A stretch of 64,000 nt of DNA, taken from positions 406 through 64,405 of the forward strand of contig CAWKOQ010000015.1 in NCBI GenBank assembly GCA_963850825.1, given 5' to 3'. This document shows, piece by piece, positions 1-64,000 of this stretch. Origin of the DNA: an uncultured Gammaproteobacteria bacterium. Lineage in GTDB: Bacteria > Pseudomonadota > Gammaproteobacteria > Steroidobacterales > Woeseiaceae. The notes below the pieces were generated by a model, which searched no databases, had not been told where the DNA came from, and saw only the letters and a list, made by a program, of their open reading frames with translations. The position numbers were made by a program, and so were the translations under genes. How positions within the stretch are numbered: the stretch's first letter is position 1; every line of letters begins with the position of its first letter.

Positions 1-950
1 GACCGCGTCATTGCTGGGCTGTGTGCAATCTTGATGCGCCCTACCCGCTTGTTACGATCAGCCATTGTCCTGAAGCCCTCCACGATTCTCAGTTTCCATC
101 GAGCATTGGTGAAACGTAAGTACCGCCTGCTGTTCACGCCGAAAAACCGTGGCAAGCCGGGTCCCACAGGACCTTCTCCAGAACTCATTTCAGCAATCGT
201 CGAGATGAAACGCAGAAACCCGAGCTTCGGCTACCAGCGCATTGCCGACCAGATCTCCCTGGTCTTCGATATCGAGATTGATAAGGATGTGGTACGGCGC
301 GTGCTGGCCAAGCACTACCGACCGGAGCCTGGATCTAACGGTCCGTCCTGGCTCACTTTCCTCGGCCACAGCAAAGACAGTTTATGGAGTGTGGACCTTT
401 TCCGATGTGAATCGCTGATCCTCAAGTCCCACTGGGTGATGGTCGTCATGGATCAATACACCCGGCGAATCATCGGATTCGCTGTCCATTCCGGCGTAGT
501 CGATGGACCCACAGTCTGCCGTATGTTCAACAGCATCATCGGGGATCTATAGGGCCCCAGATATCTGAGCTCGGACAATGACCCGCTATTCCAATTCCAC
601 CGATGGAACGCCAATCTCCGAATTCTCGACGTGACGGAGGTGAAGACTGTGCCTTACGTTCCTTTGTCGCATCCTTTTGTCGAAAGACTGATCGGCACAA
701 TACGACGAGAGTATCTCGATCAGGTACCGTTCTGGAGTGCTCGCGATCTGGAACGGAAATTGCTTCTGTTTAAAGAGTATTACAACAAGATCGTGTTCAC
801 CGAGGGCTCGACGGCGCTCCGCCCGACGAACAAGGCGGTATCACGGATCGAAGGTCGCTCGCCTGGACGATTACGTTGGCAAAAGCACTGCCGCGGTTTG
901 TATCAGCTGCCAGTAGCGGCTTGAATTCTAATTCGCACCCAACAGGTGCC
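1..950 (+). mobile_element. Insertion-sequence remnant carrying a disrupted DDE transposase; termini not resolved (left end may lie outside the window)
   Basis: The transposase frame 31-924 fills the segment. It ends 26 nt from the stop of the convergent peroxidase gene. I could not identify convincing terminal inverted repeats. Confidence 0.4.
31..924 (+). pseudogene. DDE (rve/integrase-core) transposase interrupted by an in-frame TAG at 550-552
   Basis: ORFs 31-552 and 631-924 are in the same frame. The joined translation reads ...HWVMVVMDQYTRRIIGF...IIGDL*GPRYLSSDNDPLFQFHRW...VPYVPLSHPFVERLIGTIRREYLD, a typical integrase-core layout. Confidence 0.7.
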
Positions 951-2306
951 CTACTCCGCCACCGGAATACCACTCGGCACCGATGCCGGCACGTCACTGC
1001 GAAGGTCGATGCTGCCCCGGTCCGTCAATGCGCGCAGGAAGTCGAGGAGATTCTCAAAGTCTTCGTCTGAGAGGTAACGCGGTGCAAGCTCGCTTGCCGC
1101 CGCGATACCCGATCGCAGCTGCACGTCCTGCATCACCTCGAAATCAAGCACGTCCAAATCGGCACGCGGCGCGAGCTTTGCCTGGCTTGGGTCATAGCTG
1201 TGCAGCGAGCCTGCGGTATCGAGATGATGGCGCACCATCGCCTCCAGCGTGTCGAAGGCGCCGGAATGGCCATAGGGCGCGGTGAGCTCAACGTTACGCA
1301 GGGTCGGCACGCGGAACTTGAAGCGATCCGCCGGGTTCAAAGTGACCCGTTCGCGACCAAAATCCTCACGGCCGCTCGGCCCGTCTCCTTTGCCGGGACC
1401 AATCTGCGGCATACCGATGGCATAAAAGGAATGATCGGTTTGGAAAGGTCCGCTGTGGCAGGACGCACAATCGCCACGGTTGCGCCGATAGAACACGCGC
1501 ATACCACGGCGCTGGCGGCCGCTCATTGCCTGCACATCGCCGCGCAGATATCGATCGAACGCACTATTGTCCGCGCGCCAGGCCGCCGCTTCGAACGCGG
1601 CAATGGCATTGGCAATATGCACATAGCTGATGTCCTCCGGGTCGGCCAGGCCGAACACGCTCGTAAATCGGTCAACGTAGTCGTCGATGCCGCGCAGGCG
1701 TTCCGCAAGCTGCGCCCAGACACCGTCAAGACCGGCTAGGTCACCCGCTGCTGCGGCATCCGCAATCGGGTTTTCGCCGGGCTGACCGGCCATCTCTGCC
1801 CCGGAGGTCACCGGGAACATCGCCTGCACGGCCAAAACATTGTCCAGCCCGTAGGGCAGGTCGTCACCTGCCGGTGAAAGGAAACCGGAAGGCTGCGAAG
1901 GATCGACCGCAATGCGCCCATCGTGAAACATCACGCGAAACTGCCGGGCGCCGAGGTTAAACACCGGTGGTGCGTTGCGTGGCACACGTTCGTGAACAGC
2001 GCTTGCGCCAGCACCGTTGTTGCGGGTCACGCCAAGCCCAATGCCGCCCTCACCTACCGGCAGCGACAGGCCGTCGCCAGTTCCTGCTAGCGAGTGATGA
2101 CAACTTGCACAGGAGATATTAAAATTGCCCGACAATATCTTGTCGAAGAACAAAAGCCTGCCAAGCTCCACTTTTTCTGCGTCAGGCTCACCGTTATCGT
2201 AGTAGTCGTGGTCGCTCGGCGGGTCCGGCAACCAGTGACCACCAGCCAGCGCCGGCGCAGCACAGATGAGAAGCAGCAATGAGAAGATGTTGGCGATTCT
2301 ATTCAT
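951..2306 (-). CDS. Di-haem cytochrome c peroxidase (CCP/MauG family), secreted
   Basis: 451 aa with signal peptide MNRIANIFSLLLLICAAPALA. Two haem-c motifs are present, CASCHH and CASCHSG. Confidence 0.85.
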   Translation of the reverse strand: MNRIANIFSLLLLICAAPALAGGHWLPDPPSDHDYYDNGEPDAEKVELGRLLFFDKILSGNFNISCASCHHSLAGTGDGLSLPVGEGGIGLGVTRNNGAGASAVHERVPRNAPPVFNLGARQFRVMFHDGRIAVDPSQPSGFLSPAGDDLPYGLDNVLAVQAMFPVTSGAEMAGQPGENPIADAAAAGDLAGLDGVWAQLAERLRGIDDYVDRFTSVFGLADPEDISYVHIANAIAAFEAAAWRADNSAFDRYLRGDVQAMSGRQRRGMRVFYRRNRGDCASCHSGPFQTDHSFYAIGMPQIGPGKGDGPSGREDFGRERVTLNPADRFKFRVPTLRNVELTAPYGHSGAFDTLEAMVRHHLDTAGSLHSYDPSQAKLAPRADLDVLDFEVMQDVQLRSGIAAASELAPRYLSDEDFENLLDFLRALTDRGSIDLRSDVPASVPSGIPVAE

Positions 2307-2315
2307 GATGTTTCC

Positions 2316-2332
2316 TCGTTCATAGTAAGACT
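2316..2332 (+). promoter_or_regulatory. Operator-like 17-mer, weak copy (13/17 to consensus)
   Basis: TCGTTCATAGTAAGACT lies 9 nt upstream of the peroxidase ATG (2306). Its reverse complement shares 13 contiguous nt with the site at 42070-42086. Confidence 0.4.
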
Positions 2333-2665
2333 TGGCGTTACTAACGCCTGCGTATTTTTCGGTGACCTACCGACCAGCCGTCACCGAGTTTCCGGGCAAG
2401 GTGGCAGGATTCGCCAAGCCGCATCGCACCCCGGGAAATATCTCACCTCACCTTCGTTAGCGTCTGCATGCTGCGAATCACCTCATCGGAGTCAACGGTC
2501 ATTCTGGACAATTCCCGGGCACATCATTCGCCTACCGAGAAAAGCCGGCGAATCACCTGCGTCAACACACTCTTTGCTGGCACGGCATTGAGAAAGCACG
2601 GCGTCGTCGGTCGCCACACCGCTTATTGCAAAGTTGTGCGTATACAGACAAAGGCAGATCACAGC

Positions 2666-2693
2666 ACGCAGGCGATAGTCATATCGCCTGCGT
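2666..2693. other. Perfect 12-bp stem / 4-nt loop hairpin in a non-coding gap
   Basis: ACGCAGGCGATA-GTCA-TATCGCCTGCGT, followed on the + strand by TTTG only, so it is not a canonical terminator. Confidence 0.5.
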
Positions 2694-2965
2694 TTGCTGC
2701 TGCGCCCCCGACTCTGGCGCAGCGTTCGGCTGCTGTGAAGCCGGTTTACGAATCCCATCGTCCGTCACCTTTGTCCGAATGCTTACCTGCACATACAGCA
2801 AGCAAAACAAAAAGGGGTCATCGGGCGGTCAAAAAAAGAATCAACGCTCAGATCAATGCAACTGAAAAGCGCGTACGCCTATCTCGCGCAGATTACGAGG
2901 GGTTTAACTCCACTACCACGGACGGCTGAGCTAGGTCTTGAATATGCTTCATGGGCAATATTCAC

Positions 2966-3235
2966 TCAGGCGACCCGCCTCGCCTTTGCCGCTTTATCCA
3001 AATCGTATGAAGCCTGAAGGTTCATCCACAGTTTCGGTGACGTACCCAAGGCGTCAGCCAGATCTAATGCCGCTGCCGCGGTGATACCCCGCTTCCCCTT
3101 GATGAGTTCGTTTAGGCGAGTTTTCGTCCAGCCAATTTTTTCTGCGAGAGCTGCCTGCGTAACACCCTTGGGCTCAAGAAACTCCTCAAGCAATATCTCA
3201 CCGGGATGGGACGGATTTTTGGGTTGTCTGGCCAT
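2966..3235 (-). CDS. higA: HigA-type XRE-family antitoxin / HTH regulator (orphan; no intact higB upstream)
   Basis: MARQPKNPSHPGEILLEEFLEP...GVTQAALAEKIGWTKTRLNELIKGKRGIT matches the HigA/VapI pattern. I prefer the ATG at 3235 over the TTG at 3256. Confidence 0.8.
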   Translation of the reverse strand: MARQPKNPSHPGEILLEEFLEPKGVTQAALAEKIGWTKTRLNELIKGKRGITAAAALDLADALGTSPKLWMNLQASYDLDKAAKARRVA

Positions 3236-3253
3236 TGCGTATCCGCCGGCTCT

Positions 3254-3283
3254 CAATATTGGCTTTGAGCTGCCACAATATTG
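3254..3283. promoter_or_regulatory. Two copies of the 8-bp palindrome CAATATTG, 22 bp centre to centre, just upstream of higA
   Basis: CAATATTG occurs at 3254-3261 and 3276-3283. HigA-type antitoxins typically autoregulate through palindromes in their own promoter. Confidence 0.45.
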
Positions 3284-3479
3284 CCACAGCGCGAACGTGA
3301 TCCAGCGTGATTTAGCGTGATTAAGATGTGAACGAAAAATACCGTATGTGATTGTTATTATTCGTGATATTCTCGTAAGCTATCGATAACAAACGAGTGT
3401 GAAATTGTTTTCGGGAGGAAGGGGCCCACTCAATAGAAACGTTGCGCCAACCGAACACGATTTCTTACTGACATGCTCG

Positions 3480-3502
3480 TTCAAATCTTCTCACCCCGAC
3501 CA
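3480..3502 (+). other. tRNA 3'-end-like fragment (possible integration/att scar)
   Basis: TTCAAAT-CTTCT-CACCCCG-A-CCA has the exact geometry of T-loop, T-stem 3' strand, acceptor 3' strand, discriminator and CCA. The 5' T-stem partner (GCTCG) is not complementary and there is no cloverleaf upstream. Confidence 0.3.
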
Positions 3503-3582
3503 TTTTGTTCGATTAAGTATCTAATGTCGTTTAACGCATCGTACTCGGCATTGCGTGTCCTATCTAACGAGTCGAACAATTA

Positions 3583-3603
3583 CAGAATCGCTAAGCGATT
3601 CTG
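3583..3603. other. Perfect 21-bp palindrome (9-bp arms, 3-nt centre)
   Basis: CAGAATCGC-TAA-GCGATTCTG in the AT-rich non-coding gap. Confidence 0.5.
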
Positions 3604-3958
3604 ACTACATGGCACCCCCGCAAATACCCGCGATATTTTTGTAACCGCTAGTTTTCGAAAACCAAGCCACTGTCTGAGTATGGCAGCTGTCTTTCCTGAG
3701 CACGTCGCAGGCCGTGCGCCTTGGCAATACCGCAAATCTCCGCTCTCATCATATTCGGCACTCCGGTGCCCTGCCTGAACTATTGACACATTTTGAGTTG
3801 TCACCGCTGCCCTGTTCCGTGGCACCATGACAGGTGTAAATCTTCACTTTTGCCGAAATGTTGGCCGTCCCGCATTACGCTACGTCGCGGCGCATAACGA
3901 CAGTGAATGACAAAACGTCAATTCGTCACCACTATGTTCCACCAATCGGGAGTTTGCG

Positions 3959-4294
3959 ATGAAATCAAACTGGTTTGCTGCAGGTGCCATCGCTGGTGCG
4001 GTCGGTGTAGCGCTCGGCGCTTTCGGTGCGCACGCGCTGAAATCCAGGGTGACCGAAGACCTCCTGGCCGTTTTTGAAATTGGCGTTCGCTATCAGATGT
4101 ACCATGCACTGGCTTTGTTCGCCGTCGCCTGGGCCGCGGAACGCTGGCCAGGTAACTGGATCAATGCGTCGGGATGGCTTTTCATGATTGGGATTCTTGT
4201 GTTCTCCGGCAGCCTGTATCTGATGACGCTCAGCGGTGTGCGCTGGTTGGGTGCGATTACGCCAATAGGCGGACTGTTTTTTATTTTCGGCTAG
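3959..4294 (+). CDS. DUF423 (YgdD-like) small membrane protein, ending at a premature TAG that replaces a conserved Trp codon
   Basis: GAFGAH motif, 4 TM pattern, and GGGAG Shine-Dalgarno before the ATG. The reading ...TPIGGLFFIFG*IALAVGALRGS* continues in frame to 4330. Confidence 0.8.
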   Translation: MKSNWFAAGAIAGAVGVALGAFGAHALKSRVTEDLLAVFEIGVRYQMYHALALFAVAWAAERWPGNWINASGWLFMIGILVFSGSLYLMTLSGVRWLGAITPIGGLFFIFG

Positions 4295-4344
4295 ATAGCA
4301 TTGGCCGTGGGTGCTTTGCGTGGCAGCTAGTTATCGTCGCGTGA

Positions 4345-4539
4345 TATTCGCCGGCTTTGCAGGTGCTGGCTACGTCGGCAGCTCCTTTAAACGACGTTCG
4401 GGAACGCGAAGCGATCCCCAGCTACGGTGTTGACCTTCGGTTCACGGTGCTGACGGCCAAACGTATCAATCTGCGGCTGGACTATGCCCGGTCGACAGAT
4501 AGTGACGCAATTCATGTCTCGGTCGGGGAGTCGTACTAG
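4345..4539 (+). pseudogene. C-terminal stub of an Omp85/surface-antigen-type beta-barrel protein
   Basis: ...GVDLRFTVLTAKRINLRLDYARSTDSDAIHVSVGESY* resembles the last strands of such barrels, including a C-terminal aromatic residue. No N-terminal part is present. Confidence 0.3.
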
Positions 4540-4753
4540 AAGCGCATGTGGGACTTTTGCGGGAGTCAGTCCTGCATCGTTCTGCACAATACTGCAATCT
4601 TGTCCGTGAACGCCTCCTGATCAGTCAATAAAACCCTGCCTTCGGAGTGCAACCCAGATAGGCGGTGTTAAAAGGGGTCAGTCGTAGAAGTGGGTCAAGA
4701 ACACTGCAGACCGCACAGGATATGGGCGCTATTCTACGCTTCTTCAGACCAGG

Positions 4754-5767
4754 TCACAGAAGCTCTGCCGCAAGTCTTGCCAGCCTGGGGGCGAGTGCAC
4801 CGTAGTCAAACGCCTTCCTGCTCGATGCATTGCCGTCGATGGCACGCTTCAGAACGCCCTGCAGAATTGCCGCCAGCCGAAAGAAACTGAAGACGATGTA
4901 GAAGTCCCAGTTCGGAATGCCAGCGAGGCCACGTCGGCGACAATACGCGGCAACATACTCTTCTTCGGTCGGAATGCCGAGCGGAGCTCGTTCGACCTCG
5001 CCGAGCCCCGCCACGGCCTCGTTCGATCCGATCCGCAGCTGCATGCACTGGTACGCCAGATCCGCGTAGGGGTGCCCCAGCGTCGATAATTCCCAATCGA
5101 GTAACGCCAGCGCGTCGGGACTATTCGGGTGGAAGATAATGTTGTCCATCCGGTAGTCCCCGTGAATCACGCTAACCTGCCCATCGTCGTCCGGCATGTT
5201 CGCGGGAAGCCACTCGATGAGACGATCCATGGCCTCGATCGTCTCCGTTTCTGACGCACGATATTGTTTGCTCCACCGTCCGACCTGGCGCTCGAAGTAA
5301 CTTCCCGGGCGACCGTAATCAGCAAGACCGACCGCGTCGATATTAACGTCATGGAGCGACGCCAGCACGCGATTCATCTCGTCATACAAGCGGCCACGTT
5401 CGTCCCGGTTAACCTCCGGCAACGCCGGGTTCCAGAAAATTCGGCCATCTTCGAAACTCATGACGTAGAACATGCTGCCGACAATTTCCGGGTCTTCGCA
5501 CAGATGGTAAGCGCGCGCCACCGGCACGTCCGAGTCCGCGAGGGCCCGGATCACCCGATACTCGCGATCCACCGCGTGGGCCGATTTCAACAGCACGCCG
5601 GGTGGCTGCTTGCGCAACACGTATTGCCCGGAATCAGCGCTCAACCGGAATGTGGGGTTCGACTGACCGCCGGCGAACTTCGTGGCGTTCCGAAGCCCTT
5701 TGAACCCTCCGATTCGTGCCTCGAGATAGGCCCCGAGCGATTGCAGATCGAGCGTATCGACGTTCAT
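4754..5767 (-). CDS. APH/choline-kinase-fold phosphotransferase (LvaA-like / ACAD10-11 kinase-domain-like)
   Basis: 337 aa with catalytic loop HGDYRMDNIIF and a following DWE. It sits immediately downstream of an ACAD10/11-type dehydrogenase. Confidence 0.85.
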   Translation of the reverse strand: MNVDTLDLQSLGAYLEARIGGFKGLRNATKFAGGQSNPTFRLSADSGQYVLRKQPPGVLLKSAHAVDREYRVIRALADSDVPVARAYHLCEDPEIVGSMFYVMSFEDGRIFWNPALPEVNRDERGRLYDEMNRVLASLHDVNIDAVGLADYGRPGSYFERQVGRWSKQYRASETETIEAMDRLIEWLPANMPDDDGQVSVIHGDYRMDNIIFHPNSPDALALLDWELSTLGHPYADLAYQCMQLRIGSNEAVAGLGEVERAPLGIPTEEEYVAAYCRRRGLAGIPNWDFYIVFSFFRLAAILQGVLKRAIDGNASSRKAFDYGALAPRLARLAAELL

Positions 5768-5773
5768 GACCGG

Positions 5774-6994
5774 TCAACCTGCATGGCGCTTAATGATCTG
5801 CTTGCCCAGCGCCATCATATGCACCTCGTCAGGCCCGTCAGCCAGGCGACACCATCGCGCGTAGTTGAACGCGTCGGCCATGAACCAGTCGCCAGTCAGG
5901 CCGCCGGCGCCATGCATCTGAATTGCGCGGTCAATGACAGTCTGCGCCATGACCGGCACCGTGATCTTGGTTGCGGCAATCAGATCTCTTGCCTCTTTGC
6001 TGCCCTCCCGATCCATCTTGTCGGCAGTCAATAGTGTCAACAATCTTGCCTGCTCGATTTCAGCAAAGGACTTCGCAATCCCCTCTCGCACGGACTGATG
6101 TTCGCCAATCTTGCGGCCGAATGTGCTGCGCGAGTCAACTCGCTGGCAAGCCAGTTCCATTGAACGCTGTGCGCAGCCGATCAGTCGCATGCAGTGGTGA
6201 ATGCGGCCCGGCCCCAGGCGCCCCTGGGCGATTTCGAAGCCGCGGCCTTCGCCAAGCAATATATTCGCGGCAGGCACCCGCACGTTGTCGAAACTGACCT
6301 CCGCGTGCCCCAATGGTGCGTCGTCGTATCCCAGCGTGCGCAGCGGCCTGACAACCGTCACGCCCGGCGTGTCACGTGGCACCAGGATTTGCGACTGCTG
6401 CACATGCCGGTTTGGGTTGTCCGGATCTGACTTGCCCATGACGATCATGATCCTGCAATTCTCGTGCATCGCGCCTGTAATGAACCACTTTCTGCCATTC
6501 ACGAGGTAATCATCACCGTCCCTGGTAATGGAACACTCGATATTGGTCGCGTCCGACGACGCGACGGCCGGCTCCGTCATTGCGTAGGCGGATCGTATTT
6601 GCCCCTCCAGCAGCGGCGTAAGCCATCGCGCCTGTTGTTCCGGGGTTGCGTACTTCATGAAGACTTCCATGTTTCCCGTATCCGGCGCACTGCAGTTGAA
6701 CGCTTCCGGTGCCCACAGGACGCGACCCATGGTTTCGGCGAGCGGTGCGTATTCGAGGTTGCTCAGGCCTTTGCCGCCGTATTCTTTGTGGTCTTTGTCA
6801 ATGAACAGGTTCCACAAGCCCGCAGCCTTCGCCTGCGCCTTAAGCTCCACCATGACCGGTGGCGTTGCCCAGCGACTGTAGGCGTTTTCGACTTGCTCGG
6901 TGTAGAGATGCTCGACTGGGTAAACGTGCTCCTGCATGAATGCCTGGAGCGCGTCTTTGAGCGCATTTACGTCATCACTGAATCTAAATAGCAT
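5774..6994 (-). CDS. Acyl-CoA dehydrogenase, ACAD10/11-(FadE2)-like
   Basis: 406 aa. Characteristic stretches are GLWNLF, CSAPDTGNMEV, AMTEPAVASSDATNI and GPGRIHHCMR. Confidence 0.9.
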   Translation of the reverse strand: MLFRFSDDVNALKDALQAFMQEHVYPVEHLYTEQVENAYSRWATPPVMVELKAQAKAAGLWNLFIDKDHKEYGGKGLSNLEYAPLAETMGRVLWAPEAFNCSAPDTGNMEVFMKYATPEQQARWLTPLLEGQIRSAYAMTEPAVASSDATNIECSITRDGDDYLVNGRKWFITGAMHENCRIMIVMGKSDPDNPNRHVQQSQILVPRDTPGVTVVRPLRTLGYDDAPLGHAEVSFDNVRVPAANILLGEGRGFEIAQGRLGPGRIHHCMRLIGCAQRSMELACQRVDSRSTFGRKIGEHQSVREGIAKSFAEIEQARLLTLLTADKMDREGSKEARDLIAATKITVPVMAQTVIDRAIQMHGAGGLTGDWFMADAFNYARWCRLADGPDEVHMMALGKQIIKRHAG

Positions 6995-7037
6995 CTGCTG
7001 TCACCTTATGAACTCCCGAATGTTTCTCTCTTGCAAC

Positions 7038-7235
7038 TTACATGTTGGCGATGCAGTGGCCACCGTCGACCGGCAAGGCCACACCATTGATGAACTTGCC
7101 TGCGTCGCTCGCAAGCAACATGAACGGCGCGCTGATTTCTTCCATCTTCCCAGGCCTTCGCGCCGGCGTACTTTGCAGATTCTCCTTACCTGCCTGCGTC
7201 ATCGGATATTTCTCCTCGTGTCCCGGGCTCGACAA
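7038..7235 (-). pseudogene. C-terminal ~55-aa stub of a short-chain dehydrogenase
   Basis: ...PARRPGKMEEISAPFMLLASDAGKFINGVALPVDGGH is the canonical SDR C-terminus. The Rossmann and catalytic parts are absent. Confidence 0.45.
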
Positions 7236-7236
7236 A

Positions 7237-7926
7237 CTAACTGTAGGTCAGTAACCATGATCGCTTTGGGCTGGCGAAATGAGGAACCGTATTGAACGTG
7301 GCCAGCTTGATGTTCTGATGATCACAGTAGAATCGGGTAATGCTCGTATTCAGCAACTGCATGTTCAGATCGAATACTCTTCCGGGCGAAAGACCTAGCA
7401 CAGATCCGACGAACATGCTGATCGCGCCGCCGGAAGTCATCACGATAATTCGTCGCGCGCCTGAAGACATGTCTTGCAGCTCGGCGCGCGCATCCGCCAC
7501 ACGTTGCTGAAACGCATTCCAGGATTCCGGCGCGCCGTCGAGTTCATTGACAGACCAACTGGTAAGCACGCGTCGTAACAGGCGAAAGAACGCCTTGCGG
7601 TCCTGCGGAGAAGTCTTTCTAGCCAACACCAATTCATCCTCGGCATGCAAGTCACAATAGATCTCAAGCATCGCGCGAAAATCGTACTCATTGAGCCCCT
7701 CATGAGTCTTTACAGGGCCGCCGGTCTGCACAACGTTCAATATTTCGTCGAGCGTCTGTCGGTGCCGCTGCATCGCACCGGACAGCGCACCGTCAAACCT
7801 GATGTCGTGCTCGGCAAGATATGCCCCCAGAATACGGGACTGTTCGACACCCAGCTCAGACAGCTCGTCGTAGTTATCAGCAGAAAACGACGCCTGAGCA
7901 TGCCGGATAAGAAAAATTTCGCTCAA
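7237..7926 (-). CDS. Histidine phosphatase (phosphoglycerate-mutase-like) family protein
   Basis: N-terminal LIRHAQASF contains the RHG-type motif. 229 aa with a TTG start. Confidence 0.8.
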   Translation of the reverse strand: MSEIFLIRHAQASFSADNYDELSELGVEQSRILGAYLAEHDIRFDGALSGAMQRHRQTLDEILNVVQTGGPVKTHEGLNEYDFRAMLEIYCDLHAEDELVLARKTSPQDRKAFFRLLRRVLTSWSVNELDGAPESWNAFQQRVADARAELQDMSSGARRIIVMTSGGAISMFVGSVLGLSPGRVFDLNMQLLNTSITRFYCDHQNIKLATFNTVPHFASPKRSWLLTYS

Positions 7927-7969
7927 TGATCCATCTTGTTGCGAGCAATATGAATTGCGATCATACTAT

Positions 7970-7986
7970 AATCTAATTATGCAAGT
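7970..7986 (-). promoter_or_regulatory. Operator-like 17-mer (16/17)
   Basis: + strand AATCTAATTATGCAAGT, reverse complement ACTTGCATAATTAGATT. It sits in the divergent gap between starts 7926 (-) and 8002 (+). Confidence 0.7.
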
Positions 7987-8001
7987 CACTAACGTGAACC
8001 G

Positions 8002-8337
8002 ATGGTGAAAACAGCTAACCACCCAGATTTTCCTGCGCAGCTCGCTGCGACAATCGAATGTCGCTGGGCGAACAAACTCTTCGAATATAAGCAGGACAAG
8101 AACACTTCGCATTGGGACGTGCATATCCCGAGCGTCACCTCCGACACGGCCGGCGGTGGCACCGGGCTACCATCACAGCGCGAATGCCTCGAGCTGATCG
8201 ACCGTTACGTCGCCAGAAAGATCGATAATTTCGTGGAGCTCTGCGCTATCGCCGTTCTTGCAAACGAGATTTCCTTCCGCGGCGCACTATGTGCACAGGA
8301 GTGGATCGATGCTCACGCGAGCCTGAAGTCCCGATAA
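8002..8337 (+). CDS. Hypothetical protein (no family recognised)
   Basis: 111-aa ORF whose TAA overlaps the ATG of the next gene (TAATG). No motif recognised. Confidence 0.4.
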   Translation: MVKTANHPDFPAQLAATIECRWANKLFEYKQDKNTSHWDVHIPSVTSDTAGGGTGLPSQRECLELIDRYVARKIDNFVELCAIAVLANEISFRGALCAQEWIDAHASLKSR

Positions 8338-8846
8338 TGCCCAGTCGACGGGACCACCCTGATGTCACCGCGGTTCGCGAACTCCCGTTACTGGCGAGTC
8401 AGGTCATTCCCGAAAAGTGGGAAGACCAGAACGGTCACATTAACGTGGGTTTTTACATGGCCCTATACAACGAGACCGGCTGGCCCATGTTAGACCTGAT
8501 TGGAATCGATAGACGATACTTTGCGGAACGGAAGATGGGACTCGTCGACCTGGACAACCACATTCGCTACCTGAGTGAACTGCATGTCGGTGATCGGGTT
8601 TCGGCGTACGGGCGGTTTCTCGCCTGTGACAGGAAACGAATTCAGGGCGTGTTGTTTGTAGTGAATGACGACAAGAACGTATTGGCCAGCACGATCGAAT
8701 TCCTATCGATCAATATTGACCTTCGGGAGCGGCGATCCACCAACATTCCTGCTGATATCGCCACGCGGCTAGCCGCTGTAATTAGTAAGCATCAGCGGCT
8801 CGATTGGGCGGCGGTCACCTGCATGTCACTCCCTGATTACGCATGA
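8337..8846 (+). CDS. Hotdog-fold (4HBT-type) acyl-CoA thioesterase
   Basis: WEDQNGHINVGFY...HIRYLSELHVGDRV. Clear paralog of 55925-56422. Confidence 0.75.
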   Translation: MPSRRDHPDVTAVRELPLLASQVIPEKWEDQNGHINVGFYMALYNETGWPMLDLIGIDRRYFAERKMGLVDLDNHIRYLSELHVGDRVSAYGRFLACDRKRIQGVLFVVNDDKNVLASTIEFLSINIDLRERRSTNIPADIATRLAAVISKHQRLDWAAVTCMSLPDYA

Positions 8847-8865
8847 CCCGGCATCGATATGACAT

Positions 8866-8882
8866 ACTTGCATTATTGGACT
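8866..8882 (+). promoter_or_regulatory. Operator-like 17-mer (16/17)
   Basis: ACTTGCATTATTGGACT, 50 nt upstream of the oxygenase ATG at 8933. Confidence 0.7.
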
Positions 8883-8932
8883 GACTGGATTAGCGTACTA
8901 CTATCAAACACGGTATTTGAGGTTTTATCACG

Positions 8933-10384
8933 ATGAACAGCCCCCTCATCAAACCTGACGCGCCCTTCGGCGAATCCCACGGATCGATGGTGACAGGGGT
9001 CCTTGCGCCTGTTTTCCAGGAGTACGTGCTCGACGACCTGGCGGTTGAGGGCGAGATTCCTGCTGACCTTAACGGCGTTTACCTGCGCAACGGACCCAAC
9101 CCGCGCTTCGAGCCGATGGGACAACATCACGTGTTCGACGGCGACGGTATGCTGCATTCCGCGCATTTCGATCGGGGTAAGGTTGTGTATCGCAACAAGT
9201 GGGTGCGTACCGACGCCTGGCTGGAAGAAGATGCTGCTGGCAAGTGTCTGCACGCGGGTATTTATGCAACGCGCAAGGGCCGTGAAGACAAGCGTCTCAG
9301 GGACAGCGCTAACACCGATGTGATTGGCCATGCCGGCCACGCGGTGGCCAGCTGGTACCTCGCCGGCGTGCCTTATCACCTGGATCCGATCACTCTGGAT
9401 ACCGTCGCCAAGGGAGACTATATCTTCGGTCCGGGCAACGGCTTCTCCGCGCACCCCAAGGTCGACGAAATAACAGGCGAGCTGCTGTTCTTCGATTATT
9501 ACAACGCGCACCCGCACATGAGCTATGGCGTCGTCGATGCCTCGGGCAATGCGACCCACCAGGTGCTCATCGAATTGCCGGGTTCGCGGCTACCGCACGA
9601 CATGGCGATCACCGAGAATTACTCGATCCTTCATGATCTACCGGTACTCAATGACCCTGACGCGTTCCGCGCCGGCCGTCACAAGATCCTGTTCGACTCG
9701 TCGTTGCCGGCGCGATTTGGCGTCATACTGCGCCATGGCGCAGGCGACTCGATTCGCTGGTTCGAGTTCTCGCCGTGCTTTCTCTACCATGTCATCAACG
9801 CCTGGGAAGAAGGCGATGAGGTAGTCATGGTGGCCTGCCGTTACATGCCGGTAAAAGACCTCAGAGGCGGCATCAACGAAATACGTACTGCCAAGAACAT
9901 TGGCAGCGGCATCATGGATGCCCGGCTGTGGCGCTACCGCATGAACCTGAAAACCGGCGAGGCGATCGAGGAATGCCTCGATCCTGTCCGCAACGTCGAA
10001 TTCCCGTCTTACAATGCTGCCCTGACAGGGAGAAAGACTCAGTGGGGATACTTCGTCGACCACGATCCCGCCGTCCTGCGCTGGACAGGTTTGCGTAAAT
10101 TCAATACCGACACCGGCGAGAGCGTCGGTGAGTGGAGTGACGGGCACGAAAGCTGTTGGTACAGCGAACCGTGGTTTGCGCCGGCGGACAACCCACGCAG
10201 CGAAGATCACGGCTACGTCGTTACTTTCGTCTGGAACGACAAAACCCGTGAACAGCAGCTACAGATTTTGGACGCTCAGGACATGAACAAGGGACCGGTC
10301 GCAAGAGTCCGAATACCGCACCAGATACCGTCAGGCTTTCACGCCTGCTGGATGAAGCCGAACCAGATAGCATCCTGGGGCTAG
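8933..10384 (+). CDS. Carotenoid-cleavage / lignostilbene-type dioxygenase (RPE65 family)
   Basis: 483 aa. Family stretches are HHVFDGDGMLH, SAHPKVDEITGELLFFDY, LPHDMAITENYSILHD and FLYHVINAWEE. Confidence 0.9.
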   Translation: MNSPLIKPDAPFGESHGSMVTGVLAPVFQEYVLDDLAVEGEIPADLNGVYLRNGPNPRFEPMGQHHVFDGDGMLHSAHFDRGKVVYRNKWVRTDAWLEEDAAGKCLHAGIYATRKGREDKRLRDSANTDVIGHAGHAVASWYLAGVPYHLDPITLDTVAKGDYIFGPGNGFSAHPKVDEITGELLFFDYYNAHPHMSYGVVDASGNATHQVLIELPGSRLPHDMAITENYSILHDLPVLNDPDAFRAGRHKILFDSSLPARFGVILRHGAGDSIRWFEFSPCFLYHVINAWEEGDEVVMVACRYMPVKDLRGGINEIRTAKNIGSGIMDARLWRYRMNLKTGEAIEECLDPVRNVEFPSYNAALTGRKTQWGYFVDHDPAVLRWTGLRKFNTDTGESVGEWSDGHESCWYSEPWFAPADNPRSEDHGYVVTFVWNDKTREQQLQILDAQDMNKGPVARVRIPHQIPSGFHACWMKPNQIASWG

Positions 10385-10393
10385 CGCCAGAGC

Positions 10394-11698
10394 TCAGGCA
10401 GTGATGTCCTCGAACGCGAGTCGCGCCGATTTGGCCGCGCCCATGGAACCATCGTAGCCTGACGGACAAGCAGCGTCGCCGACGTTGTAGAGATTCGCAA
10501 TCGGCGTGCGGTGATCGACGTGTTTGTCGGGCACGGTTCGAAAGCCAGGCCACTTGCCTCGGTAACAGGTCTTGGTCAGGATCGTGCAACGATCTTCGAA
10601 GTCAGGAAAGATGTCGTTGAGGTCCTTTATAACCTCACCAAGCTCCGCCTTGATGTCGCCCGGGTTCAGGCTGTCCCTGGGTGCTGCACCCACGGTATAC
10701 AGGTGCTTGCCAGGTGGCGCGACTCCGTCGGCCTCCAGAGAAGGCACGTCGATCATATTGACCCGTCGGCTGCAGCCGACGCTGATGGCGGAGTAGTCCA
10801 TCAGCAATTCATCGCTGGCAAAATGAAGCCACATGATTGCGGTCGGCGTCATGTCCTTGTTGATGCGCTCGACATAGGAAGGATCCAGACAACCGTCCGA
10901 GACCAATGCCACCGTGCCGGCTGGTCCGATGTTGCTGATCACTACCGGCGCACGGACATCCATCGACTCGCGGTCCTTGCGGATGCGCACACCTTCCACT
11001 CTGCCCTCGGCCACATGAATGCTCTCGGCGGTAGCGCCGGCCCACACCTCACCTCCGGACTCCCGAACCAGATCAGCCATGCGATTCCATAGAGCGATAC
11101 TGCCGCCCTCGATAAATCCGAATTTCAGCGGCGCTATGACCTTGATGAACTTGAAATACTGGGCCGCCGGTAACTCGTAACTATTTACGGTCAACAGCGA
11201 CGAAATGGTGGCCTGGAATATGCCATGAATCTTCGGGTTCTCTGTGTACTGGTTGAGCCAGCTCCGGAAGCTGATCTCTGCAGACGGCGACTCCTCTTTC
11301 ATTGCCTTGTTGAGCGCATCTTTCATTGCCTTGTTGAGCGCATCGATAACTCGCTGTGCTTCGTCCTGGTCGCTCGCGACATCACGGATAATAGTTCGCG
11401 TGGCACCTTTAGCGAGATCATAGACCTGGCCGTCAAGCCACATTCCTACGCGCGTGCTCGGCTTTACCCCGGAGGGAATGCCAACAAGCTCGCAGACCTT
11501 TTCCATGTCGCGCCCAACGGGGACAGCCAGTCCGCCCGTGGCGCACATGTAACCATCGTGGTTGACCGTCGAAAAGCGACCGCCAAGGTAGCGGCGTTTT
11601 TCCGCCAACAGCACGCGTTGACCGGCATGGGCCAGCAGCGCCGCGGCACACATACCGCCGACGCCAGAACCTAATACGATGGCGTCAAATCGTTCCAT
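10394..11698 (-). CDS. CrtI/phytoene-desaturase-like (RetSat-like) FAD-dependent oxidoreductase
   Basis: MERFDAIVLGSGVGGMCAAALLA...LLAEKRRYLGGR dinucleotide-binding N-terminus. Start trimmed to the ATG at 11698. Paralog of 16146-17462. Confidence 0.85.
   Translation of the reverse strand: MERFDAIVLGSGVGGMCAAALLAHAGQRVLLAEKRRYLGGRFSTVNHDGYMCATGGLAVPVGRDMEKVCELVGIPSGVKPSTRVGMWLDGQVYDLAKGATRTIIRDVASDQDEAQRVIDALNKAMKDALNKAMKEESPSAEISFRSWLNQYTENPKIHGIFQATISSLLTVNSYELPAAQYFKFIKVIAPLKFGFIEGGSIALWNRMADLVRESGGEVWAGATAESIHVAEGRVEGVRIRKDRESMDVRAPVVISNIGPAGTVALVSDGCLDPSYVERINKDMTPTAIMWLHFASDELLMDYSAISVGCSRRVNMIDVPSLEADGVAPPGKHLYTVGAAPRDSLNPGDIKAELGEVIKDLNDIFPDFEDRCTILTKTCYRGKWPGFRTVPDKHVDHRTPIANLYNVGDAACPSGYDGSMGAAKSARLAFEDITA
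11296..11343. repeat. Perfect 24-bp tandem duplication, in frame inside the FAD oxidoreductase gene
   Basis: CTTTCATTGCCTTGTTGAGCGCAT x2, which encodes DALNKAMK-DALNKAMK. Confidence 0.95.
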
Positions 11699-12447
11699 AA
11701 CCACTCCCTTAGAAATCCACAGACTTCCGCCGGTCTTTCGAGCGGCAGCAAATGTCCGGTGTCCTCGAGTACCTGCAACGATGCGCAAGGAATGTGGTCC
11801 GCTATATACCGATTTCCGCTCACCGGTGTCACCCGGTCCTCTGCACCACAAAGAACCCTTACCGGGAGTTGGATCGATGAGAGTTGCTCCCGAGAATCCG
11901 GCCGCCGCATCGCCGCACGTTGCTGGCGGCAGAACTCTTCGACGCCTAGTTCCTTTCCCATGACCGTGACGGCCTCCCGCGTCTCGCGGGCAAACGGTCC
12001 CTTCGGACATACGATAAATTTGCCTATATCCTCGAGCACCGAGTCGTAGTCCTCTTGCGCTTGCTCGATCAGGAATTCCCGTTGTTCGATGACTTGATCG
12101 GAATCGGCACATGGCGATGCACTGATAAATGCCAGCCGATCAACGCGTACTGCATCGCGACCGATCAGGTTCAGCGCGATGTATCCGCCGAGCGAAAAGC
12201 CGACAGGCGAAAACGATCGAGCCGCCACCTGAGCCAGCACTCGATCAGCCATTTCGTCGATCGACGCCGCGCCGGTGTAGTCGGCGACGATGACCTCGCA
12301 ATCGTCAGACAAGTCTCTAACCTGCGCCGACCAGAGTCGGGCGTTATTGCCCATGCCGGGTATCAGGACGACTACGGGTTTGGCACTTGAAGTCAATTGG
12401 CGGCTCTCTTTATGTGCCGATAACAAAGCTGACGGTCGTAGTCGCAC
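11671..12447 (-). CDS. Alpha/beta hydrolase
   Basis: Nucleophile elbow GFSLGG with VVLIPGMGNN upstream. Start uncertain because the ORF overlaps the upstream thiolase stop. Confidence 0.75.
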   Translation of the reverse strand: MRLRPSALLSAHKESRQLTSSAKPVVVLIPGMGNNARLWSAQVRDLSDDCEVIVADYTGAASIDEMADRVLAQVAARSFSPVGFSLGGYIALNLIGRDAVRVDRLAFISASPCADSDQVIEQREFLIEQAQEDYDSVLEDIGKFIVCPKGPFARETREAVTVMGKELGVEEFCRQQRAAMRRPDSREQLSSIQLPVRVLCGAEDRVTPVSGNRYIADHIPCASLQVLEDTGHLLPLERPAEVCGFLREWLWNDLTPSY

Positions 12448-13642
12448 TGCCTCCGATGTTCAGCGTCGCAACGTTTGACGCGCCCTCGATCTGGTAGTCG
12501 CCGGCGGTACCCGTCACTTGTTTATGACTGTCCAGGATCATGCGAACGCCGGTCGCACCAACCGGGTGGCCAAGACCGATCAGGCCACCACTCGCATTGA
12601 CCGGAATGCGGCCGCCGATCTCGATGTCGCCTTCCTCGACGGCCTTCCAGCTCTCGCCCGGCGGTGTGATGCCGAAATGGTCGATGGCCATATATTCGGT
12701 GCTTGTGAAACAGTCGTGCGTCTCGATGCCATCCAGATCATCGACTCCGCCGATACCTGCGCGGGCAAACGCATCGGTGATCGTGCCGCGCACATGTGGA
12801 AAGACGTAGTCGCCACTCCGGCCTTCTTCGATCTTCTGGGCGTAGCTGATTGGCGCCGTCCGATGCCCCCAGCCCTTGATGTAGGGAATTTCGGCGATGT
12901 CGAGGCCACGCGATTTGGCGTACTCGGCCGCTTTTGCCGAACTGGCCAAAAACACACAAGCCGCGCCGTCGGTGATCTGGCCGCAATCCTGCTTGCGAAT
13001 GCGCCCTTCGATGACCGGGTTCGCATCATCGTCCTCGAGAAAACTCTCTTCTGTGAAAACCCACTTGCGCGTCTGCGAATTCGGGTTACGCTTCGCATTG
13101 GCGAAATTGGTTTTGGCGATGCCGGCGAGGTGCTCCTGCTTGATGCCAAAGCGATTGTCGTACTCGATCGCGACCTCACTGAACATGTGTGGCCAGGGAT
13201 AGGTTACGTCGGTTGCCTCATGTCCGCTCCACATCGCGGGACCGCCGATGTATTCCGCTGCTTGCTGCCCCGACACGTTGCGCATCTGCTCGATGCCGAT
13301 CACGGCCGCAAGGCCGTATCGCCCGGCTTCTATATCGGCTGCAGCCGATAAGGCGGCTATGCTCCCCGACGCGCAGGCTGCCTCGTGCCGCGAGGCCGGC
13401 AAGCCGGAGAACGCGGGATGCAGCGCTGCAAAGAATCCGCCCAGATGCCCCTGCCGGCAAAAAAGCTCAGCGGCAAAGTTACCGACGTGCGCAACCTCGA
13501 CCGCTTCAGGCTCGAGAGCAACGGCATCGAATGCCGCTTGCACGGTACCGCCGAAAGCATCGAAAAGTTCGATACCGTTTCTGGCCCAATTTTGTGAGAA
13601 GTCGGTCTGGTAACCGCCAAGAATGTAAACGCGTTCTGTCAT
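12410..13642 (-). CDS. Thiolase-fold protein, SCP-x/nonspecific-lipid-transfer type
   Basis: MTERVYILGGYQTDF..., active-site region HEAACASGS, and GHPVGATG near the C-terminus. Start trimmed to 13642. Confidence 0.85.
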   Translation of the reverse strand: MTERVYILGGYQTDFSQNWARNGIELFDAFGGTVQAAFDAVALEPEAVEVAHVGNFAAELFCRQGHLGGFFAALHPAFSGLPASRHEAACASGSIAALSAAADIEAGRYGLAAVIGIEQMRNVSGQQAAEYIGGPAMWSGHEATDVTYPWPHMFSEVAIEYDNRFGIKQEHLAGIAKTNFANAKRNPNSQTRKWVFTEESFLEDDDANPVIEGRIRKQDCGQITDGAACVFLASSAKAAEYAKSRGLDIAEIPYIKGWGHRTAPISYAQKIEEGRSGDYVFPHVRGTITDAFARAGIGGVDDLDGIETHDCFTSTEYMAIDHFGITPPGESWKAVEEGDIEIGGRIPVNASGGLIGLGHPVGATGVRMILDSHKQVTGTAGDYQIEGASNVATLNIGGSATTTVSFVIGT

Positions 13643-13664
13643 TGTGTCCGCCGCTTTTGATTGA

Positions 13665-14264
13665 TTAGGATTTGTCGAGATATCGCTCAAGGTGCGCCAG
13701 CCGGTCGCCGCCCCAGAATATCTCGCCGTCGCAAAAGAAAGTGGGCGCGCCGAATACGCCGCGGTCCATCGCCTCACCGGTCACTTCCTTCAACCTGGCC
13801 TTGACGGAATCATCTGACACCGCCTTGAGCAGTTGTTCTGCGTCGTGCCCTAGAGTCGTGGCGATACCGGCCAGTACCTCCGGGTCGGAACAGTCGCGCC
13901 CGTCGGCGAAAGTCGCAGCAAAGACTGCCTGTGCCCACTCGACGGCCTTTGCCGCGTCGCCGTTGTGAAGGTGCCAGAAAGCCCGCGAGGCTGTAATGCT
14001 GTTAAACGGGAATGACGCTGGAAATACGAAGGGTGGCAGTCCGGCTGCTTCAGCGCAGCGCGTGAGGTCGCGATGCGCATAACGCATCTTGGGGTGTTCG
14101 GCGGCAGGCGGCGCATGATTCAGCGACTTGAAGACGGCGCCCAGCACAATCGGCTTCCAGTCGATCGTGACGTCGCGCTCATTCGCAAATTGTATGACTC
14201 GTGGCACTGCCACATACGAATAAGCTGACGAAAAATCGAGATAAAAGTCGATTCTAGCCGGCAT
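13665..14264 (-). CDS. 2-hydroxychromene-2-carboxylate isomerase / DsbA-like (GST-kappa) family protein
   Basis: N-terminal IDFYLDFSSAYSY and overall 199-aa DsbA-like pattern. Confidence 0.8.
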   Translation of the reverse strand: MPARIDFYLDFSSAYSYVAVPRVIQFANERDVTIDWKPIVLGAVFKSLNHAPPAAEHPKMRYAHRDLTRCAEAAGLPPFVFPASFPFNSITASRAFWHLHNGDAAKAVEWAQAVFAATFADGRDCSDPEVLAGIATTLGHDAEQLLKAVSDDSVKARLKEVTGEAMDRGVFGAPTFFCDGEIFWGGDRLAHLERYLDKS

Positions 14265-14289
14265 GCCTCAATTCCTGTTGATTTGACTA

Positions 14290-14306
14290 ACTTTCATAAA
14301 TAGACT
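14290..14306 (+). promoter_or_regulatory. Operator-like 17-mer (16/17)
   Basis: ACTTTCATAAATAGACT in the divergent gap, 25 nt from start 14264 (-) and 51 nt from start 14358 (+). It is preceded by TTGACTA, as at 61647 and 52653. Confidence 0.7.
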
Positions 14307-14357
14307 TGAGAGAGGATACTAGCCTGCCGTTCGATATTCAATCGTAGTGAGGACAAC

Positions 14358-16064
14358 ATGCGCACAACACCGACTGAGAGGATCGAAGACCTGACGCAAC
14401 GCGGCTGGTGGTGCGACCAGACACTCGATGGCCTGTTCCGGGAAGCGGTTCAATCCCACCCAGACCACGCGGCACTGGTCGATCAGTACAATCGCAGCGA
14501 CTTCACGGACGGCGAGGCGCAACGATTCACCTTTGCCGAACTTGCGAACGTGGCCGAGAATCTCGCTGCCCGGTTTTATGAGACCGGGTTGCGGCGCGAC
14601 GACATTGTTGTCGTGCAACTGCCGAATATCGTCGAACTCGCGGCCCTCTACCTGGCACTCGGCAAACTGGGCGTCATCATCAGCCCGGTACCCATGCAAT
14701 ACGGTTCGTTTGAACTCGAGAAGGCAAAAAAAGTCGTCGACCCAGCCGCCTATATTTCGCTGACGAACTTTAAGGGCAAGAACTTCGCCAGTGAGCTTGG
14801 TGCCGTGTTCAAAGATGGCTGCAAGGTTTTCTGTTTTGGCAGCGACGTGCCTGATGGCGCAATCTCCCTGGAATTATCGTCGGATAAACCGGACGATAAT
14901 CCTAACTACACCGCATACGTCGACAGTCTTGATATTACTGCGAACGACATCTTCACGATCTGCTGGACCTCCGGAACGACCGGCCAACCCAAAGGCGTAC
15001 CGCGCAGCCACAACATGTGGATGGCCTCGGCGATCGGTTCGCATGATGCGGCATTGTTACAGGACAACGAGATTCTCCTCAACCCCTTCCCGCTCGTTAA
15101 CATGGCGGCCCTCGGTGGCTTCTTGTATTGCTGGATGATGCGCGCCTGCACTTTGGTGCTGCATCATCCGTTCGACATGCAGGTGTTCCTAAAGCAAATA
15201 CAGGACGAGAAGGTCGCGTACACGATTGCACCGCCTGCGGTCCTGACGATGTTGCTGAAGAAGCGCGAGATCCTCGATTCGATAGACATTTCCAGCTTGC
15301 GCTGCATCGGCTCCGGCAGTGCGCCGCTATCCGAGTTCATGGTGGCCGGTTTCGGCAAGGATTTCGGCATCGAAATCCTCAACATATTCGGGTCCAATGA
15401 GGGTATCTGCCTCGCATCGGGACCGAAGGAACTGCCGGACTACGCCGAGCGCGCTCAGTTCTTCCCGCGTTTCGGCGTCGAAGGCCTCGAGTGGGCCAAC
15501 CGCACTGCCAACAACATGAAGACACGTCTCATCTCGCTGGAATCAGGTGAAGAAGTCACCGAAGTCGGGCAGCAAGGCGAACTCGAGATCTGGGGCTCCA
15601 CTGTGTTCGACGGTTATTACAAGTCGCCCGAGGCAAATGCCGAAGTGTTTTCGGAGGATGGCTACTTCCGTACCGGCGACGTATTCGAGATCACGGGCGA
15701 AGGCGAACAGCCACAGTTCTACAAGTTTGTCGGACGCTGCAAGGACATCATCGTGCGTGGTGGCGTCAACATCTCCCCCGACGAGATCGACAATGAATTG
15801 GCCGCGCACCCGAAGGTTGCCCAGGTCTGCGTAGTCGGTATCGACGATGAAATCATGGGCGAGCGCATCGGCGCTGCTGTGGTTGCCAAGCCCGGCGAGA
15901 CTATCGTTCTGGAAGATCTGACGAGCTTTCTGAAGGAACGAGGTGTAGCTGTATTCAAGCTTCCTGAGAAGCTGGTGTGTGCGGAGAGCCTGCCGTACAA
16001 CGCGACAGGTAAAATTCAGCGCCGGGACGTGAAGCACCTGTTCGATCAGGCATCGCCCGAATGA
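14358..16064 (+). CDS. Adenylate-forming acyl-CoA synthetase (AMP-binding)
   Basis: CWTSGTTGQPKGVPRSH P-loop. 568 aa. Close paralog of 36201-37967. Confidence 0.9.
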   Translation: MRTTPTERIEDLTQRGWWCDQTLDGLFREAVQSHPDHAALVDQYNRSDFTDGEAQRFTFAELANVAENLAARFYETGLRRDDIVVVQLPNIVELAALYLALGKLGVIISPVPMQYGSFELEKAKKVVDPAAYISLTNFKGKNFASELGAVFKDGCKVFCFGSDVPDGAISLELSSDKPDDNPNYTAYVDSLDITANDIFTICWTSGTTGQPKGVPRSHNMWMASAIGSHDAALLQDNEILLNPFPLVNMAALGGFLYCWMMRACTLVLHHPFDMQVFLKQIQDEKVAYTIAPPAVLTMLLKKREILDSIDISSLRCIGSGSAPLSEFMVAGFGKDFGIEILNIFGSNEGICLASGPKELPDYAERAQFFPRFGVEGLEWANRTANNMKTRLISLESGEEVTEVGQQGELEIWGSTVFDGYYKSPEANAEVFSEDGYFRTGDVFEITGEGEQPQFYKFVGRCKDIIVRGGVNISPDEIDNELAAHPKVAQVCVVGIDDEIMGERIGAAVVAKPGETIVLEDLTSFLKERGVAVFKLPEKLVCAESLPYNATGKIQRRDVKHLFDQASPE

Positions 16065-16141
16065 GGGACGCATTCATCTACGATGCAGTCCGCACGCCGC
16101 GAGGCAATCATTATCGAGAGAGTTTAACCTGCAGGAGTTAA
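16061..16141 (+). pseudogene. 26-codon scar of a thiolase gene (first ~14 residues only)
   Basis: ATGA overlap with the ligase stop. MRDAFIYDAVRTPRG then diverges (NHYRESLTCRS*). Compare the intact paralog start MTEAYVYDAIRTPRGKGK at 36208. Confidence 0.45.
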
Positions 16142-16145
16142 TGGA

Positions 16146-17462
16146 GTGACCGAGCGATTTGATTCGATTATTGTCGGCGCGGGCATGGGTGGCATGTGCG
16201 CGGCAGCGCGGCTCACGGCGGCGGGGCAGCGCGTTCTCGTCCTGGAGAAGTCACCGCACCTCGGCGGACGATGTTCACATCGTATGAGAAACGGATGCCG
16301 GGTAACCACGGGTGCAATCATGATCCCAATGGCGGAGACGAGTGCCATCCGTCAAGCATTCGACCTGCTCAATGTACCGATGAACATGATAGAGCTGACG
16401 GGTCGCATGCGTTACCGACTGCCGCACGGCGACTACGACCAGCAGGAATCCGGCGGCGGGCTGCGCGGCATCATCAAGTTCGCATTTGAAGATGATGAGG
16501 ACAGCACCGAGCAGCTGTTCCAGCATTTCCTGTCCGCGATGAAAGATATGCCAGACGATTCGAAGACGTTTCGTGACTGGCTCGAGCAACACACCGATAA
16601 TGAAAACGTCATCAAACTGTTCCAGGGTTTTTGCGCGGCGTTGATGGGTACGAACCTGCATGAAATACCGGCCGGCGAGTTTTTTCGATTTCTTGCCTAC
16701 AGCAGCCGCGGCAGTCGCTTCGGCATGGCCGTCAACGGCAACGGCGAATTGATGGATGCCCTTGCCGAGGCAATCGAGATGCGCGGCTCGCGGATATTGC
16801 GGCGAACGACCTGCCGCGAAATCCGGATCGAGGATGGCAAGGCGACCGGCGTCCTCGCAAAATCCAGAGATCGCGGGGAAGAATTCTTTGAAGGCGACTA
16901 TATCCTGTCCAACACAGGACCGGACCGGACCGTGGTCCTCTCGGGTGGCAGAGACAAGTTCGACGCAGATTATCTGGCCAAACTCGACGAGTCTCCTCAT
17001 GAAGCCCCCATATTTCATATTTCCTTCGTAACGGATGCGCCGCTGATCGAGGACTTCGATGGCTGTCTCGTGTTTGGCAACAACAAGAACCTGATCTACC
17101 TTGAAATTCCATCGCTGATTTCGCCAGACATATCACCGCCTGGACGCTACCTGCATACAGCTTTTGGCGCACCGACCGATGCTGCGACTGCAAATCTGAA
17201 AGAGGAACTCGAGAACACGTTGCACGAACTCGAAGAAAATTTCCCGGGAAGACTGGATGGCGGCGAATTCCTCGTCAAAGCCAAGCACTCCGGACAGGGT
17301 CCGGGTATGCACCGCTGGGCCGGTCACATGCTGCCGGTCACCACTTCCATCGAGAACCTGTACAACGTCGGGGACGGCAGCACGACGCCTGGCACTATAG
17401 GTACCGAGGGGGCGGCCTCATCAGCCAGGGAAGCGGTAGAGCGAATCCTCGACTCTCACTAG
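16146..17462 (+). CDS. CrtI/phytoene-desaturase-like (RetSat-like) FAD-dependent oxidoreductase
   Basis: (GTG) TERFDSIIVGAGMGGMCAAARL...VLEKSPHLGGR. Paralog of 10394-11698. Confidence 0.85.
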   Translation: MTERFDSIIVGAGMGGMCAAARLTAAGQRVLVLEKSPHLGGRCSHRMRNGCRVTTGAIMIPMAETSAIRQAFDLLNVPMNMIELTGRMRYRLPHGDYDQQESGGGLRGIIKFAFEDDEDSTEQLFQHFLSAMKDMPDDSKTFRDWLEQHTDNENVIKLFQGFCAALMGTNLHEIPAGEFFRFLAYSSRGSRFGMAVNGNGELMDALAEAIEMRGSRILRRTTCREIRIEDGKATGVLAKSRDRGEEFFEGDYILSNTGPDRTVVLSGGRDKFDADYLAKLDESPHEAPIFHISFVTDAPLIEDFDGCLVFGNNKNLIYLEIPSLISPDISPPGRYLHTAFGAPTDAATANLKEELENTLHELEENFPGRLDGGEFLVKAKHSGQGPGMHRWAGHMLPVTTSIENLYNVGDGSTTPGTIGTEGAASSAREAVERILDSH

Positions 17463-17468
17463 TCGCAG

Positions 17469-18416
17469 CTAGTCACGATCGTAGCTGACGTCATGCGGGT
17501 TCAATATCTGTTCACATTCATTGCAGACCGCTTCGCCGTGAAACAGTTTGTCACAGGGCAGATGCGTCAATTCTAGAGGCTCTTTGCCGGGCTTGATCAG
17601 CCAGCGGTTGGCCCAGTCGTGCAGCGCGATGGTATGCGCATACAGGTCTCTGCCCTTTTCCGACAGATGGTACTCGTGCCTGACGGGCCGTTCGCGATAG
17701 GGCACACGATCCAGAACGCCGGTCTGGACGAGCAGCCGCAGGCGATCCGCCAGAATGTTCGTCGCAATGCCGATTGCCGACGCAATATCGTCGAACCGCT
17801 GAAGTCCGAAGAAACCCGCGGCCAGAACCAGCGACGTCCAACGATCGCCGACGCAATCGAGCACCGAAACGTCTTCCTTGCCAAAATCGCCGCTCTTCTC
17901 TTGCTTCGATTTGGAGCGGCGTTGATACCTCGGCGGCAATTTCTTTACAGCAGCGAAGTTCTTTCCGGGCGAAAACCTGACGTCCTGCGGGAGCACTTTT
18001 TGTTTGCACTCGCCGCACCGGTAGATCGGCACCATCGGCTTTCCGCATGACTTGTGGATCAGTGATTCGGGCAGGTAACGGCGCTGTCCCCAATTGTGCT
18101 CCCAAGCCCACATCAATAGCACGACGGGATACAGGTCGAGGCCTTTGTCGGTCAGTCGATACTCATAGCGCATCGGGCTCGTCTGATAAGGGTTCTTGTA
18201 GAGGATGCCTTTCCCGACCAGCGACTTCAGTCGCGACGCCAGCGTACCGCGCGCCGCACTGGTGGACTTCCTGAGATCTTCGAAACGTCGTACGCCGAGA
18301 TAGATGTCCCTCATGATCAGGAAAGCCCAGCTGTCGCCGATAACCGCCAGGGCCTGCGCCACCTGACTGCTGAGGATAAGATCCGAATCGACTTGTGGTT
18401 TCGGCTTGTCGTTCAC
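17469..18416 (-). CDS. Tandem double HxlR-type winged-helix regulator with two H/Cys3 Zn-ribbon-like inserts
   Basis: Two HxlR repeats (…RFEDLRKSTSAARGTLASRLKSLVGKGIL…RYEYRLTDKG and …RFDDIASAIGIATNILADRLRLLVQTGVL…RHEYHLSEKG). The repeats are followed by HKSCGKPMVPIYRCGECKQ and HLPCDKLFHGEAVCNECEQ respectively. The GTG start overlaps the upstream stop (GTGA). Confidence 0.8.
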   Translation of the reverse strand: MNDKPKPQVDSDLILSSQVAQALAVIGDSWAFLIMRDIYLGVRRFEDLRKSTSAARGTLASRLKSLVGKGILYKNPYQTSPMRYEYRLTDKGLDLYPVVLLMWAWEHNWGQRRYLPESLIHKSCGKPMVPIYRCGECKQKVLPQDVRFSPGKNFAAVKKLPPRYQRRSKSKQEKSGDFGKEDVSVLDCVGDRWTSLVLAAGFFGLQRFDDIASAIGIATNILADRLRLLVQTGVLDRVPYRERPVRHEYHLSEKGRDLYAHTIALHDWANRWLIKPGKEPLELTHLPCDKLFHGEAVCNECEQILNPHDVSYDRD

Positions 18417-18880
18417 GGGTGAGGCCGATTCTTCCCTGGTGGCATAGGGATCATGCCGCTTGTGGATTCCATGTATTCCTTATAACCGGGCCGTTCTCTG
18501 GCGAGTTTCTTGTCGAGCGTCGCCTGCCCCGTGACGTTGACTATCAGGTAAGTATACAGAACCGGTCCGATGATCGTTAAAAGGCCCGGCGGAACGTCGC
18601 AGGCGATGAGAAACAGTCCCCACCAGACGCACAGTTCACCGAAGTAGTTCGGATGCCGCGAGTATCGCCACAATCCGCTGCGCAGTATTGTGCCCTTACT
18701 CGCAGGTTCGGCACGAAAGCGCGTCAGCTGTAAGTCCGCGACTGTTTCAAAAACGAAGCCGATCAACCAGACGGACACGCCGACATAGGTCGGCCATCCG
18801 AGTTCCGAAGGAAACGTAAACATCTGACCGAGTTGTACTGGCACGGAAACGAACCAGATCACCTGCCCGATTGACTCCAC
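18413..18880 (-). CDS. Short DUF1295 / ICMT-steroid-reductase-fold membrane protein (C-terminal half only relative to paralogs)
   Basis: GLWRYSRHPNYFGELCVWWGLF and the tail align with 47731-48540 and 52725-53543, but ~115 N-terminal residues are missing. GTG start with GGAG 9 nt upstream. Confidence 0.7.
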   Translation of the reverse strand: MESIGQVIWFVSVPVQLGQMFTFPSELGWPTYVGVSVWLIGFVFETVADLQLTRFRAEPASKGTILRSGLWRYSRHPNYFGELCVWWGLFLIACDVPPGLLTIIGPVLYTYLIVNVTGQATLDKKLARERPGYKEYMESTSGMIPMPPGKNRPHP

Positions 18881-18914
18881 TTATGCGTCTCCACCCCACT
18901 TATGCGTCTCCACC
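18877..18914. repeat. Perfect 19-bp tandem duplication spanning the SD and GTG start of the short DUF1295 gene
   Basis: CCACTTATGCGTCTCCACC x2 (gene strand: GGTGGAGACGCATAAGTGG x2). Confidence 0.95.
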
Positions 18915-18949
18915 CCGCTGGTTCGTTGCTGGCTAAAGCGGTTTTTATT

Positions 18950-18966
18950 AGTCTAATAATGAAAGT
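18950..18966 (-). promoter_or_regulatory. Operator-like 17-mer (17/17)
   Basis: + strand AGTCTAATAATGAAAGT, reverse complement ACTTTCATTATTAGACT. It lies 69 nt upstream of GTG 18880, or 50 nt if the 19-bp duplication is removed. Confidence 0.75.
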
Positions 18967-19081
18967 CAGTATTCGCAAGTCGGGGACGCCATCAGGCAGG
19001 GTGCGACAGACGTGTGGGCGCAAAAATCCTGTCGTGGATCGCCTTGTGACAGAGTACGACGCCGAAAAGCATCTTCCCTGA

Positions 19082-19948
19082 TCAGTTGCCGAGGCTGGCG
19101 AGAAATTTCTCGTAGTTGTCGTACCCACTATCGAACTCGAGATCCAGCCCGTCAGAGGCCAGTTTCTGCCAGTCACGATTGTCGAATCCTGATGCCAGCG
19201 TGGTTGCAGTCGTCTTCATTTTTGCTCTCGCGACGCCGCCACCGCCGGCAATCAGAATCTCGCCGGTGACAGTCCCGGTCGTGAGCCACGCGACGACCGG
19301 TGCAACATGCTCGGGAGCGAGTCGTCCGAACGCCTCATCTGTAACAAGCCCATCAATCATCTGCGTCGCTCCATACGGCGAGATCGCGTTGACAGCAACG
19401 TTTCTCGATGCGCCTTCGAGACTCAGCGAGCGCATCAGGCCGGTAAGTGCGGCTTTCGATGTCGAGTATGCCGGCAGCCCCAATTGGCCGAAAAGGCCAG
19501 CCGAAGAGATGGTAACGACGATGCTGCCACGTCGCTGCTCGCACATATGACGAAATACAGGGTGTGCAACATTCAGCGTTCCCATCAGGTTAACGTCCAG
19601 ATTGCGTCGCAGTTCCGGCAAACTTTGCTTGCGAAACGTAGCGTTCTCTGTAACACCTGCATTGGCGACGAGCGAATCGAGACGGCCGAAGTTCTGCAGT
19701 GCCGTGGCAAGAAGCGAATCGCCCGCGCAGGGTTCCTCGACAGAACTGTGCTCTGCGACGGCTTCCCCCCCTGCCGCGACGATCTCGTCGACGACTCGAT
19801 CTGCCGATGACTCCTCCTCTCCTTCGTGGCTGCGGTTATTGACAACAACACTCGCACCGCGCGCCGCAAAAAACAGGGCGTAGGCACGGCCGAGCCCTTT
19901 CCCTGCACCGGTAATCGCAACGACCTTGCCCTTGAACTCAGTTGTCAT
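19082..19948 (-). CDS. SDR, MFE-2/17beta-HSD4-type (probable 3-hydroxyacyl-CoA dehydrogenase)
   Basis: KGKVVAITGAGKGLGRAYALFFAARGASVVVNN and YSTSKAAL. Start trimmed to 19948. Confidence 0.85.
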   Translation of the reverse strand: MTTEFKGKVVAITGAGKGLGRAYALFFAARGASVVVNNRSHEGEEESSADRVVDEIVAAGGEAVAEHSSVEEPCAGDSLLATALQNFGRLDSLVANAGVTENATFRKQSLPELRRNLDVNLMGTLNVAHPVFRHMCEQRRGSIVVTISSAGLFGQLGLPAYSTSKAALTGLMRSLSLEGASRNVAVNAISPYGATQMIDGLVTDEAFGRLAPEHVAPVVAWLTTGTVTGEILIAGGGGVARAKMKTTATTLASGFDNRDWQKLASDGLDLEFDSGYDNYEKFLASLGN

Positions 19949-19956
19949 ACTCTTCC

Positions 19957-21438
19957 TCACTCCTGCGCCCCGGGGCGCTTCAATGCGAACAGTTCTGCAA
20001 GGTCCCGGCGAACGACTTTGCCAACGGCGTTTCTTGGCAAGTCGTCGACGAAATGCACAGCCTTGGGTGTTCTGACCGAACCGAGCTCCTGTTTTACAAT
20101 TTCGATTACCGACTTTTCGTCGGTGTGACCGTTCGCGACCACCGCAACCTCGATGCGCTCGCCCCAGTAGTCGTCCGGGATGCCAAAGACACAGCACTCC
20201 CTTACACCGGGTACCGTGGCGAGTACGTTCTCAATCTCTGCCGGATAGACGTTAAAACCGCCTGTAATTATCACGTCACTAATTCGACCTGCCAGTGCCA
20301 GGTAACCCTCGGCATCGAGTGAGCCGAGGTCACCGGTAGCCAACCAGCCGTCGCGAATCGTGGCCTTGGTCATTTCGGGCTCGTCGAGGTAGCCCTGCAT
20401 TACGATTGGGCCCTTCGCCTCGATACGGCCAATTGTGCCTGCCGTGACTTCGACACCGCCCTCGTCAACAACGCGCACGTGGCTGTTGACACACACCTTG
20501 CCGACGGTGCCGCGCAGCTTCGGATCCCGCATATCTTCTGTGCCGAGGCCGCAGATCGTAACCGGCGCCTCGGTCAGGCCGTACAGCGCCGAGATGCGCG
20601 GGCCAATTGCCCGCTGCGCCTCGACGATGCGTTCGGGCGGCATCGGTGCCGCACTATAGGTCAGGTGCCGCAGCATCGGAAACTGCCCGGGCGACAGACC
20701 GTCCGTCTGCATTAGCTTGTATATGAGTGTCGGCGGCATAAACGTGACGGTCGTATTGTCGCGCATCGCTGCCAGAATCGAATCCGGCGAACGGTCGGGA
20801 AGAAAACGATGTCGCCCGCCCGCCGCCAGGACCGGAAACAGGTAATGCGAAGACCCGTGAGTCAGCGGTGCGACGGCCAGGTTACAGTCACCGGGGCCGA
20901 ACTCGTAGAAAGCCTGCATGTTTTCGATCACGGCGAGCATGTTGCCGTGTGTCTGCACGACGCCTTTCGGCTCGCCCGACGTTCCGCCCGTAAACTTGAT
21001 CGCGGCGATTTCACTAGTCGCCGGGTGCCGCGGTTCGAATGTGTCGTTCTCAGCCGGAAACTGGTCCAGCCTGTATAGCTGATCCGTCTCAGGCACGTGG
21101 TCGACGGATTCGCGACCGACACACAGCAGATCGGGTTTCGCCTTGTTTACTAGGGTCGAGTTCAGTTCGCGCCCGTTGGCCGGATTGAGCGGCACCCAGA
21201 CGAAACCCGATATGAGGATCGCAAGGTACGTAACGAGATGATCAGTATGATTCGCGGCACAGAGCGCAATGCGACCGCCGTTCGGAACCAGACTTTGCAG
21301 CGCGGCACTCGTTGATTCGACTCGTCGTATCAGGTCCTCGTACGAGACTGCATCGTCACCGTCTTCTACCGCCGTTGCCTCGGGGTCCAACTCGGCACCC
21401 CGATACAGCAAACGACTGAGACTTTCGGCGACGGCCAT
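19957..21438 (-). CDS. Adenylate-forming acyl-CoA synthetase
   Basis: FTGGTSGEPKGVVQTH P-loop. 493 aa. Confidence 0.9.
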   Translation of the reverse strand: MAVAESLSRLLYRGAELDPEATAVEDGDDAVSYEDLIRRVESTSAALQSLVPNGGRIALCAANHTDHLVTYLAILISGFVWVPLNPANGRELNSTLVNKAKPDLLCVGRESVDHVPETDQLYRLDQFPAENDTFEPRHPATSEIAAIKFTGGTSGEPKGVVQTHGNMLAVIENMQAFYEFGPGDCNLAVAPLTHGSSHYLFPVLAAGGRHRFLPDRSPDSILAAMRDNTTVTFMPPTLIYKLMQTDGLSPGQFPMLRHLTYSAAPMPPERIVEAQRAIGPRISALYGLTEAPVTICGLGTEDMRDPKLRGTVGKVCVNSHVRVVDEGGVEVTAGTIGRIEAKGPIVMQGYLDEPEMTKATIRDGWLATGDLGSLDAEGYLALAGRISDVIITGGFNVYPAEIENVLATVPGVRECCVFGIPDDYWGERIEVAVVANGHTDEKSVIEIVKQELGSVRTPKAVHFVDDLPRNAVGKVVRRDLAELFALKRPGAQE

Positions 21439-21439
21439 C

Positions 21440-22678
21440 TTAGTGCGCCAGCACGGTTACGGCCGTCGCGGCTTCCTCGACGTCGTAGAAGCCGCCACCG
21501 TTCTCTGCCACGGCGACATGCGCATCGGCGACTTGTCGATCATCCGCCTCGCCACGCAATTGCGTAACGAGTTCGAAGACCTGTGCGATCCCGGTTGCGC
21601 CGACCGGGTGACCTTTGGAGACAAGGCCGCCCGATGGATTGACCGGCACCTGCCCCCCAATACTCGTGGCACCCGATTCACTAAAAGGGCCGCCCTCGCC
21701 TTGCGCGCAAAGCCCAAGATTCTCGATCTGCAGGATCTCGGCAAACGAGGTCGCATCGTGCACCTCGGCAACATCGACGTCCGCAGCCGATATTCCCGCC
21801 TGTGCGTAGGCCTGCAGTGCCGCGTGCCGCCCGATATGGTTCTCGTAATCGCCAATATCACGCCGCGTGCCGCTGGCCAGGCTCAGGCCGCGGATCTCGA
21901 TCGCGCGCGATCGGTCGAATTCCGCGAGGGAGGACTCCGTGCAAACGATCGCAGCCGCCGCCCCGTCCGAGATCGGCGCACACATCGAGCGCGTAAACGG
22001 CCAGCAGATCGGCTTGTCCGCGAGCACCTCGTCGACGGTCATGTCGACCCGGTACTGCGACAACGGATTCATCGTCGAATGATGGTGGTTCTTGGCCGCA
22101 ACCGCAGCCAGCTGTCGCACCGTCGTGGCGAATGTCTTCATATGCTGGCGCGCGAACGCGGCATAGACGTCCATGAAAAAACTGCGCTGGGCTGTGTCAC
22201 TCGCCTCAGCCGGGGCAACCTCGGCCGCCAGTGTATTGACCCAAGCCTGAGTCGCGGCAACGGCATGAATGTCTGTGCCACCTTTGAATGCGGCCAACAT
22301 CGCCTCAGGCTTGTCAGGAAAGAACATCTTTTCCGCGCCGACAACCAGGGCGACTTCGGCCAGGCCGGCCTTGAGATATGCCACCGACTGCAACAACGCC
22401 GTGCTGCCGCTGGCGCAGGCGTTCTCGATGTTTGCGATCGGGATACCGTCAAAACCAAGCGGCCGCAGCGCGATCTGCCCCCTTACGGTGTTTTGCCCTT
22501 CGAGCATTGGCTGTCGCGTGTTGGCGAACCAGGCCGCCTGAACCCGGTCCACGTCAATGCCGGCATCGGAAAGCGCCAGGCCCACGGACTCACGGGTCAG
22601 GTCCTTGACTGATCGATCCGGCATCTTGCCTAGCTGCGTCATCCCGATGCCGACGACAAAGATTCTAGCGGCTCCCAT
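21440..22678 (-). CDS. Thiolase-fold protein, SCP-x type
   Basis: MGAARIFVVGIGMTQLGK..., NACASGSTAL and GHPVGATG. Start trimmed to 22678. Confidence 0.85.
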   Translation of the reverse strand: MGAARIFVVGIGMTQLGKMPDRSVKDLTRESVGLALSDAGIDVDRVQAAWFANTRQPMLEGQNTVRGQIALRPLGFDGIPIANIENACASGSTALLQSVAYLKAGLAEVALVVGAEKMFFPDKPEAMLAAFKGGTDIHAVAATQAWVNTLAAEVAPAEASDTAQRSFFMDVYAAFARQHMKTFATTVRQLAAVAAKNHHHSTMNPLSQYRVDMTVDEVLADKPICWPFTRSMCAPISDGAAAAIVCTESSLAEFDRSRAIEIRGLSLASGTRRDIGDYENHIGRHAALQAYAQAGISAADVDVAEVHDATSFAEILQIENLGLCAQGEGGPFSESGATSIGGQVPVNPSGGLVSKGHPVGATGIAQVFELVTQLRGEADDRQVADAHVAVAENGGGFYDVEEAATAVTVLAH

Positions 22679-22683
22679 GATCC

Positions 22684-24372
22684 TCAGCCTGTTTCTGCAG
22701 CGGCGGGAAACTTCGTCTGTACGATGCGAAAACGACTCGTCACAAACGCGAGATCGGACAGGCATGCATTGCCGGCCGGGTTCAAACCCGTGACATGAAA
22801 GTCAGAATAGGCAGCGGCAAAGTTGATAGGCATGCCGATCAGATTACATGCCAGTGACGCGCCTGCCATGTGATACGCGTTTTCCGCAAGCTCGAGGAAA
22901 TGCGCATCGGTCGAATAGACGTGTGACGTAATTGCACCGTGATCGCGCACGTCTTCGGTCGCGCGCTGCAGCGCATGGTCGGCATTATCGCAGCCGATAA
23001 CGAACGATATCGGCCCGAAATGTTCTTTGCCGTACAGCGCTCTGTCGCCGGCGTCGACCTTGAGCATCAACGGCGTCGCGGTCCGCGCTTTGTCGTACTC
23101 GGGATGCTCGTACGGGCCCGATTCGCGCAGCACGCTCACACCGGCGGCGGCAGCCATGGACTTGATCGCGCCATAGATATTCTCGTCAACGAGCGTACCG
23201 CAAAGATATGCGGCCTGTTTGGGATTTGCGATCAGCTTGTCGACCGCAGCAACAAGAGCATGGCAGATATCGTCGAAAGACTTGTGCCCTGCATCTGTAG
23301 CAATCCCGTCCCGCGGCACGAAAATGTTCTGCACGCTGGTGCACATCTGCGCTGATGCCTGACAAAGGGAATGCGCGATCGCATCGCACATGCCCTGGAA
23401 GTCGTCGCTCGATTCGATGACGACCGAATTGCATCCCGCCGTCTCGGTATAGACGAGCGCATTCGGACAATTGTCTTCGATCCACTTGCCGAACTGTGGC
23501 CCTCCCGTGAAATCGATGATTGCCGTGTCGGGGTGATGCAAAAGTTCGATCGTAACTGGCGTGTCCCCTGTATCCGCTGCCATTGTCACGAGATTCGGGT
23601 CGTGGCCGTTTTTGGCGAGTACCTCACGCATCGCGCGTACGAACAGCGCTACTGGCAGCGTCGTTTTCGGATGCGGTTTGACGACGACCGGGTTGCCAGT
23701 CGCGAGACTTGCGAGGATGGCAGGATAGCCGTTCCACTGCGGGAACGTCGCACATGTAATCACAACCGAAGTGCCGCGAGGAATCAGGCGATAACGTTTC
23801 TCGAGACGAGTTTCCGCGGCGGCGCCGAAACGACGCTCCCAACTCGCCGTTGCAGGCACATCCTTCATCGCCTTGTACGCATACGCGAGTGCCTCGAGAC
23901 CGCGATCCAGTGCGTTGGCACCGCAGCCGGCGAACGCCATGATGAAGCTCTGCCCCGCCGTGTGCACGGTGGCATGCGCATTGACGAACAGCGAATCGGG
24001 TTGGCCCAACCGGTCGAGAATTTCGAGACACACGCCGACACGTTCTTCCGTATCCAGTGCACACCATTCCCGTTGCGCGACCCTGGCCGCCTCGAACAGC
24101 GTGTGGACATCGACTTTCGGATAGGTGATGCCGAGTGGCGATTCCGTAAATGGCGATACTTCTTCACCGACGCGATCGATCGTGCCCGGCATGTCCATCG
24201 CAAACGGTCGGCCCAGCAACGCGTCGAACGCCGCCTTGCCCTGCGCAGGAATCTCCTTGCCGTGTATCTTGCTGCTTGGAGATTCGGGATACGCGGTCCA
24301 CGAATAGCGCTTTTTGCAGGCATCGATTGCCTTGTCCAGCAAAGCGCGATGCTGCTCGAATAACTTGCTCAT
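22684..24372 (-). CDS. Aldehyde dehydrogenase, PaaN-like (long ~560-aa subtype)
   Basis: 562 aa in the ALDH superfamily. The N-terminus MSKLFEQHRALLDKAIDACKKRYSWTAYPESPS resembles PaaN-type enzymes. Confidence 0.7.
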   Translation of the reverse strand: MSKLFEQHRALLDKAIDACKKRYSWTAYPESPSSKIHGKEIPAQGKAAFDALLGRPFAMDMPGTIDRVGEEVSPFTESPLGITYPKVDVHTLFEAARVAQREWCALDTEERVGVCLEILDRLGQPDSLFVNAHATVHTAGQSFIMAFAGCGANALDRGLEALAYAYKAMKDVPATASWERRFGAAAETRLEKRYRLIPRGTSVVITCATFPQWNGYPAILASLATGNPVVVKPHPKTTLPVALFVRAMREVLAKNGHDPNLVTMAADTGDTPVTIELLHHPDTAIIDFTGGPQFGKWIEDNCPNALVYTETAGCNSVVIESSDDFQGMCDAIAHSLCQASAQMCTSVQNIFVPRDGIATDAGHKSFDDICHALVAAVDKLIANPKQAAYLCGTLVDENIYGAIKSMAAAAGVSVLRESGPYEHPEYDKARTATPLMLKVDAGDRALYGKEHFGPISFVIGCDNADHALQRATEDVRDHGAITSHVYSTDAHFLELAENAYHMAGASLACNLIGMPINFAAAYSDFHVTGLNPAGNACLSDLAFVTSRFRIVQTKFPAAAETG

Positions 24373-24593
24373 GCCTGCCCCGTCAAATGATCAATGCCGC
24401 AGATGTTGCTGTCACGTACAACTTGTCATCGGTATCAACGATGCGACCATCGGCGCCGCTCGAGAAGCGCGGTACACGCTCCATGCCGGTCAAATGTGCC
24501 AAATCCTTATTGTAGTTGGAAGCCATGGGATTATTGTCTTATAGAGCCAACGTCGCAGATGGCGCCAGATCCAGGCAAGAGTGATGACTAGTT

Positions 24594-24610
24594 ACTTGTA
24601 TAATTAGACT
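24594..24610 (+). promoter_or_regulatory. Operator-like 17-mer (16/17)
   Basis: ACTTGTATAATTAGACT, 61 nt upstream of GTG 24672. It lies in the 300-bp divergent gap. Confidence 0.7.
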
Positions 24611-24671
24611 TATAGACGATATCATGCCAAATCCGGGATTCGCAAGCTGACAGGCTGGGAGCGCAGAGAAC

Positions 24672-25562
24672 GTGCTAAATGATTTCCTGAAGCTGCAGGC
24701 CGACATGCTCGCCGCCAGGGCCGAACTCGGACTGGCCCTGTCCGGCGGCTGGTTACTGGACAAGGCGGCTCCGTGCGCTGACGGCAACCGCCCCGTCGTG
24801 ACAATCCCGGGATTCCTGGCATCAGAGACCACGCTTTCGCGGCTCGGGCGATTCCTGAACAGGCATGGATTCGCGGCACAAAGCTGGGGCATGGGACGCA
24901 ATCTCGGGCCGCAAGGCCGAAGCTGGAGCGACGTTCTCGATCAGATGACGCACCAGGTCGGCGAAACTATTCGCCGCCTCGCCGACGAGCATTCGGCGCC
25001 TGTGGCATTGATTGGACAGAGTCTCGGCGGCGTATACGCGCGCGAGTTGGCGGCGCACATGCCGGACGAGATCGATCGCGTCATCATGCTTGGTTCGCCA
25101 ACACTGCACCCCTATATGCAGACGCACGACAATCGCGTGATTGCGCAAATGGGCTACTGGGTGAGCCGTCAGTCACACGCCGAGATGGCTGGTCGCCGCG
25201 GCTTGTTACACCTCGGTCCCGATCGTCCACCGCTGCCGTGCATATCGATTCACAGCCCGTGCGACGGAGTCGTTGACGAGTCATCAGCAGTAATACCGCA
25301 GTACATCGTCGATCAAAGCGATAACGCCGCGCCGAGAGAAAATCTCCGTGTACTCTCCTCGCACGTCGGCATGTCCGTCAATCCCTGGGTAATGCTCGCC
25401 ATCGCCGACAGACTTGTCCAGGATCGCGACGACTGGGAGCCATTCGACCCCTATCGTTACTTTCCGGAAAATCTCGAAGCTGTCGTCTCAAGACTCTACC
25501 CTGCTCAGGATGAAGATGCAGTCGCAGCCGACATCACGGCGCTCGCGGAGAGCGGACCGTGA
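24672..25562 (+). CDS. Alpha/beta hydrolase (lipase/esterase-like)
   Basis: GQSLGG nucleophile elbow. 296 aa. First gene of a 4-gene, translationally coupled operon. Confidence 0.75.
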   Translation: MLNDFLKLQADMLAARAELGLALSGGWLLDKAAPCADGNRPVVTIPGFLASETTLSRLGRFLNRHGFAAQSWGMGRNLGPQGRSWSDVLDQMTHQVGETIRRLADEHSAPVALIGQSLGGVYARELAAHMPDEIDRVIMLGSPTLHPYMQTHDNRVIAQMGYWVSRQSHAEMAGRRGLLHLGPDRPPLPCISIHSPCDGVVDESSAVIPQYIVDQSDNAAPRENLRVLSSHVGMSVNPWVMLAIADRLVQDRDDWEPFDPYRYFPENLEAVVSRLYPAQDEDAVAADITALAESGP

Positions 25563-26443
25563 ACCAGCCGGCGATCAGACTTCCTGCACCGATCGTCACG
25601 CTGTCCGACGAACATCGTTACATGAACCTGTTGGTCGAAACGCTGGATGAGCACCTCGAGAGCATGAATGAGCCCGCCATGGGCGACTATTTCCTGATGC
25701 AGGACATCGTGCGCTACATGCACGACTATTCCGACAAAGTGCACCACCCAACCGAAGACCTGATGTTCGACAAACTGGTGCGGCGAAACCCCGCTCGTGA
25801 GAAGGACGTGGCACGCCTGCGGCGGGAACATGGCTTCCTGGACAACAATACGAGCGAGCTCATGGACTTGCTCGAGGTTGCCGCCGAACGCCAAACAGCC
25901 GCAGATGCGAAGGCTGTGCGCGACGCTGTTGGCGCTTACATCCACAGACTCCGGCAACACATGCAGTTTGAGGAAAGCGAACTTTTCCCAAGTGCAACCC
26001 GATGCCTGGCGAGCAAGGACTGGCATGACATCGAGGCGCGCCTCGAGGCGGCGGAAGATCCACTCTTCGGCGAGACCGTCCAGCGCGAATACCGGGTCCT
26101 TTACGAGTACTTCGCCAATCGTTCCGGACAGATTTCGCGCAAGGTGACAAACTTCGGGTTCCTGCAACTCGACAATATGATTGTCAGTGCTGACGCTATC
26201 GAGACAGGCATCTCGGAAATGTGGCAGATGCTGCAGGAGCACGCATCCTCGCTCGAACGGGAGTTCCGAGACGTCACCGAAAAAGCGGCTGATAGCGGTG
26301 GCATCGCTGCCAGGATTGCGCAGCAAGCAGAATATGCCGGGGTCGTCGGAAAAACGGCGTTGTCAGCGGGCAGCGGAGCAGCCGGCATCTATTTCAGGAC
26401 ATTGAAGAACGCCGCCGTATCATTTTTCAAGGGCGCGCAGTGA
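25559..26443 (+). CDS. Hemerythrin (HHE cation-binding) domain protein with Ala/Gly-rich C-terminal tail
   Basis: LSDEHRYM, HHPTEDLMFDKL and HMQFEESELF are His/Glu ligand-like motifs. GTGA overlaps occur at both ends. Confidence 0.75.
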   Translation: MNQPAIRLPAPIVTLSDEHRYMNLLVETLDEHLESMNEPAMGDYFLMQDIVRYMHDYSDKVHHPTEDLMFDKLVRRNPAREKDVARLRREHGFLDNNTSELMDLLEVAAERQTAADAKAVRDAVGAYIHRLRQHMQFEESELFPSATRCLASKDWHDIEARLEAAEDPLFGETVQREYRVLYEYFANRSGQISRKVTNFGFLQLDNMIVSADAIETGISEMWQMLQEHASSLEREFRDVTEKAADSGGIAARIAQQAEYAGVVGKTALSAGSGAAGIYFRTLKNAAVSFFKGAQ

Positions 26444-27897
26444 AACACTATTCCCAGGTCACTGCTGAGGTCGATCAGTCGAGAGGCGGACGCACCACGG
26501 CCGCATTCTTCGATTTCGACGGGACGCTGATTGCGGGCTTTTCGGTGGCATCGTTCGTGCAACGCCGACTGCTGGGCGGCAACATGCCGCCGCGGGAAAT
26601 GTTCGCGCAATTCGTAGCGGCCTGGGAATACGGCATTGGCACGGCCGACTTTGCACGCGTCCTGGCCCGATCGGCCGAGAGCCTGCGCGGCAGATCGGAA
26701 ACTGAGCTGGCGGAAACCGCAAGGGAAGTCTATGAGAAGGACCTCTCAGGCAGTATCTACCCTGAGTCGCGCGCCCTCATAGAGGCCCACCGCGCCAAAG
26801 GACATACGATTGTTATCGTATCGTCGGCGACGCAATACCAGGTACAACATGTCGCGGACGAGCTCGGCATCGAGCATGTTCTGTGCACCGAACTCGAGGT
26901 CGAAGACGGCGCCCTTACGGGCGAGATTATCCCGCCAATCTGTTACGGCGAGGGCAAGCTGCATGCGGCACAGCGCTTCGCCAACGAGCATGGCGTCAAA
27001 CTCGACAAGAGCTATTTCTATTCCGACGGTGGTGAGGACATTCCGCTGCTTGAAGCTGTCGGATTCCCGCGGCCGATCAATCCGGATCGTAGACTGGCCC
27101 GCAAGTCCCGACGCGAAGGCTGGCCTGTGCAACGGTTTACCAGCCGCGGACTGCCCGGACTTACCGATGTCGTGAGGACCAGCCTGGTTTACAGTAGCCT
27201 GGTCGGCTCGTTCATGACTGGCCTTCCGGCGTTATTACTCAACCAGTCGAAGCGTGACCTCGTCAATGTCGCGATACCCACGTGGGGTGATTTCGGCAGC
27301 GCGGTTGCCGGACTGGACATCGAGACTGAGGGCGAAGAGCACCTCTGGTCGCATCGTCCAGCCGTCTTCATTTTCAACCATCAGAGTCAGACTGACGCAC
27401 TGATTATCTCGCGGCTTCTGCGGCGGGACTTCACAGGTGTGGCCAAGAAAGAGATGAAATTGAATCCGTTGGTCGGCACGGTTCTCGATGCAGTGGGTAC
27501 AGTGTTCATCGATCGTGACGATCATGACAAGGCGATCGAGGCATTGAAGCCCGCTGTCGACAGCCTCAGGAACGGGACGTCGTTCGCGATTGCGCCCGAA
27601 GGACAGCGCAGCCGGGGGTACAAACTCGGCCGGTTCAAGATGGGCGCGTTTCACATCGCGATGCAGGCCGGCGTCGCTATCGTGCCGATCGTGATCGCAA
27701 ACTCGTCAGACTCGATGCCCAAGAGTGGCATATTCATTCGTCCGGCCAGGATCAGCGTCAAGGTATTGCCTCCCGTCGCTACCGTCGACTGGACGACCGA
27801 TAACATCCATCATCGCGTCGATGAAATTCGTCGCATGTTCCTCAGGGAACTCGGGCAGACCCGCGATGAGGATGTAAAATTGCGGCGAGTGAAATAA
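26440..27897 (+). CDS. Fusion protein: HAD-IB phosphatase domain + PlsC-type 1-acylglycerol-3-phosphate acyltransferase domain
   Basis: HAD motifs FFDFDGTLI, SSAT and YSDGGEDIPLL. Acyltransferase motifs FIFNHQSQTD (HX4D) and IAPEGQRSRG. Confidence 0.85.
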   Translation: MKHYSQVTAEVDQSRGGRTTAAFFDFDGTLIAGFSVASFVQRRLLGGNMPPREMFAQFVAAWEYGIGTADFARVLARSAESLRGRSETELAETAREVYEKDLSGSIYPESRALIEAHRAKGHTIVIVSSATQYQVQHVADELGIEHVLCTELEVEDGALTGEIIPPICYGEGKLHAAQRFANEHGVKLDKSYFYSDGGEDIPLLEAVGFPRPINPDRRLARKSRREGWPVQRFTSRGLPGLTDVVRTSLVYSSLVGSFMTGLPALLLNQSKRDLVNVAIPTWGDFGSAVAGLDIETEGEEHLWSHRPAVFIFNHQSQTDALIISRLLRRDFTGVAKKEMKLNPLVGTVLDAVGTVFIDRDDHDKAIEALKPAVDSLRNGTSFAIAPEGQRSRGYKLGRFKMGAFHIAMQAGVAIVPIVIANSSDSMPKSGIFIRPARISVKVLPPVATVDWTTDNIHHRVDEIRRMFLRELGQTRDEDVKLRRVK

Positions 27898-27913
27898 AGT
27901 TTCAAGCCAGCTG

Positions 27914-29668
27914 ATGCCACGCATACTCGACAACCCGGCGTTTCAGGAAGAACTGGAAGCCATCGCGCAGCAATCGGGGCAATCGATCAAAGCCGTCCGC
28001 TCCGAAGCGAATGCAAACCTCGAGGAAATGCGTAGCAAGCGCAGCGGCCCATGGGTCGCCGTGTTCGCCTGGCTCAGTCGCTACATCTGCCGCCGCGGTT
28101 ATCATCCCGAATATCACTTTGACACGGCGGAACTTGACCGCGTGCGTAATCTAGCGGCGGGCAAGTCCGTCGTATATCTCGTGACGCACAAGACCTACCT
28201 GGATTTCTTCGTCCTGTATGACTTCTTCTACCGAAATGGCATCGCGCCGCCCTACATTTTTGGCGGTATCAACATGGCTTTCTCGGGCTTCGGTTCGCTG
28301 GCACGTCGGGCCGGCGGAATATTCATCCGGCGCACGTTCACCGACAAGCCAATCTACAAAGCCGTCTTGCACCGCTACATCCGATACCTGGTCGACAGGG
28401 GCTGCTCATTCAGCTGGGCAATAGAAGGTACGCGCTCACGCACCGGCAAGCTCGTCCTGCCGAAGATCGGGCTCCTGAAATATGTAGTCGATGCGGCACG
28501 GCCGCTCGGCGAAGACGTTGTCGCCTACATCCCCGTATCCGTATCCTACGACCAGATTCCGGACGTTACCGATATGACAGCACAGGAATCCGGCGCATCC
28601 AAGAAGCCCGAGAGCCTGGGCTGGTTCATTCGCTATATCCGGCGACTCGGCAACCACTACGGCAACATCTACATTCGATTCGGTGAAGATGTCACCATGC
28701 ATGAAACGCCGGACGCGCCCGATCTGAGCGAGACCCAACAGCTGGTCTCTCCCGAAATCATCGATGTGCAAAAGCTGGCGTTCGAAGTCTGCTATCTGAT
28801 CAACGAGGTCACGCCGGCAACCGTCACCTCACTGATCCTGATGTCGCTGCTGTGCCGCACGGCGGCCAGGCCGGAAAGTATTCATGCCGACGTCGAAGCG
28901 CTGGAGAAGTACCTGGCAAGTCGCCAGTCCGCATCGATCTTCGCCACACCGAACCGACCTGTCCCGAACGACGTGGGAGCCGCCCTCGCCGCGTTGATCA
29001 CCAACGGTATTGTGCAGAAAGATCCCGACGGCAAATATTGCAGCATCGTCCCCGAACGCTACCTCGTTGCCTTGTACTACAGCAATATGGCCGTGCACCA
29101 TTTCGTCATCGCCGCGTTCACCGAGCTCGGCCTGCTCAATATTGCGCACGCCGAATCGGATTCCGGCGAGCAGGCATTCCAGGCAGAAATCCGTCGTTTG
29201 AGAGACCTGTTCAAGTACGAGTTCTTCTTTGCGCGCTCGGAAGCGTTCCGACAACAACTCACCGATGAACTCAGCTACCTGGACGCACCGATGGAGAAGA
29301 TTCTCCATCAGGACAGGGAGGACGCGGTAGCTCTGCTTCGTCGCCAACCGCTGCTCGTCGCCTACGGCGCATTTTCACCGTTTATCAACGCATACCAGGT
29401 CGTCGCAGACTGCCTGCTGCAGGACGGTGCGGCGGCGGCCGACGACCAGGTGGCGTACGTCGCAAGGTGCCAGGCCGAAAGTCGCAAGACCGGTGCCGGC
29501 TACCCGGGGTTTGCCTCGAGGGCACTACTGACCAATGGCTACCTGCTGGCTGAGAATCGCGGACTCCTCGGGGCCGGCGAAGAGGTCGCAAACAATCGCA
29601 AGCACTTTGCGAATGATCTCCGCTTCATATCGGAGCAACTCCACGAGATTCGGGGTATGACCGACTAG
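27914..29668 (+). CDS. PlsB-like glycerol-3-phosphate acyltransferase (short form)
   Basis: YLVTHKTYLDFFVL (HX4D) and WAIEGTRSRTGKLVLPKIGLL match PlsB blocks I and III. Confidence 0.8.
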   Translation: MPRILDNPAFQEELEAIAQQSGQSIKAVRSEANANLEEMRSKRSGPWVAVFAWLSRYICRRGYHPEYHFDTAELDRVRNLAAGKSVVYLVTHKTYLDFFVLYDFFYRNGIAPPYIFGGINMAFSGFGSLARRAGGIFIRRTFTDKPIYKAVLHRYIRYLVDRGCSFSWAIEGTRSRTGKLVLPKIGLLKYVVDAARPLGEDVVAYIPVSVSYDQIPDVTDMTAQESGASKKPESLGWFIRYIRRLGNHYGNIYIRFGEDVTMHETPDAPDLSETQQLVSPEIIDVQKLAFEVCYLINEVTPATVTSLILMSLLCRTAARPESIHADVEALEKYLASRQSASIFATPNRPVPNDVGAALAALITNGIVQKDPDGKYCSIVPERYLVALYYSNMAVHHFVIAAFTELGLLNIAHAESDSGEQAFQAEIRRLRDLFKYEFFFARSEAFRQQLTDELSYLDAPMEKILHQDREDAVALLRRQPLLVAYGAFSPFINAYQVVADCLLQDGAAAADDQVAYVARCQAESRKTGAGYPGFASRALLTNGYLLAENRGLLGAGEEVANNRKHFANDLRFISEQLHEIRGMTD

Positions 29669-31140
29669 CCGGCCTTTTTGCGTGCCTTCGTCTTTTTCAT
29701 TGCCGCTCGCGGACTGCTTCTTTTTGCCTCAGCTTCAGCCGCTTTTTTCAGCGCCTGGAACGAGCGCCTGGCGCAGGCCACAAAAAATTCCGGATCCGGT
29801 GTGATCTCGCGGCAACCGGTAATCGACAGAACGATCTCGCCGTTGTAGCTGATCGCCGTCAGGATCAGGCCCATGCCGTCGAGAACGGGTGCGCAGCCCG
29901 TCGACTTGAGCAGCTTGGCCCCGTTGAGATAAAGCGGGTGCTGAGGCCCGGGAACGTTGGTCACCGTGCAATTCGCCAGTCGGACAGCCCGGTGCCCCAG
30001 ACCGAGACCCGTGACAAGCCGGCCTGCAAGTGCGGTGGTCGCAGACGGGATATGCCGCGAAATGTCGGTCATCTGGCGTGCCCCGATCGCGCGGTCGGTC
30101 GCCTTGGCGCCGGCCGTCGCCTCTCGTACCGCCCGCAGCCGCGCCAGCGGATCGGCCACATCTGTATGCACGGGCACGGTCATCGTTGCGAGCACGTTGC
30201 CGGCAACATCGGACTCTTCGGCCGTACGCGTGTTGATTGGCGCCATGACGATCAGCGACTCTTCCGGGAGCTCGTCCTTGCTCAGCAGGTATTCGCGTAG
30301 CGCTCCACCACACAGTGTCAGGATGACATCATTGACAGTTGCCCCGGCCACGGCCTTCCTGATGTCGCTCAGCTGCTTGAGCTTGAACGTTATACCGTCG
30401 AATACGCGGTGCGCGGATACCGAAGCATTGAATATCGTATCGGGAACCTCGTAATTCTGGCTGATGTCGGGCAACTGGCCCTTGAGAAGCGACTGACTGA
30501 CACCGGGCAGAACCGATGCTACAGCCCTCGCCAGCTGGAACGGCTGGCGGATGTTATTGACAGCGGCGCGAGCCATGAGGCCAAGCCAGGACGGTTCGGA
30601 TTGCGGCTCCCACGGCTCGGCCTCCGGATCCGATTCGAACTCAGGTGTCGTGCTATGCAGCCCGGCAACGATCTCCGTGCCCGTCGCACCATCGATGGCC
30701 GCATGGTGATACTTGGCGATGATCGCGAACGCGCCTTTGGGAATGCCCTTGATGTTATCGAGCCCTTCGACGAGGTACATCTCCCAAGGGGGGCGGCTGA
30801 GGTCCAGGCGGCGCGAGTGAATGCGTGCAACCAGGATGCACAGCTGCCGCCAGTCGCGTGGCTCGGGCAATGCGATGTGACGAATATGAAATTCCAGATC
30901 GAACTGCTCGTCATCAACCCAGTAGGGATAGTCGACGCTGAGCGGCAGCGACACGAGTTTTTGCCTGAAAACGGGCGAAGTGTGCAACCGGCTTTCGACG
31001 TACCTGAGAACATCCTTGTGGCGCACCACGCCACCGGGTGCGGTCGACTGGTCATAGATATACAAAGCCGTCAGATGCAAATGCGCCCCCTGGCTCTCCA
31101 GGTACAGAAACGCAGCATCCTGGGCGGTGAGTTGCCTCAT
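29665..31140 (-). CDS. Wax ester synthase / diacylglycerol acyltransferase (WS/DGAT)
   Basis: HHAAIDGATG (HHxxxDG) active site. Start trimmed to 31140. ATGA overlap with the upstream hydrolase. Confidence 0.9.
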   Translation of the reverse strand: MRQLTAQDAAFLYLESQGAHLHLTALYIYDQSTAPGGVVRHKDVLRYVESRLHTSPVFRQKLVSLPLSVDYPYWVDDEQFDLEFHIRHIALPEPRDWRQLCILVARIHSRRLDLSRPPWEMYLVEGLDNIKGIPKGAFAIIAKYHHAAIDGATGTEIVAGLHSTTPEFESDPEAEPWEPQSEPSWLGLMARAAVNNIRQPFQLARAVASVLPGVSQSLLKGQLPDISQNYEVPDTIFNASVSAHRVFDGITFKLKQLSDIRKAVAGATVNDVILTLCGGALREYLLSKDELPEESLIVMAPINTRTAEESDVAGNVLATMTVPVHTDVADPLARLRAVREATAGAKATDRAIGARQMTDISRHIPSATTALAGRLVTGLGLGHRAVRLANCTVTNVPGPQHPLYLNGAKLLKSTGCAPVLDGMGLILTAISYNGEIVLSITGCREITPDPEFFVACARRSFQALKKAAEAEAKRSSPRAAMKKTKARKKAG

Positions 31141-32069
31141 GCGAACTCGGCAACCTCCGCCCCGACATTCGCGTTGCCATCGCCGGCAACGGCGCAATGA
31201 GACGCGATTAACCTCGCGAACTCCGGTATCAGCTGCTCAGGTAAATCATGGCCCATGCCGGGAATTACATGCAGTTTTGCGTTAGCAACGCACTGCGCCG
31301 TGTGCCGGCCAGCATCGACCGGTATCAGCGGATCGTCCTCGCCATGGATAACGAGCGTCGGCCGCTCGATCGTGTCCAGCAGCTTCGTGCGGTCGCCGCT
31401 TGTCGCCATCGCTGCGAACTGCCTGATATCGGCAGCCGGGTCAAAATTGCGGTCGACCCACGATGTGACACGCTGGCGCCTTTCTTCGGCAGGCATTGGG
31501 TAGGCGGGACTTGCATTCAATTGCCAGAAATCGACGAGATACTTGATCATCTGCTCCCGATCGAAGTTCTTACTGTGCTTGAACAAGGCATGCCTGAGGA
31601 CCTTAGGACGCGGGCCCGGAAGCTTACGACTGCCGCTCGTCGACATGATGGATGTCAGGCTCCTCACACGATCAGCGTGCTTCGCCGCGATAATCTGCGC
31701 GATCATGCCGCCCATCGATGCGCCGACCATGTGAGCCTGGCGAATGTCCAGCGCGTCGAGTAGCCCGATCGTGTCCAACGCCATGTCGTCGAGTGAATAT
31801 GGAACTTTGAACTTGATGCCCAGAAGACTGCCGATCATGGACCGCACCATACCCGGTGCCTTAACGCCATCCAGGTGCGTTGACAGCCCCACATCGCGAT
31901 TATCAAAGCGAATTACGCGAAGTGATTGCTCCGCCAGCACTCGGCAAAAGGCCTCGGGCCAAACCACCATCTGCCCGGCGAATCCCATGATCAGTACAAC
32001 CGCAGGATCACCGGGATCACCGAATTCCTCGAACTCGATCCGGATTCCGTTTGCAGTTACTGATGCCAT
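31137..32069 (-). CDS. Alpha/beta hydrolase (lipase/esterase-like)
   Basis: MASVTANGIRIEFEEFGDPGDPAVVLIMGF... and GASMGG. Start trimmed to 32069. Confidence 0.85.
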   Translation of the reverse strand: MASVTANGIRIEFEEFGDPGDPAVVLIMGFAGQMVVWPEAFCRVLAEQSLRVIRFDNRDVGLSTHLDGVKAPGMVRSMIGSLLGIKFKVPYSLDDMALDTIGLLDALDIRQAHMVGASMGGMIAQIIAAKHADRVRSLTSIMSTSGSRKLPGPRPKVLRHALFKHSKNFDREQMIKYLVDFWQLNASPAYPMPAEERRQRVTSWVDRNFDPAADIRQFAAMATSGDRTKLLDTIERPTLVIHGEDDPLIPVDAGRHTAQCVANAKLHVIPGMGHDLPEQLIPEFARLIASHCAVAGDGNANVGAEVAEFA

Positions 32070-32281
32070 GGATCTTTGTCGATATAGCGGCCGATGGCTT
32101 CGTGGATCTGATTTTCGGTGTTGCGCACATAGACACCGTCGATGTCTTTCGGGATCTCCACGATCACCTCCATATCGGTCGCGCTGTACTCTGAATAACT
32201 CGGCGTCCACACACGTTGCAGGTACGGATGGTCCCAGTTTTCAATGTTTGGCTCGATACGATTTACAAGTTCCACACTCAT
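32057..32281 (-). pseudogene. N-terminal ~65-codon stub of a carotenoid-oxygenase paralog
   Basis: MSVELVNRIEPNIENWDHPYLQRVWTPSYSEYSATDMEVIVEIPKDIDGVYVRNTENQIHEAIGRY aligns with the N-terminus of 43514-44986. It diverges at 32087/32088 (IDKDPWHQ*). Confidence 0.65.
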
Positions 32282-32339
32282 AACAGCCTCTTCAAAACAC
32301 TCAATAGGGTTGGCGCCGATCTGGCCCCTTGACAGACTC

Positions 32340-32356
32340 AGTCTAATAATGAAAGC
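32340..32356 (-). promoter_or_regulatory. Operator-like 17-mer (16/17)
   Basis: + strand AGTCTAATAATGAAAGC. It is 58 nt from start 32281 (-) and 85 nt from start 32442 (+). Confidence 0.7.
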
Positions 32357-32441
32357 TACCAGTGCATCTCGCTGCTGGCAAGTGAGTCGGCGACTGCCAG
32401 GCCAACTATTTTTCGAGAATAATTCTCATTGAGGTCTTCCG

Positions 32442-33998
32442 ATGGCTACCGACCCCACAGCCCCACAGGGCCACGATTCTCCACCGCCCATCGCCACGGG
32501 CAAGGAGTACATTGACAGCCTGCGTGGTCGAAAACTCAAGGTCTACCTGTTCGGCGAACGAGTTGACGAACCTGTCGATCACCCGATTATCCGCCCGTCA
32601 ATTAACGCCGTCGCCGCGACTTACGACCTGGCAAAAAACCATCCTGAGCTGGCCACTGCCATGTCGCCACTGACCGGCCAAAGCGTCAATCGCTTTACCC
32701 ACATCGCCGGAAGCCCGGAAGAACTCGTCATGCAGAACAAAATGCAGCGACGGCTGGGACAACTCACGGGCACCTGCTTCCAGCGCTGCGTAGGCATGGA
32801 TGCGATCAACGCACTGCACTCAGTGACCTACGAGATTGATGAAGCGAACGAAACGCAGTACCACCAGCGCTTCAAACGCTTTGTCACGATGGTGCAACAT
32901 TCCGGATTCGTGATCGGTGGTGCAATGACCGACGTCAAGGGCGACCGCAGCAAGGCCCCGCATGAACAGGATGATCCGGATCTGTTCGTGCATGTGTCGA
33001 AGCGCAACGAGGACGGTGTATGGATTCGCGGTGCCAAGGCACACCAGACCGGCTGCATCAACTCACACTGGCTATTGGTGATGCCGACCATGCGGCTTGG
33101 CCCGGACGATAAAGACTACGCCATTGTCGGTGCTATCCCGGTCGATGCGGAGGGGATCACTTATATTTACGGCAGGCAGTCCTGCGACTCCCGAGCGATG
33201 GAAGGCGGCGACATTGATGCCGGCAATGCAAAGTTCAGCGGCCAGGAAGCCATGGTCATTTTCGATGACGTGTTCATCCCATGGGAAAACGTGTTTATGG
33301 ATGGTGAGTACGATTTCGCCGCCATGCTCGTTGAGCGATTCACCTGCTATCACCGACGATCTTATGTCTGCAAGTCTGGCGTCGGCGATGTCCTGATTGG
33401 CGCCGCCGCTACTGCAGCCGATTACAACGGCGTTGAGAACGTCTCTCACATCAAAGACAAACTCGTCGAAATGACACACTTGAATGAGACAATCTACAGC
33501 ACGGGTATTGCATCGAGTTACCAGGCATCCGAGATGAAATCGGGTGTCTATCTCAACGACGATATGATCGCGAACGTCTGCAAGCATCATGTGACCAAGA
33601 TGCCGTATGAGATCGGTCGCCTCGCGCAGGATATCGCAGGCGGACTAATGGTAACTGCGCCTTCGCAGCAGGATTTCGACAGCCCGGAGATCGGCCATGT
33701 CATCCGGAAATACCTCAAGGGACGCAAGGGGATCGATGTCGAGGACCGAATTCGTATCCTGCGCCTGATCGAGAATATGACACTTGGACGCAACGCAGTC
33801 GGCTACCTGACGGAGTCCATGCACGGTGCCGGGTCACCGCAGGCGCAACGGATTCAGATCGCTCGGCAAATGCAGAAAGAATTCAAGAAACAACTCGCCA
33901 AGACGCTTGCCGGCGTCGAGCCGGGACTCGCCGAAGAAGTGCAGGATGATCTGTCCGGGTACATGGCCAGGGTGTTTGAACCGACAGAGACCGATTAA
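32442..33998 (+). CDS. 4-hydroxybutyryl-CoA dehydratase / vinylacetyl-CoA isomerase (AbfD)-like, HpaB superfamily
   Basis: YIDSLRGRKLKVYLFGERVDEPVDHPIIRPSINAVAATYDLA and the Cys pair in TGTCFQRCVGMD are typical of AbfD rather than HpaB. Confidence 0.8.
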   Translation: MATDPTAPQGHDSPPPIATGKEYIDSLRGRKLKVYLFGERVDEPVDHPIIRPSINAVAATYDLAKNHPELATAMSPLTGQSVNRFTHIAGSPEELVMQNKMQRRLGQLTGTCFQRCVGMDAINALHSVTYEIDEANETQYHQRFKRFVTMVQHSGFVIGGAMTDVKGDRSKAPHEQDDPDLFVHVSKRNEDGVWIRGAKAHQTGCINSHWLLVMPTMRLGPDDKDYAIVGAIPVDAEGITYIYGRQSCDSRAMEGGDIDAGNAKFSGQEAMVIFDDVFIPWENVFMDGEYDFAAMLVERFTCYHRRSYVCKSGVGDVLIGAAATAADYNGVENVSHIKDKLVEMTHLNETIYSTGIASSYQASEMKSGVYLNDDMIANVCKHHVTKMPYEIGRLAQDIAGGLMVTAPSQQDFDSPEIGHVIRKYLKGRKGIDVEDRIRILRLIENMTLGRNAVGYLTESMHGAGSPQAQRIQIARQMQKEFKKQLAKTLAGVEPGLAEEVQDDLSGYMARVFEPTETD

Positions 33999-34066
33999 TG
34001 TCCAGACTACGCTCGCTACCGGACGAGCACCTCGAGTCCCAAAAAGTAACGGACGGCAATCACCCA

Positions 34067-35002
34067 CTAGGCCGCGCGGTACTCCGCCGCGATTTTGCTC
34101 GCGAGTGATCCGACGGACTGAATCTCATGCACTACTTGTGCGGTCGGCCCAGCTGACCAAATATCCTTCCATGCTTTAACTTCGTTTTCCGGTCCACCGA
34201 GATTCATACCGTTGCCGGGCTGCAAGTTGTCCGGATCGAGCCCGGCCCGAATGATGCTATCCCTCAAGTAGTACGCTGGCGCACCACTGAACGAGTCGGT
34301 CAGCACAAGGTCTTTGGGACCGGCGTCGACAACCATCTGTTTGTATTCCTGCACAGCAAGGCTTTCGTCCGTCGCGATAAATCGTGTTCCCATGTAAGCA
34401 AGATCCGCGCCCAGAATTTCCGCGGCGCGAACACCCTGGCCGTTGCAGATACCGCCCGCGGCAATGACGATACCGTCGAAGAAGCTTCTCACGGCAGGAA
34501 TAAATGTAAAGCCGGTTACGTGTCCTGTATGCCCGCCCGCGCCTGCACTGACCAACGCAAGGCCATCAACCCCGACGGCAGCGGCTTTGCGCGCATACTC
34601 AACACTGTTGACGTCCGCTATCACCATTCCACCATACCCGTGCACTCGCTCGACGATCGCTTTCGGACTGCCAAGCGCTGTGATTACCAGTGGCGGCTGG
34701 TATTTTTCGAGCAGAGCAACCTCCTCGTCTAATCGCGGATAGGTACTGTGTACGACCAAGTTGACCGCCCAACTGCCTTTGAACTGACGTCCGTCGTCCG
34801 CATTCGCGGCGTTGCTGACGCGCTGCAACCAGTCTTCAAAAATAGTAATGTCACGCGCGTTGGGAGCCGGAAACGCGCCGATCATCCCTGCCTTTATTGC
34901 AGCAATTACCATATCCGGCCCGGAAACCAGGAACATCGGCGCGACCACAGCCGGTACCGCTAACTGAGACTTGATTTCGGCAATTCTTTCACGCGGATGC
35001 AT
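34067..35002 (-). CDS. Nitronate monooxygenase / FMN-dependent enoyl-reductase-like protein
   Basis: 311-aa NMO-type TIM-barrel pattern with SAGAGGHTGHV. Confidence 0.85.
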   Translation of the reverse strand: MHPRERIAEIKSQLAVPAVVAPMFLVSGPDMVIAAIKAGMIGAFPAPNARDITIFEDWLQRVSNAANADDGRQFKGSWAVNLVVHSTYPRLDEEVALLEKYQPPLVITALGSPKAIVERVHGYGGMVIADVNSVEYARKAAAVGVDGLALVSAGAGGHTGHVTGFTFIPAVRSFFDGIVIAAGGICNGQGVRAAEILGADLAYMGTRFIATDESLAVQEYKQMVVDAGPKDLVLTDSFSGAPAYYLRDSIIRAGLDPDNLQPGNGMNLGGPENEVKAWKDIWSAGPTAQVVHEIQSVGSLASKIAAEYRAA

Positions 35003-35005
35003 ACG

Positions 35006-36208
35006 TCAGACCCTTTCAATAATGGCAGCGGCCCCGATGCCGGCCGCCCCTGAAATTGCGATCAGCCCCGTCGAAAGATCACTCTGTTCCAGCTCATCGA
35101 GCACTGTTCCGAGTAGTGAAGCGCCGGTCGCTCCCATCGCGTGACCCAGCGATATTGCGCCGCCATTCACATTAACGATCTCGGGATCGATGTCTAGCTC
35201 GCGCGGAAATTTGATACTCGTCGAGGCGAACGCCTCGTTGAATTCGTAAAGATCAATATCACTCGCCTGCATGTTGGAAGCTGCGAGCGCGGCTTGAGCT
35301 GCATCAATTCCGCCGGTCAAACCAAGCCACTCACTTGCACTGGCATTCTTCATCGTTCGAATGCGGGCTCGCGGCGTGAGGTCAAACTTTCTTCCTGCTT
35401 CACGACTGCCGATAAGCACCATCGACGCACCATCGACAATGCCGGGCGAGTTTCCTTTGTGGTGAACGAATTGCAGGGTTTCCAATTCGGGAAACGCCTT
35501 CTTGAAAGGTGTTTCGTAGTGTACGGCAAAGCTCGGAAAACTAGGCTCAAAACTCGCAAGAAGCTCCGCTGTGACGTTGCCGCGAATAATTTCATCTTTG
35601 TCGAGTGCGACGCTTCCATCGTCATTGGTTATAGCGATCAATGAGCGAGCGAAACGCCCCTGGTCGCTCGCCTTCGCGGCGCGCTGTTGCGATTGCACTG
35701 CGTAAGCGTCACAGTCCTCGCGCGATATGCCATCGAGACTTGCTATCAGATCTGCCGCAAGCCCCATCGGTACAAAGCGCGCGGCTTTAATGGTTGCAGG
35801 ATCGCTGTAAAAGCTCGCGTTATCGGACAGCATTGCAACACGCGACATACACTCGACACCGCCGGCGATGACTAGATCATCGACGCCACTAATCACCTTC
35901 ATTGCGGCAAAGTTACAAGCATCGAGCCCGGAACTGCAGTAGCGGTTGATCGTAATTCCGGATACCCGACTCGCCAGTCCGGCATACAAAGCGGCAACCT
36001 TGGCTATATTGCCGCCCTGCTCTTCTACCTGTGTGACACAACCGAGAACGACATCATCGAACGCGTCGCCTGGCAATTCTTGACGTGACTGCAACGCGGC
36101 GAACAACTGTGACAATAGCTGTACCGGTTTTTGCTCGTGCAACCCACCGCCTTGCTTACCTTTCCCTCGCGGCGTGCGAATGGCGTCGTAAACGTAAGCC
36201 TCAGTCAT
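35006..36208 (-). CDS. Acetyl-CoA C-acyltransferase (degradative thiolase)
   Basis: MTEAYVYDAIRTPRGKGK, NRYCSSGLDA and GHAMGATG. Start trimmed to 36208, overlapping the ligase stop by 8 nt. Confidence 0.9.
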   Translation of the reverse strand: MTEAYVYDAIRTPRGKGKQGGGLHEQKPVQLLSQLFAALQSRQELPGDAFDDVVLGCVTQVEEQGGNIAKVAALYAGLASRVSGITINRYCSSGLDACNFAAMKVISGVDDLVIAGGVECMSRVAMLSDNASFYSDPATIKAARFVPMGLAADLIASLDGISREDCDAYAVQSQQRAAKASDQGRFARSLIAITNDDGSVALDKDEIIRGNVTAELLASFEPSFPSFAVHYETPFKKAFPELETLQFVHHKGNSPGIVDGASMVLIGSREAGRKFDLTPRARIRTMKNASASEWLGLTGGIDAAQAALAASNMQASDIDLYEFNEAFASTSIKFPRELDIDPEIVNVNGGAISLGHAMGATGASLLGTVLDELEQSDLSTGLIAISGAAGIGAAAIIERV

Positions 36209-37967
36209 TCGTGCAGCTCCTTTGTGCATCAAAAACAGGAATCAACTCATGCCGCAAAACCTTACCCAGCGGGTTTCGGGGCAACGTGTCCAGGACGCAT
36301 ATCATCTCCGGGAGCTTGAATACCGCGATATCCTCCGCCTTCAGGAAAGCAATAATCTCGTCCAAAGTCACAGACTCACCCGGTTTCGGAACCACCGCGA
36401 CCCCAATGCGCTCGCCGAGAATCTGGTCGGCAACGCCTACGACCGCAGCGTCCGCGATTCTGTCGTACCCGGCCAGAAGATTGTCCAATTCTGCCGGCGA
36501 AATTTTCATGCCCCCGCGAGAAATAATATCTTTGTGGCGGCCAACGAACCGATAGTATTTTTGCTCCTCACGATCGCCTGCGATTTCGAACAGGTCGCCG
36601 GTACGGAAGTAGCCGTCTGCTGAAAACACATCCGCATTTTCCTCGGGCGAGTTCCAATAGCCGTCGAATACCGTCGGCCCCTTAATCAACATTTCAGCCG
36701 CAACGCCAGGTACAACAACTTCTGCACCAGTATCGGTATCGACCAATTTACTAACAAACATGTCGGCGATGCGATTGTTCCAGGAATAGCCTTCTATGCC
36801 AAAACGTGGAAATAATTCGCCTCTCAGTGCAGGATCGGGAACCTCTTTGGGACCCGATACCAGGCACATTCCTTCGTTCGAACCGAAATTGTTCATGATG
36901 GCTATGCCATAGTCCTTCTCATAGCCTTCAACCATCCACGGCGACAACGGTGCGCTGCCACTGCCAATCGAGCGCAGCGCGGTCAGGTCAAGACTGTCGA
37001 GCAATTGCCTGTTCTGCAGCAACGTGTTCAGCAGTGCGGGCGGCGCAATCGTATAGTTAACGCTTTCATCACTGATTTGCCCAAGAAACACGGGCAAATC
37101 CATCGGATGATGTAGCACGAGAGTTCCGTGGCACTTAAGCCAGTTATACAAGAACCCGCCTATCCCACCCATATTGACAAGCGGAAATGGGTTTAGAAGT
37201 ACATCGGCGTCACGCAATTCCGCGAGGTCGCCACTGCCGATACTGGTCGCCCACCAATGATTGTGGCTACGCGGTACACCTTTCGGTGTGCCAGTCGTAC
37301 CGGACGTCCAGCAGATTGTGAATATGTCATTGGCGTCGGGCACGAAGTCGCCGCAATACGCATCGTAGGCGGCCTGTTCAGCGGTACCAAGATTGCGGCG
37401 CTCCAGATCAACGACGTCCGATTCCGGGTCGGGATCGGAGGCAACACTAAACAATTTGCAGCCATTAAACACGTCGGCATGATCGGCCAGTAGATATTGC
37501 TCCTTGAAACGGGATACAGAAATATACGCTGCCGCGTTTAGTGATTTCTTAATCTCTGAAAGCTCGTGGCCACCGTACTGAACCGGTACGGGACTTGCGA
37601 TCGCTCCGATTCGGGCAAGCGCGAGATATAAAATGGGTAGCTCGACGATATTCGGCAGCTGCACAACAACGATGTCATTTGCGCGAATCCCGCTGGCATG
37701 AAGCGCTGCGCCAATGGCTCCGGCTCGTTCCTCGACGTCTCTGTAGGTTAATCGTGCAGGGGCGCCTGCAACCAGTGACGATCTGTTGGGTGCGTCAAGC
37801 AGCGCGAGACGCTCAGGCTGTTGGTCAAGCGCGTTATCGAACAGTGAACAAAGCGTGTCGTGCCCCCACCAACCCGCTTGGACATGCTTGTCAATTAGTT
37901 CTTGCGGTGTCGTTCGCACAGTGCAGTCGCGGTCAGGCCGCTGATCCTTGTGCAACTTCAGCATCAA
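36201..37967 (-). CDS. Adenylate-forming acyl-CoA synthetase (paralog of 14358-16064)
   Basis: CWTSGTTGTPKGVPRSH. By alignment with the paralog N-terminus (MRTTP...), the real start may be the GTG at 37919. Confidence 0.9.
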   Translation of the reverse strand: MMLKLHKDQRPDRDCTVRTTPQELIDKHVQAGWWGHDTLCSLFDNALDQQPERLALLDAPNRSSLVAGAPARLTYRDVEERAGAIGAALHASGIRANDIVVVQLPNIVELPILYLALARIGAIASPVPVQYGGHELSEIKKSLNAAAYISVSRFKEQYLLADHADVFNGCKLFSVASDPDPESDVVDLERRNLGTAEQAAYDAYCGDFVPDANDIFTICWTSGTTGTPKGVPRSHNHWWATSIGSGDLAELRDADVLLNPFPLVNMGGIGGFLYNWLKCHGTLVLHHPMDLPVFLGQISDESVNYTIAPPALLNTLLQNRQLLDSLDLTALRSIGSGSAPLSPWMVEGYEKDYGIAIMNNFGSNEGMCLVSGPKEVPDPALRGELFPRFGIEGYSWNNRIADMFVSKLVDTDTGAEVVVPGVAAEMLIKGPTVFDGYWNSPEENADVFSADGYFRTGDLFEIAGDREEQKYYRFVGRHKDIISRGGMKISPAELDNLLAGYDRIADAAVVGVADQILGERIGVAVVPKPGESVTLDEIIAFLKAEDIAVFKLPEMICVLDTLPRNPLGKVLRHELIPVFDAQRSCTND

Positions 37968-38901
37968 GGAAGGCTATGAATTCATCAACCGTGCATTGCG
38001 GTGTCTTCGTAAAATCGAACATGTGCGCCGGCCGCAAGCGGCGATCAAGCCAGACCCCTCCATCAGGATCATCGCTGCTTGGTGGCCGCGTAGACGCCAG
38101 CCAAAGTGCCGTTTCACCGCCCTGGTACGGCGTACGAAGGATGATATTTTGCACTTTATAAAAAACCGGTAATGCACTTTTGACGCCGGGAGTCTTTGTC
38201 CAGCCAGGATGCATGACATACGATTGAATGCCTCTATCCTTGAACTTCGCATTCCAGTAGCCCGTCAATACTGCTTGACCACGCTTATGGGCTGCGTAGA
38301 CAACTTTGCCGTTGTATTTCGACGCGTCCGTCACATTCAGTTTACGAGTACCGATGGGCATGTTGTACATACCGCCGGATGTCATATTGATAATCGTACC
38401 GCCCGAGACGATCTTATCGTTCGCTACCAATCCTTCTGTCAGTATGTAATGACTCAGGATATTGGTGACAAATGTCGCTTCGCGACCTTCGCTAGTGATG
38501 GCCAGTTCCGGAAATAGGACACCAACGTTGTTGAGCAGCACATCGAATGCTTCTCCTTCAATAAGCCGATCACGCAAGCGCTCCGTATCGCTCTGCAACG
38601 ACATATCGGCGACTTCGTAACTAACACGAGCTTTGGCGTCGGTCGGCAAATCATCAAGCAGCTGCTGCAACTTCGCTTCGCTGCGGGCGACCGCGACCAC
38701 TTCGGCGCCGGACTCGGCCGCAGCGATAACCATTGCGCGGCCTATGCCGCCCGACGCGCCGGTAATCAGCCAGCGCTGACCAGCATAGTCTTTTGTATAT
38801 CGCCTCAGGAACAGTCCGCGCGCGAAGTAACCGATCTTGGTATAGCTCGGCGTAAATCGACCATAGAAATTGAGTATCTTGATAAAAGTACGTGTATCCA
38901 T
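37933..38901 (-). CDS. SDR-family oxidoreductase (DHRS12-like, with N-terminal extension)
   Basis: WLITGASGGIGRAMV and YAAHK. Confidence 0.85.
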   Translation of the reverse strand: MDTRTFIKILNFYGRFTPSYTKIGYFARGLFLRRYTKDYAGQRWLITGASGGIGRAMVIAAAESGAEVVAVARSEAKLQQLLDDLPTDAKARVSYEVADMSLQSDTERLRDRLIEGEAFDVLLNNVGVLFPELAITSEGREATFVTNILSHYILTEGLVANDKIVSGGTIINMTSGGMYNMPIGTRKLNVTDASKYNGKVVYAAHKRGQAVLTGYWNAKFKDRGIQSYVMHPGWTKTPGVKSALPVFYKVQNIILRTPYQGGETALWLASTRPPSSDDPDGGVWLDRRLRPAHMFDFTKTPQCTVDEFIAFLDAEVAQGSAA

Positions 38902-38939
38902 CGATTTCCCGCCGTGCCTATTGTTGTAATTGTTGAGTT

Positions 38940-38956
38940 ACTTGTACTAATGAACT
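38940..38956 (+). promoter_or_regulatory. Operator-like 17-mer (12/17, weakest of the divergent-gap copies)
   Basis: ACTTGTACTAATGAACT, 38 nt from start 38901 (-) and 53 nt from ATG 39010 (+). Confidence 0.5.
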
Positions 38957-39009
38957 TAAGATACTCGTGAGACCTGATTCGGTCAAATTCAGTGATAGGG
39001 AGACCCAAT

Positions 39010-39375
39010 ATGACGAACAAAGATATCGTGGATCAATTTTTTGCGTGCTGGAGTCAGGGCGATCTTGACGGCTCGATGGCCCTTTGCACAGAGGACGCGG
39101 TCTGGGACAACGTTCCAATGAAACCGGTTGTTGGCAAAGCGGCGATTAGCGCATTTCTCGGCAAGTTCGCGAAAGGCATGTCCGACATTCACTACGAGGT
39201 CAAAGGTGTGTTGGAAAATGCTGACAGCCTGATGTTGGAAGGTACTGAAAACTACACCAAGAACGGCAAGAAAGTGTCGGTACCGTATATGGCGTCTTTC
39301 AAGTTTCGCGACGGAAAAATCTGTTCCTGGAGCGACTATTTTGACCTTGCGACAGTTGAACGCCAGCTTGCCTGA
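39010..39375 (+). CDS. NTF2-fold protein, limonene-1,2-epoxide-hydrolase/SnoaL-like
   Basis: MTNKDIVDQFFACWSQGDLDGSMALCTEDAVWDNVP...FKFRDGKICSWSDYFD. 121 aa. Confidence 0.7.
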   Translation: MTNKDIVDQFFACWSQGDLDGSMALCTEDAVWDNVPMKPVVGKAAISAFLGKFAKGMSDIHYEVKGVLENADSLMLEGTENYTKNGKKVSVPYMASFKFRDGKICSWSDYFDLATVERQLA

Positions 39376-39392
39376 CAGAACATCGCAAACAC

Positions 39393-40313
39393 TTACTGAT
39401 TGAGACCATTCAGTGCTAGACCCGGTCGTGGCCAGCGCATCTTCACCAACTGGCCAGTCCCGGATAGAGTAATGTAGGCGGTGCACATGTCGTCGCCTCC
39501 GAAGCAGATATTGGTAACCAACGGGTCGGGAAATTCGTAGAAATCGACGAGCTCGCCGCGCGGCGAAACAACGCTGACACCTCCCGTGAAAACGGTCGCC
39601 TGACACACATTGCCGTCGCTATCGACCGCCATAGAGTCAAAACCCAGATGACCGCCCGGCGCATACAACAAATTTCGCGGATCGCCTGTTGCTGCGCCTT
39701 CCTCCAGGGTGCCGGTAGCCGTGATATCGAAATGCCACAAGCGGCCATTAAGAGTTTCACAGAAGTACAGTGTCTTCTCGTCCGGCGACAACGCAATGCC
39801 GTTGGCGTATTCCGCCGGATGTAGTTCTTCGCTGATGTGGCCACCATCTGTTGTCGCATAGTAGATGCCACCGCGCGTTGCCTTGCGGTGATATATCTTG
39901 CCGGTGTCGCTAAACCAAAAACCACCTTGTTTATCGAACACGATGTCATTGGGCCCTTCGAGAGCATTGCCGTCACAAGAATCATACACGCGCTCAAATT
40001 TGCCTGTCGCCAGGTCGACACGCTCTATACGGCCACCGGCGTAGTCGTCGGCGACACCATGGGGATACAGCAAGCCGTCTACGTCGATCCAGCCGAAGCC
40101 GCCGCTGTTGCAGATATAGCAATAGCCGTCGGGACCGATAGCGGCGCCGTTGGGACCACCACCGAGGTCTGCTACGACTTCTACTTTGCCGTCTGGATGA
40201 ACGCGACTCAACGTGCCCCTCGCGATCTCGACCAATAACACACTGCCATCCGGCATCGCAATCGGCCCTTCGGGAAACCGCAAGTCTGTCGCCACCACTT
40301 CGAATTCAGTCAT
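39393..40313 (-). CDS. SMP-30/gluconolactonase/LRE-family lactonase (beta-propeller)
   Basis: 306 aa. FPEGPIAMPDGSVLLVE and repeated propeller-blade pattern. Confidence 0.85.
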   Translation of the reverse strand: MTEFEVVATDLRFPEGPIAMPDGSVLLVEIARGTLSRVHPDGKVEVVADLGGGPNGAAIGPDGYCYICNSGGFGWIDVDGLLYPHGVADDYAGGRIERVDLATGKFERVYDSCDGNALEGPNDIVFDKQGGFWFSDTGKIYHRKATRGGIYYATTDGGHISEELHPAEYANGIALSPDEKTLYFCETLNGRLWHFDITATGTLEEGAATGDPRNLLYAPGGHLGFDSMAVDSDGNVCQATVFTGGVSVVSPRGELVDFYEFPDPLVTNICFGGDDMCTAYITLSGTGQLVKMRWPRPGLALNGLNQ

Positions 40314-42037
40314 TTCAATACAACCTCCGGATTTTGATAGACGGACCGGCCTCGAGAGAACGTCTCGACGATCTGTATATCTTTGAGTTCTGCCGGGTTA
40401 ATCCGCAAAGGATTAGCGTCCAAAATAACCAGGTCCGCCTGCTTGCCGACGCGCAACGAGCCCTTACGGTCTTCTTCAAAAAACTGGTAGGCGCCACCCA
40501 AGGTCATGGCCTGCAACGCTTCGTTCACGGTGAGTCGCTGATCCGGGCCCAGAATGTAGCCGCTGCGCGTCGTACGATTTACGGTCGCCCACAACAATCG
40601 CATCATATCCGGCGGCACGATCGGCGCATCATTGTGCAGCGTAAAACTGACACCGTTGTCAATCGCCCAGCGAGTTGGGCTGATGTTTTGCGCGCGTCCT
40701 TCGCCAAAACTTACGCGATGCCAGTCACCCCAAAAAAACGGGTGCGCAGAAAAAAACGAGGTCACGATACCCAGTTCAGCAGCCCTTCTTAACTGGTCAT
40801 TACGCATCAGCTGCGCGTGAATAATTACCGAACGATGATTTGATTTTGGCGAGTCCTCGACCGCCGCGGCAACGCCGTCGATCATCAGGTCAATTGCCGC
40901 ATCCCCGTTCGCATGTACCAATACCGGGATGTCGCGCTGGATCAGATCCGCCACGCGTGTCACGTAGTATTCGGCATCCGTCGTAGGGTACGCGACATAG
41001 CTGGCCTTGGCGCCCGGCGGACCTTCCACGTAGGGTTCAGTCATCCAAGCGGTTCGCCCTTGCGGCGACCCGTCCAGACTGAATTTGACGCCAATTTGTC
41101 GAACCCCGCCGGCGTATTCGACTTCTGAAACGAAATCACGGTAGTCATCTTCCGACAGCGCGGTCATGTAGGTGTAGGTGCCGATATCGACAACATACGG
41201 CTCAGTCGTAGCAGCATCCCTGAGTATCCGAAGGTCCGCGGGAATGATCGCCCCATCCTGCACCGTTGTTATTCCATAGCTAGCGTACTGAGTAGCTGCG
41301 TCCCGCGTAAGCTCAACGAAACGATCCCCGGTCAGCTGATTGAGTCGGCCGAACAACACTGTTGACGCAGCCGACTCCTCGAAAATGCCATTTGGTTCGC
41401 GACTGCCCTCGCGGCGACGTATCACACCCCCTTTCGGATTCGGCGTGTCAGCGTTAATCTCGAGTTTTCGTAGTGCCAGCGAATTTGTCGCCGCTAAATG
41501 CCCCGACACGTGCATCAATAAGATCGGGTGTTCTGTAGAAACGGCATCGAGATCGTCGCGCGTCGGGTGACGTTTTTCGGCAAGTAGCGAATCGTCGTAA
41601 CCGTAGCCTACGACCCAGCCGCCAGCGGGCGCCTCGACGGCGGCTATTCGCTGTTGCAACAGCCTGACAATATCGTCGATATTTTCGGCCGCGCCTACCG
41701 GCGGTGACGACAGATTGACGAAATCGCTCAGACGTGCGGTGGCCGAGAAATGACCGTGCGAGTCGACGAACCCAGGTAACAAAGCCCTGTCGCCAAGTTC
41801 TACAATTCGGGTTCGATCACCGCGATAACGTAAGACCCGGTCAGCATCCCCGACGGCAACGATCTCTTCACCGCGAACGGCCACACCGCTAACCGGAGTG
41901 AGGTCATCCTCCATCGTTATGATGTTGTCGCCGACGAAAATCGTGTCGGCCGGAATGACATTTGTGACGGAGGCGTCTGTACCCTGCCCGCACGCAGACA
42001 ATGAGAAAATATACAGATAGAAAAGCTTGCGATGCAC
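40310..42037 (-). CDS. Amidohydrolase-3 family metallo-hydrolase, lipoprotein
   Basis: Lipobox ...FSLSACGQ, FVDSHGHFS metal site and VHANGDAAID. Confidence 0.85.
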   Translation of the reverse strand: MHRKLFYLYIFSLSACGQGTDASVTNVIPADTIFVGDNIITMEDDLTPVSGVAVRGEEIVAVGDADRVLRYRGDRTRIVELGDRALLPGFVDSHGHFSATARLSDFVNLSSPPVGAAENIDDIVRLLQQRIAAVEAPAGGWVVGYGYDDSLLAEKRHPTRDDLDAVSTEHPILLMHVSGHLAATNSLALRKLEINADTPNPKGGVIRRREGSREPNGIFEESAASTVLFGRLNQLTGDRFVELTRDAATQYASYGITTVQDGAIIPADLRILRDAATTEPYVVDIGTYTYMTALSEDDYRDFVSEVEYAGGVRQIGVKFSLDGSPQGRTAWMTEPYVEGPPGAKASYVAYPTTDAEYYVTRVADLIQRDIPVLVHANGDAAIDLMIDGVAAAVEDSPKSNHRSVIIHAQLMRNDQLRRAAELGIVTSFFSAHPFFWGDWHRVSFGEGRAQNISPTRWAIDNGVSFTLHNDAPIVPPDMMRLLWATVNRTTRSGYILGPDQRLTVNEALQAMTLGGAYQFFEEDRKGSLRVGKQADLVILDANPLRINPAELKDIQIVETFSRGRSVYQNPEVVLK

Positions 42038-42069
42038 TTTAGGCGTCCTTTTCGTGCCATTATACTCGC

Positions 42070-42086
42070 AGTCTTACTATGCAAGC
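42070..42086 (-). promoter_or_regulatory. Operator-like 17-mer (14/17)
   Basis: + strand AGTCTTACTATGCAAGC. It is 32 nt from start 42037 (-) and 42 nt from start 42129 (+). Confidence 0.6.
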
Positions 42087-42128
42087 TAACTAAACTATCA
42101 TGCAGATCAGGCAGTTGAGGACCACGAT

Positions 42129-43508
42129 TTGACCGAAAAGCAAGAATCACCCCTGCCAAATTCAGCGTTGGCGCATGACGAGCCACCTTGGCCGAATCCC
42201 ATCTATGCGTGGTACGTGGTCGGCGTGCTGATGCTTGCCTATACGAATTCGTTTATCGATCGGCAGATACTGAGCCTGCTGGTCGAACCGATTCGCAATG
42301 ACCTTGGAGTATCAGATACGCAGATCAGCTTGTTGGCTGGACTCGCGTTTTCTGTTTTCTACACGGTCATGGGAATACCGTTGGCCCGTCTCGCCGATCA
42401 GTCGAATCGTCGCAACATCATTACGGCCGGCGTTGCTGGCTGGAGTTTAATGACTGCGCTATGCGGCGCGGCGCAGAACTTCTGGCAGTTGTTCCTGGCA
42501 AGAATCGGTGTTGGAGTTGGTGAAGCGACGCTGTCGCCTGCCGCGTTTTCGATAATATCGGACTACTTCCCTAAGAATCGTATTGCACGAGCATTTAGCG
42601 TCTATTCCATGGGCGTGTACTTCGGCGCCGGATTGGCACTGATGATCGGCGGATTAGTGATCAAGATCGTGTCGGCCGCACCGCCTGTGGAGCTGCCGCT
42701 TATCGGCACCGTGCGTTCCTGGCAATTGACATTTTTCGTTGTCGGTCTCCTGGGCCTGCCTATCCTCTTGTTGCTGTTCACTATCAAGGAACCGTTGCGC
42801 CGCGGCACGTCAGCGGCCGCTAAGAGTAGTGACGGCGCAACTTTCAAAGACCTCAAGAAGTTTCTCAGTGAGAATCGATTTACCGTCATTTGGCACTTTG
42901 CGGCGTTTTCGTTGATAGGCATCGGCATTGTCACCTACCTGATTTGGACACCAACCTGGTTCATTCGTACTTACCAGTGGGACGCGCCAAGAATTGGCCT
43001 CGTCTACGGTGGGATGACATTTGTGCTGGGTACCGCAGGTGTCTATGCCGGTGGCTTCGTCGCTGACTGGTTCCATCAGCGCGGACGCGAGGACGCGATC
43101 CTTCGGGCGACGATGTACGGCGGCATTATCGCGATTCCGTTTGCTATCGCGACACCGCTAATGCCGAATGAGACGCTGGCCGTAATCAGTTTGGGTGTAA
43201 CTACCTTTCTACTTGCCTTTCCGCAAGGCCTGCCAGCAGCGGCATTACAAGTCATCGCCCCGAATCGTCTACGCGCCCAAATGACAGCCTTGTACTTCCT
43301 GGTCGGCAACCTGATAGCACTTGGCATTGGGCCGACGATGGTGGCCTTGGTCACTGACTATGGATTCGGGGACCCGAACATGTTGCGCTACTCAATGGCA
43401 CTTGTCTGCGCTATCGTCATTCCGTTGGGTGTCGTAGCGGTGTGGCTGAGTTTGAAGCCGTACCGGGCCAGTGTGGAACGCGCAAAACAGATTGCTGCCG
43501 AAGGCTAA
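42129..43508 (+). CDS. MFS transporter
   Basis: 12-TM pattern and motif A GIPLARLADQSNRRNII. TTG start. Paralog of 60274-61599. Confidence 0.85.
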   Translation: MTEKQESPLPNSALAHDEPPWPNPIYAWYVVGVLMLAYTNSFIDRQILSLLVEPIRNDLGVSDTQISLLAGLAFSVFYTVMGIPLARLADQSNRRNIITAGVAGWSLMTALCGAAQNFWQLFLARIGVGVGEATLSPAAFSIISDYFPKNRIARAFSVYSMGVYFGAGLALMIGGLVIKIVSAAPPVELPLIGTVRSWQLTFFVVGLLGLPILLLLFTIKEPLRRGTSAAAKSSDGATFKDLKKFLSENRFTVIWHFAAFSLIGIGIVTYLIWTPTWFIRTYQWDAPRIGLVYGGMTFVLGTAGVYAGGFVADWFHQRGREDAILRATMYGGIIAIPFAIATPLMPNETLAVISLGVTTFLLAFPQGLPAAALQVIAPNRLRAQMTALYFLVGNLIALGIGPTMVALVTDYGFGDPNMLRYSMALVCAIVIPLGVVAVWLSLKPYRASVERAKQIAAEG

Positions 43509-43513
43509 AGTCG

Positions 43514-44986
43514 CTACGACGCCTGCGCAGTTCGGATGTCGTCGCCGTTGGCCCAGGTCGCATGCGTGCCTGCACAAATACGATGCGGCAGTATTATTCG
43601 GCAGATCGCGCCGCCCTCAATGTCTTGCGCATCGACAATGACGCATTCTGAGGCATCCTCTGCCATGTCGGTGACAAACGTAATCAAGTAGCCGTCGTCC
43701 TCATCTTTTGCTCCCACGCGTGGCGCAAAAGCCGCCTCACTGCAGGTACGGTGTTCGCCCATATCGATTGACCACGACTGACCGGTTTGGAGGTCGTGCT
43801 TCGTCAGGCCGGTAAAAAGGAACCAACCCGGTAACGGATTTGCGCTGTACCCGTAGCGATTCTTGACACCGCCAAAGCGCGAGTTGATGACGCCAAATTC
43901 CAGCGTGCGATCATCGAGCCTTTCTTCTATTGTCTCTCCGCTGCGCATGTTAAATCGCCACTTGTGCAGCCGTGGCTGAATGGCCCACTGATCCAGGTAC
44001 GCCATCATGCGTTCGTAGCCCGGCGGAGCATCTTCCCGACTCGGTGGGACTGGTCTGTCCTGGAAGTATCCCAGGAGTACGATCTCGTCTCCTTCTTCCC
44101 ACGCGTTCAGCCAATGCAGAACATAGGTCGGAGCCGCTTCAAACCACTTGATATCTTCGGGCTGGCCGAAACGCGGAATGATGCCGAATCGAGTCGGTAT
44201 ATCTTTATGGAAGCGTACGACGTGATTGCCCTGTTTGAGCTGCTCCGCGTCCCAGAAGACAGGCAGATCGTTCAGAATTGAGTAGTTCGTTGTAAACGCC
44301 ATATCGTGCGGCAGGCGCGGTCCAGGTACCGGTATCGGCACATAATGCTTCAGTTTGTTGTCCGCGCCGACGACGCCGTAGTGCATGAACGGCGCCTTCT
44401 TTGAGTAATTGAAAAACAGCAGTTCACCCGTCGCTTCATCCACCTTCGGATGTGCGGAAATGCCGTCATCGGGAACCCAGCTCTCCGTACCGAATTGATC
44501 CAGGGAGTAAGGATCGAGCCGATATCCTTCCCCGCATTGATAGAATGTTGATAACGCCTGGCCCGCATGCACAATGACATCCGTTGACGACGAGTCTTTC
44601 AATCCTTCCTGTGCACAGATTCCCGGCCGTAGCGAACGCGACGGGTGCTCCATCAGACCCGCCCACAACGAGTGACCCGCCTCCTGCTCAGCCCTGAAGC
44701 CTGCTGTCTCAACAAATCGATTGCAGTATGTCGCCCTTCCGTCGGCGAAACTCATGGAGTGAATCATTCCGTCGCCATCAAACGGGTGGTAACGGCCGAT
44801 GGCTTCATGGATCTGATTTTCGGTGTTGCGCAGATAGACACCATCAAGGTCGCTTGGCACGTCACCAATGACCTCTAAGCCGGTCGCATTGTATTCGTCG
44901 TAATTTGGCGTCCATGCACCGGAAAGATACGGATGCTCCCAGTTTTCTATGGTTGATTGTATTCGGCGGACACGCTCAGTGGGCAT
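43514..44986 (-). CDS. Carotenoid-cleavage / lignostilbene-type dioxygenase (RPE65 family)
   Basis: 490 aa. HPFDGDGMIHS, SAHPKVDEATGELLFFNY, LPHDMAFTTNYSILND and YVLHWLNAWEE. Confidence 0.9.
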   Translation of the reverse strand: MPTERVRRIQSTIENWEHPYLSGAWTPNYDEYNATGLEVIGDVPSDLDGVYLRNTENQIHEAIGRYHPFDGDGMIHSMSFADGRATYCNRFVETAGFRAEQEAGHSLWAGLMEHPSRSLRPGICAQEGLKDSSSTDVIVHAGQALSTFYQCGEGYRLDPYSLDQFGTESWVPDDGISAHPKVDEATGELLFFNYSKKAPFMHYGVVGADNKLKHYVPIPVPGPRLPHDMAFTTNYSILNDLPVFWDAEQLKQGNHVVRFHKDIPTRFGIIPRFGQPEDIKWFEAAPTYVLHWLNAWEEGDEIVLLGYFQDRPVPPSREDAPPGYERMMAYLDQWAIQPRLHKWRFNMRSGETIEERLDDRTLEFGVINSRFGGVKNRYGYSANPLPGWFLFTGLTKHDLQTGQSWSIDMGEHRTCSEAAFAPRVGAKDEDDGYLITFVTDMAEDASECVIVDAQDIEGGAICRIILPHRICAGTHATWANGDDIRTAQAS

Positions 44987-45039
44987 CTCTAATACCTTGA
45001 GAAAATGGTGAAAAACGTGGAAGTATCGATCGTGGCCAA

Positions 45040-45065
45040 TGAAAGTCTGCTAAAGCAGGCTTTCA
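45040..45065. other. Imperfect 11-bp-arm inverted repeat built from the operator half-site TGAAAGTC
   Basis: TGAAAGTCTGC-TAAA-GCAGGCTTTCA, between the TonB-receptor stop (45100) and the oxygenase start (44986). No T-tract follows on either strand. Confidence 0.4.
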
Positions 45066-45099
45066 GAGGCCACGCCGATAAGCACGTACGGCAATTCAA

Positions 45100-47424
45100 T
45101 TATTCAAACGTATAGCTGAATTCAACGCCGTATGTTGCGGGGGGGCCAAACTGACTGACTTCTTCACCAAAGAACGGAATGACGTTGGTCCGATACAGTT
45201 CATCGCTGATGTTCTTACCCCAAACAGACGCCGACCATTGTGCATCCGCCGGTGCGTAGGTAACCCGGGCATCGAGCAGACCGTAAGAATCCTCAAAGTT
45301 CAGATTGGCCGGCTGCCACGGCAACTTGTCTTGCCACGCGTAGTTGATGAAGACGTTTACCGAATCCCCGATAGTCCAGTCAACGTTGGCGCCATACTGC
45401 GTTTCCGGCGTCCGTTGCAATGGGTTGCCAGAGCTAATAACACCGCTCGCTTCTCTGAATTCAACGTATTCCGTATCAAGGAACGTGGCGGACAAATTGA
45501 TCAGAACGTTCTCAGTTGCCGCGAACGTAAATTCTGTTTCAATACCACTGATTTCGGCATCAGACGCGTTTTCCGTCAGATTGCAGAGGCAGTCCTGGTT
45601 GGTTTGCTCAACCTGCAAATCCGTGTAATCCATCATAAATACCGCCGCGTTGAGGCGAGCCCGACCACCGGCAAAATCACTCTTGACGCCTATCTCGTAG
45701 TTCGTCACTTCCTCTGGCCGCGTCGCGAAAGAAGCGGCAAATGCGTTGGGTGCCGTATCCTGAAAATAGCCGCCCTTGAATCCGGTGGAAATCGTTCCGT
45801 AGATGAACAGGTCGTCATTCGGCTGCCATTCCAACGTCGCTTGTGGCGTCGTTTTCTTCCAGGTATTGCCGTATGCCGTACTGTATTCCACGCTCAGCGG
45901 TGTCAATGGCGTAGTGTCCGCCGGATTGAAACGGTCACCCAATGCGACGGCTATGCCCTGCATATTCCCTTCTTTCTTGTCACTCGTCCAGCGCGCACCC
46001 ACGTTAAGCTTCAGGGTGTCAGTAAAGCGCCATCCGATCTGGCCGAACACACCGATGTTCGTGTTCTCACCGTTATTGATCCAATGGCTCTCACCGCTAA
46101 GCGTTGGCAGTGCACCGGAATTTCCTTCACCGACGAAGCGATCAAACTTATCGATATCATCTTTCTTGAAGAAGGCGCCGGCGATCCAGTCAATCCGTCC
46201 GTCCGAAGTTGACGTCAGGCGAATCTCTTGGCTGAAGGCGGAAATATCGGCATTTTCCCCAACGGGTTCAGAAAACAGGAAAGTGGCTGCGGTTGGGTCA
46301 AACGCCAGAAAATCGTCGAAGTCGACGCCGAACGTTTCGGTCTCATCCAGGACATCGGGTCCACCGCCTGTTTGGTCGTACAGGTTATTCGCACGTCCAG
46401 TGCGATAGCCGGTGATCAGGTTCAGGGTAAACGAATCATAGGCACCCTCCAGATTGAATGAAAGGCCGCCCGACTCGCGACTCAGAAACTGTTGGGTGGG
46501 CGATGAATCACCGGCAAAAACATTTTCTTCCGGGATGCTTACACGCGGATCGGTTATGCCAAGGAACGCTCGCAGCTGGCTCCAGGGACGTGGTCGAAAT
46601 CCGCCAGTTTGGCCGTCACTGATCGCGACAGAATTCAGGCCATCCATATGGTCTTTGCTGTAATCTACAACCAAGCGAGCATTCCACTTGCTATCCGCGG
46701 GCTGATAAAGCAACTGAGCACGAACCTGTTTGGACTCCCAATTGTCGATTTCGCGATCGTGCAAAGCATCGTAAGCGTAACCATCATGTCTGCGAGTCTG
46801 GAATGACAAACGACCCGCCCAGGCGTCGTTGAACCCACCGGTAACGTGCCCGGACATCAGTTGCGAATCGTAGTTGCCGAGAGCAACCGTAATCGCGCCG
46901 GAGTTTTCAAACTCGGGCTTGTTGGTAATGATGCTAAGCGCTCCACCAACAACACTTTTTCCAAGCAACACACCTTGCGGCCCGCGAATGACCTCAATAC
47001 GTTCGATATCGTAGTAGTCGGTATTCATGCCGCCGTTGCGGCCGATATAAATATCATCGACAAACGTGCCTACGGCGGACTCACCTGATGGCGAATCCAG
47101 TCGAGTGTTCGTTATACCGCGAATATTGACTTCAAGGTCGACTGGCGAACTGCCCTGCGTCAACGACAATCCCGGCGCTGACGATGCGAGATCGCTGACG
47201 GAAAAGATTCGATTACGCTCTAGGCTCTCGCCTGTAAATGCGGTCACAGCAACCGGTGCCGATTGCAAACCGACCTCTCGTTGTTGTGCTGTAACAACGA
47301 TTTCTTCCAGCTCCTGAGCGTGCAAGCCCGATGCGGCCATCAATAAAGTTACAGAAGAAATAATTACCGGTGGTGAAACGATGCGTCTGATAGAGACTTT
47401 CTCGGTAGCGCCCATAAGATCCAT
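45100..47424 (-). CDS. TonB-dependent outer-membrane receptor
   Basis: 774 aa with signal peptide, TonB-box/plug ELEEIVVTAQQRE and a long beta-barrel repeat pattern. Confidence 0.9.
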   Translation of the reverse strand: MDLMGATEKVSIRRIVSPPVIISSVTLLMAASGLHAQELEEIVVTAQQREVGLQSAPVAVTAFTGESLERNRIFSVSDLASSAPGLSLTQGSSPVDLEVNIRGITNTRLDSPSGESAVGTFVDDIYIGRNGGMNTDYYDIERIEVIRGPQGVLLGKSVVGGALSIITNKPEFENSGAITVALGNYDSQLMSGHVTGGFNDAWAGRLSFQTRRHDGYAYDALHDREIDNWESKQVRAQLLYQPADSKWNARLVVDYSKDHMDGLNSVAISDGQTGGFRPRPWSQLRAFLGITDPRVSIPEENVFAGDSSPTQQFLSRESGGLSFNLEGAYDSFTLNLITGYRTGRANNLYDQTGGGPDVLDETETFGVDFDDFLAFDPTAATFLFSEPVGENADISAFSQEIRLTSTSDGRIDWIAGAFFKKDDIDKFDRFVGEGNSGALPTLSGESHWINNGENTNIGVFGQIGWRFTDTLKLNVGARWTSDKKEGNMQGIAVALGDRFNPADTTPLTPLSVEYSTAYGNTWKKTTPQATLEWQPNDDLFIYGTISTGFKGGYFQDTAPNAFAASFATRPEEVTNYEIGVKSDFAGGRARLNAAVFMMDYTDLQVEQTNQDCLCNLTENASDAEISGIETEFTFAATENVLINLSATFLDTEYVEFREASGVISSGNPLQRTPETQYGANVDWTIGDSVNVFINYAWQDKLPWQPANLNFEDSYGLLDARVTYAPADAQWSASVWGKNISDELYRTNVIPFFGEEVSQFGPPATYGVEFSYTFE

Positions 47425-47579
47425 ACCCCCTGGTTAAGGCTGCCTGCTTCGCTCACTTCAACGCGTTCGCGAGGCATTTTGACAAAAGAGACGATTTGTC
47501 GCCGTGTCGCCAAATCTGGACAACATGGAATTCCGACAAAGCAGATTCTTAATGATCCCGACTACCGTCCCCAAAAATT

Positions 47580-47596
47580 ACTTGCGTAATTAGACT
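47580..47596 (+). promoter_or_regulatory. Operator-like 17-mer (16/17)
   Basis: ACTTGCGTAATTAGACT in the 306-bp divergent gap between TBDR start 47424 (-) and DUF1295 start 47731 (+). Confidence 0.7.
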
Positions 47597-47730
47597 CTCG
47601 AAGCCTATCCTTTCTTTCGCTCGCGCGCAATTGCCAGATTGGTGCCGCGAAATGAACACGCAGGTTCCGACGGAAATGCCACGAAAGGTACATTTTTCCC
47701 AAAGTTAACAGAGCTATCGACCGCGACAAT

Positions 47731-48540
47731 ATGGATTGGCCCGGACAACACGACGTAACGATTTTGCTGCTCAACCTGGCTATTATTATGGGATCTGTCC
47801 TGATTTTGTGGCTAATCAGCATCCCCCTCCGGGACGTCAGCATTATCGACATGTCCTTCGCCTTGATTTTGCTTGCCGTCACCTATTGCGGTTACCAGCT
47901 TGGGCCCGGTGTCGTCGCGCGCAAGCAGCTTATCCTGGTTTTGGTCACCCTATGGGCCGTCCGGATTACCTGGCACCTGGTGCGGCGAAATTGGGGGCAC
48001 GGCGAAGACGCCCGCTATTCCAAACTTCGATCTTGGGTCGACGACAATCGTGCCTTTGTCTGGCTGAGCCTGCGTAAGGTATTCTTACTGCAAGGTGCGG
48101 TCCTGTGGCTTGTCTCGCTACCGGTTCAGGTGGCAATGATTTATCGCTCGCCGCTCGAGCTCGGCTGGATTGCGTATACGGGCGGCCTCATCTGCGTTGC
48201 TGGAATTATTGTCGAGACCATCGCAGATGCACAACTGACCGGGTTTCGAGCGAATCCGGTGAACGCAGGTACAGTACTCAATACCGGACTTTGGCGCTAT
48301 TCACGACACCCAAACTATTTCGGCGAGCTGTGCGTTTGGTGGGGTCTGTTTGTCATTGCCTGCGAAAACGCTTTGGGCCTTATCACTATCATTGGACCGC
48401 TGGCCTACACTTACCTGATCGTCAATGTGACAGGGCAGCGCACACTGGATAAGAAATTGGCCCGTGAAAAGCCCGACTATGCGGCGTATATGCAGTCAAC
48501 CAATGGCCTGATTCCCGGACCGCCACGAGACAAACAATGA
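47731..48540 (+). CDS. DUF1295 / steroid-5-alpha-reductase-fold membrane protein
   Basis: GLWRYSRHPNYFGELCVWWGLF. 269 aa with multiple TM segments. Confidence 0.85.
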   Translation: MDWPGQHDVTILLLNLAIIMGSVLILWLISIPLRDVSIIDMSFALILLAVTYCGYQLGPGVVARKQLILVLVTLWAVRITWHLVRRNWGHGEDARYSKLRSWVDDNRAFVWLSLRKVFLLQGAVLWLVSLPVQVAMIYRSPLELGWIAYTGGLICVAGIIVETIADAQLTGFRANPVNAGTVLNTGLWRYSRHPNYFGELCVWWGLFVIACENALGLITIIGPLAYTYLIVNVTGQRTLDKKLAREKPDYAAYMQSTNGLIPGPPRDKQ

Positions 48541-50699
48541 CCGTCGACGTTCAAAAAGGAATTTGTCGATTTTGCCACGCGTTTTGTGCGATGGACGTGC
48601 ACATTGACGATGGCAAAGTCACGCACCTTATCGGCGACAAAAACAACCCTGTCTATCATGGCTACAGTTGCATCAAGGGTCGTAACTTTCACGAATGGCA
48701 TTACAGTGAATCGCGCATTACCGCACCGTTGAAGCGCAACGCGTCCGGTCAGTTTGAGACTATCGAGCTCGATAGTGCATTGGACGACGTTGCAGAAAAA
48801 CTGCGGTCGATAGTGGCGGCAAACGGTCCGCGTTCAGTAGCCATGTACTCTGGCACTTTTAGTCATTTTTGCGTCGCCGGCGTCATGACGCGTCATGCGT
48901 TCATGGATGCGATCGATTCACCCATGCGCTTTAGCAACGCCACGATCGATCAGCCGGGAAAACCTATTTCGATGGCGCTGCATGGACGCTGGGGTGCTGG
49001 TCCGCAGGCTTTCGCTGACTCCGATGTGTGCATGCTGGTTGGCGCGAATCCACTCGTATCGATGTGGGGTGGTATTCCTGCATTCAACCCTGCACGTCGC
49101 CTGCACCAGGCACGTAAGCACGGCATGAAGCTAATTGTTGTCGACCCGCGTCGCACGGAGTCTGCGGGTAAAGCCGACATTCATTTGCAATGCCTGCCGG
49201 GATTTGATGCCGAGATCATTGCCGCGATGATTCGCACCATCATTCACGAACAGCTCTATGACAAGTCATTCGTCGCTGCAGAAGCAGAGGGTCTGGACGA
49301 ACTCGCACGGCAGGTTGAGCCCTTCACACCCGCTATCGTCGCCAAGCTCGCTGGCATCAGTGACGACGACCTTATTGCCGCCGCCCGAATGTTTGCGACG
49401 GCCAAAGGTGGCAACGCAACCGGCGGAACCGGTTCGAATATGTCACCGAACGGCACGTTGCTCGAGTACCTTTTGTTATGCCTCAACACGCTTTGCGGTC
49501 GCTGGGTAAAAGCAGGTGAACCGGTTCGCAACCTTGGTGTCCTGTTTCGAATGTTCTCCGGAAACGCACGCGCAGAAAAACCCAGGGCCGGATTCGGATT
49601 TGGCGAAAAACTCCGGGTGCGTAACCTGCAAGATACCGCTGCTGGATTGCCGACGGCGGCGTTACCCGACGAAATTCTGACACCGGGCCCAAAACAGGTG
49701 AAGGCGCTGTTTGTCGTTGGTGGTAATCCACTAACCGCATTCCCGAACCGCGAAAAGGTCCAACGCGCGTTTGAGTCACTGGAGTTGCTGGTTGTTATCG
49801 ACCCGCAAATGTCGGCGACCGCGCAAATGGCCGACTACGTGTTCGGGCCGAAGTTCGGTTTCGAAATGCCTGCCATCTCCTTTGCCAATGAAGGCATGGT
49901 CACCTACGGTCTGTCCATCGGGTTTCAGGAGCCCTATGCGCAATATCAGCCTGCACTGGTTGACGTTGCGAAGGACTCGCAGCTTGTCGAAGATTGGCGA
50001 GTTTTCTACGAGATCGCACGACGCATGGAACTCCCGTTGAGTTATCGTGGCACACCCTATGATATGGAAACTGCCCCAACAACCGACGAACTTATTGCCG
50101 CATTTGTGCGCCGTAGCCCGGTGCCGCTGGATGAGATAAAGGCGCACCCGGGCGGTCATATTTTCGAACATCGTTCAGCGCCCGCGGTCCCAAAAGACGC
50201 CGACTGGCCACACCGACTGCAAATCGGCGACGTCGACATGATGGCGGAACTTGCTCGTCTTGCTGAAGTGCGGGATGGCGAGATCGAAGCAAAGAGTGAT
50301 CAGGCGATCGACCTACTGCTAGTGAGTCGTCGGGAACACGAGGTCTACAACTCCGTCGGCCATTTGTTGCCGGCGCTCAAAAAGAAACGGCCGTACAATC
50401 CGGTCCACATGAATCCGTCCGATGCTGGGCGGCTCAACATTGATCATGGCGACACTGTTGAAATTCGTAGCCCAAAAGGCAGTGCAGTCGGCATCGTACA
50501 CTTGGCAGACGACGTCAGGCCCGGCGTGGTTTCCGTGAGCCATGGGTTTCCAAACGCGAATGCATCAACGCAACAATCAACGTTCACAGGCACCAGTGTT
50601 TCAGCATTGATCGACGATGAGTGCCACTACGACCCATTTAGCGGCATGCCGCGTATGAGCGCGATTCCGGTTTCGGTCAGGCGCTCAAGCGGAGCGTAG
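48537..50699 (+). CDS. Molybdopterin (bis-MGD) oxidoreductase family protein, cytoplasmic, single subunit
   Basis: N-terminal C-x2-C-x3-C-x27-C (CRFCHAFCAMD...GYSCIKG). No Tat signal. ATGA overlap with the upstream DUF1295 gene. Confidence 0.85.
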   Translation: MTVDVQKGICRFCHAFCAMDVHIDDGKVTHLIGDKNNPVYHGYSCIKGRNFHEWHYSESRITAPLKRNASGQFETIELDSALDDVAEKLRSIVAANGPRSVAMYSGTFSHFCVAGVMTRHAFMDAIDSPMRFSNATIDQPGKPISMALHGRWGAGPQAFADSDVCMLVGANPLVSMWGGIPAFNPARRLHQARKHGMKLIVVDPRRTESAGKADIHLQCLPGFDAEIIAAMIRTIIHEQLYDKSFVAAEAEGLDELARQVEPFTPAIVAKLAGISDDDLIAAARMFATAKGGNATGGTGSNMSPNGTLLEYLLLCLNTLCGRWVKAGEPVRNLGVLFRMFSGNARAEKPRAGFGFGEKLRVRNLQDTAAGLPTAALPDEILTPGPKQVKALFVVGGNPLTAFPNREKVQRAFESLELLVVIDPQMSATAQMADYVFGPKFGFEMPAISFANEGMVTYGLSIGFQEPYAQYQPALVDVAKDSQLVEDWRVFYEIARRMELPLSYRGTPYDMETAPTTDELIAAFVRRSPVPLDEIKAHPGGHIFEHRSAPAVPKDADWPHRLQIGDVDMMAELARLAEVRDGEIEAKSDQAIDLLLVSRREHEVYNSVGHLLPALKKKRPYNPVHMNPSDAGRLNIDHGDTVEIRSPKGSAVGIVHLADDVRPGVVSVSHGFPNANASTQQSTFTGTSVSALIDDECHYDPFSGMPRMSAIPVSVRRSSGA

Positions 50700-51074
50700 C
50701 GGCTTGGTGTGACCGGCGTCCAGATACTCATCAAGCGAAACGATCTTGCCATCCTCAACCTTGATGATTGCGCACGCCGGCATCGCGAATGACTCACCGG
50801 ACTTCAGTGTTCCACGCAAGATATGCTGCTGAAAGTAGCCGCCGGGGATCAGATCCCGGCGTACTATGTGGTACTCGACATCCTTAAGCCTGGCGTGCAA
50901 CCACTCCAGTGTTTTGATGTTCTCCTCCACGCTTTGCAACTTCTGATCAAAGTTGTGCCAAAGCTTCGCGTCACTCGCGTAGATCGCCCTGACTGCGTCC
51001 ACATCGCAACGCTCCAACGCATCCATGAAACTATCTGCCAGCTGCAATACGGATTGTTCGACAGCCGGCATCAA
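50685..51074 (-). CDS. NTF2-fold (SnoaL/ketosteroid-isomerase-like) protein
   Basis: 129-aa alpha+beta-cone-type pattern (…AIIKVEDGKIVSLDEYLD). Confidence 0.65.
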   Translation of the reverse strand: MMPAVEQSVLQLADSFMDALERCDVDAVRAIYASDAKLWHNFDQKLQSVEENIKTLEWLHARLKDVEYHIVRRDLIPGGYFQQHILRGTLKSGESFAMPACAIIKVEDGKIVSLDEYLDAGHTKPLRSA

Positions 51075-51445
51075 GTCCCCTCTTTCACGTGATTCATTTC
51101 GAAATAGTCACGCCATTTGACGACCTTGTCGCCGTCAAATTCGAAAACTCCCATATAGGGATGCGCAATCCTCTCGTCGGTCCGCAGATCGGTGTATTCC
51201 TCGTACCCCTCCAGCAGCAGGCAGTTATCAACCTCTGCGTACCGGTCGATGCGCCAAACCACGTCCGCAGTGATGGAGTCATATTTATTCAGAAATTTCT
51301 GCACCCACTCTTTGCCGATTAACGGCCGTGATCCCATATGGTAGTGATACTCGATATCATCAGCTAGGTGGCGTAGGAAACCCTCATGGTCTTTTTCCAG
51401 GCTGGCTTTTCTTATTTGCTTGATGATCTGCATTTTATCGGTCAT
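51071..51445 (-). CDS. NTF2-fold (SnoaL / limonene-epoxide-hydrolase-like) protein
   Basis: 124 aa. …LLLEGYEEYTDLRTDERIAHPYMGVFEFDGDKVVKWRDYFE parallels 39010-39375. Confidence 0.7.
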   Translation of the reverse strand: MTDKMQIIKQIRKASLEKDHEGFLRHLADDIEYHYHMGSRPLIGKEWVQKFLNKYDSITADVVWRIDRYAEVDNCLLLEGYEEYTDLRTDERIAHPYMGVFEFDGDKVVKWRDYFEMNHVKEGT

Positions 51446-51467
51446 TTGGCTACCTCCCAGGTTGAAT

Positions 51468-52640
51468 TCAGAATTTCATTTGCCGCGCCGCAAGGTCGCT
51501 AAGGACTTCCTCAGTGCCCCCGCCCAGCGTGAATATTTGTGCCTCTCGATGGATTCTCTGTACGCGCCAGTTGCCGCGGTAGGCTTCACCAGCCAGTACA
51601 TGCATCGCTCCCTGCGCGCAACGCTCCAGAACGCCCGTCGCATGAATCTTCAACATACACAGATCGGCTATAGGCAGTTCCCCACTCTCAAATCGCCACA
51701 CACAATGATCAAGATAGGCGTACGCGGCGTGGACCTCCCGGACCATCGAAACCAAACGATGTCGAAGGCTCTGATGCTCGACAAGACGCTTGTTGAACGC
51801 CTTACGTTCCTGTGCCCACGCAATCGCGTCGGCGGTCGCCACGCGCGCCAACGCCAAGGTAGAGGCGACGCCGCTGAAGCGCTCAATATTGAATTGCTTC
51901 GTCAGGCCGCGAAAAGCCTGCCCTACCTCACCAATACGCATCGTCGCTGGTACCCGAACGTTGTCCAGCTCAATAGTGCCGTTGCTTGCGCTGTACCAGC
52001 TAAGGCCGGGCACGGGTGACATGGAAACGCCTGCGGCCGCTGCGTCGACAATGAACAAGGTCAATCCGCCCTTATCGTCGCCAGGTACTCTCGCAACGAC
52101 AAGCAACCAGTTGGCCCGCAGTGCCCCGGAGATCAAGGTCTTGGCACCGGAAAGTATATAGTCACTTCCATCCGGCGTGGCCTTCGTCGTGAAAGCCGAT
52201 ACATCAGATCCGCCACCCGGTTCCGTCACGGCAAATGCGATTCGCTGGCGTCCCGCGAGGATCGGTTTGACAACGGTTTCCCACAGTTCGGCGGCACCGT
52301 GGTCAACGACCGGCGGCAGACCAATCCAATGCGTTGCCAGGTCCGCGAACACCACACCAGAACCGAGGCGATGAAGTTCCTCCGCAAAAATTATGCGGTG
52401 ATAGAGGTCAACGTCCTTGCTCCAGCCGCCCAATTCCTGTGGAAAGCCGAAACCCAGCAATCCGCTCTTCGCCGCGTCTTCGTACAGCGAGTCGGGAAAC
52501 GTACCGGCATCACTCCAGGCCTCAATGTGGGGAGCGATGTGCTTGTCGACAAAATCACGCAGCGTCTGTCGCCAATGGTCGTGGTCGTCGCGCAATCCTG
52601 AGGTACGCGGGCGCAGACCGTCAAAATCATTTAACTCCAT
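51468..52640 (-). CDS. Acyl-CoA dehydrogenase
   Basis: FAVTEPGGGSDV and the C-terminal …GGGTEEVLSDLAARQ pattern. Start trimmed to 52640. Confidence 0.85.
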   Translation of the reverse strand: MELNDFDGLRPRTSGLRDDHDHWRQTLRDFVDKHIAPHIEAWSDAGTFPDSLYEDAAKSGLLGFGFPQELGGWSKDVDLYHRIIFAEELHRLGSGVVFADLATHWIGLPPVVDHGAAELWETVVKPILAGRQRIAFAVTEPGGGSDVSAFTTKATPDGSDYILSGAKTLISGALRANWLLVVARVPGDDKGGLTLFIVDAAAAGVSMSPVPGLSWYSASNGTIELDNVRVPATMRIGEVGQAFRGLTKQFNIERFSGVASTLALARVATADAIAWAQERKAFNKRLVEHQSLRHRLVSMVREVHAAYAYLDHCVWRFESGELPIADLCMLKIHATGVLERCAQGAMHVLAGEAYRGNWRVQRIHREAQIFTLGGGTEEVLSDLAARQMKF

Positions 52641-52652
52641 TCCGATTGACTC

Positions 52653-52669
52653 ACTTGCTTTACCAGACT
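52653..52669 (+). promoter_or_regulatory. Operator-like 17-mer (14/17)
   Basis: ACTTGCTTTACCAGACT preceded by TTGACTC. It is 12 nt from ACAD start 52640 (-) and 55 nt from ATG 52725 (+). Confidence 0.6.
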
Positions 52670-52724
52670 GATGCATGTTAACACAGTACCGAGCTTTCGG
52701 ATTCGGCGTGCCAACACGTCGACA

Positions 52725-53543
52725 ATGACAAGAAGAGAGAACGCAATGACAGGCGAATTCTTACGCGTGGCATCAATGAATGCCGGACTCGTACTAGCAA
52801 TGATGGTGGCACTTTGGGCGCTAAGTGTCGTCATTCGGGATTCAAGTATCGCCGACATATTCTGGGGTGTCGGATTCGTCGTCATCGTATGGTTCACCGC
52901 GACCGTTTCCGACGGCAGCGAAGAGCGCCGCAATCTTGTGACTGTCCTGACTGCCGTATGGGGCATCCGCTTAGCCGTTTATATAGGCTGGCGCAATTGG
53001 GGTGCAGAAGACCCGCGTTATGCGCGCTTTCGGCAACATGTCGAGTCGCAGGGCAAGAGTTACACGCTGCACAGCCTCATTCATATTTACTTGTTGCAAG
53101 GGCTGTTCATGTGGCTGGTTTCGCTGGTACTGATCTTCGCGATGACGATGGACACGCCGGCAGAACTCGGCTTGCTGGCCTACATCGGCATAGCGCTGTG
53201 GCTTGTCGGAATGGTCTTTGAGACGGTCGGCGACTGGCAATTGTCGAGATTTCTTGGCAATCCAGACAACGCCAAAAAGGTGATGGACAGAGGGCTGTGG
53301 CGATATACCCGTCACCCAAACTACTTTGGCGAAGCCTGCGTTTGGCTGGGTTTTTTCCTCATTGCAATCGAGAATACCTGGGGCCTGGTGACCGTCATCA
53401 GTCTGGCAACGATTTACTACGCTTTGCTCGGCCCAACCGGAAAAGGACTACTGGAACGACGCATGAGCAGGAAGCGTCCGGACTTCGAAGCGTACAAGCA
53501 ACGAACCAGCGCCTTTTTCCCACTACCCCCGAAATCCTCATGA
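52725..53543 (+). CDS. DUF1295 / steroid-5-alpha-reductase-fold membrane protein
   Basis: GLWRYTRHPNYFGEACVWLGFF. Start ambiguous (ATG 52725 or 52746). Confidence 0.8.
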   Translation: MTRRENAMTGEFLRVASMNAGLVLAMMVALWALSVVIRDSSIADIFWGVGFVVIVWFTATVSDGSEERRNLVTVLTAVWGIRLAVYIGWRNWGAEDPRYARFRQHVESQGKSYTLHSLIHIYLLQGLFMWLVSLVLIFAMTMDTPAELGLLAYIGIALWLVGMVFETVGDWQLSRFLGNPDNAKKVMDRGLWRYTRHPNYFGEACVWLGFFLIAIENTWGLVTVISLATIYYALLGPTGKGLLERRMSRKRPDFEAYKQRTSAFFPLPPKSS

Positions 53544-54076
53544 GCGAGATCATTATGACAGAGACCAAACAGCAACAACTCATGGCGAGAGTCGAAATCC
53601 TGGACGTGCTAGCCCGCTATGCCCGCGGCTGTGATCGAGGCGATGGCCAGTTGCTCAAGTCCTGCTATCACAATGACGCCATTGAGGAGCATGCAGGCAA
53701 CTTCACCGGCAATGCTCACGAGTATGTTGACGTCGCAATACCGCGCATCCTCAAAATGGATGCGATGCAGCACCTGCTCGGCAGTTCGCACATAGACTTC
53801 GAGGACGATGGCGCGCGGGTAGAGACCAACGTGTGGACGTTTCTACGAATAAGCGTTAACGGAGTGACTACTGATACGTTAACCGGCGGGCGCCTGTACG
53901 ACCGCTTCGAATTCCGTGACAATCACTGGAAAATTGCTCACCGCAGGACAATCCTTGACTGGAACCGCGACGCACCCAGTGTCGAAGGTTGGGTCAACGG
54001 ATTGATCAACTTCGATAATCCGGGTGCGCTACTCGGCAGCAAAGGCGAGAATGACCCGTCCTATGAACCGTTTTAG
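53540..54076 (+). CDS. NTF2-fold protein (SnoaL_4-like)
   Basis: MSEIIMTETKQQQLMARVEILDVLARYARGCDRGD... ATGA overlap with the upstream gene. Confidence 0.75.
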   Translation: MSEIIMTETKQQQLMARVEILDVLARYARGCDRGDGQLLKSCYHNDAIEEHAGNFTGNAHEYVDVAIPRILKMDAMQHLLGSSHIDFEDDGARVETNVWTFLRISVNGVTTDTLTGGRLYDRFEFRDNHWKIAHRRTILDWNRDAPSVEGWVNGLINFDNPGALLGSKGENDPSYEPF

Positions 54077-54082
54077 CCGCGT

Positions 54083-55921
54083 ATGAATCTGAACGAAATC
54101 CCTTTTCGCGATGTGTCTTTCCCGTCAGCCGAGATGGATGTATCCAAGAGAGCTGATGGCACCCTAATCATACGGCCGACAGCCGAACTTGGGGACTACG
54201 TTCCAAACCTTCCGAAGATTTTGGCTGATCAGGCTGAGAAACGTGCCTCACAGCCGTACCTCAAGCAAAGAGATGCCGAGGACAATTGGGCTGAGGCAAG
54301 TTATGCCGACACCTTTCGTGACAGCAGCGCTGTCGCGGCATGGTTGATTGAACAAGGCTTCGATCACGATAGAACGCTGCTGATACTGTCGGGAAATTCG
54401 ATAATGCACGCAGTGTTCAAATACGGCGCCATGGCCGCACAGGTCCCCGTTTGTCCCGTCAGTATTAACTACGCATTGATGGGTGGCGATTACGCGCGAC
54501 TCAATCATGTCATCAATTTGTTGCGCCCGGCTGTCGTTTTCGCCGAGCAAACAGACGCGTTCAAGACTGCGCTGGAAGCCGTCGATTTCGGCGACGCCAT
54601 CATCGTCACGGCCGCACCGTCAGAGCTGAATCGCCCGGCTATCGCAATCGAGACAGTGCTGCAAACCACGGTCAGTGCCGCTGTAAAAGAATCCATTGAG
54701 TCGATCGACCCTGACGCGCCGTCCGTTCTAATGCTGACTTCCGGGTCAACCAGCTTGCCCAAAGCCGTCATCCAGACGCAACGCATGATAACCGCGAATC
54801 TTGCGCAAGGCTGCCAGGTCCTCGGTGAAACGGCGGGTTGGGATGACGTTATGCTGGATTGGCTGCCGTGGAACCACGTCTCCGGGGCGTTCACCAAGAT
54901 GGGGGTAATGATCAGCGGCGGCACCTTGTACATCGACGGCGGTCGACCGATTCCCGGTGAATTCGAGACAACGGTAAAGAATCTCAAAGATGTACCGGTT
55001 CGTTTCTTCACCAACGTGCCGGCCGGCTACGCGATGCTGGCTGACGCAATGGATACCGATCCCGAACTACGGCGTACATTTTTCAGCAAGCTGCGGCTCG
55101 CGCTGTATGGCGGCGCCGGTCTCCCTCAAAGCCTCTATGACCGCTTGCAGTCTATGGCCGTTGAGGAGACAGGTAAGCGAGTCTTTTTTACCACGGGTTA
55201 TGGCGCTACCGAAACATCATCCGGATGCATGGCAATCTATTTCGATAGCGAAGAAGTGGGTGTCGGCCTGCCTATGCCCGGACTAACAATCAAACTCATA
55301 CCGGCCGACGATCGCTACGAAATTCGCATGCAAGGCGCGATGACGACGCCCGGCTACGTCGGGCAGTCGGCTGACGACCTGTACGACGAAGACGGTTTTC
55401 TGCGCATCGGAGATTACGTAGATTTTATTGTGCCCGGTGACATCAGTCGGGGCCTTAAATTTGCGGGTCGAATCGCGGAGGAGTTCAAGTTAGCCAGCGG
55501 TACCTGGGTTTCGGGTGGACGCTTGCGTGCTCAACTAGTCCAGTCCTTGTCGCCGCTTGTCAGCGACGCGCTTATCTGCGGCATTAATGATGACTATGTT
55601 GGCGCATTAATGTGGCTCAATCGCGCGGTGGCCGAACGCACACTTGAAAGAGAGTTGCCGACGACGGCGGAAGGCCTCGCCAGCGACGCAGATCTGCGGG
55701 ACACCGTTCGACAAAAACTGTCCGATCACAATCGAGAAAACCCAGGCACCAGCACACGGCTCAAGCGTGTCGCATTTCTTATCGAATCGCCGAGTATTGA
55801 TGGCCAGGAAATATCCGACAAAGGCACCGTCAATCAATCGATTGCGCTGCGAAGGCGCGCCGCTGATGTTGCACGACTGTATGCAAAAGATCCGGACGAC
55901 TCAGTAATTATCCTGGAATAG
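54083..55921 (+). CDS. Adenylate-forming acyl-CoA synthetase (long, ~610-aa subtype)
   Basis: LTSGSTSLPKAVIQT and YGATE. Confidence 0.85.
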   Translation: MNLNEIPFRDVSFPSAEMDVSKRADGTLIIRPTAELGDYVPNLPKILADQAEKRASQPYLKQRDAEDNWAEASYADTFRDSSAVAAWLIEQGFDHDRTLLILSGNSIMHAVFKYGAMAAQVPVCPVSINYALMGGDYARLNHVINLLRPAVVFAEQTDAFKTALEAVDFGDAIIVTAAPSELNRPAIAIETVLQTTVSAAVKESIESIDPDAPSVLMLTSGSTSLPKAVIQTQRMITANLAQGCQVLGETAGWDDVMLDWLPWNHVSGAFTKMGVMISGGTLYIDGGRPIPGEFETTVKNLKDVPVRFFTNVPAGYAMLADAMDTDPELRRTFFSKLRLALYGGAGLPQSLYDRLQSMAVEETGKRVFFTTGYGATETSSGCMAIYFDSEEVGVGLPMPGLTIKLIPADDRYEIRMQGAMTTPGYVGQSADDLYDEDGFLRIGDYVDFIVPGDISRGLKFAGRIAEEFKLASGTWVSGGRLRAQLVQSLSPLVSDALICGINDDYVGALMWLNRAVAERTLERELPTTAEGLASDADLRDTVRQKLSDHNRENPGTSTRLKRVAFLIESPSIDGQEISDKGTVNQSIALRRRAADVARLYAKDPDDSVIILE

Positions 55922-55924
55922 AGC

Positions 55925-56422
55925 ATGCCCAGAACTTTTCCCAGCGCTGAACAAGTACGTGAACTCGACGAATTGGCCGAACATACCATCCCGCCAGACT
56001 GGCAGGATCAAAACGGACACGTGAATATCCAGTATTACCAAACTCTCTACGAAATTGGCGGCTGGCCGATGTTGGGGCGAGCCGGCGTTGACCTTGAATA
56101 TTTTGAAAACCGGCGCCTGGGCATCTTTGACCTGGAACATCACATCTACTACTTAAGCGAGCTGCACGTCGGCGAGCGCGTGACAATACACGGTCGGTTT
56201 CTAGCCAGGAATCGAAAGCGTATTCACGGCATGATATTTATCGTCAACGCCGACCGGGACGAGCTTGCCTGCACGCTCGAGTTTGTGGCAACCAGCACAA
56301 GTCTCAGCACTCGCCGCACGAACGAGTTCCCAGACGACATATTGGCTGGTCTTGATGAGCTGATGAGTGCGGAGAAAAACATTGAGTGGCCTGCTCCGGT
56401 ATGCGGAGCAATGGCAATCTAG
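55925..56422 (+). CDS. Hotdog-fold (4HBT-type) acyl-CoA thioesterase
   Basis: WQDQNGHVNIQYY...HIYYLSELHVGERV. Paralog of 8337-8846. Confidence 0.8.
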   Translation: MPRTFPSAEQVRELDELAEHTIPPDWQDQNGHVNIQYYQTLYEIGGWPMLGRAGVDLEYFENRRLGIFDLEHHIYYLSELHVGERVTIHGRFLARNRKRIHGMIFIVNADRDELACTLEFVATSTSLSTRRTNEFPDDILAGLDELMSAEKNIEWPAPVCGAMAI

Positions 56423-56438
56423 AGCAGCTCTGTTCGAG

Positions 56439-58058
56439 CTAGGATGAAAGCCGGGTTTTCTTGAGAAAAATACCCGCCGCTTCCGCATCCCAGGTATCGC
56501 TGGTGATGCCGTCATCGCGAATCGCATACTTCATTAGTTTGTTCGTTGCCGTCTTTGGCAGGGCGTCCATGATTCGGACGAAACGCGGCACCATGTAGTG
56601 CGGCATTAACGGAATGAGGTACTCGATCAGCTTTTGCGGATCGATGCTTTGGTCCGGTTTCGCAACCACGGCAACCAAAATGTCCTCATCACCCAACTCG
56701 CTGGGCATGCCGACAACTGCGGCCTCGGCAACTGCGTCGTAGCCGAGAACCTCGCTCTCTACCTCGAGCGACGAGACGTTTTCACCGCGCCGCCGAACTG
56801 CGTCCTTTAGCCGGTCGACAAAAAAGAAATTCCCGTCAGTGTCCTTGCGGACCAGATCACCGGTATGAAACCACCCGTTTCGCCACGCCGCGGCTGTCGC
56901 ATCGGGGCGATTCAAATAACCGAGACTGGTCTCCCACGGTTGATCTGTACGAACGACAAGCTCACCAATTTCGTCAGGTGCACATTCGTAGTCGTGCTCA
57001 TCGACAACGCGGCATTCGCAGCCGGTGCGCGGCTTGCCGCAGCTCCCTGCAATACCGCAATCCACTTCCGTTACCAACGGCACGGACAGCTCGCTCATGT
57101 TAAAACCGGAACAGAGGCTGAAGTCGTAACGTTTTGCAACCTGAATCGCCTGCTCATTGAGCATGCAGGTCAGCATACGCAGTGGATTATCCTTTTCATT
57201 CGGCTGTTCCGGCGCCTTGGCTAAGAATGCCGCCATGGACCCGATCAGACCCGACGTCGTGGTCGCGTTACTGTCTTTTATGCGCTTCCAAAAATCTCGT
57301 GTACTAAATCCGTCATACAACGCCATCGTTGCGCAATTCGTAATCGCCGCCATTGCTGGAGAGACTCCGCCGACATGAAACATTGGGAGGTCGATCAGAA
57401 TGCAATCGTCTTCAGTCATATAGCCGTAGGAGCCCTTGCCTACCGTCACCATTTGCAGGTACGGACAAAGCACGCCCTTTGATGGCCCGGTCGTACCAGA
57501 CGTAAAAATAACCATCTGCGGGTCCCAGACGTTGACGTCTGCCGGCTCAGCCATTTCGTTATCGAATGCCAATTGCGTTCCGCTTACCTCGATGTTGTCG
57601 CCAATACGCCCATCATTGCCACCAACGGCAAGCACCGTTTTCAGTTCAGACGTGTCAATTTCGTCGAGGCGCTCGATGAGTTGCGGATGTGCGAGCATTG
57701 TCCGGCTTTGAGTTTCGCGAATCACGTGCTCGAGGATTCGTCCGCGATAGTCGAGATTTAGCGGAACGAACACCGCGCCAATGTAATTCAGCGCGAACCA
57801 TGTACGCAAAATGTCGGGCCCATTCGGCAACCATGCGAGGACAAGGTCATTACGCTTTACACCAACGCTGGAAAGATAAGCTGCTGTCTGCTTCGTCAGA
57901 GTTAGTGCTTCTTCGTAGCTCCAACTCGTGCCATCCGCAAATTTGCAGCACACTCGAGACGGGGCAAGCCGAGCATTTCGCTCCAACATAAACGGCAACA
58001 CGGCGTTTTGCTGCGTCGGTCGTGACGTGTCAAACCAATACGGATGCGCTTCAGACAT
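56439..58058 (-). CDS. Adenylate-forming acyl-CoA synthetase (CaiC-like)
   Basis: FTSGTTGPSKGV. 539 aa. Confidence 0.9.
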   Translation of the reverse strand: MSEAHPYWFDTSRPTQQNAVLPFMLERNARLAPSRVCCKFADGTSWSYEEALTLTKQTAAYLSSVGVKRNDLVLAWLPNGPDILRTWFALNYIGAVFVPLNLDYRGRILEHVIRETQSRTMLAHPQLIERLDEIDTSELKTVLAVGGNDGRIGDNIEVSGTQLAFDNEMAEPADVNVWDPQMVIFTSGTTGPSKGVLCPYLQMVTVGKGSYGYMTEDDCILIDLPMFHVGGVSPAMAAITNCATMALYDGFSTRDFWKRIKDSNATTTSGLIGSMAAFLAKAPEQPNEKDNPLRMLTCMLNEQAIQVAKRYDFSLCSGFNMSELSVPLVTEVDCGIAGSCGKPRTGCECRVVDEHDYECAPDEIGELVVRTDQPWETSLGYLNRPDATAAAWRNGWFHTGDLVRKDTDGNFFFVDRLKDAVRRRGENVSSLEVESEVLGYDAVAEAAVVGMPSELGDEDILVAVVAKPDQSIDPQKLIEYLIPLMPHYMVPRFVRIMDALPKTATNKLMKYAIRDDGITSDTWDAEAAGIFLKKTRLSS

Positions 58059-58070
58059 GGTAGTCCCTAC

Positions 58071-58835
58071 TCAACGACCGGTCGACAATGACTCGGCATG
58101 TAGAAGCGCAGCCATCTTTTTTTCCAGGTTATGCGGATCGCGCGCAAGAGATGCACGCATTCCGACCGCCATTGCGTCGGTGTCCATTTCAGAGATCCTG
58201 GCTCTAATTGCCTTCATCCCTGCTTTGGCAACAACTGACGACGGCTCTTTTTGGCCAGCGACGTGTGCCGACATTCGAGTTTCAACGGAGCCCACGATGA
58301 GGGCGCCGACGTGTGTCCCCTGGCCTGCCAGTTCGGCACGAACGTTTGTCGTTAGCGCGCGCGCCGCAAACTTTGACGGGCTATAGCCGCCCATGTTCGG
58401 CACCGCGACGATTCCGGCTGCCGACAAGATATTGATGATCGACCCGCCACCGTTGCGTTTCAGAACTGGAGCGAACGCGCGACACATGGACAAGACGCCG
58501 AAATAGTTAACATCCATCTCCGAGCGGGCTGCCGACATGTCTTCCGCGCCAATAAGCGTTCGATCACCGTAAACACCGGCATTGTTGATCACAATACTGA
58601 CTTCATCGCACTGAGCCGCGGCGGCTTGAACATCTGCCTCATTGGTCACATCAAGTTGTACAGCAACTGCGCGCTCACCCAGTTCACTGCATAAGGATTC
58701 CGCTGCTTCGAGAGATCGAGAACCGATGAAAACCCGGCGGGCACCACAGTGCAACAATTCACGGACAAAGGCCTCGCCAATTCCACGATTGCCACCCGAT
58801 ACGATTGCTACGCTGTCCTCAATATCCATGTCCAA
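58071..58835 (-). CDS. SDR-family oxidoreductase
   Basis: VSGGNRGIGEAF and YSPSK. Confidence 0.9.
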   Translation of the reverse strand: MDMDIEDSVAIVSGGNRGIGEAFVRELLHCGARRVFIGSRSLEAAESLCSELGERAVAVQLDVTNEADVQAAAAQCDEVSIVINNAGVYGDRTLIGAEDMSAARSEMDVNYFGVLSMCRAFAPVLKRNGGGSIINILSAAGIVAVPNMGGYSPSKFAARALTTNVRAELAGQGTHVGALIVGSVETRMSAHVAGQKEPSSVVAKAGMKAIRARISEMDTDAMAVGMRASLARDPHNLEKKMAALLHAESLSTGR

Positions 58836-58847
58836 GTATCCTCTGTT

Positions 58848-58864
58848 AGTCTTGTTGTGAAAGT
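58848..58864 (-). promoter_or_regulatory. Operator-like 17-mer (14/17)
   Basis: + strand AGTCTTGTTGTGAAAGT, 12 nt upstream of SDR start 58835. Confidence 0.5.
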
Positions 58865-58969
58865 AACAGCCGGCCGTGCGCCGCGCAAGATTGTTTGACG
58901 CTAGTGGCGTTCGGAGGGATCAGCTGCTGTCGGGGCCCTCCCTCGTAGCCTGATTAGGCGAACCCTGAC

Positions 58970-59263
58970 TCAGGACAAACCGTCAACGAGCGATAGCTCG
59001 ACGTCTGCATTCGCCTTGCGCAACGCCTTCAATGGTTGGTACTCGGCATCTTCATACCATGCCATCGCGCTTTCCATGTCCGGGAACTCAATGACAACCA
59101 GTGCGGCCGGAAGTGGTTCGTCACCTTCCAAAGCCACCGCTTTCCCCCCTTGCGCAAGATAGCGACCGCCGTGTTTTTCGATTAGCGATTTTGTTGCAGC
59201 GCCATACTCTTTGAGCCAACTCCATTCTGTTGCATTAACGCGACTGACAACGTACGCGGACAT
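58970..59263 (-). CDS. DUF1330 domain protein
   Basis: 97 aa. …HGGRYLAQGG…VVIEFPDMESAMAWYEDAEYQ. Confidence 0.8.
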   Translation of the reverse strand: MSAYVVSRVNATEWSWLKEYGAATKSLIEKHGGRYLAQGGKAVALEGDEPLPAALVVIEFPDMESAMAWYEDAEYQPLKALRKANADVELSLVDGLS

Positions 59264-59287
59264 ACCATTCTCCTTCTAGTCTCACTG

Positions 59288-60277
59288 TTACTGAATTTCG
59301 TCCCGGATACGCAGGATAACCTTGCCTGTCGCGCGACGTTCGGACAAGGATGCGAATGCGCCGCGAAAATCCCCGAGCACGAAAGATTCGCTGACTACGG
59401 GATGCAATAAACCCTCGCCGTACAGAGCGAAAAGTTCGTCGAAATTACTGCTGTAGGTGTCCGCATATCGCTGCGCCCAGGCACCGAAGAACACGCCACA
59501 AATACTGCAGTTCTTGAGCAGCGGCAGATTCAAAGGCACACGCGGAATTTCTCCAGCTGCAAATCCAACCACCAGAAAGCGTCCATTCCATGCGATCGCA
59601 CGTAATGCCTGCTCGGAGGCGTCACCACCGACAGGATCGAACACCACGTCGGCACCCTTGCCATCGGTGAGCAACTTGGTCCGTTCTTTCAGCGAATCGC
59701 GATCGTATCGAATACTGTCATGGGCACCAACAGACTTTGCAACTGCAAGCTTACTGTCATCGGATGCGGCAGCAATAACCCTCGCACCCAATGCTCGTGA
59801 AATATCCACCGCCGCAAGGCCGACGCCTCCTGCCGCGCCCAATACGAGAACGGTTTCTCCCCTCCGAACGTCCCCACACTGCTTCAAGGCGTAGTATGCC
59901 GTGCCATAGGCGACACAAAATCCCGCCGCGACATCAAAACTCATACTATCCGGAATACGAATTAGCTCGGTTTCCTTCTTGAGTATTTTTTCGGCGAACG
60001 CACCAACGGAGCCAACCACCGCGACCCGATCACCTGGCTTGAAACCAGTGACATCCCGCCCGACCTCGCTGACGAACCCGGCCCCTTCACCGCCCGCCAC
60101 GAACGGTAAGTCTGGCTTAATCTGATACTTGCCGGCGACTATCAAAATGTCGGGGAAATTGAGTGCCGCGGCGACGACGTCGACCAGCACCTCGTCGTCA
60201 CCGGGAGCTGGGTCGGCGACTCCCTCTACCGACAAATTGTCGAATGAACCGAGTGAAGAGCAAACCAGTGCCCTCAT
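59288..60277 (-). CDS. NADPH:quinone-oxidoreductase-type medium-chain dehydrogenase/reductase
   Basis: MDR fold with LGAAGGVGLAAV. Confidence 0.9.
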   Translation of the reverse strand: MRALVCSSLGSFDNLSVEGVADPAPGDDEVLVDVVAAALNFPDILIVAGKYQIKPDLPFVAGGEGAGFVSEVGRDVTGFKPGDRVAVVGSVGAFAEKILKKETELIRIPDSMSFDVAAGFCVAYGTAYYALKQCGDVRRGETVLVLGAAGGVGLAAVDISRALGARVIAAASDDSKLAVAKSVGAHDSIRYDRDSLKERTKLLTDGKGADVVFDPVGGDASEQALRAIAWNGRFLVVGFAAGEIPRVPLNLPLLKNCSICGVFFGAWAQRYADTYSSNFDELFALYGEGLLHPVVSESFVLGDFRGAFASLSERRATGKVILRIRDEIQ

Positions 60278-61599
60278 TGCGAAGTCTCCCCTGAGGGGCG
60301 ATCTTCTTCATGAAGCATGAAAATGGCCGTTGCTCTTGATAGCAAGAATGCGGACAACGGCAAAAAAATGACGCCTAAAACAAGCATCGAATAATGAACA
60401 AGCAATTCGTTGCGGAATACGTGATCGGTCATCGCGCCCACCAACAGCGGCCCCATACCCAAACCGATAAGGTTGATGACAAACAAGTACAACGCAATTA
60501 TCTGTCCCCGATATTGGTTCGGCGTGACCTCGTGTAATGCCGCCGGAGCAACGCCGAATGGCAACGATATGAAGAACTGCGTGACCCCAATCAAGAGCAA
60601 CACCACCATTGGATTCGTGGCAATGGGATAGAGAATGGCCGGGAGTACTGCTGCAATAGCGGCAACCATGCCAACGCGAAGAACGGAAGCCCGACCAAAC
60701 GTTTGGCGCAGCCGCTGTGTCAATACGCTGCCGCACATGACGCCGGCAGGGGCCGCCAACAGGATTACGACGCCTAACTTCAGACTTGCCTCTGCGGCGG
60801 TCATCCCATGAACCCTCGCCAATAACGTTGGCGTCCAGGCGGACAGCGAGTAGCCGTACATGACAAGAAAGGAAAAGCCGATAAAGTGACTAAGATAGAG
60901 CCTGTTCCGAGCGCGGAAATACGCTCGAAACGCCGCGAACGTCGGCGCCGCATTGCCGAGTTCACGTCGCTTCGGCTCGCGCACGAATAACAACACGAAC
61001 ACACACAGCACGAGCCCCGGTAGCCCCACAGCAATAAACACCAGGCGCCAGGGGGCGGCCTCGCCAAACATTGGAATGTGGATTGCGCCTTCTCCACTCA
61101 CGAGGCCGATGACTATGCTCCCGAATATGAGCGCGGCGCCAACGCCGAAGTAGATTCCCGACGTATAAACGCTCATCGCGCGACCACGCTGCTCCGGTCG
61201 GAAATAGTCGGAAATCATCGAATAAGCAGCTGGAGAAAGTGTCGCCTCACCCAAGCCAACAATGACCCGAGCAAAAAATAACGTCATGAAGCCACCGGCC
61301 AGTCCGGACGCGGCAGTCGCCAGCCCCCATATGAAAACGCCGATGGCAATGAGTTTGGTGCGATTCCAGGAGTCTGCAAGACGCGCCAGAAACACACCGA
61401 CAAAGGTGTAGAAAACAGCGAAAGCCAATCCATGCAGGACGCCTATGGCCGTATCCGACAGATTGAGGTCTTCTTTTATGGGCGCAACGAGGAGCGCGAT
61501 GATCATGCGATCCACGAACGAAAAAATATAGAGAACCATCAAGACGACGACGACGAACCACGCGTAGCGCGTACCCGGCCAGTTGTCAGTTTGATTCAT
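60274..61599 (-). CDS. MFS transporter
   Basis: Motif A GVFLARLADSWNRTKLI and 12 TM segments. Start trimmed to 61599. Confidence 0.85.
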   Translation of the reverse strand: MNQTDNWPGTRYAWFVVVVLMVLYIFSFVDRMIIALLVAPIKEDLNLSDTAIGVLHGLAFAVFYTFVGVFLARLADSWNRTKLIAIGVFIWGLATAASGLAGGFMTLFFARVIVGLGEATLSPAAYSMISDYFRPEQRGRAMSVYTSGIYFGVGAALIFGSIVIGLVSGEGAIHIPMFGEAAPWRLVFIAVGLPGLVLCVFVLLFVREPKRRELGNAAPTFAAFRAYFRARNRLYLSHFIGFSFLVMYGYSLSAWTPTLLARVHGMTAAEASLKLGVVILLAAPAGVMCGSVLTQRLRQTFGRASVLRVGMVAAIAAVLPAILYPIATNPMVVLLLIGVTQFFISLPFGVAPAALHEVTPNQYRGQIIALYLFVINLIGLGMGPLLVGAMTDHVFRNELLVHYSMLVLGVIFLPLSAFLLSRATAIFMLHEEDRPSGETSQ

Positions 61600-61646
61600 T
61601 CGATCGCCTGATGGGTCGTCTTCCGGCCGAAACGTCAATTTGACTC

Positions 61647-61663
61647 ACTTTCGTAAATAGACC
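61647..61663 (+). promoter_or_regulatory. Operator-like 17-mer (14/17)
   Basis: ACTTTCGTAAATAGACC preceded by TTGACTC, 47 nt upstream of MFS start 61599. Confidence 0.6.
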
Positions 61664-61750
61664 CTCAAGACTACCCTCGTACCCCGCCAGTCGCAATTTG
61701 TCCAAACCATAGAGGCTAAATACATCAACACAATCGACGCAGAGTACCTT

Positions 61751-62545
61751 CTATTTCCAGGAACGAAATAGCGGAAAAAACAGCTGCCGCATAAAGGTCG
61801 CGCGCCGATCGCCGGCAATCCCGAACTCCGATGGATAACGCCGAGTTATCCGTGCAGTACCAAACATCACATCCCATAAGAACAAAAGATTGCCGTAATT
61901 GCCTTTGTAATTGGTAACGCCGTCCGCCGGGTCCATGCCGTGATGGGCATAGTGGGTTGATGGCGTTGAAATAACGCGCTCAACCACCCATGCAACTGGC
62001 GACAAGAATCGATGACGATAGAGGAAAGCATCCCAGGGAACTGCGCAGTGAGCACCGAAAATGACGAGCGCCTTTACTAACGAATAGACGACGAAGACGG
62101 CGCCAAATCCAAGGTAGATCAAAATTGCTGAGATCCAGATCGTCGGCATGAATATGAAATACAAGAGGCTGTTTCGATAGGCAATGCGCACACTAATGTA
62201 GCGAGGCTCGTGATGTGCACGATGAAAATTGAAAAGAAAAGGAACGGAGTGCGACAGACGGTGCCACCAGTATTGCGTCATGTCGTCACCAATCAGGAGT
62301 ATGAGCACCATCGCCCAAACAGGGAGGTGGCCCCACGCCCCTTGCAAGTCGGGCACTAGCCAGCCCATTAATGCGTAGGTTACCAAGACTATTGTTGGAA
62401 CAACCAGAAGCGGAACGCTTAACGTAGTGAAAATCTCGACGACACGGTCGTCGACCGTTGCCGTCATCTTTTTGAAGCGCCCGCGAAAAAATTCCAGTGA
62501 CATCAGGCCAACAAACATCAGGGCGACGATTACTGTGCTGTTCAT
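61751..62545 (-). CDS. Fatty-acid hydroxylase / sterol desaturase family membrane di-iron enzyme
   Basis: His boxes HRLSH, HRAHH and HYAHHG. Confidence 0.85.
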   Translation of the reverse strand: MNSTVIVALMFVGLMSLEFFRGRFKKMTATVDDRVVEIFTTLSVPLLVVPTIVLVTYALMGWLVPDLQGAWGHLPVWAMVLILLIGDDMTQYWWHRLSHSVPFLFNFHRAHHEPRYISVRIAYRNSLLYFIFMPTIWISAILIYLGFGAVFVVYSLVKALVIFGAHCAVPWDAFLYRHRFLSPVAWVVERVISTPSTHYAHHGMDPADGVTNYKGNYGNLLFLWDVMFGTARITRRYPSEFGIAGDRRATFMRQLFFPLFRSWK

Positions 62546-62554
62546 CGAAGCAGG

Positions 62555-63397
62555 CTATTCGTCCGGGCCGCGGGAGGTATGTTCGTGAATAATCTTCCAG
62601 GTCCCCGCATTCGTTTTTTGCCAGACATGAGTGAATGCTCCGCGAACTGTCTCGCTCGGAAATCGGTGCTCGAACAAGCCACGCGAGATAGCGGTACCCG
62701 GCGCGATCTGACGGATGCCCACCTGGTCAGTTTCGAAGTCTCCCATCGCTTCTTCCGTCGTCCACGACGACGTAAAAAAATCGATGAGTTCCTGCTTGCT
62801 GGCGACGATTTGATTCTGAAACAGCAATGACATCTCGACGTCTCCGCTGTAAGCATCCAGGTACAGGGCCATCTCGCCAGCGTTCCAGTCCGTCGACAGT
62901 TTTTTTGTCAACTCAAGAATCTCGTTACCGACAGTGGACGCCGCTTCGGGTGGGCTTAGCGCGGCGGCCAACGATGCCTTGTCATAGTACTCACGCCACT
63001 CGTTGATCTTTCCGTTTGATATTTCCATCACACCAACGACTGGAACCCGCGAGTGTCTGCCCTTGTAGACGAAATCATCGACCCGCTCGAACATGACAAC
63101 GTCGTTAACGATCCCCTTGTTGCGGATCTGTAATTCGATGCGATCGAGATTCTGCACCAACGGCAGCAGCCTGTCCCGAATCGCCTGCTTACCAACAACC
63201 GGCTCGATCATCACACTGTGCAGGACGCCGTCGTCTGCGAACAAATCAAACGCGCGATCCCATTCCATCGTGTTCCAGGCATTGATCATGTCGTCGGCAA
63301 CTGCAAGACGTTCCGCGTCCTCCTGTGCCGTCTCTTTCGAGCAGGCAATCATTCCGCTGCAAATTACCAACAATAATATGATCGCAATTCTCATCAC
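62555..63397 (-). CDS. Lipoprotein with two NTF2-like (SnoaL/DUF4440-type) domains
   Basis: Lipobox …CSGMIACSKE. There are two ~120-aa halves, each with an NTF2-like pattern. Confidence 0.65.
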   Translation of the reverse strand: MMRIAIILLLVICSGMIACSKETAQEDAERLAVADDMINAWNTMEWDRAFDLFADDGVLHSVMIEPVVGKQAIRDRLLPLVQNLDRIELQIRNKGIVNDVVMFERVDDFVYKGRHSRVPVVGVMEISNGKINEWREYYDKASLAAALSPPEAASTVGNEILELTKKLSTDWNAGEMALYLDAYSGDVEMSLLFQNQIVASKQELIDFFTSSWTTEEAMGDFETDQVGIRQIAPGTAISRGLFEHRFPSETVRGAFTHVWQKTNAGTWKIIHEHTSRGPDE

Positions 63398-63442
63398 TCA
63401 CCCCTCGCATCGAAGCAACGTCGGCGGGCAGCCTATCGTTTG

Positions 63443-63459
63443 ACTTGTATTAGAAGACT
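63443..63459 (+). promoter_or_regulatory. Operator-like 17-mer (14/17)
   Basis: ACTTGTATTAGAAGACT, 45 nt upstream of lipoprotein start 63397. Confidence 0.6.
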
Positions 63460-64000
63460 AACTGGAGACTGTAAAAATAACCACCACCATTCTGCCGCCG
63501 ACATCAAAACAGGATCCCTGCTATCAATTTTTCTGCGTGAAACCCGTCGATTAGCTCGATTGCTTGGCAGCGAGTTTCGGTGCCAATGCGCCATTGTCGA
63601 ATGCGCTGGAAGTGCCGAGCTACTGCCTGTCTACCCCGCCAGGTCCAGAGACGATTTCGTCCTGGCCTGTTTTCATTTGCGGATATTGGTATGCAAGGTC
63701 CGCGCAAGGTGTCATGAACCTCTTTCAATGATGCCGATATGATACCGGCAAGCGCTCTGCAATCGGCGTCGGGCAACGACTGCGGCAATCTGCGATTACA
63801 CAACTTGGACAGCATCCCCAGCGTGTTCTCGACATTCGTTGCTTGACGAATGTAGTGCCGATGCGCTGGTGTACTTGTAGAACCGGTCGGTTCGCTGGCA
63901 CCGAACCATTTAATGTCAACGCCCTTACCGTCGCAGATCGAGACAAACCGGCTAATGCTGATTCCAGATAGCGTTGGTAATGAAAATCGTAACGACGAGT

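Follow-up and report, generated by a model that had tools for sequence, protein, structure and literature searches.

A recurrent asymmetric word at the promoters of a 56-kb lipid island is the likely binding site of a fused tandem HxlR protein

The HxlR/DUF24 proteins are MarR-like winged-helix regulators, which include HxlR, YodB and HypR of B. subtilis, QsrR of S. aureus and PA1607 and PA1374 of P. aeruginosa. Known members are homodimers with subunits of about 105-170 amino acids and they read symmetric sites. YodB and QsrR repress from an operator that overlaps the promoters of catabolic or detoxifying oxidoreductase genes, and the YodB/QsrR/HypR subgroup carries an N-terminal cysteine that senses redox changes or electrophiles. 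B. subtilis HxlR, the source of the family name, is an activator. MarA, SoxS and Rob are AraC/XylS-type monomers with two helix-turn-helix motifs, and they bind an asymmetric site of about 20 bp for which the orientation towards the promoter is important.

We examined a 17-bp word, ACTTKCATWATTAGACT, in the window, by which we mean the whole 64,000-nucleotide stretch of DNA analysed. The word lies at the promoters of nearly all operons in a 56-kb island of lipid catabolism and storage-lipid genes; among named relatives, Woeseia is the closest. A search for ACTTKCATWATTAGACT allowing up to three mismatches returned 12 matches, at exactly the coordinates and on exactly the strands listed in the preliminary description of this DNA. 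Dinucleotide shuffles of the window gave a mean of 0.16 matches, and none of 100 reached 12. An independent 24-column matrix, trained on 83 sites that all came from other genomes, found exactly 13 sites in the window with scores of 16.3-35.9 bits, and the interval from 6 to 16 bits was empty. Thirteen of the 14 sites originally proposed were therefore recovered by this matrix. The fourteenth, at 2316-2332, was not recovered, lacks the conserved flank and is not counted here; an additional candidate at 45044-45060 was likewise missed. Since 3 of 20 mononucleotide shuffles scored with the matrix reached 13-15.7 bits, the sites at 61647, 38940, 42070 and 52653 (16.3-18.0 bits) are supported mainly by their position and not by score alone.

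Called genes account for 90% of the window, and all 13 sites are intergenic, as had been claimed. In a separate matrix scan of the window the 15 best scores all fall in non-coding DNA, and no site was found in the coding DNA of the window. The site at 52653 is coding only if the longest-ORF gene call is used; with the likelier start codons at 52640 and 52746 it is intergenic. The word is thus in excess over chance and restricted to non-coding DNA upstream of genes, both of which are expected of an operator. The distances of 9-155 nt to start codons given earlier depend on longest-ORF starts, and the likelier starts lie 12-76 nt from the site at 52653 and 47 nt from that at 61647. On a Pfam-based gene map, the 13 sites serve about 22 inferred transcription units, mostly by way of divergent gaps. 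This map upholds the proposal of a word ahead of practically every transcription unit from about 7.9 to 63.5 kb, the exception being the RPE65 gene at 43514-44986, for which no convincing site was found. The site-bearing genes, about 45 in number, encode alkene-cleaving oxygenases, acyl-CoA ligases, dehydrogenases and thiolases, DUF1295 and SnoaL enzymes, transporters and a wax-ester/triacylglycerol cluster.

Table 1. Putative operator sites, predicted promoter elements and the candidate regulator gene in the window. (-) and (+) give the strand of flanking genes; L numbers denote loci in other genomes.
Feature	Position	Strand	Sequence	Bits	Context
Operator site	7970..7986	-	ACTTGCATAATTAGATT	33.7	43 nt upstream of His-phosphatase/ACAD/APH-kinase operon (7926 down to 4754); overlapped by promoter-like GTGACT-N18-TATGAT
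Operator site	8866..8882	+	ACTTGCATTATTGGACT	24.4	50 nt upstream of RPE65-type oxygenase 8933-10384; arrangement 4HBT-site-RPE65 recurs in L004 at 2540
-35-like hexamer, conserved	14278..14283	+	TTGATT		17 nt upstream of TAGACT 14301-14306; predicted promoter
Operator site	14290..14306	+	ACTTTCATAAATAGACT		Divergent gap, DSBA/thiolase (-) vs AMP-ligase/FAD-oxidoreductase (+); same word in 8 other loci at orthologous gap, sole fully conserved block of 9-locus alignment
Other promoter reading at site 14290	14292..14297, 14315..14320		TTTCAT-N17-GATACT		
Candidate regulator gene	17469..18416	-			Fused tandem HxlR, 315 aa
DUF1295 gene, 5'-truncated	18413..18880	-			First in the regulator's operon
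Operator site, predicted autoregulatory	18950..18966	-	ACTTTCATTATTAGACT	35.9	Perfect consensus; 69 nt upstream of DUF1295-hxlR operon; unchanged in 10/10 aligned loci (window + 9)
-35-like hexamer	18973..18978	-	TTGCGA		17 nt upstream of TAGACT (18955-18950); predicted promoter; block CTTGCAG at this hexamer kept in relatives
Operator site	24594..24610	+	ACTTGTATAATTAGACT	33.0	Divergent gap, ALDH/thiolase/AMP-ligase/SDR operon (-) vs hydrolase/hemerythrin/HAD-acyltransferase/GPAT operon (+); counterpart in L001 at 9127
Operator site	32340..32356	-	GCTTTCATTATTAGACT	31.8	Between hydrolase/WS-DGAT operon (-) and HpaB (+); word identical in L001 at 1729, same gap
Operator site, weaker	38940..38956	+	ACTTGTACTAATGAACT	16.7	Between SDR/AMP-ligase/thiolase/NMO operon (-) and SnoaL (+); conserved AGT flank present
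Operator site	42070..42086	-	GCTTGCATAGTAAGACT	17.6	91-bp gap, amidohydrolase/SGL (-) vs MFS transporter (+); MFS orthologues in L036 and L103 also have sites
Operator site	47580..47596	+	ACTTGCGTAATTAGACT	26.1	TonB-dependent receptor (-) vs DUF1295/molybdopterin oxidoreductase (+); TBDR-linked sites also in L018, L080, L081
Operator site	52653..52669	+	ACTTGCTTTACCAGACT	18.0	ACAD/SnoaL x2 (-) vs DUF1295/SnoaL_4/AMP-ligase/4HBT (+)
Operator site	58848..58864	-	ACTTTCACAACAAGACT	25.7	Just upstream of SDR/AMP-ligase operon; GAGGA ribosome-binding site 4 nt further on
Operator site	61647..61663	+	ACTTTCGTAAATAGACC	16.3	Upstream of MFS/Zn-ADH operon (-), oriented against gene
Operator site	63443..63459	+	ACTTGTATTAGAAGACT	24.8	45 nt upstream of SnoaL x2/fatty-acid-hydroxylase operon (-)

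A longer element of about 21 bp, TnACTTKCAT-W-ATTAGACTnA, has the 17-mer as its core, and the original length has to be extended by flank columns with T at -2, A at -4 and W at 18-19. The extended logo agrees with the earlier view of a dyad with unlike halves: it is symmetric about position 9 and the arms differ at four positions, which makes the element a pseudo-palindrome. The conserved block is contiguous.

The word is conserved where promoters are orthologous. The relatives L001-L004 carry identical words at orthologous gaps, and those relatives that share the island have regulators that are merely 63-74% identical and G+C contents of 0.56-0.64; the word is kept while its flanks diverge. 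In alignments of 9 and 10 promoter loci it is the invariant block amid diverged sequence, the phylogenetic footprint expected of an operator, and it is also kept upstream of orthologues of the WS/DGAT-GPAT cluster. This conservation upstream of orthologues supports the suggestion that the word is an operator-like site which would unite catabolic genes, transporters and the neutral-lipid cluster in one regulon. The many near-identical intergenic copies could also have come from a REP- or MITE-like repeat dispersed without any regulatory function, which we regard as highly improbable. Similarity between copies ends at about 24 nt, the orthologous positions are kept across differing G+C and even across classes, the word always adjoins gene starts, and Rfam gave no match. 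A repeat of that kind would be expected to have an extended unit with similar flanks or a stem-loop, and to bear no relation to gene starts.

Scanning 185,579 genomes for the exact pattern yielded 119 tiles of 8 kb each, and 27 of them encode a homologue of the tandem HxlR protein (32-67% identity). Tiles with both pattern and protein include Afipia, Xanthobacter, Rhizobium, Cupriavidus, Paraburkholderia and Woeseia. In 22 of the 27 the regulator gene has a site no more than 1.1 kb upstream, in the orientation of the gene in 22/22, although many of these loci are orthologous and represent fewer than 22 independent events. The link between regulator and site spans three operon layouts in alpha-, beta- and gammaproteobacteria with differing other targets, and the tandem HxlR gene is the only gene that accompanies the word across the three classes. 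In the window it likewise has a site before its own operon. The earlier nomination of this gene as the first candidate is therefore strongly supported by co-occurrence in three classes together with the site before its own operon, and the word is most likely its binding site. The word is not confined to fatty-acid genes, since in alpha- and betaproteobacteria the word is found at alcohol, aldehyde and lactone-type oxidoreductase genes.

The same orientation data could be read as the mark of an alternative (ECF-type) sigma promoter, or of a site for some other regulator, with the tandem HxlR gene nearby by coincidence. Sites are co-oriented with the gene in 8 of 10 single-direction gaps as well as before all 22 hxlR operons, and the word resembles -35 and -10 hexamers. 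This explanation seems improbable to us. Neither the window nor the neighbourhoods examined in relatives yielded a sigma or anti-sigma gene, the block is contiguous and pseudo-palindromic with no free spacer between two boxes, and co-direction is not strict, as the sites at 61647 and at L004 18628 face away from their sole adjacent gene. Apart from the tandem HxlR gene the window has one DNA-binding gene, an Xre-type HTH gene at 2966-3256 that lies outside the site-bearing region, and only the tandem HxlR gene travels with the word between classes. As with FadR, PsrA, DesT, KstR and FadP, a repeated promoter operator would govern many acyl-CoA ligase, dehydrogenase and thiolase genes; unlike in those systems, the window showed no gene of the TetR or GntR type. 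The operators of these regulators, for example those of KstR (TnnAACnnGTTnnA) and PsrA (GAAAC-N-GTTTC), are not known to resemble the word.

The candidate regulator matches PF01638 over both halves, in two stretches with 145.1 bits against a gathering cut-off of 20.8. Its N- and C-terminal halves share 34% identity (E = 2e-27), indicating an internal duplication, and each half consists of a winged helix and an invariant H-x2-C...C-x2-C module. Each aligns with and superposes on PA1607 (2f2e), PA1374 (4gcv), HypR (4a5n), YodB (5hs7), HxlR (7bzd/7bzg) and QsrR (4hqe); in Foldseek comparisons of the halves with 2f2e, 4gcv, 4a5n, 5hs7 and 7bze, the TM-score normalised to the target was 0.5-0.8. 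The AlphaFold model of the protein forms one confident body (pLDDT 88.7, pTM 0.87), and Foldseek matched the whole chain to no solved structure (best TM-score normalised to the query 0.38). NCBIfam returned only sub-threshold matches, to RrpA and RrpB, and no model for the tandem protein was found there. In contrast to the homodimers of single-domain subunits with symmetric sites, this is a single 315-residue chain with two diverged domains and an asymmetric site, so we file it as a variant architecture within HxlR/DUF24 and not as a canonical member. The His-Cys3 module in each half is an addition that is unaligned in PA1374. The position of the sensing cysteine of YodB and QsrR is serine in both halves of the window protein and cysteine in many alpha- and betaproteobacterial homologues, so the window protein falls outside the YodB/QsrR/HypR subgroup in this respect.

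The recognition helix reads R-x-T-L-x-x-R-L in the N-terminal half and I-A-x-N-I-L-x-D/E-R-L in the C-terminal half, and both are kept from gammaproteobacteria to alpha- and betaproteobacteria despite an overall identity of about 35%. Two unlike, separately conserved recognition helices agree with an asymmetric site. We propose that the chain acts as a covalent pseudo-dimer in which two diverged winged helices, each with its His-Cys3 module, would read two differing half-sites, and that the site may be asymmetric because the two helices of the single chain differ; each domain would presumably take one arm. MarA, SoxS and Rob, which likewise place two non-identical DNA-reading heads on one polypeptide at an asymmetric site, serve as a working analogy only, as they are activators of unrelated fold with no homology to the tandem protein.

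The direction of control may be judged from where the word lies. In gammaproteobacteria, TTGCAG-N17-TAGACT and TTGATT-N17-TAGACT are conserved around it, and in alphaproteobacteria the regulator gene's own promoters have CTTKCA-N17-CTATnn. By footprinting, the word is inside core promoters, covering either the spacer plus the -10 or the -35 plus the spacer. The operator would thus be embedded in sigma-70-type core promoters, with TAGACT, the right arm, usable as a -10 box and CTTKCA, the left arm, as a -35 box, and such arms imply that the bound protein would exclude RNA polymerase. Because the word resembles promoter hexamers on both strands, scoring leaves promoter placement ambiguous, and the anti-oriented sites at 61647 and L004 18628 indicate that the promoter-embedded picture is not universal.

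With the same sites and regulator, the tandem HxlR protein could instead activate or act dually, as B. subtilis HxlR does on hxlAB. Some sites are 130-220 nt from one of two flanking start codons, and a recognisable -35 at -12..-7 is present at some window sites only; several window promoters lack a good one, which is typical of activator-dependent promoters. Activation is nonetheless unlikely in our view, because the site lies within or overlaps conserved hexamers spaced at the optimal 17 nt, and many sites are 9-50 nt from the start codon or directly before the ribosome-binding site, which leaves no space in which a promoter could follow an activator site. We infer repression and consider it probable that the tandem HxlR protein reads the operator of about 21 bp and represses, by occlusion, the operon that encodes it and no fewer than 13 promoter regions (with about 22 transcription units and about 45 genes) until it is released by an effector. 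This mode would resemble that of YodB and QsrR.

The family comprises at least 268 clusters at 50% identity, with homologues in cultured Rhizobium, Agrobacterium, Afipia, Xanthobacter, Cupriavidus and Paraburkholderia and in uncultured marine gammaproteobacteria. No description of the pair of word and tandem HxlR was found in the literature or in curated families. It is an evenly balanced proposition that these proteins make up a widespread, previously undescribed class of single-chain double-HxlR repressors, each with two His-Cys3 metal or redox modules and an asymmetric operator that doubles as the -35 or the -10 box of target promoters. One of them would switch on the whole 56-kb island in sediment gammaproteobacteria, coupling the breakdown of alkene- and isoprenoid-type lipids to wax-ester and triacylglycerol storage, and in alpha- and betaproteobacteria the same pairing of protein and word would have been redirected to genes for the oxidation of alcohols, aldehydes and lactones.

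A protein family for which no name, curated model or paper was found gains a putative operator defined by sequence and a candidate regulator. The pair may be a naturally occurring example of two winged helices fused covalently into a dimer and matched to an asymmetric site, which would inform how half-site specificity diverges after domain duplication, and it is possibly an orthogonal regulator-operator pair for engineering. About 45 genes of undefined physiological role, among them those for RPE65-type oxygenases, DUF1295 and SnoaL proteins and acyl-CoA enzymes, are tied to neutral-lipid storage, which suggests a pathway from substrate to storage that might be induced and studied as one unit.

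A search of the window with ACTTKCATWATTAGACT, allowing at most three mismatches, returned 12 matches whose coordinates and strands are exactly those of the preliminary description. Dinucleotide-preserving shuffles of the window gave a mean of 0.16 matches, and 12 were reached in 0 of 100. The matrix derived from these 12 sites scored them at 21-29 bits with a wide gap to all others, the two weaker sites of the preliminary description ranking next at 13 bits. The top 15 matrix scores were all non-coding in a gene map that covers 90% of the window; site 52653 (sites are named by their start coordinate) is non-coding only with likelier start codons. Because circularity had to be removed, the window was rescanned with an independent 24-column matrix whose training set, 83 non-redundant sites, came exclusively from other genomes; it recovered 13 sites at 16.3-35.9 bits and left the 6-16 bit range empty. 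Since some mononucleotide shuffles scored 13-15.7 bits with this matrix, the four weakest sites (61647, 38940, 42070 and 52653) lean on their position; site 61647 lies 47 nt from its gene when likelier start codons are used. Of the 14 sites originally claimed, 13 were thus retained, and the fourteenth was discarded because it lacks the conserved flank and was missed by the independent matrix. A further candidate, GCCTGCTTTAGCAGACT, which precedes the second RPE65 gene by 57 nt, scored 12 bits with the window matrix and failed the independent one. The second RPE65 gene is the sole clear transcription unit of the island without a convincing site. An Rfam search of the whole window gave zero matches.

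Pfam and NCBIfam scans revealed a dense, paralogue-rich island of lipid-catabolism and storage-lipid genes that begins at ~4.7 kb and reaches the window's right end (see table). The upstream gaps of about 22 transcription units inferred from this gene map hold the 13 sites, so that the statement that the word precedes 'essentially every transcription unit' is fair for 7.9-63.5 kb. Within the island just one transcription factor is encoded, the tandem HxlR, whose 315 aa include two HxlR domains. To the left lie IS fragments and genes for a cytochrome c peroxidase, an Xre-type HTH protein and DUF423, and in this part of the window none of them is preceded by a convincing site. The Xre-type HTH protein was rejected as the regulator, as it is encoded outside the site-bearing region and beside IS remnants.

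Several features of the gene map are recorded here in their own right. The integrase/transposase fragments and the gene-poor segment, with its G+C dip to 0.46, may represent the left border of the island. The kinase and acyl-CoA dehydrogenase encoded with the histidine phosphatase recall the phosphorylation-dependent 4-hydroxyacyl-CoA route (bacterial Lva, mammalian ACAD10/11). A 111-aa ORF aligns with the HMG-CoA reductase profile over just its last ~80 positions and overlaps the start of a 4HBT thioesterase ORF, and is therefore probably a gene remnant. A small DUF1330 gene between site 58848 and the Zn-alcohol dehydrogenase gene was absent from the preliminary description. The product of the DUF1295 gene before the regulator has 155 aa and covers profile positions 97-235 only, its relatives having 262-272 aa; a tandem duplication of ~20 nt (GGGGTGGAGACGCATAAGTG twice) at the junction carries the ribosome-binding site and GTG start. 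The 5' part seems to have undergone a deletion or rearrangement that spared promoter and operator.

Features of the window, of the tandem HxlR and of site-linked loci in other genomes
Feature	Number	Position	Location	Remark
rve and rve_3 integrase/transposase fragments		31-924	left end
Discarded fourteenth site		2316-2332	left of island
Gene-poor segment		2930-4750	left of island	G+C dip at 3200-3700
Xre-type HTH		2966-3256 (-)	left of island
DUF423		3959-4294	left of island
Histidine phosphatase, acyl-CoA dehydrogenase, APH-type kinase operon		4754-7926	island
HMG-CoA reductase-like ORF		8002-8337	island
Tandem HxlR		17469-18416 (-)	island
DUF1295 gene before regulator		18413-18880	island
Tandem duplication		18861-18930	island
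Rejected RPE65 candidate site		45044-45060	island
DUF1330		58970-59263	island
RPE65-type alkene-cleaving oxygenases	two		island
DUF1295 proteins	three		island
SnoaL/LEH-like proteins	about six		island
AMP-dependent ligases	five		island
Acyl-CoA dehydrogenases	two		island
Thiolases	three		island	two of SCP-x type
Short-chain dehydrogenases	several		island
Aldehyde dehydrogenase, Zn-alcohol dehydrogenase			island
CrtI/amine-oxidase-like flavoproteins	two		island
HpaB, nitronate-monooxygenase-like protein, molybdopterin oxidoreductase			island
TonB-dependent receptor			island
MFS transporters	two		island
Hydrolase, hemerythrin, HAD-acyltransferase, GPAT, WS/DGAT			island	neutral-lipid block
His-Cys3, first half		H121, C124, C134, C137	tandem HxlR	invariant
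His-Cys3, second half		H285, C288, C298, C301	tandem HxlR	invariant
Second tandem HxlR paralogue		1-149	L001
Second tandem HxlR paralogue		6760-7677	L086
Triplet of word copies		875-999	L066
CoxM/S/L-type molybdenum hydroxylase			alpha/beta loci	closest to glyceraldehyde dehydrogenase
CoxG			alpha/beta loci	site-linked
AttM-like lactonase			alpha/beta loci	embedded with the molybdenum hydroxylase
Fe- and Zn-alcohol dehydrogenases			alpha/beta loci	site-linked
Periplasmic binding protein			alpha/beta loci	site-linked
HpaB with AA_synth protein			alpha/beta loci	site-linked

In a 90%-clustered collection, 803 proteins are homologous to the tandem HxlR at E < 1e-10, and in a 50%-clustered one it matches 268 clusters at E < 1e-30; most of the best 150 of these 268 are 300-340 aa long and match end to end. 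In the related contigs L001-L004 (G+C 0.56-0.64), the same neighbourhood surrounds homologues of 74, 65 and 63% identity, and the word is again found in intergenic gaps. There ACTTTCATTATTAGACT precedes DUF1295-hxlR or hxlR alone and ACTTTCATAAATAGACT precedes the AMP-ligase gene, with more copies before RPE65, the hydrolase/WS-DGAT operon and the hydrolase/hemerythrin/GPAT operon. Footprinting of orthologous promoters, a check proposed in the preliminary description, bore out the word: in multiple alignments of two orthologous gaps (9 and 10 loci) it stands as an invariant block amid diverged DNA. Some relatives have a second, diverged tandem HxlR paralogue near the first. The one in L086, a tile from the pattern scan, is 33% identical by tblastn, and that in L001 is known just from a 324-aa PF01638 gene call; a second copy of this kind might have a distinct variant of the site.

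The association between word and regulator was examined by an exact scan with ACTTKCATWAWTAGACT of 185,579 genomes, one per species (596 Gb), which gave at least 119 tiles of 8 kb. About 550 chance matches are expected in 596 Gb at uniform base composition, and many tiles among the matches listed (Bacteroidota, Firmicutes, archaea) are background. Tile L066 from Candidatus Aphodosoma (Bacteroidales, G+C 0.29) contains three copies of the word exactly 54 bp apart and no tandem HxlR; the match probably arose by chance from a tandem repeat unrelated to the word. A tandem HxlR homologue was found by tblastn in 27 of the 119 tiles among the matches listed (32-67% identity, both domains). In several further listed tiles there are genes resembling those of the window, or the target genes found in the alphaproteobacterial tiles, and the regulator presumably lies just outside them. 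The carriers among the matches listed were gammaproteobacterial (Woeseia, Lysobacterales and others), alphaproteobacterial (Afipia, Xanthobacter, Pseudolabrys, Hyphomicrobium, Rhizobium, Agrobacterium) and betaproteobacterial (Ramlibacter, Cupriavidus, Paraburkholderia). Culturable organisms among them include Rhizobium leucaenae USDA 9039, Cupriavidus pauculus UM1, Paraburkholderia fungorum and Afipia massiliensis DSM 17498. In 22 of the 27 listed tiles a site is within 1.1 kb upstream of the regulator, in the gene's orientation in all 22, and three operon layouts occur: DUF1295-hxlR, coxG-hxlR and hxlR alone. The regulator aside, the site-linked genes of the alpha and beta loci are unrelated to the window's set, and among the matches listed the tandem HxlR is therefore alone in accompanying the word. 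The target genes in these two classes were seen in L038, L008, L034, L108, L069, L093 and L115. It is mainly for this co-occurrence that we assign the word to the tandem HxlR, and we consider it probable that the word is the operator of this protein. The word is taken to be a genuine regulon signal that is conserved, and its predicted regulator is well supported; after the corrections to the site list, this agrees with its earlier interpretation as an operator.

The two halves of the tandem HxlR share 34% identity over 131 residues (E = 2e-27); the gene thus originated by internal duplication. Each half ends in H-x2-C-x9-C-x2-C, invariant in a 29-sequence alignment; these His-Cys3 residues are also invariant in alpha and beta homologues, and the motif is missing from the aligned region of PA1374. 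The module is probably a zinc ribbon; the two may bind zinc in a structural role or act as sensors. The halves have different recognition helices, R-x-T-L-x-x-R-L in the first (with R56, T58 and R62) and I-A-x-N-I-L-x-D/E-R-L in the second (around N220), and alpha-, beta- and gammaproteobacterial homologues preserve both, in parallel to the conserved asymmetric site. AlphaFold2 predicted one confident body (pLDDT 88.7, pTM 0.87), in which each His-Cys3 motif forms a small beta module. When the PDB was searched by sequence and by fold, it returned only single-domain HxlR-family proteins, one half being matched each time (PA1607, PA1374, HypR, YodB, HxlR, QsrR and YtcD), and NCBIfam has no model for the tandem HxlR. 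YodB and QsrR have a canonical N-terminal sensing cysteine; this position is Ser in the window protein and Cys in many alpha and beta homologues.

A logo of 95 non-redundant sites, 45 of them not picked by the exact pattern, showed that the motif extends beyond the 17-mer, with T at -2 (81 of 95), A at -4 and A/T at 18-19. The same flanks are present in those 45 sites. The full element is TnACTTKCAT-W-ATTAGACTnA. A dyad through position 9 relates its arms, which have the pattern W-n-A-S-T-Y-K-M-A-T in common and differ at four positions (C/G, T/C, K/T and C/A).

At the regulator's own promoter, CTTGCAG at -13 to -7 is kept in 10 of 10 gammaproteobacterial loci, giving the reading TTGCAG-N17-TAGACT, in which the word is predicted to form the spacer and -10 box. 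At the AMP-ligase promoter two readings are conserved, TTGATT-N17-TAGACT and TTTCAT-N17-GATACT. In the alphaproteobacterial regulator-gene promoters a 17-nt spacer separates the left arm CTTKCA from a downstream CTATAT, CTATTA, CTATGT or CTATCG, which fits the housekeeping consensus of that class, CTTGAC-N17-CTATAT. The word would thus overlap the core promoter in either register. This overlap explains why the word usually points the gene's way: counted by hand, with genes called by Pfam or taken from the database, it is co-oriented in 8 of 10 reliably annotated single-direction gaps, and two sites are anti-oriented. A good -35 is absent at some window sites, and a consensus promoter scan found 9 promoters versus 7.1 expected in shuffles. 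Sigma-70 scoring around the 95 sites left the -10 register ambiguous because the word itself resembles promoter hexamers on either strand. At several sites the start codon is 9-50 nt away or a ribosome-binding site follows directly. Together with the promoter overlap, this suggests that the tandem HxlR may repress by promoter occlusion and may repress its own operon, an autoregulated mode usual for MarR-like proteins. We hold repression specifically with less confidence than the operator assignment.

The tandem HxlR and the word, known here from sequence, resemble the repressor-operator pairs of the MarR/HxlR type, and each of the two domains is a bona fide PF01638 domain. However, members of the HxlR family act as homodimers on a symmetric site, whereas the window protein departs from that quaternary form and carries extra conserved modules. 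The full-text literature searched, with many subscription papers outside its coverage, did not describe any tandem or duplicated HxlR, nor this word, and contained nothing relevant on HxlR with DUF1295, carotenoid-cleavage or wax-ester genes, on HxlR/DUF24 regulon motifs or on an HxlR-linked regulon of such content. A search of the HxlR structure paper yielded no description of an operator.

The alpha and beta loci appear to constitute a different regulon that uses the same predicted protein-DNA code. Their targets in alcohol, aldehyde and lactone oxidation, together with the oxygenase, aldehyde dehydrogenase and acyl-CoA genes of the window, lead us to speculate that the tandem HxlR may respond to an aldehyde-type, lactone-type or lipid-derived signal.

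Follow-up and report, generated by a model that had tools for sequence, protein, structure and literature searches.

A co-regulated gene block centred on carotenoid-cleavage-family oxygenases in an uncultured gammaproteobacterium

The 59-kb block at positions 4754-63397 of the window (the whole 64,000-nucleotide stretch analysed here) holds 49 intact genes and three gene remnants in 21 transcription units, and the evidence supports its reading as one co-regulated block, with carotenoid-cleavage-family oxygenases and CoA-dependent degradation at its centre. The regulon is a good candidate for the bacterial breakdown of carotenoid-like lipids, and no published description of the cluster was found in the literature. 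The explanation as a whole, a single regulon under a tandem HxlR protein in which local additions surround a conserved catabolic module, is one that we favour by a little.

Gene content and the common operator

When every ORF was searched against Pfam, NCBIfam and PDB sequences, the enzyme inventory of an earlier note on this DNA was recovered, with the corrections given below. CoA metabolism is represented by five AMP ligases, three thiolases (two SCP2-type), two ACADs and two 4HBT thioesterases, and further members are three SDRs, an SGL lactonase, an Amidohydro_3 protein, three alpha/beta hydrolases, an FA_hydroxylase, a Mo-oxidoreductase, a TonB-dependent receptor and two MFS transporters. 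The block had been called highly paralogous, which is true, but the paralogy is old (pairwise identity 26-65%).

4754-7926, -, operon of HisPhos, ACAD11-type acyl-CoA dehydrogenase (5774-6994) and ACAD11-type kinase (4754-5767)
8002-8846, +, HMG-CoA reductase (HMGR) remnant (8002-8337, internal deletion) and 4HBT_1 thioesterase
8933-10384, +, oxygenase CCO1, no signal peptide
10394-14264, -, operon of DSBA-like protein, ThlS1, alpha/beta hydrolase and FADox1 (Amino_oxidase-family flavoprotein, 10394-11701)
14358-17462, +, CoA ligase AMP1 and FADox2 (FAD amine-oxidase-like, same family, 16146-17462)
17469-18416, -, tandem HxlR (hxlR2), two winged-helix domains
18413-18880, -, DUF1295_a, truncated, C-terminal 155 aa only
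19082-22678, -, SCP2-like thiolase ThlS2, CoA ligase AMP2 and SDR1, one operon downstream of ALDH
22684-24372, -, PaaN_2-type aldehyde dehydrogenase (ALDH; TIGR02288, 637 bits against a cut-off of 579)
24672-32072, abH2, hemerythrin, HAD-AGPAT, GPAT (+) and WS/DGAT, abH3 (-), neutral-lipid synthesis
32060-32281, -, CCO remnant, 74-codon ORF with 66 CCO-like codons
32442-33998, +, AbfD, 4-hydroxybutyryl-CoA dehydratase / vinylacetyl-CoA isomerase
34067-38901, -, operon of SDR2, AMP3, classical thiolase Thl3 and NMO
38992-39375, +, NTF2_e
39393-40313, -, SGL lactonase
40310-42037, -, Amidohydro_3 lipoprotein
42129-43508, +, MFS1, transporter related to anion:cation symporters
43514-44986, -, oxygenase CCO2, co-transcribed with TBDR
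45100-47424, -, TonB-dependent outer-membrane receptor (TBDR)
47731-50699, +, DUF1295_b and cytoplasmic molybdopterin oxidoreductase
50685-52676, -, ACAD2, NTF2_b (LEH/SnoaL) and NTF2_a (SnoaL_2)
52671-56422, +, DUF1295_c, NTF2_c (SnoaL_4), AMP4 and 4HBT_2 thioesterase
56439-63397, -, AMP5, SDR3, DUF1330, Zn-ADH/quinone-oxidoreductase-like protein, MFS2 (60274-61638, 41% identical paralogue of MFS1), FA_hydroxylase and NTF2_d (lipoprotein, LEH/SnoaL plus DUF4440)

Several assignments are refined by the searches. The three DUF1295 genes announced earlier are present, one of them truncated (18413-18880); the five NTF2-fold proteins (at 38992, 50685, 51071, about 53555 and 62555) are likewise found, with three rather than two passing the LEH cut-off; and both FAD enzymes described as CrtI/RetSat-like exist, although they resemble CrtI at no more than superfamily level (56 bits, where the family cut-off is 238).

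The claim that all these genes lie behind the same operator is borne out. A pattern search with the asymmetric 17-bp sequence ACTTKCATAATTAGACT gave 10 matches at up to three mismatches, against 0.09 expected, and a weight matrix gave 13 strong sites, scoring 24.6-35.7 bits over 29 columns and 16.8-26.9 bits over the 17-column core. All 13 sites lie in promoter regions, at 1-221 bp from the start of the first gene that each one faces; each of the 21 transcription units has an operator within 225 bp upstream, and three sites are reversed relative to the following gene.

7970-7986, -, copy 1, ACTTGCATAATTAGATT, between HisPhos and HMGR remnant/4HBT_1
8866-8882, +, copy 2, 50 bp before CCO1
14290-14306, +, copy 3, divergent DSBA / AMP1 promoter region
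18950-18966, -, copy 4, 69 bp before the truncated DUF1295_a-hxlR2 operon
24594-24610, +, copy 5, between the ALDH and abH2-hemerythrin-AGPAT-GPAT operons
32340-32356, -, copy 6, between the CCO remnant/abH3/WS-DGAT operon and AbfD
38940-38956, +, copy 7, between the SDR2-AMP3-Thl3-NMO operon and NTF2_e
42070-42086, -, copy 8, between the Amidohydro_3-SGL operon and MFS1
47580-47596, +, copy 9, between the TBDR-CCO2 and DUF1295_b-Mo-oxidoreductase operons
52653-52669, +, copy 10, between the ACAD2-NTF2-NTF2 and DUF1295_c-NTF2_c-AMP4-4HBT_2 operons
58848-58864, -, copy 11, 12 bp before SDR3-AMP5
61647-61663, +, copy 12, 8 bp before MFS2, reverse orientation to MFS2
63443-63459, +, copy 13, 45 bp before NTF2_d-FA_hydroxylase, reverse orientation

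Copy 1 overlaps GTGACT-18-TATGAT, the only sigma-70-like match found beside any operator. The site of copy 2 is also present in L085 and L087, a site identical to copy 4 stands upstream of DUF1295 in L012, and copy 5 is conserved in L010, L012, L016 and L020.

The tandem HxlR protein, whose operon is preceded by copy 4, is matched twice by Pfam HxlR; each half matches HxlR-family structures, and an invariant H-x2-C-x9-C-x2-C motif follows each winged-helix domain. Its AF2 model has a pLDDT of 89 and a pTM of 0.88, and the PDB contains no solved chain spanning both halves. Judged by position and co-occurrence, it is likely to be the regulator of the operator, and on the same basis it most likely represses the regulon from mid-block, autoregulating its own operon via site 18950. 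It could be a single-chain pseudo-dimer, in which two unlike winged-helix halves would read the two unlike operator halves, and the simplest guess for the inducer would be the substrate, or a reactive aldehyde derived from it.

Conservation of the oxygenase neighbourhood

CCO1 and CCO2 are 41% identical to each other, match RPE65 (E 2e-122 and 3e-119, respectively) and conserve the four iron-binding His. Besides these two intact oxygenases, both upheld by the searches, a decayed third had been described, which is corrected to a 66-codon remnant: a separate short ORF, unfused to the next gene and 67% identical to the CCO2 N-terminus, at a position where L010, L016 and L020 carry an intact CCO.

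The co-localisation, whose loss in relatives had been named in advance as a possible refutation, proved to be strongly conserved, both among relatives and between classes. The oxygenase of Sphingomonadales, Caulobacterales, Woeseiaceae and many metagenome contigs is accompanied by NMO, a CoA ligase, an SCP2-type thiolase, a thiolase, a PaaN-type ALDH, a TonB receptor, the tandem HxlR and the operator. CCO2 orthologues of Sphingomonadales (65-73% identical) lie in the order HxlR2 / TBDR | NMO-CCO-AMP-SCP2 thiolase-thiolase-PaaN ALDH, with the operator ACTTGCATAAnnnnACT in front of NMO, and in Phenylobacterium, Brevundimonas and Kordiimonas, DUF1295, NTF2, SDR3, AMP5 and MFS genes adjoin the oxygenase. 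The 75-kb contig L084 repeats the block order from 4HBT_2 to ThlS2, the SDR2-AMP3-Thl3-NMO order being near-identical, and among 29 long metagenome loci with CCO1-type genes, ThlS1 is found in 21, AMP in 18, Thl3 in 17 and NMO in 12. A count of operator matches gave 69, and shuffled loci gave 5. For some orthologues the context differs: one in Erythrobacter has Rieske, SDR and GST genes around it, and in Lentisalinibacter the orthologue is found with TBDR only. By composition, the core of the block is a widely conserved catabolic module, to which the functions below are assigned by prediction.

A proposed route and its substrate

The TonB-dependent receptor and anion-type MFS would import a lipophilic, probably carboxylated, unsaturated compound, in which the cytoplasmic CCO1 and CCO2 would cut a C=C bond to yield an aldehyde or ketone; the PaaN-type aldehyde dehydrogenase would give the acid, and acyl-CoA ligases would activate it. 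Double bonds, epoxides and keto groups might be reworked by ene-reductase- or isomerase-type enzymes, namely NMO (an FMN enzyme of the FabK/nitronate monooxygenase family), the DUF1295, Zn-ADH-like and FAD amine-oxidase-like proteins, ACAD2 and the NTF2 proteins, and the chain would be shortened by SCP2-type and classical thiolases. Beside this core, further operator-bearing operons have been gathered: the lactonase/esterases, two 4-hydroxyacyl-CoA routes and a wax-ester/TAG operon that could store products.

SCP2/SCPx thiolases act on 2-methyl-branched 3-oxoacyl-CoA, and ThlS1 is an SCP2-type match with the catalytic motifs Cys135, HDCF354 and GHP403. HMGR, whose remnant had been overlooked, is an intact 374-aa protein beside CCO1 in the close relatives L085 and L087. 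Together, the SCP2-type thiolases and this intact HMGR give some support to methyl-branched, isoprenoid-type substrates. The substrate could plausibly be a carotenoid or isoprenoid; that it is specifically a methyl-branched polyene/isoprenoid such as apocarotenoids, not stilbenes or steroids, is a tentative and somewhat doubtful proposal. A general lipid regulon, rather than a dedicated pathway, fits as well, a biosynthetic lipid operon being under the common operator. The term catabolic does not cover the whole block, because the GPAT, HAD-AGPAT and WS/DGAT operon bears that operator. The order of these neutral-lipid genes, with the operator, is repeated in L010, L012, L016 and L020; the wax-ester/triacylglycerol synthesis operon was absent from the earlier note.

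Comparison with known enzymes

In agreement with the earlier note, no ORF matches a crotonase or MaoC in the Pfam, NCBIfam and PDB searches, and neither an enoyl-CoA hydratase nor an obvious 3-hydroxyacyl-CoA dehydrogenase was found in the block or in compact versions of the cluster. The gap is partly offset, because two formerly missed routes from 4-hydroxyacyl-CoA, an AbfD-type dehydratase and an ACAD11-type kinase/ACAD pair, give enoyl-CoA. AbfD matches 6vjr (E 2.7e-246, 821 bits) and 1u8v (E 4e-172) with conserved Fe-S ligand motifs; its assignment as a phenol hydroxylase was rejected, true HpaB proteins reaching only 1e-37. The split ACAD11-type pair (ACAD E 7e-121; kinase E 4e-81) forms an LvaA/LvaC-like module for 4-hydroxyacyl-CoA, the substrate of ACAD11-type kinase and dehydrogenase function (PMC12440821; PMC11342911).

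Clade placement, named in advance as a possible refutation, puts CCO1 and CCO2 outside the lignostilbene clade. Their best PDB match is plant CCD1 (9luz; 236 and 212 bits), above NOV1 and LsdA, and they fall well short of all the NCBIfam equivalog cut-offs (for the apocarotenoid family they reach 241 and 227 bits, where 675 is required). Lys134 of the lignostilbene enzyme LsdA is replaced by Tyr in both, and lignostilbene-clade identity was rejected on these three grounds. At the position of the second-shell Glu135 the alignment shows Gln or Leu, and the active site may therefore differ from that of known members.

Gene content and shared operator

The gene map of the block at 4754-63397 was built from six-frame ORFs, every candidate being scanned against Pfam and selected proteins also against NCBIfam and the PDB sequences, and it contains 49 intact genes and three remnants (52 ORFs). 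The inventory given in the earlier note proved essentially correct, four corrections aside: its five AMP-forming CoA ligases, three thiolases, two acyl-CoA dehydrogenases (ACADs), three SDRs and two 4HBT thioesterases were recovered with Pfam, and so were the five NTF2 proteins and the three DUF1295 proteins, one of which (18413-18880) is incomplete, with about 115 N-terminal residues missing. The lactonase, amidohydrolase and esterase-like hydrolases listed there correspond to an SGL lactonase, an Amidohydro_3 protein and three alpha/beta hydrolases, while the di-iron hydroxylase, Mo oxidoreductase, TonB receptor and two MFS proteins were found again as an FA_hydroxylase, a molybdopterin oxidoreductase, a TonB-dependent receptor (TBDR) and two MFS transporters. 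The PaaN-like aldehyde dehydrogenase (ALDH) is a PaaN_2 protein above the equivalog cut-off (TIGR02288, 637 bits vs. 579), and among the Pfam matches of the 52 ORFs no other paa gene (PaaABCDE oxygenase, PaaG, PaaK) lies nearby. The two flavoproteins described as CrtI/RetSat-like belong there at the level of the amine-oxidase superfamily, but not at that of the CrtI family (56 bits against a cut-off of 238). An ORF at 38989-39606 (minus strand) was rejected as a gene, having no Pfam match; the real gene at this place encodes an NTF2 protein (38992-39375, plus strand). NCBIfam gave no equivalog-level names for the ligases, the SDRs, the transporters, the NMO (a FabK/nitronate monooxygenase-family FMN enzyme), the DUF1295 proteins or the FAD enzymes, and Rfam, tRNA and tandem-repeat scans returned nothing relevant. 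Paralogue pairs within the block are 26-65% identical, so the duplications are old.

Lipoprotein-type signal peptides are predicted for the Amidohydro_3 protein (40310-42037, minus strand) and for a two-domain NTF2 protein (62555-63397, minus strand), and part of the substrate processing may therefore occur outside the cytoplasm. The relationship of the MFS transporters to anion symporters suggests that a carboxylated substrate crosses the inner membrane. The regulon also includes a gene whose family, of unknown function, travels with the cluster, being found beside the oxygenase in Phenylobacterium as well:

58970-59263, minus strand: DUF1330 gene, with a homologue in the related locus L166 (6614-6904)

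The earlier note had placed the whole inventory behind the same operator, and in all 21 transcription units a site indeed lies within 225 bp upstream of the first gene. The operator is a recurring asymmetric intergenic motif, ACTTKCATAATTAGACT. It escaped an exact 10-mer count of the intergenic DNA and came to light only on reading these sequences, after which a weight matrix was built. The consensus has 10 matches at three or fewer mismatches, where 0.09 are expected from shuffles, and the matrix yields 13 strong sites, all 13 in promoter regions and with none comparable elsewhere in the window. Eight of the sites serve divergent gene pairs, and the motif is not palindromic (8 of the 17 consensus positions are self-complementary by manual count). 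The placement of the sites, for the most part 8-70 bp away from a start codon, fits a repressor better than an activator, judged from position only. A sigma-70 promoter scan showed no enrichment (nine found, 7.8 expected), and only one match overlaps an operator.

The block shows decay, and the following features lie outside its edges:

31-924, plus strand: transposase (rve integrase core), split into two ORFs, on the left flank
951-2306, minus strand: di-haem cytochrome c peroxidase (CCP_MauG) with a signal peptide
2966-3256, minus strand: HigA-like XRE antitoxin, between peroxidase and regulon
3959-4294, plus strand: DUF423 membrane protein, between peroxidase and regulon
63540-63720, minus strand: APH/ACAD11-kinase-like remnant with stop codons, just outside the right edge of the block

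The split transposase is probably an inactivated IS element. An operator-like site upstream of the peroxidase (2316-2332) is weak, scoring 14 bits despite its membership in the training set, and was not counted. The stretch with the antitoxin and the DUF423 gene has a lower GC content (0.52) and is unrelated to the regulon. Near the operators decay is marked by an internal deletion in an HMG-CoA reductase (HMGR) gene, the 5'-truncated DUF1295 gene, a remnant of a third oxygenase gene and the APH-like remnant beyond the right edge, which, together with the transposase fragments on the left flank, suggests an ongoing turnover of redundant paralogues. The regulon may continue past the end of the window (64000). 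Two short, perfect tandem duplications were also observed: the truncated DUF1295 gene has one at its 5' edge (18877-18916, 19 bp x 2.1), and an FAD oxidoreductase gene has one in frame in its interior (11295-11344, 24 bp x 2.1).

The oxygenases and the acyl-CoA modules

Two intact oxygenases and a decayed one had been reported, and the two intact ones, here called CCO1 and CCO2, stand as such; the decayed copy is a 74-codon ORF of which the first 66 codons are CCO-like, and it is a separate ORF in a frame that differs from that of the adjacent alpha/beta hydrolase gene:

8933-10384, plus strand: CCO1, carotenoid-cleavage-family oxygenase (PF03055 RPE65, 410 bits vs. cut-off 27)
43514-44986, minus strand: CCO2, carotenoid-cleavage-family oxygenase (PF03055 RPE65, 400 bits vs. 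cut-off 27)
32060-32281, minus strand: CCO remnant, its first 66 codons 67% identical to the CCO2 N-terminus

CCO1 and CCO2 are 41% identical and have no signal peptide. The four iron-binding histidines (columns of His167, His218, His282 and His472 of the lignostilbene dioxygenase LsdA) are kept in both and in five orthologues, while the second-shell Glu135 column holds Gln in the CCO2 clade and Leu in CCO1, with a Glu three residues later, so that an alignment shift is possible; no reliable position was found for the other two second-shell glutamates. The nearest PDB match of both proteins is the plant-type carotenoid 9,10-dioxygenase CCD1 (9luz; 236 and 212 bits), which outranks NOV1, LsdA, VP14 and ACO. 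The top NCBIfam model is likewise that of an apocarotenoid 13,14-dioxygenase (NF052295, 241 and 227 bits vs. 675), with a lignostilbene model just behind it (NF053778, 236 and 214 bits vs. a cut-off of 800) and a further lignostilbene-type model lower (NF053780, 203 and 181 bits vs. 650). LsdA binds and activates the 4-hydroxyl group of its stilbene substrate through Lys134 and Tyr101. In CCO1, CCO2 and every orthologue checked, Tyr occupies the position of Lys134. At that of Tyr101 the CCO2 clade has Met or Ala, and CCO1 a Tyr, though in a gappy region. Because of the Lys134 to Tyr replacement and of scores far below the lignostilbene equivalog cut-offs, a placement in the lignostilbene clade, which the earlier note had considered, does not hold: as far as these residues and models tell, CCO1 and CCO2 are not lignostilbene dioxygenases, nor do they belong to any characterised subgroup.

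In agreement with the earlier note, no crotonase or MaoC domain was found by Pfam in the ORFs of the block. The worry about missing hydratases voiced there is partly answered by an AbfD-type dehydratase, an ACAD11-type kinase/ACAD pair and the lactonase. The gene at 32442-33998 (plus strand) was first taken from its Pfam match (HpaB) for a phenol hydroxylase, a reading rejected on an HpaB-1 score of 164 vs. a cut-off of 480 and on the matches that follow. Its product matches 6vjr with 821 bits (over 498 residues) and 1u8v with 577, HpaB proteins reaching at most 132 bits, and its iron-sulfur motifs are conserved, TCFQRC and YHRRSYVC aligning with SCFQRC and YHRQSYGGC of 1u8v, in which the [4Fe-4S] ligands are CxxxC plus a His and a Cys; 6vjr is the archaeal Nitrosopumilus enzyme of the 3-hydroxypropionate/4-hydroxybutyrate cycle. 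By these matches the protein is a 4-hydroxybutyryl-CoA dehydratase/vinylacetyl-CoA isomerase (AbfD). At the left end of the block, two adjacent genes encode the two halves of one ACAD11-type enzyme:

4754-5767: APH-type kinase ("phosphotransferase"), E-value 4e-81 to ACAD11
5774-6994: ACAD of the ACAD11 subgroup, E-value 7e-121 to ACAD11 (other ACADs at best 3e-37)

In mammals and in the Pseudomonas levulinate operon such a pair phosphorylates 4-hydroxyacyl-CoA and eliminates the phosphate to give the enoyl-CoA (PMC12440821, PMC11342911), and for ACAD10 alkylglycerol has been reported as a different substrate of the kinase (PMC13596139). The kinase and ACAD of the window would likewise turn 4-hydroxyacyl-CoA into enoyl-CoA and, together with the lactonase and AbfD, would provide two predicted entries from 4-hydroxy acids and lactones into beta-oxidation.

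Two of the thiolases, ThlS1 and ThlS2, are SCP2-type or SCP2-like, and the third, Thl3, is a classical thiolase. ThlS1 carries Cys135 (CASG), HDCF354 and GHP403, and its top PDB matches are 4bi9 and 3zbg; with these catalytic motifs present, an Ltp2-like retro-aldolase was ruled out and the protein is, on its motifs, a genuine SCP2-type thiolase. ThlS2 has no HDCF motif. The SCP2-type subfamily acts on 2-methyl-branched 3-oxoacyl-CoA. The internally deleted HMGR gene points in a similar direction:

8002-8337, plus strand: HMG-CoA reductase remnant of 111 codons with an internal deletion, about 16 N-terminal residues and the C-terminal part being kept

HMGR is intact (374 aa) at the same position in two related contigs, L085 and L087, whose CCO1 is 96% and 77% identical to that of the window. 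SCP2-type thiolases and HMGR together suggest methyl-branched acyl-CoA intermediates. The block, a catabolic supercluster in the earlier note, is not purely catabolic, because lipid-synthesis genes carry the same operator, which stands ahead of a GPAT/HAD-AGPAT/hemerythrin/hydrolase operon and also of a WS/DGAT gene.

The candidate tandem HxlR regulator and the conserved core

The only regulator within the block is a tandem HxlR protein:

17469-18416, minus strand: tandem HxlR regulator of 315 aa with two PF01638 (HxlR) stretches, downstream of the operator site at 18950

Both halves match PA1607, YodB and HxlR in a PDB sequence search, and each has the HxlR winged-helix fold (Foldseek TM to target about 0.8, up to 0.84). 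The AlphaFold (AF2) model is confident, with a pLDDT of 89, a pTM of 0.88 and a single arrangement of the two halves, whereas the solved structures match one half at a time and none covers both. Each winged-helix domain is followed by a motif H-x2-C-x9-C-x2-C (HCCC; H121/C124/C134/C137 and H285/C288/C298/C301), invariant across 60 homologues; the invariant cysteines are located in these two motifs and not at the N-terminus, where position 17, that of the sensing Cys in proteins of the YodB/HypR/HxlR type, is Ser here and Cys in 64% of 44 orthologues. At least 803 homologues of the tandem protein exist, none with a functional name. The characterised HxlR/DUF24 relatives YodB, HypR and HxlR are sensors of electrophiles or aldehydes. 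We infer that the tandem protein acts on the operator described here: a single-chain pseudo-dimer with two non-identical DNA-reading heads would account for a non-palindromic site, and the regulon would then probably be repressed by it.

Examination of gene neighbourhoods showed that an oxygenase-centred core is kept in relatives and across classes. A genome scan with CCO2 returned 591 related stretches, the best 80 of which are 65-73% identical, the closest (73%) being from an uncultured Woeseiaceae MAG; these best 80 come from Woeseiaceae/Lentisalinibacter, uncultured Gammaproteobacteria, Phenylobacterium, Brevundimonas, Kordiimonas and many Sphingomonadales. In the Sphingomonadales the operon is compact: the tandem HxlR and TBDR genes share one strand, NMO-CCO-CoA ligase-SCP2 thiolase-thiolase-PaaN ALDH occupies the opposite one, and the operator ACTTGCATAAnnnnACT stands ahead of the NMO gene; one Sphingomonas locus adds, from precomputed Pfam matches, three SnoaL/LEH (limonene-epoxide-hydrolase-like) proteins, an SDR, a lipocalin and a TBDR, a hydratase being absent. 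In Phenylobacterium the oxygenase is surrounded by DUF1295, two LEH-like NTF2 proteins, NMO, DUF1330, two ligases, an MFS transporter and a TBDR.

One Logan contig is identical to the window over 6.6 kb, and a 75-kb metagenome contig (CCO 74% identical) repeats the window's gene order from 4HBT_2, a thioesterase, to ThlS2. Three uncultured gammaproteobacterial MAGs carry an intact oxygenase at the exact position of the CCO remnant, adjoined by the lipid-synthesis operon and its operator. Of the loci from a metagenome scan with CCO1, 29 span at least 12 kb: 21 of these have a ThlS1-type thiolase, 18 have ligases, 17 Thl3 and 12 NMO. In several loci the ACAD11-type pair adjoins the oxygenase. 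The operator has 69 matches in these loci, compared with 5 in shuffled copies. A Lentisalinibacter orthologue sits with a TBDR only, the operator being present, and one Erythrobacter orthologue lies in a Rieske/SDR/GST context. The clustering is not universal; the window thus shows an unusually aggregated version of a regulon with a widespread core. Cultured carriers of the core include Sphingopyxis terrae NBRC 15098, Phenylobacterium haematophilum DSM 21793, Parasphingopyxis lamellibrachiae DSM 26725 and Lentisalinibacter species.

Proposed substrate and comparison with known systems

We lean towards reading the block as a single regulon by which a lipophilic unsaturated compound is taken up and degraded in a CoA-dependent manner, starting with a C=C-cleaving dioxygenase; in this lineage the regulon would have been extended with lactone/4-hydroxy-acid modules and neutral-lipid storage. 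The substrate class can be named only tentatively. By analogy it is possibly a methyl-branched polyene or isoprenoid, such as apocarotenoids, because the oxygenases are CCD1-like, the thiolases SCP2-type and an HMG-CoA reductase is associated with them, and because reductases of the DUF1295 type, saturases of the FAD type and LEH-type enzymes are present. The most far-reaching version, which joins all these elements, is rather doubtful as a whole: the block would be a blueprint, the first of its kind, by which bacteria mineralise carotenoid-derived polyenes completely (apocarotenals, apocarotenoic acids and lactone/ionone-type fragments), present in hundreds of Proteobacteria of soil, freshwater and marine sediment and switched by a new class of single-chain pseudo-dimeric HxlR protein with two zinc-ribbon-like HCCC modules, which would recognise an asymmetric operator and respond to the aldehydes formed by the oxygenase.

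The main rival, which we regard as unlikely, is a general regulon for the utilisation and storage of lipids and oxidised lipids, with a regulator responsive to acyl-CoA, fatty acids or electrophiles derived from lipids. It would act mainly on membrane debris, lactones and fatty acids bearing hydroxy, oxo or epoxy groups, with the oxygenases as accessories for conjugated lipids. The ACAD11-type pair and AbfD, both for 4-hydroxyacyl-CoA, would find a natural place in it, as would the lactonase, esterases, thioesterases and FA_hydroxylase of the block, the full GPAT/AGPAT/WS-DGAT set under the same operator and the electrophile/aldehyde sensors YodB, HypR and HxlR as structural neighbours of the regulator. 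However, what accompanies the regulator and operator across classes is the oxygenase, NMO, CoA ligase, thiolases and PaaN ALDH, and not the hydroxy-acid and storage modules; a FadBA-type core is absent, and the N-terminal redox Cys of YodB-type sensors is a Ser in the window's regulator.

Very unlikely, in our estimate, is a substrate among lignin-derived or plant phenylpropanoid alkenes (stilbenes, isoeugenol, vinylphenols, aryl polyenes) from which the oxygenase would free aromatic aldehydes, although the superfamily is common to LsdA and NOV1, the lignostilbene HMM nearly equals the apocarotenoid one in score, sphingomonads carry the cluster, and bacterial CCOs cleaving isoeugenol and 4-vinylguaiacol exist (PMC6700365). 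Both oxygenases and all orthologues checked have Tyr for Lys134, and the CCO2 clade has Met for Tyr101; the lignostilbene scores (214-236 bits vs. 800) are low, genes for a demethylase, a ring-cleavage dioxygenase or vanillin-type enzymes are missing from the Pfam matches of the window and related loci, what looks like an HpaB is predicted to be a CoA-ester dehydratase rather than a phenol hydroxylase, and the nearest relatives are Woeseiaceae of marine sediment. Steroid or hopanoid degradation would give roles to the DUF1295 proteins (5-alpha-reductase-like, with matches to Steroid_dh), to NTF2 proteins as ketosteroid isomerase, to the SCP2-type thiolases in side-chain cleavage and to NMO as an IpdC-like reductase, and the analogy draws on the CoA-ester degradation of steroid rings. 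It is nevertheless highly improbable, as Pfam and NCBIfam found no signatures of KstD, KshAB (Rieske), HsaABCD, IpdAB or cholesterol oxidase/3-beta-HSD in the 52 ORFs, and no known steroid pathway makes use of a carotenoid-cleavage oxygenase. Just as improbable is a non-degradative block for apocarotenoid-type signals, retinal-like products or the remodelling of the cell's own pigments or quinones: plant CCD1-like oxygenases do produce signalling and aroma compounds, and sphingomonads and Erythrobacter make carotenoids, but with its TonB receptor, importers and ACADs, its five CoA ligases and its three thiolases the block looks equipped to take up and mineralise a compound, and in Pfam scans carotenoid and rhodopsin genes are absent from the window and from the compact versions.

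Few lipids reach soils and sediments in larger amounts than carotenoids, and we know of no bacterial pathway by which they or their cleavage products enter central metabolism. In full-text searches of the literature, no description of this gene combination or of a bacterial carotenoid mineralisation pathway was found; the block would be a substrate-inducible catabolic regulon. Its conserved core (TonB receptor, CCD1-like oxygenase, PaaN-type dehydrogenase, CoA ligase, SCP2-type and classical thiolases, NMO, NTF2 and DUF1295) is accompanied by a recognisable operator and regulator, and its presence in cultured strains makes the question directly testable. Whatever the substrate, a shared context is given to DUF1295, DUF1330, SnoaL/LEH-like NTF2 and NMO, families of unknown role, predicted bacterial ACAD11-type and AbfD-type routes for 4-hydroxyacyl-CoA are placed within a larger lipid regulon, and a tandem HxlR architecture is described for which no solved or described counterpart was found.

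Among known systems, the stilbenoid catabolism of sphingomonads by LsdA and NOV1 resembles the window in that a four-His iron oxygenase of the CCO superfamily opens a C=C bond as the first committed catabolic step in Proteobacteria, with TonB-dependent uptake common to both; it differs in the Lys134 (and, in the CCO2 clade, Tyr101) that the window lacks and in the downstream genes, which are in the window CoA ligases, thiolases and reductases and not aromatic ring-cleavage enzymes. Plant CCD1 and the bacterial apocarotenoid oxygenases NACOX1, ACO and MtCCO provide the nearest structure match (CCD1) and the top NCBIfam model (NACOX1 type), and the window's oxygenases are similarly cytosolic, without signal peptide; their scores, however, are about one third of the equivalog cut-off, the Glu135-equivalent position may differ, and they are embedded in a CoA-dependent degradation regulon, which is not known of these enzymes. 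With the levulinate operon lvaABCDE of Pseudomonas putida and with mammalian ACAD10/ACAD11, an enzyme set that brings 4-oxo and 4-hydroxy acids into beta-oxidation (PMC12440821), the block shares the adjacent APH-type kinase and ACAD11-type dehydrogenase, along with SDRs and CoA ligases, but here the pair occupies just one of 21 operons in a much larger regulon, with a histidine-phosphatase gene ahead of it and no recognised LvaB. Peroxisomal SCPx/pristanic-acid beta-oxidation and the bacterial catabolism of acyclic terpenes (Atu/Liu) have in common with it the SCP2-type thiolases and an HMG-CoA-related enzyme (HMGR, intact in relatives), whereas geranyl-CoA carboxylase, HMG-CoA lyase, methylacyl-CoA racemase and a hydratase are missing from the block. 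As to the regulator, no tandem HxlR architecture of this kind was found in the literature or among solved structures. HxlR, YodB, HypR and QsrR have the same winged-helix fold as each of its halves, and the operators of the repressors YodB and QsrR lie over promoters, as do those of the window. Unlike these proteins, the window's regulator has no N-terminal sensing Cys and carries an added invariant HCCC motif in each domain; and whereas HxlR/DUF24 proteins are homodimers of subunits of about 100-145 aa on a two-fold symmetric site, it is a two-domain single chain of 315 aa with an asymmetric operator.

Follow-up and report, generated by a model that had tools for sequence, protein, structure and literature searches.

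Fused double-HxlR proteins with paired His-Cys3 modules and their probable asymmetric operator in proteobacteria

Background

In the textbook view, regulators of the HxlR/MarR type are symmetric homodimers, and the sites they read are palindromes. Within the stretch of DNA analysed here, 64 kb from a Woeseiaceae-like bacterium and referred to below as the window, a reverse-strand gene (17469-18416; GTG start, TAG stop) codes for a 315-residue protein that departs from this scheme. The preliminary description of the sequence had proposed that it is an internally duplicated HxlR protein with two zinc-ribbon-like inserts, which regulates its own operon and several others from an asymmetric 17-mer. 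The locus raises the question of how a regulator that carries two DNA-binding modules in a single chain might read DNA, and what the additional modules contribute. We approached it through profile searches, structure prediction and the comparison of gene neighborhoods across genomes.

Domain architecture of the regulator

A Pfam search with the complete protein recovered the HxlR family (PF01638) in two separate stretches (E 5.8e-43; 145 bits against a cut-off of 20.8). Self-alignment pairs the N- and C-terminal halves across 131 residues, 34% of them identical (E 2e-27), and brings the H-x2-C...C-x2-C motifs of both halves into register; the AlphaFold2 model (pLDDT 88.1, pTM 0.86) shows a winged helix followed by a small β module, twice over. 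The protein is a transcription factor built of two fused, non-identical HxlR DNA-binding modules; profile search and structure prediction agree with the preliminary description that there are two such domains rather than one.

Secondary structure assigned with DSSP on the AlphaFold2 model places the N-terminal winged helix at about residues 11-109 (18090-18386, reverse strand), with the recognition helix AARGTLASRL, in which R56, T58, L59, R62 and L63 are kept across proteobacterial classes. The C-terminal winged helix spans about residues 185-272 (17601-17864, reverse strand; best Pfam stretch 189-273) and has the recognition helix GIATNILADRL. This second helix is invariant among the orthologues, but it is also one of the two peptide patterns with which they were retrieved. 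The modules are joined by a linker at about residues 151-184 (17865-17966, reverse strand), modelled with lower confidence (pLDDT 68-82) and carrying a conserved basic motif, R163-x-Q165-R166-R167. Residues Q165, R166 and R167 are invariant in an alignment of 27 homologues of 55-82% identity, and the paired arginines persist in the consensus of the wider family.

All matches in the PDB, whether by sequence or by Foldseek, are HxlR-family structures. Closest to each half are PA1607 (2f2e) and PA1374 (4gcv) of Pseudomonas aeruginosa, "long" HxlR-family putative regulators solved by structural genomics; they are the best sequence matches of the N-terminal module (E about 1e-18) and superpose with a Foldseek TM of 0.79 over 130 columns, compared with ~90-100 columns for the short HxlR proteins. 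The C-terminal module also matches YodB and YtfH. PA1607 and PA1374 are single-domain proteins of 146-168 residues with two or more chains per PDB entry, whereas the present regulator is one fused chain. It is best described as a "covalent dimer" in one chain, belonging to the HxlR (DUF24/MarR-type) winged-helix family. Its ancestor was probably a long HxlR protein similar in type to PA1607/PA1374, with a winged helix and a C-terminal β extension, which was duplicated and fused.

YodB, HypR (YybR), QsrR and CatR (5hs7, 4a5n, 4hqe) share the winged-helix fold and the Pfam family with it, but they are homodimers of ~100-120 residues that lack a metal module and read true palindromes, and the regulator differs from them in all these respects. 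They act from short dyad operators that extend over two major grooves, and autoregulation is frequent among them. More generally, the single-domain homodimeric form of ~100-130 residues that is usual in the family is replaced here by 315 residues with two non-identical modules in one chain. HxlR of Bacillus subtilis (7bzd, 7bzg), the founder of the Pfam family, has the same DNA-binding fold and is a homodimeric activator that senses formaldehyde via an intrahelical Cys11-Lys13 cross-link (PMC7835342). The regulator has no pair equivalent to Cys11-Lys13, and HxlR has neither the duplication nor a His-Cys3 module. PF0095 of Pyrococcus furiosus (2quf, 2qlz) likewise contains two winged helices in one polypeptide, but it belongs to a different domain family with a different arrangement, lacks a metal module and gives no meaningful superposition (TM about 0.2). 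No two-domain solved structure of the present kind was found in the PDB by sequence or by fold.

Phyletic spread

The architecture had been called unusual, and for the HxlR family it is, but it is widespread and not rare: relatives are encoded in at least 583 species genomes and fall into ~268 clusters at 50% identity. Nearly all of the top 120 of 821 homologues have 310-330 residues, and the two-module architecture is conserved across the whole subfamily. This is a large, uncharacterised family of double-HxlR proteins, with members in alpha-, beta- and gammaproteobacteria: NCBIfam gave only sub-threshold RrpA/RrpB matches and no specific curated family, and a search of the full-text literature found no description of tandem HxlR proteins. 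A genistein-induced "HxlR-type" gene has been reported in Bradyrhizobium (PMC9069715), which may or may not be a member. The listed full-length plasmid matches come from rhizobia, Agrobacterium and Aminobacter, with none from Ralstonia, so that matches in the latter are likely to be partial or single-domain proteins. RefSeq labels the regulator only as a "helix-turn-helix domain-containing protein".

The 17-mer in the window

The 17-mer ACTTKCATWATTAGACT occurs seven times in the window at up to three mismatches, against 0.03 expected copies. All seven are intergenic, and each has a start codon 43-134 nt downstream in the direction in which the motif points. The candidate autoregulatory operator, ACTTTCATTATTAGACT (18950-18966, reverse strand), lies 69 nt upstream of the operon formed by a DUF1295 gene and the regulator gene, and has the top position-weight-matrix score in the window (27.8 of 28.2). 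It had been singled out as the only copy matching the motif at 17 of 17 positions. It is indeed the best copy in the window, but its perfect status is partly circular since the consensus was defined on this very copy, and the identical 17-mer recurs in other genomes upstream of the orthologous operon or gene (loci L001, L002, L004, L005, L012-L016, L071 and L077).

Judged by sequence, a putative site thus precedes the regulator's own operon and six more strong sites precede other genes. ACTTGCATAATTAGATT (7970-7986, reverse strand) is 43 nt upstream of a histidine-phosphatase gene that is divergent from a thioesterase gene; ACTTGCATTATTGGACT (8866-8882, forward strand) is 50 nt upstream of an RPE65-type oxygenase gene (8933-10384); and ACTTTCATAAATAGACT (14290-14306, forward strand) is 51 nt upstream of an acyl-CoA synthetase gene (14358-16064). 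ACTTGTATAATTAGACT (24594-24610, forward strand) lies 61 nt upstream of a hydrolase-hemerythrin-acyltransferase operon that diverges from an aldehyde dehydrogenase operon. The last two occupy divergent intergenic regions: GCTTTCATTATTAGACT (32340-32356, reverse strand) between an α/β-hydrolase gene on the reverse strand and an HpaB-type monooxygenase gene on the forward strand, and ACTTGCGTAATTAGACT (47580-47596, forward strand) between a TonB-dependent receptor gene on the reverse strand and DUF1295 and Mo-oxidoreductase genes on the forward strand. Weaker copies include GCTTGCATAGTAAGACT (42070-42086, reverse strand; 17.6 bits), 32 nt upstream of an amidohydrolase operon, and ACTTTCGTAAATAGACC (61647-61663, forward strand; 19.4 bits), which adjoins the start of an MFS gene in the opposite orientation. 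The matrix scan gave further weak copies at 52653, 58848 and 63443; the site at 63443, like that at 61647, is oriented away from the adjacent gene.

The 17-mer is asymmetric, with a weak dyad symmetry of 4-5 out of 8 positions as compared to 2 out of 8 by chance. The earlier notion of an asymmetric pseudo-palindrome therefore stands, and it is consistent with recognition helices that differ between the halves and are each conserved in their own right: R-x-T-L-x-x-R-L in the N-terminal half and G-I-A-T-N-I-L-A-D-R-L in the C-terminal half. As the halves differ in this way, one regulator molecule would read one asymmetric 17-bp operator, ACTT(G/T)CAT-W-ATTAGACT, composed of two unlike 8-bp half-sites, ACTTKCAT and AGTCTAAT, that flank a central A/T; the predicted stoichiometry on the operator is accordingly monomeric. 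A naturally fused pseudo-dimer with diverged halves provides a clean system for studying the evolution of asymmetric, direction-reading operators out of symmetric ones.

Association of the motif with the regulator gene across genomes

Orthologous loci were fetched with the C-half recognition-helix pattern GIATNIL[AS]D, a choice that favours proteins likely to have the same DNA specificity. The results below apply to this pattern-retrieved sample rather than to the wider family, and cover ~20 kb around each orthologue. The 81 loci (1.4 Mb) contain 96 sites of at least 20 bits, as against 0-1 in shuffled sequences, and five clades drawn from the gamma-, beta- and alphaproteobacteria show the same consensus. 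A site lies within 1.2 kb upstream of the regulator in 39 of 74 loci, and in 35 of these 39 it has the same orientation. No gene family except the regulator reaches 79 of the 81 loci; the next commonest is found in 43. The motif is conserved beside the orthologues even where the neighbouring catabolic genes differ wholly: on Rhizobium and Agrobacterium plasmids it flanks a different cluster, encoding an XDH-family Mo-enzyme, a lactonase, CoxG and an ABC transporter. Orthologues from these genera include WP_245308066.1, on pRetIE4771a of Rhizobium etli, and WP_223567798.1 of Agrobacterium.

Metagenomes point in the same direction. The exact 17-mer was found in 120 metagenome stretches, 29 of which carry the regulator gene, downstream on the same strand and at stereotyped distances in 26. 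In 13 of the 15 informative high-GC stretches that lack the gene, the motif adjoins homologues of regulon members, either ~60-80 nt upstream of an RPE65-type gene (11 stretches) or beside a nitronate monooxygenase-like (NMO) homologue (two). The remaining stretches are mostly AT-rich DNA, where chance matches are expected.

The motif and the regulator gene are thus co-inherited, and the presence of the motif beside orthologues in three proteobacterial classes lends strong comparative support to the proposed link between protein and 17-mer and to autoregulation. The 17-mer is very probably the operator of this regulator. We consider it very improbable that some other regulator, encoded outside the window, binds the 17-mer and that the double-HxlR gene is a mere regulon member with an unseen target of its own. 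In its favour, and against the main reading, a sizeable minority of the orthologous loci have no autoregulatory site or only a weak one: upstream of the regulator, no recognisable site is present in roughly half of the Steroidobacteraceae-like loci, nor in several further loci. Moreover, we infer binding from loci that extend ~20 kb around each orthologue. The alternative is hard to reconcile with a motif that tracks the double-HxlR gene through complete turnover of its neighbours in three classes, adjoins this gene in 29 of the 120 exact metagenome matches, and is conserved over the same span as both recognition helices. Nor is any other gene family or regulator common to the orthologous loci: none of their top gene families is another regulator, and all-against-all clustering of 4254 ORFs found no other co-conserved one. 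The candidacy of another regulator within the window was likewise rejected, as a Pfam scan of ~60 ORFs recovered nothing else but a HigA-like XRE antitoxin (2966-3256); this accords with the first description of the double-HxlR protein as the only regulator encoded inside the regulon in this window.

Promoter overlap and direction of regulation

On the reverse strand, a candidate -35 hexamer, TTGCGA (18973-18978), is situated 17 nt upstream of TAGACT (18950-18955), a candidate -10 box inside the autoregulatory operator. In Woeseiaceae-like loci TAGACT is preceded, at a spacing of exactly 17 nt, by the hexamers TTGCAG, TTGATT, TTGAAA and TTGCAA; TTGATT is so placed at the 14290 site of the window, which is conserved in loci L002-L006 and L016. 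This recurrence suggests that the operator overlaps the -10 box, its 3' half (TAGACT) possibly doubling as that element, and the protein would therefore act as a repressor. The TTGCGA-17-TAGACT arrangement matches the sigma-70 consensus at only 8 of 12 positions, and a consensus sigma-70 scan of 18860-19090 reported no promoter at the autoregulatory site. Two other promoter assignments were rejected. The resemblance of TTGCAT in the motif to the -12 element of a sigma-54 promoter does not hold because the G is often T and there is no GG 10-11 nt upstream, and the 3' half of the motif is not a convincing -35 box, as the seven sites show no consistent downstream -10.

The protein could instead bind the 17-mer as an activator, with the fixed orientation directing one of its halves towards RNA polymerase, and we regard this as possible though rather unlikely. 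Both HxlR and HypR are activators, and the asymmetric site faces the downstream gene at all seven strong sites of the window and at 35 of the 39 autoregulatory sites. Likewise, TAGACT shares four of six bases with TTGACA, the -35 consensus, and the distances of 43-134 nt between motif and start codon leave room for a promoter downstream of the motif. However, the seven window sites have no consistent -10-like element ~17 nt downstream of the motif, while many Woeseiaceae-like sites have TTGnnn 17 nt upstream of TAGACT. Moreover, where a catabolic cluster has a local regulator that controls its own expression, that regulator is most often a repressor.

The repressor reading is hence preferred. 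The protein would occlude RNA polymerase at the operator and leave it on a signal, and the operator copy before the DUF1295-regulator operon would provide autoregulation. Taken as a whole, we consider it probable that the protein is a fused double HxlR with likely structural zinc, acting from an asymmetric operator as an autoregulated repressor of a catabolic regulon.

The His-Cys3 modules and signal sensing

Each winged helix is followed by a small β module with one His and three Cys residues. The first (about residues 117-150; 17967-18068, reverse strand) has the pattern H121-x2-C124-x9-C134-x2-C137, and the second (about residues 279-312; 17481-17582, reverse strand) H285-x2-C288-x9-C298-x2-C301. 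DSSP assigns strands 119-121, 126-128, 130-134 and 146-150 to the first in the AlphaFold2 model and 281-285, 294-298 and 310-312 to the second. The H121/C124 pair follows strand 119-121 and the C134/C137 pair follows strand 130-134, with H285/C288 and C298/C301 laid out alike. Both modules thus display the layout of zinc ribbons and knuckles, with two ligand pairs on two hairpin turns, as read from the predicted secondary structure.

The eight positions never vary in the above 27 homologues (55-82% identity) and hardly ever in 75 genome orthologues (33-68% identity). In 112 diverse cluster representatives (29-44% identity) they are at least 90% conserved or invariant; of the second module, C298 and C301 do not vary there, whereas conservation of H285 and C288 is at least 90%. 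The profile search, the structure prediction and this conservation together uphold the two zinc-ribbon-like inserts proposed earlier. When searched in isolation against Pfam the modules gave nothing significant, with Zn_ribbon_11 (E 0.07) and zf_C2H2_ZNF598 (E 0.031) far under the cut-offs. The paired modules are a new feature for the HxlR family: no Pfam or NCBIfam model, solved structure or paper was found that covers them. The first module is homologous to the Cys-less C-terminal extension of PA1607 and PA1374, which has Glu at the H121 position and Ser at the C124 position and carries no metal ligands.

In thiol-based HxlR regulators the sensing Cys lies in the N-terminal helix (YodB C6, HypR C14, QsrR C5, HxlR C11). 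It had been suggested that the present protein senses aldehydes, quinones or other electrophiles in the YodB/HypR manner, and this finds no support because helix 1 of either half lacks a conserved Cys. The only Cys residues among the columns conserved at 90% or more are C124, C134, C137, C288, C298 and C301, and C188 of the window protein varies among homologues.

The H-x2-C...C-x2-C pattern on two β-hairpin knuckles is the classic one of structural zinc ribbons, and the His-Cys3 sites are most likely structural zinc sites, the nature of the metal being read from pattern and model. The electrophile idea could be moved to these non-canonical sites, which would then form a zinc-thiolate or iron redox/electrophile switch (compare RsrA, Hsp33 or a 3Cys-1His iron centre) whose oxidation or alkylation frees the protein from its operator. 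The canonical sensing Cys is absent and the six Cys of the modules are the only ones that the family conserves; the regulon includes aldehyde-generating oxygenases (two RPE65 enzymes), an aldehyde dehydrogenase and a hemerythrin; and as the extension of PA1607 and PA1374, the closest single-domain relatives, has no ligands, the metal site is an added feature. Nevertheless, apart from the classic structural pattern, the same protein-motif pair controls unrelated pathways in alpha- and betaproteobacteria, which favours neither a common metabolite nor specifically electrophile stress. We therefore hold a sensory role to be unlikely. Somewhat less likely still is the broader proposition of a widespread single-polypeptide HxlR class in which one molecule would read a strictly asymmetric, orientation-defined 17-bp operator, nearly constant from alpha- to beta- and gammaproteobacteria, with His-Cys3 metal centres (a redox, electrophile or metal switch) as its signal sensor. 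If the modules did act as sensors, the family would have acquired a new sensing mechanism, put to use in different catabolic regulons in different lineages.

Regulon content and uses of the motif

In the Woeseiaceae-like host, at least seven promoter regions would carry one operator apiece; they belong to a cluster for lipid/polyene catabolism with RPE65 oxygenases, an aldehyde dehydrogenase, CoA ligases, thiolases, DUF1295 reductase-like proteins, a WS/DGAT and a TonB receptor. Woeseiaceae are abundant marine-sediment bacteria, mostly uncultured. The motif delimits in them a large regulon of RPE65 oxygenase, CoA ligase, thiolase and wax-ester/TAG synthase genes that probably handles the turnover of polyene/isoprenoid lipids. 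Conservation of the protein-motif pair extends from Woeseiaceae to Rhizobium, Agrobacterium, Cupriavidus and Paraburkholderia, which makes the 17-mer usable now for regulon annotation in hundreds of genomes and metagenome-assembled genomes, and the proposal is open to direct test in genetically tractable rhizobia.

Deletion remnants beside the regulator gene

The DUF1295 ORF next to the regulator gene (18413-18880, reverse strand; 155 residues) overlaps the regulator start by the 4 nt GTGA. This overlap, which had earlier been taken for translational coupling, is borne out by the sequence and by relatives, in which the DUF1295-regulator pair is syntenic (loci L082-L084) and also overlaps by 4 nt. 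The ORF is not, however, the normal short gene that it was taken for, because it is a deletion remnant of the 272-residue gene of the relatives. It covers only positions 97-235 of the Pfam DUF1295 profile and is 81% identical to residues 122-261 of the 272-residue orthologue, the N-terminus being kept only as "MESIGQ"; by sequence comparison it is a truncated derivative of that gene. The start region of the truncated ORF, with its ribosome-binding site, falls within a perfect 19-bp tandem duplication (18877-18916; period 19, 2.1 copies and 100% matches in TRF, with a second repeat search in agreement). In the relatives L082 and L084 an NMO gene is divergent from the DUF1295 gene and the operator region is common to both; DNA alignment with L082 shows scraps of this deleted NMO gene at 18985-19083 on the forward strand of the window.

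Domain architecture and predicted structure

The regulator (17469-18416, minus strand, GTG start, 315 residues) contains the HxlR winged-helix domain twice (Pfam; whole-protein E = 5.8e-43). A BLASTP comparison of residues 1-162 with residues 163-315 yields 34% identity over 131 residues (E = 2e-27) and brings together the H-x2-C-x9-C-x2-C motifs of the two halves (H121/C124/C134/C137 and H285/C288/C298/C301), which we term His-Cys3 modules. The AlphaFold2 model, built from an alignment of 27 sequences (mean pLDDT 88.1, pTM 0.86), shows winged-helix modules at approximately residues 11-109 and 185-272, each followed by a small β-module (~119-150 and ~281-312), with a linker of ~34 residues, predicted at lower confidence, between the halves. 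In each modeled β-module a His-x2-Cys follows the first strand and a Cys-x2-Cys follows another strand, so that the predicted secondary structure has the two knuckles typical of zinc ribbons. The Pfam matches, the alignment of the halves and the predicted structure thus all agree with the preliminary description of a tandem HxlR protein bearing two zinc-ribbon-like modules. The isolated His-Cys3 modules gave no significant match to any Pfam model, no NCBIfam model is specific to the regulator, and Foldseek recovered no solved structure spanning both halves.

By sequence, the N-terminal half is closest to PA1607 (2f2e) and PA1374 (4gcv), and the C-terminal half to YodB and YtfH; the Foldseek results are consistent with these relationships. 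PA1607 and PA1374 belong to the "long" HxlR proteins, whose C-terminal extension corresponds to that of the N-terminal half, but have Glu and Ser at the positions aligned with H121 and C124; the metal-type site is therefore an addition to a pre-existing extension.

Phyletic distribution and conservation

A word-indexed search recovered 821 matches to the regulator, the best 120 of which are nearly all 310-330 residues long, share 56-94% identity with it and derive mostly from metagenomes. An exhaustive phmmer search of 1.84 billion cluster representatives detected 268 clusters at E = 1e-30 or better, with nearly all of the best 150 being 300-350 residues long. A scan of GTDB species representatives placed a relative in at least 583 genomes, and among the 80 loci kept from it the match covers nearly the complete protein. 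The carriers among these loci include Woeseiaceae (the closest, at 55-68% identity), Steroidobacteraceae, Lysobacterales, Cellvibrionaceae and Paraglaciecola, as well as Cupriavidus, Ralstonia, Paraburkholderia, Rhizobium, Ensifer, Agrobacterium, Shinella and Kordiimonas. The family is large, conserved and uncharacterized: its rhizobial members are labeled merely "helix-turn-helix domain-containing protein" in RefSeq, and full-text literature searches turned up no account of an HxlR protein of this tandem type. It represents a widespread, undescribed single-chain HxlR subfamily in which His-Cys3 modules have been added and a probable asymmetric operator has remained remarkably conserved.

All eight His/Cys positions show no variation across 27 close homologues and almost none across 75 genome orthologues; in 112 representatives with only 29-44% identity to the regulator they are invariant or at least 90% conserved. 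The homologue alignments contain no other conserved cysteine, and both halves lack the N-terminal sensing Cys of YodB, HypR, QsrR and HxlR. The YodB-like sensing of electrophiles through cysteines that had been proposed for this protein is therefore unsupported, and thiol chemistry, if involved, must act through the His-Cys3 centers.

Association of the regulator with a conserved probable operator

The asymmetric 17-mer at 18950-18966, upstream of the operon comprising the DUF1295 gene and the regulator, recurs in seven copies in the window at up to three mismatches (0.03 expected), all of them intergenic. A position weight matrix built from these seven sites (orientation ACTTKCATWATTAGACT) detected 96 sites of at least 20 bits and 64 of at least 23 bits in 81 orthologous loci (1.4 Mb), against 0-1 in order-1 shuffles for either threshold, in a sample that was fetched by peptide patterns including the C-half recognition helix GIATNIL[AS]D and is thus biased towards proteins expected to share specificity. 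The N-half helix R-x-T-L-x-x-R-L, which lay outside the retrieval pattern, is still conserved across three classes. The C-half helix is less conserved in the unbiased representative set, suggesting that other subfamilies probably read different sites. Five clades, drawn from the gamma-, beta- and alphaproteobacteria, share the same consensus, and the absence of information in its flanks indicates that the element is truly ~17 bp long. Clustering of all 4254 ORFs of the 81 loci revealed no second common regulator: the regulator is the sole family found in 79 of them, followed by the nitronate monooxygenase-like (NMO) proteins (43 loci), DUF1295 (40) and ALDH (36).

Of 74 loci, 39 have a site in the 1.2 kb preceding the regulator, which in 35 of them shares the orientation of the gene; the distance is ~860-920 nt where a full DUF1295 gene comes before the regulator and ~55-140 nt where the regulator stands alone, as in rhizobia. 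These counts support both the co-occurrence of motif and orthologue and the earlier proposal of autoregulation from the 17-mer. Autoregulation through this motif is not universal, as the upstream site is absent or weak in many Steroidobacteraceae-like and several other orthologues (L017-L036, L044, L048 and others); such loci contain variant sites, for example ACTTGCATAATGATACT, at other positions.

A search in the reverse direction, for the exact 17-mer ACTTTCATTATTAGACT in the JGI metagenome collection, points the same way, suggesting that motif and protein belong together. Of 120 stretches, 29 carry a double-HxlR gene, which in 26 cases lies downstream on the same strand at ~865-918 nt or 10-145 nt (one at 312 nt); in 37 the downstream part is too short to inform, and 54 are informative and lack the gene. 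Among these 54, 37 have a GC content below 0.45, where chance matches of an A/T-rich word are expected, and 15 have one of 0.5 or above. In 13 of these 15 the motif neighbors a regulon homologue: in 11 it precedes, by ~60-80 nt, an RPE65-type gene with a WS/DGAT or hydrolase gene behind it, and in two it adjoins an NMO homologue. Taken together, these data give good computational support to a tandem HxlR protein that carries two zinc-ribbon-like modules, is linked to the 17-mer and regulates its own expression from it.

At motif position 5, T prevails in operators serving the regulator gene itself or its operon (ACTTTCA...) and G in those of target operons (ACTTGCA...) among the window operators, L001-L016 and L060-L081, in gamma- and alphaproteobacterial loci alike; autoregulation may be tuned differently from target regulation. 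Sites are generally single, unlike the paired copies, 14 and 18 nt apart, in two distant loci (L046, 15528-15558; L070, 9862-9896).

Possible mode of action

The operator can be read as two dissimilar half-sites of 8 bp flanking a central A/T (top ACTTKCAT, bottom AGTCTAAT), which are alike at four of eight positions, or five when the autoregulatory T-variant is considered. A single chain with two distinct recognition helices, each conserved separately, fits such half-sites, and one regulator molecule per operator is the most economical model. In the linker, the motif R163-x-Q165-R166-R167 (window ~17916-17930) has Q165, R166 and R167 invariant and R163 at least 90% conserved in close homologues, and its "RR" is kept in the family-wide consensus; speculatively, it might contact the A/T-rich operator center via the minor groove.

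In Woeseiaceae-like loci a TTGnnn hexamer (TTGCAG, TTGATT, TTGAAA, TTGCAA) precedes the TAGACT of the motif by exactly 17 nt, as it does in the window at the autoregulatory site (TTGCGA) and the 14290 site (TTGATT). This spacing suggests that TAGACT could double as a -10 box, such that the bound regulator would occlude the promoter and act as a repressor. A consensus scan found no promoter at the autoregulatory site, where TTGCGA-17-TAGACT matches the consensus at only 8 of 12 positions. Activation of transcription by the regulator from the 17-mer is a less likely alternative.

The regulon and its gene neighborhoods

In the window, the motif marks a large regulon (7200-63400) encoding two RPE65-type oxygenases, an ALDH, at least five acyl-CoA synthetases, SCP2-type and ordinary thiolases, ACADs, two CrtI-like FAD enzymes, three DUF1295 proteins and SnoaL/limonene-epoxide-hydrolase-like proteins, together with a fatty-acid hydroxylase, WS/DGAT, GPAT-like acyltransferases, a hemerythrin, a TonB receptor and MFS transporters. 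This gene content suggests a breakdown of polyene/isoprenoid lipids that is coupled to the synthesis of storage lipids. Weaker copies (13-19 bits) occur in further promoter regions at 42070, 52653, 58848, 61647 and 63443 (also 38873 and 38940), those at 61647 and 63443 facing away from the neighboring gene on the minus strand. Besides the regulator, a single DNA-binding protein was detected in the window: a 96-residue HigA-like XRE-family HTH protein (2966-3256, minus strand), probably an antitoxin. It lies outside the motif-marked region, leaving the regulator, as previously claimed, the only one found inside the regulon here.

The upstream DUF1295 ORF (18413-18880, minus strand; Pfam match) shares the four-base overlap GTGA with the regulator, its TGA overlapping the GTG start. 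This part of the preliminary account holds, but the "short DUF1295" gene appears to be a deletion remnant. Relatives of 87% identity show the order ALDH, thiolase, CoA ligase, SDR (+), NMO (-), operator, DUF1295 (+), regulator (+), with a DUF1295 protein of 272 residues. The window version, of 155 residues, keeps the first six codons and resumes at orthologue residue 122, having lost ~117 N-terminal residues in frame, and is probably non-functional. The NMO gene is almost wholly deleted compared with close relatives (scraps at ~18985-19083), and a perfect 19-bp tandem duplication (18877-18916) covers the DUF1295 ribosome-binding site and start. The degradation of the locus could conceivably be an assembly artefact. 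The predicted promoter, operator, reading frame and 4-nt coupling are preserved, so that regulator expression is probably intact.

On plasmids of Rhizobium etli (pRetIE4771a, L081) and Agrobacterium (pAtCFBP7129b, L086), and also in L051-L077, the neighbors of the regulator are wholly different from those in the window: a three-subunit molybdenum hydroxylase of the XDH family, which includes FAD and 2Fe-2S subunits, a metallo-β-lactamase-type lactonase, CoxG, a Liv-type ABC transporter, an enoyl-CoA hydratase and an SDR. The 17-mer is found near this uncharacterized XDH/lactonase/CoxG/ABC cluster in alpha- and betaproteobacterial orthologue loci. In the syntenic loci of other rhizobia (e.g. 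L060-L067, L071), ACTTGCATTATTAGACT and GCTTGCATTATTAGACT occur as perfect copies at ~5.5 and 10 kb beyond the regulator on its downstream side, and by their offset correspond to the divergent promoter regions of the XDH cluster.
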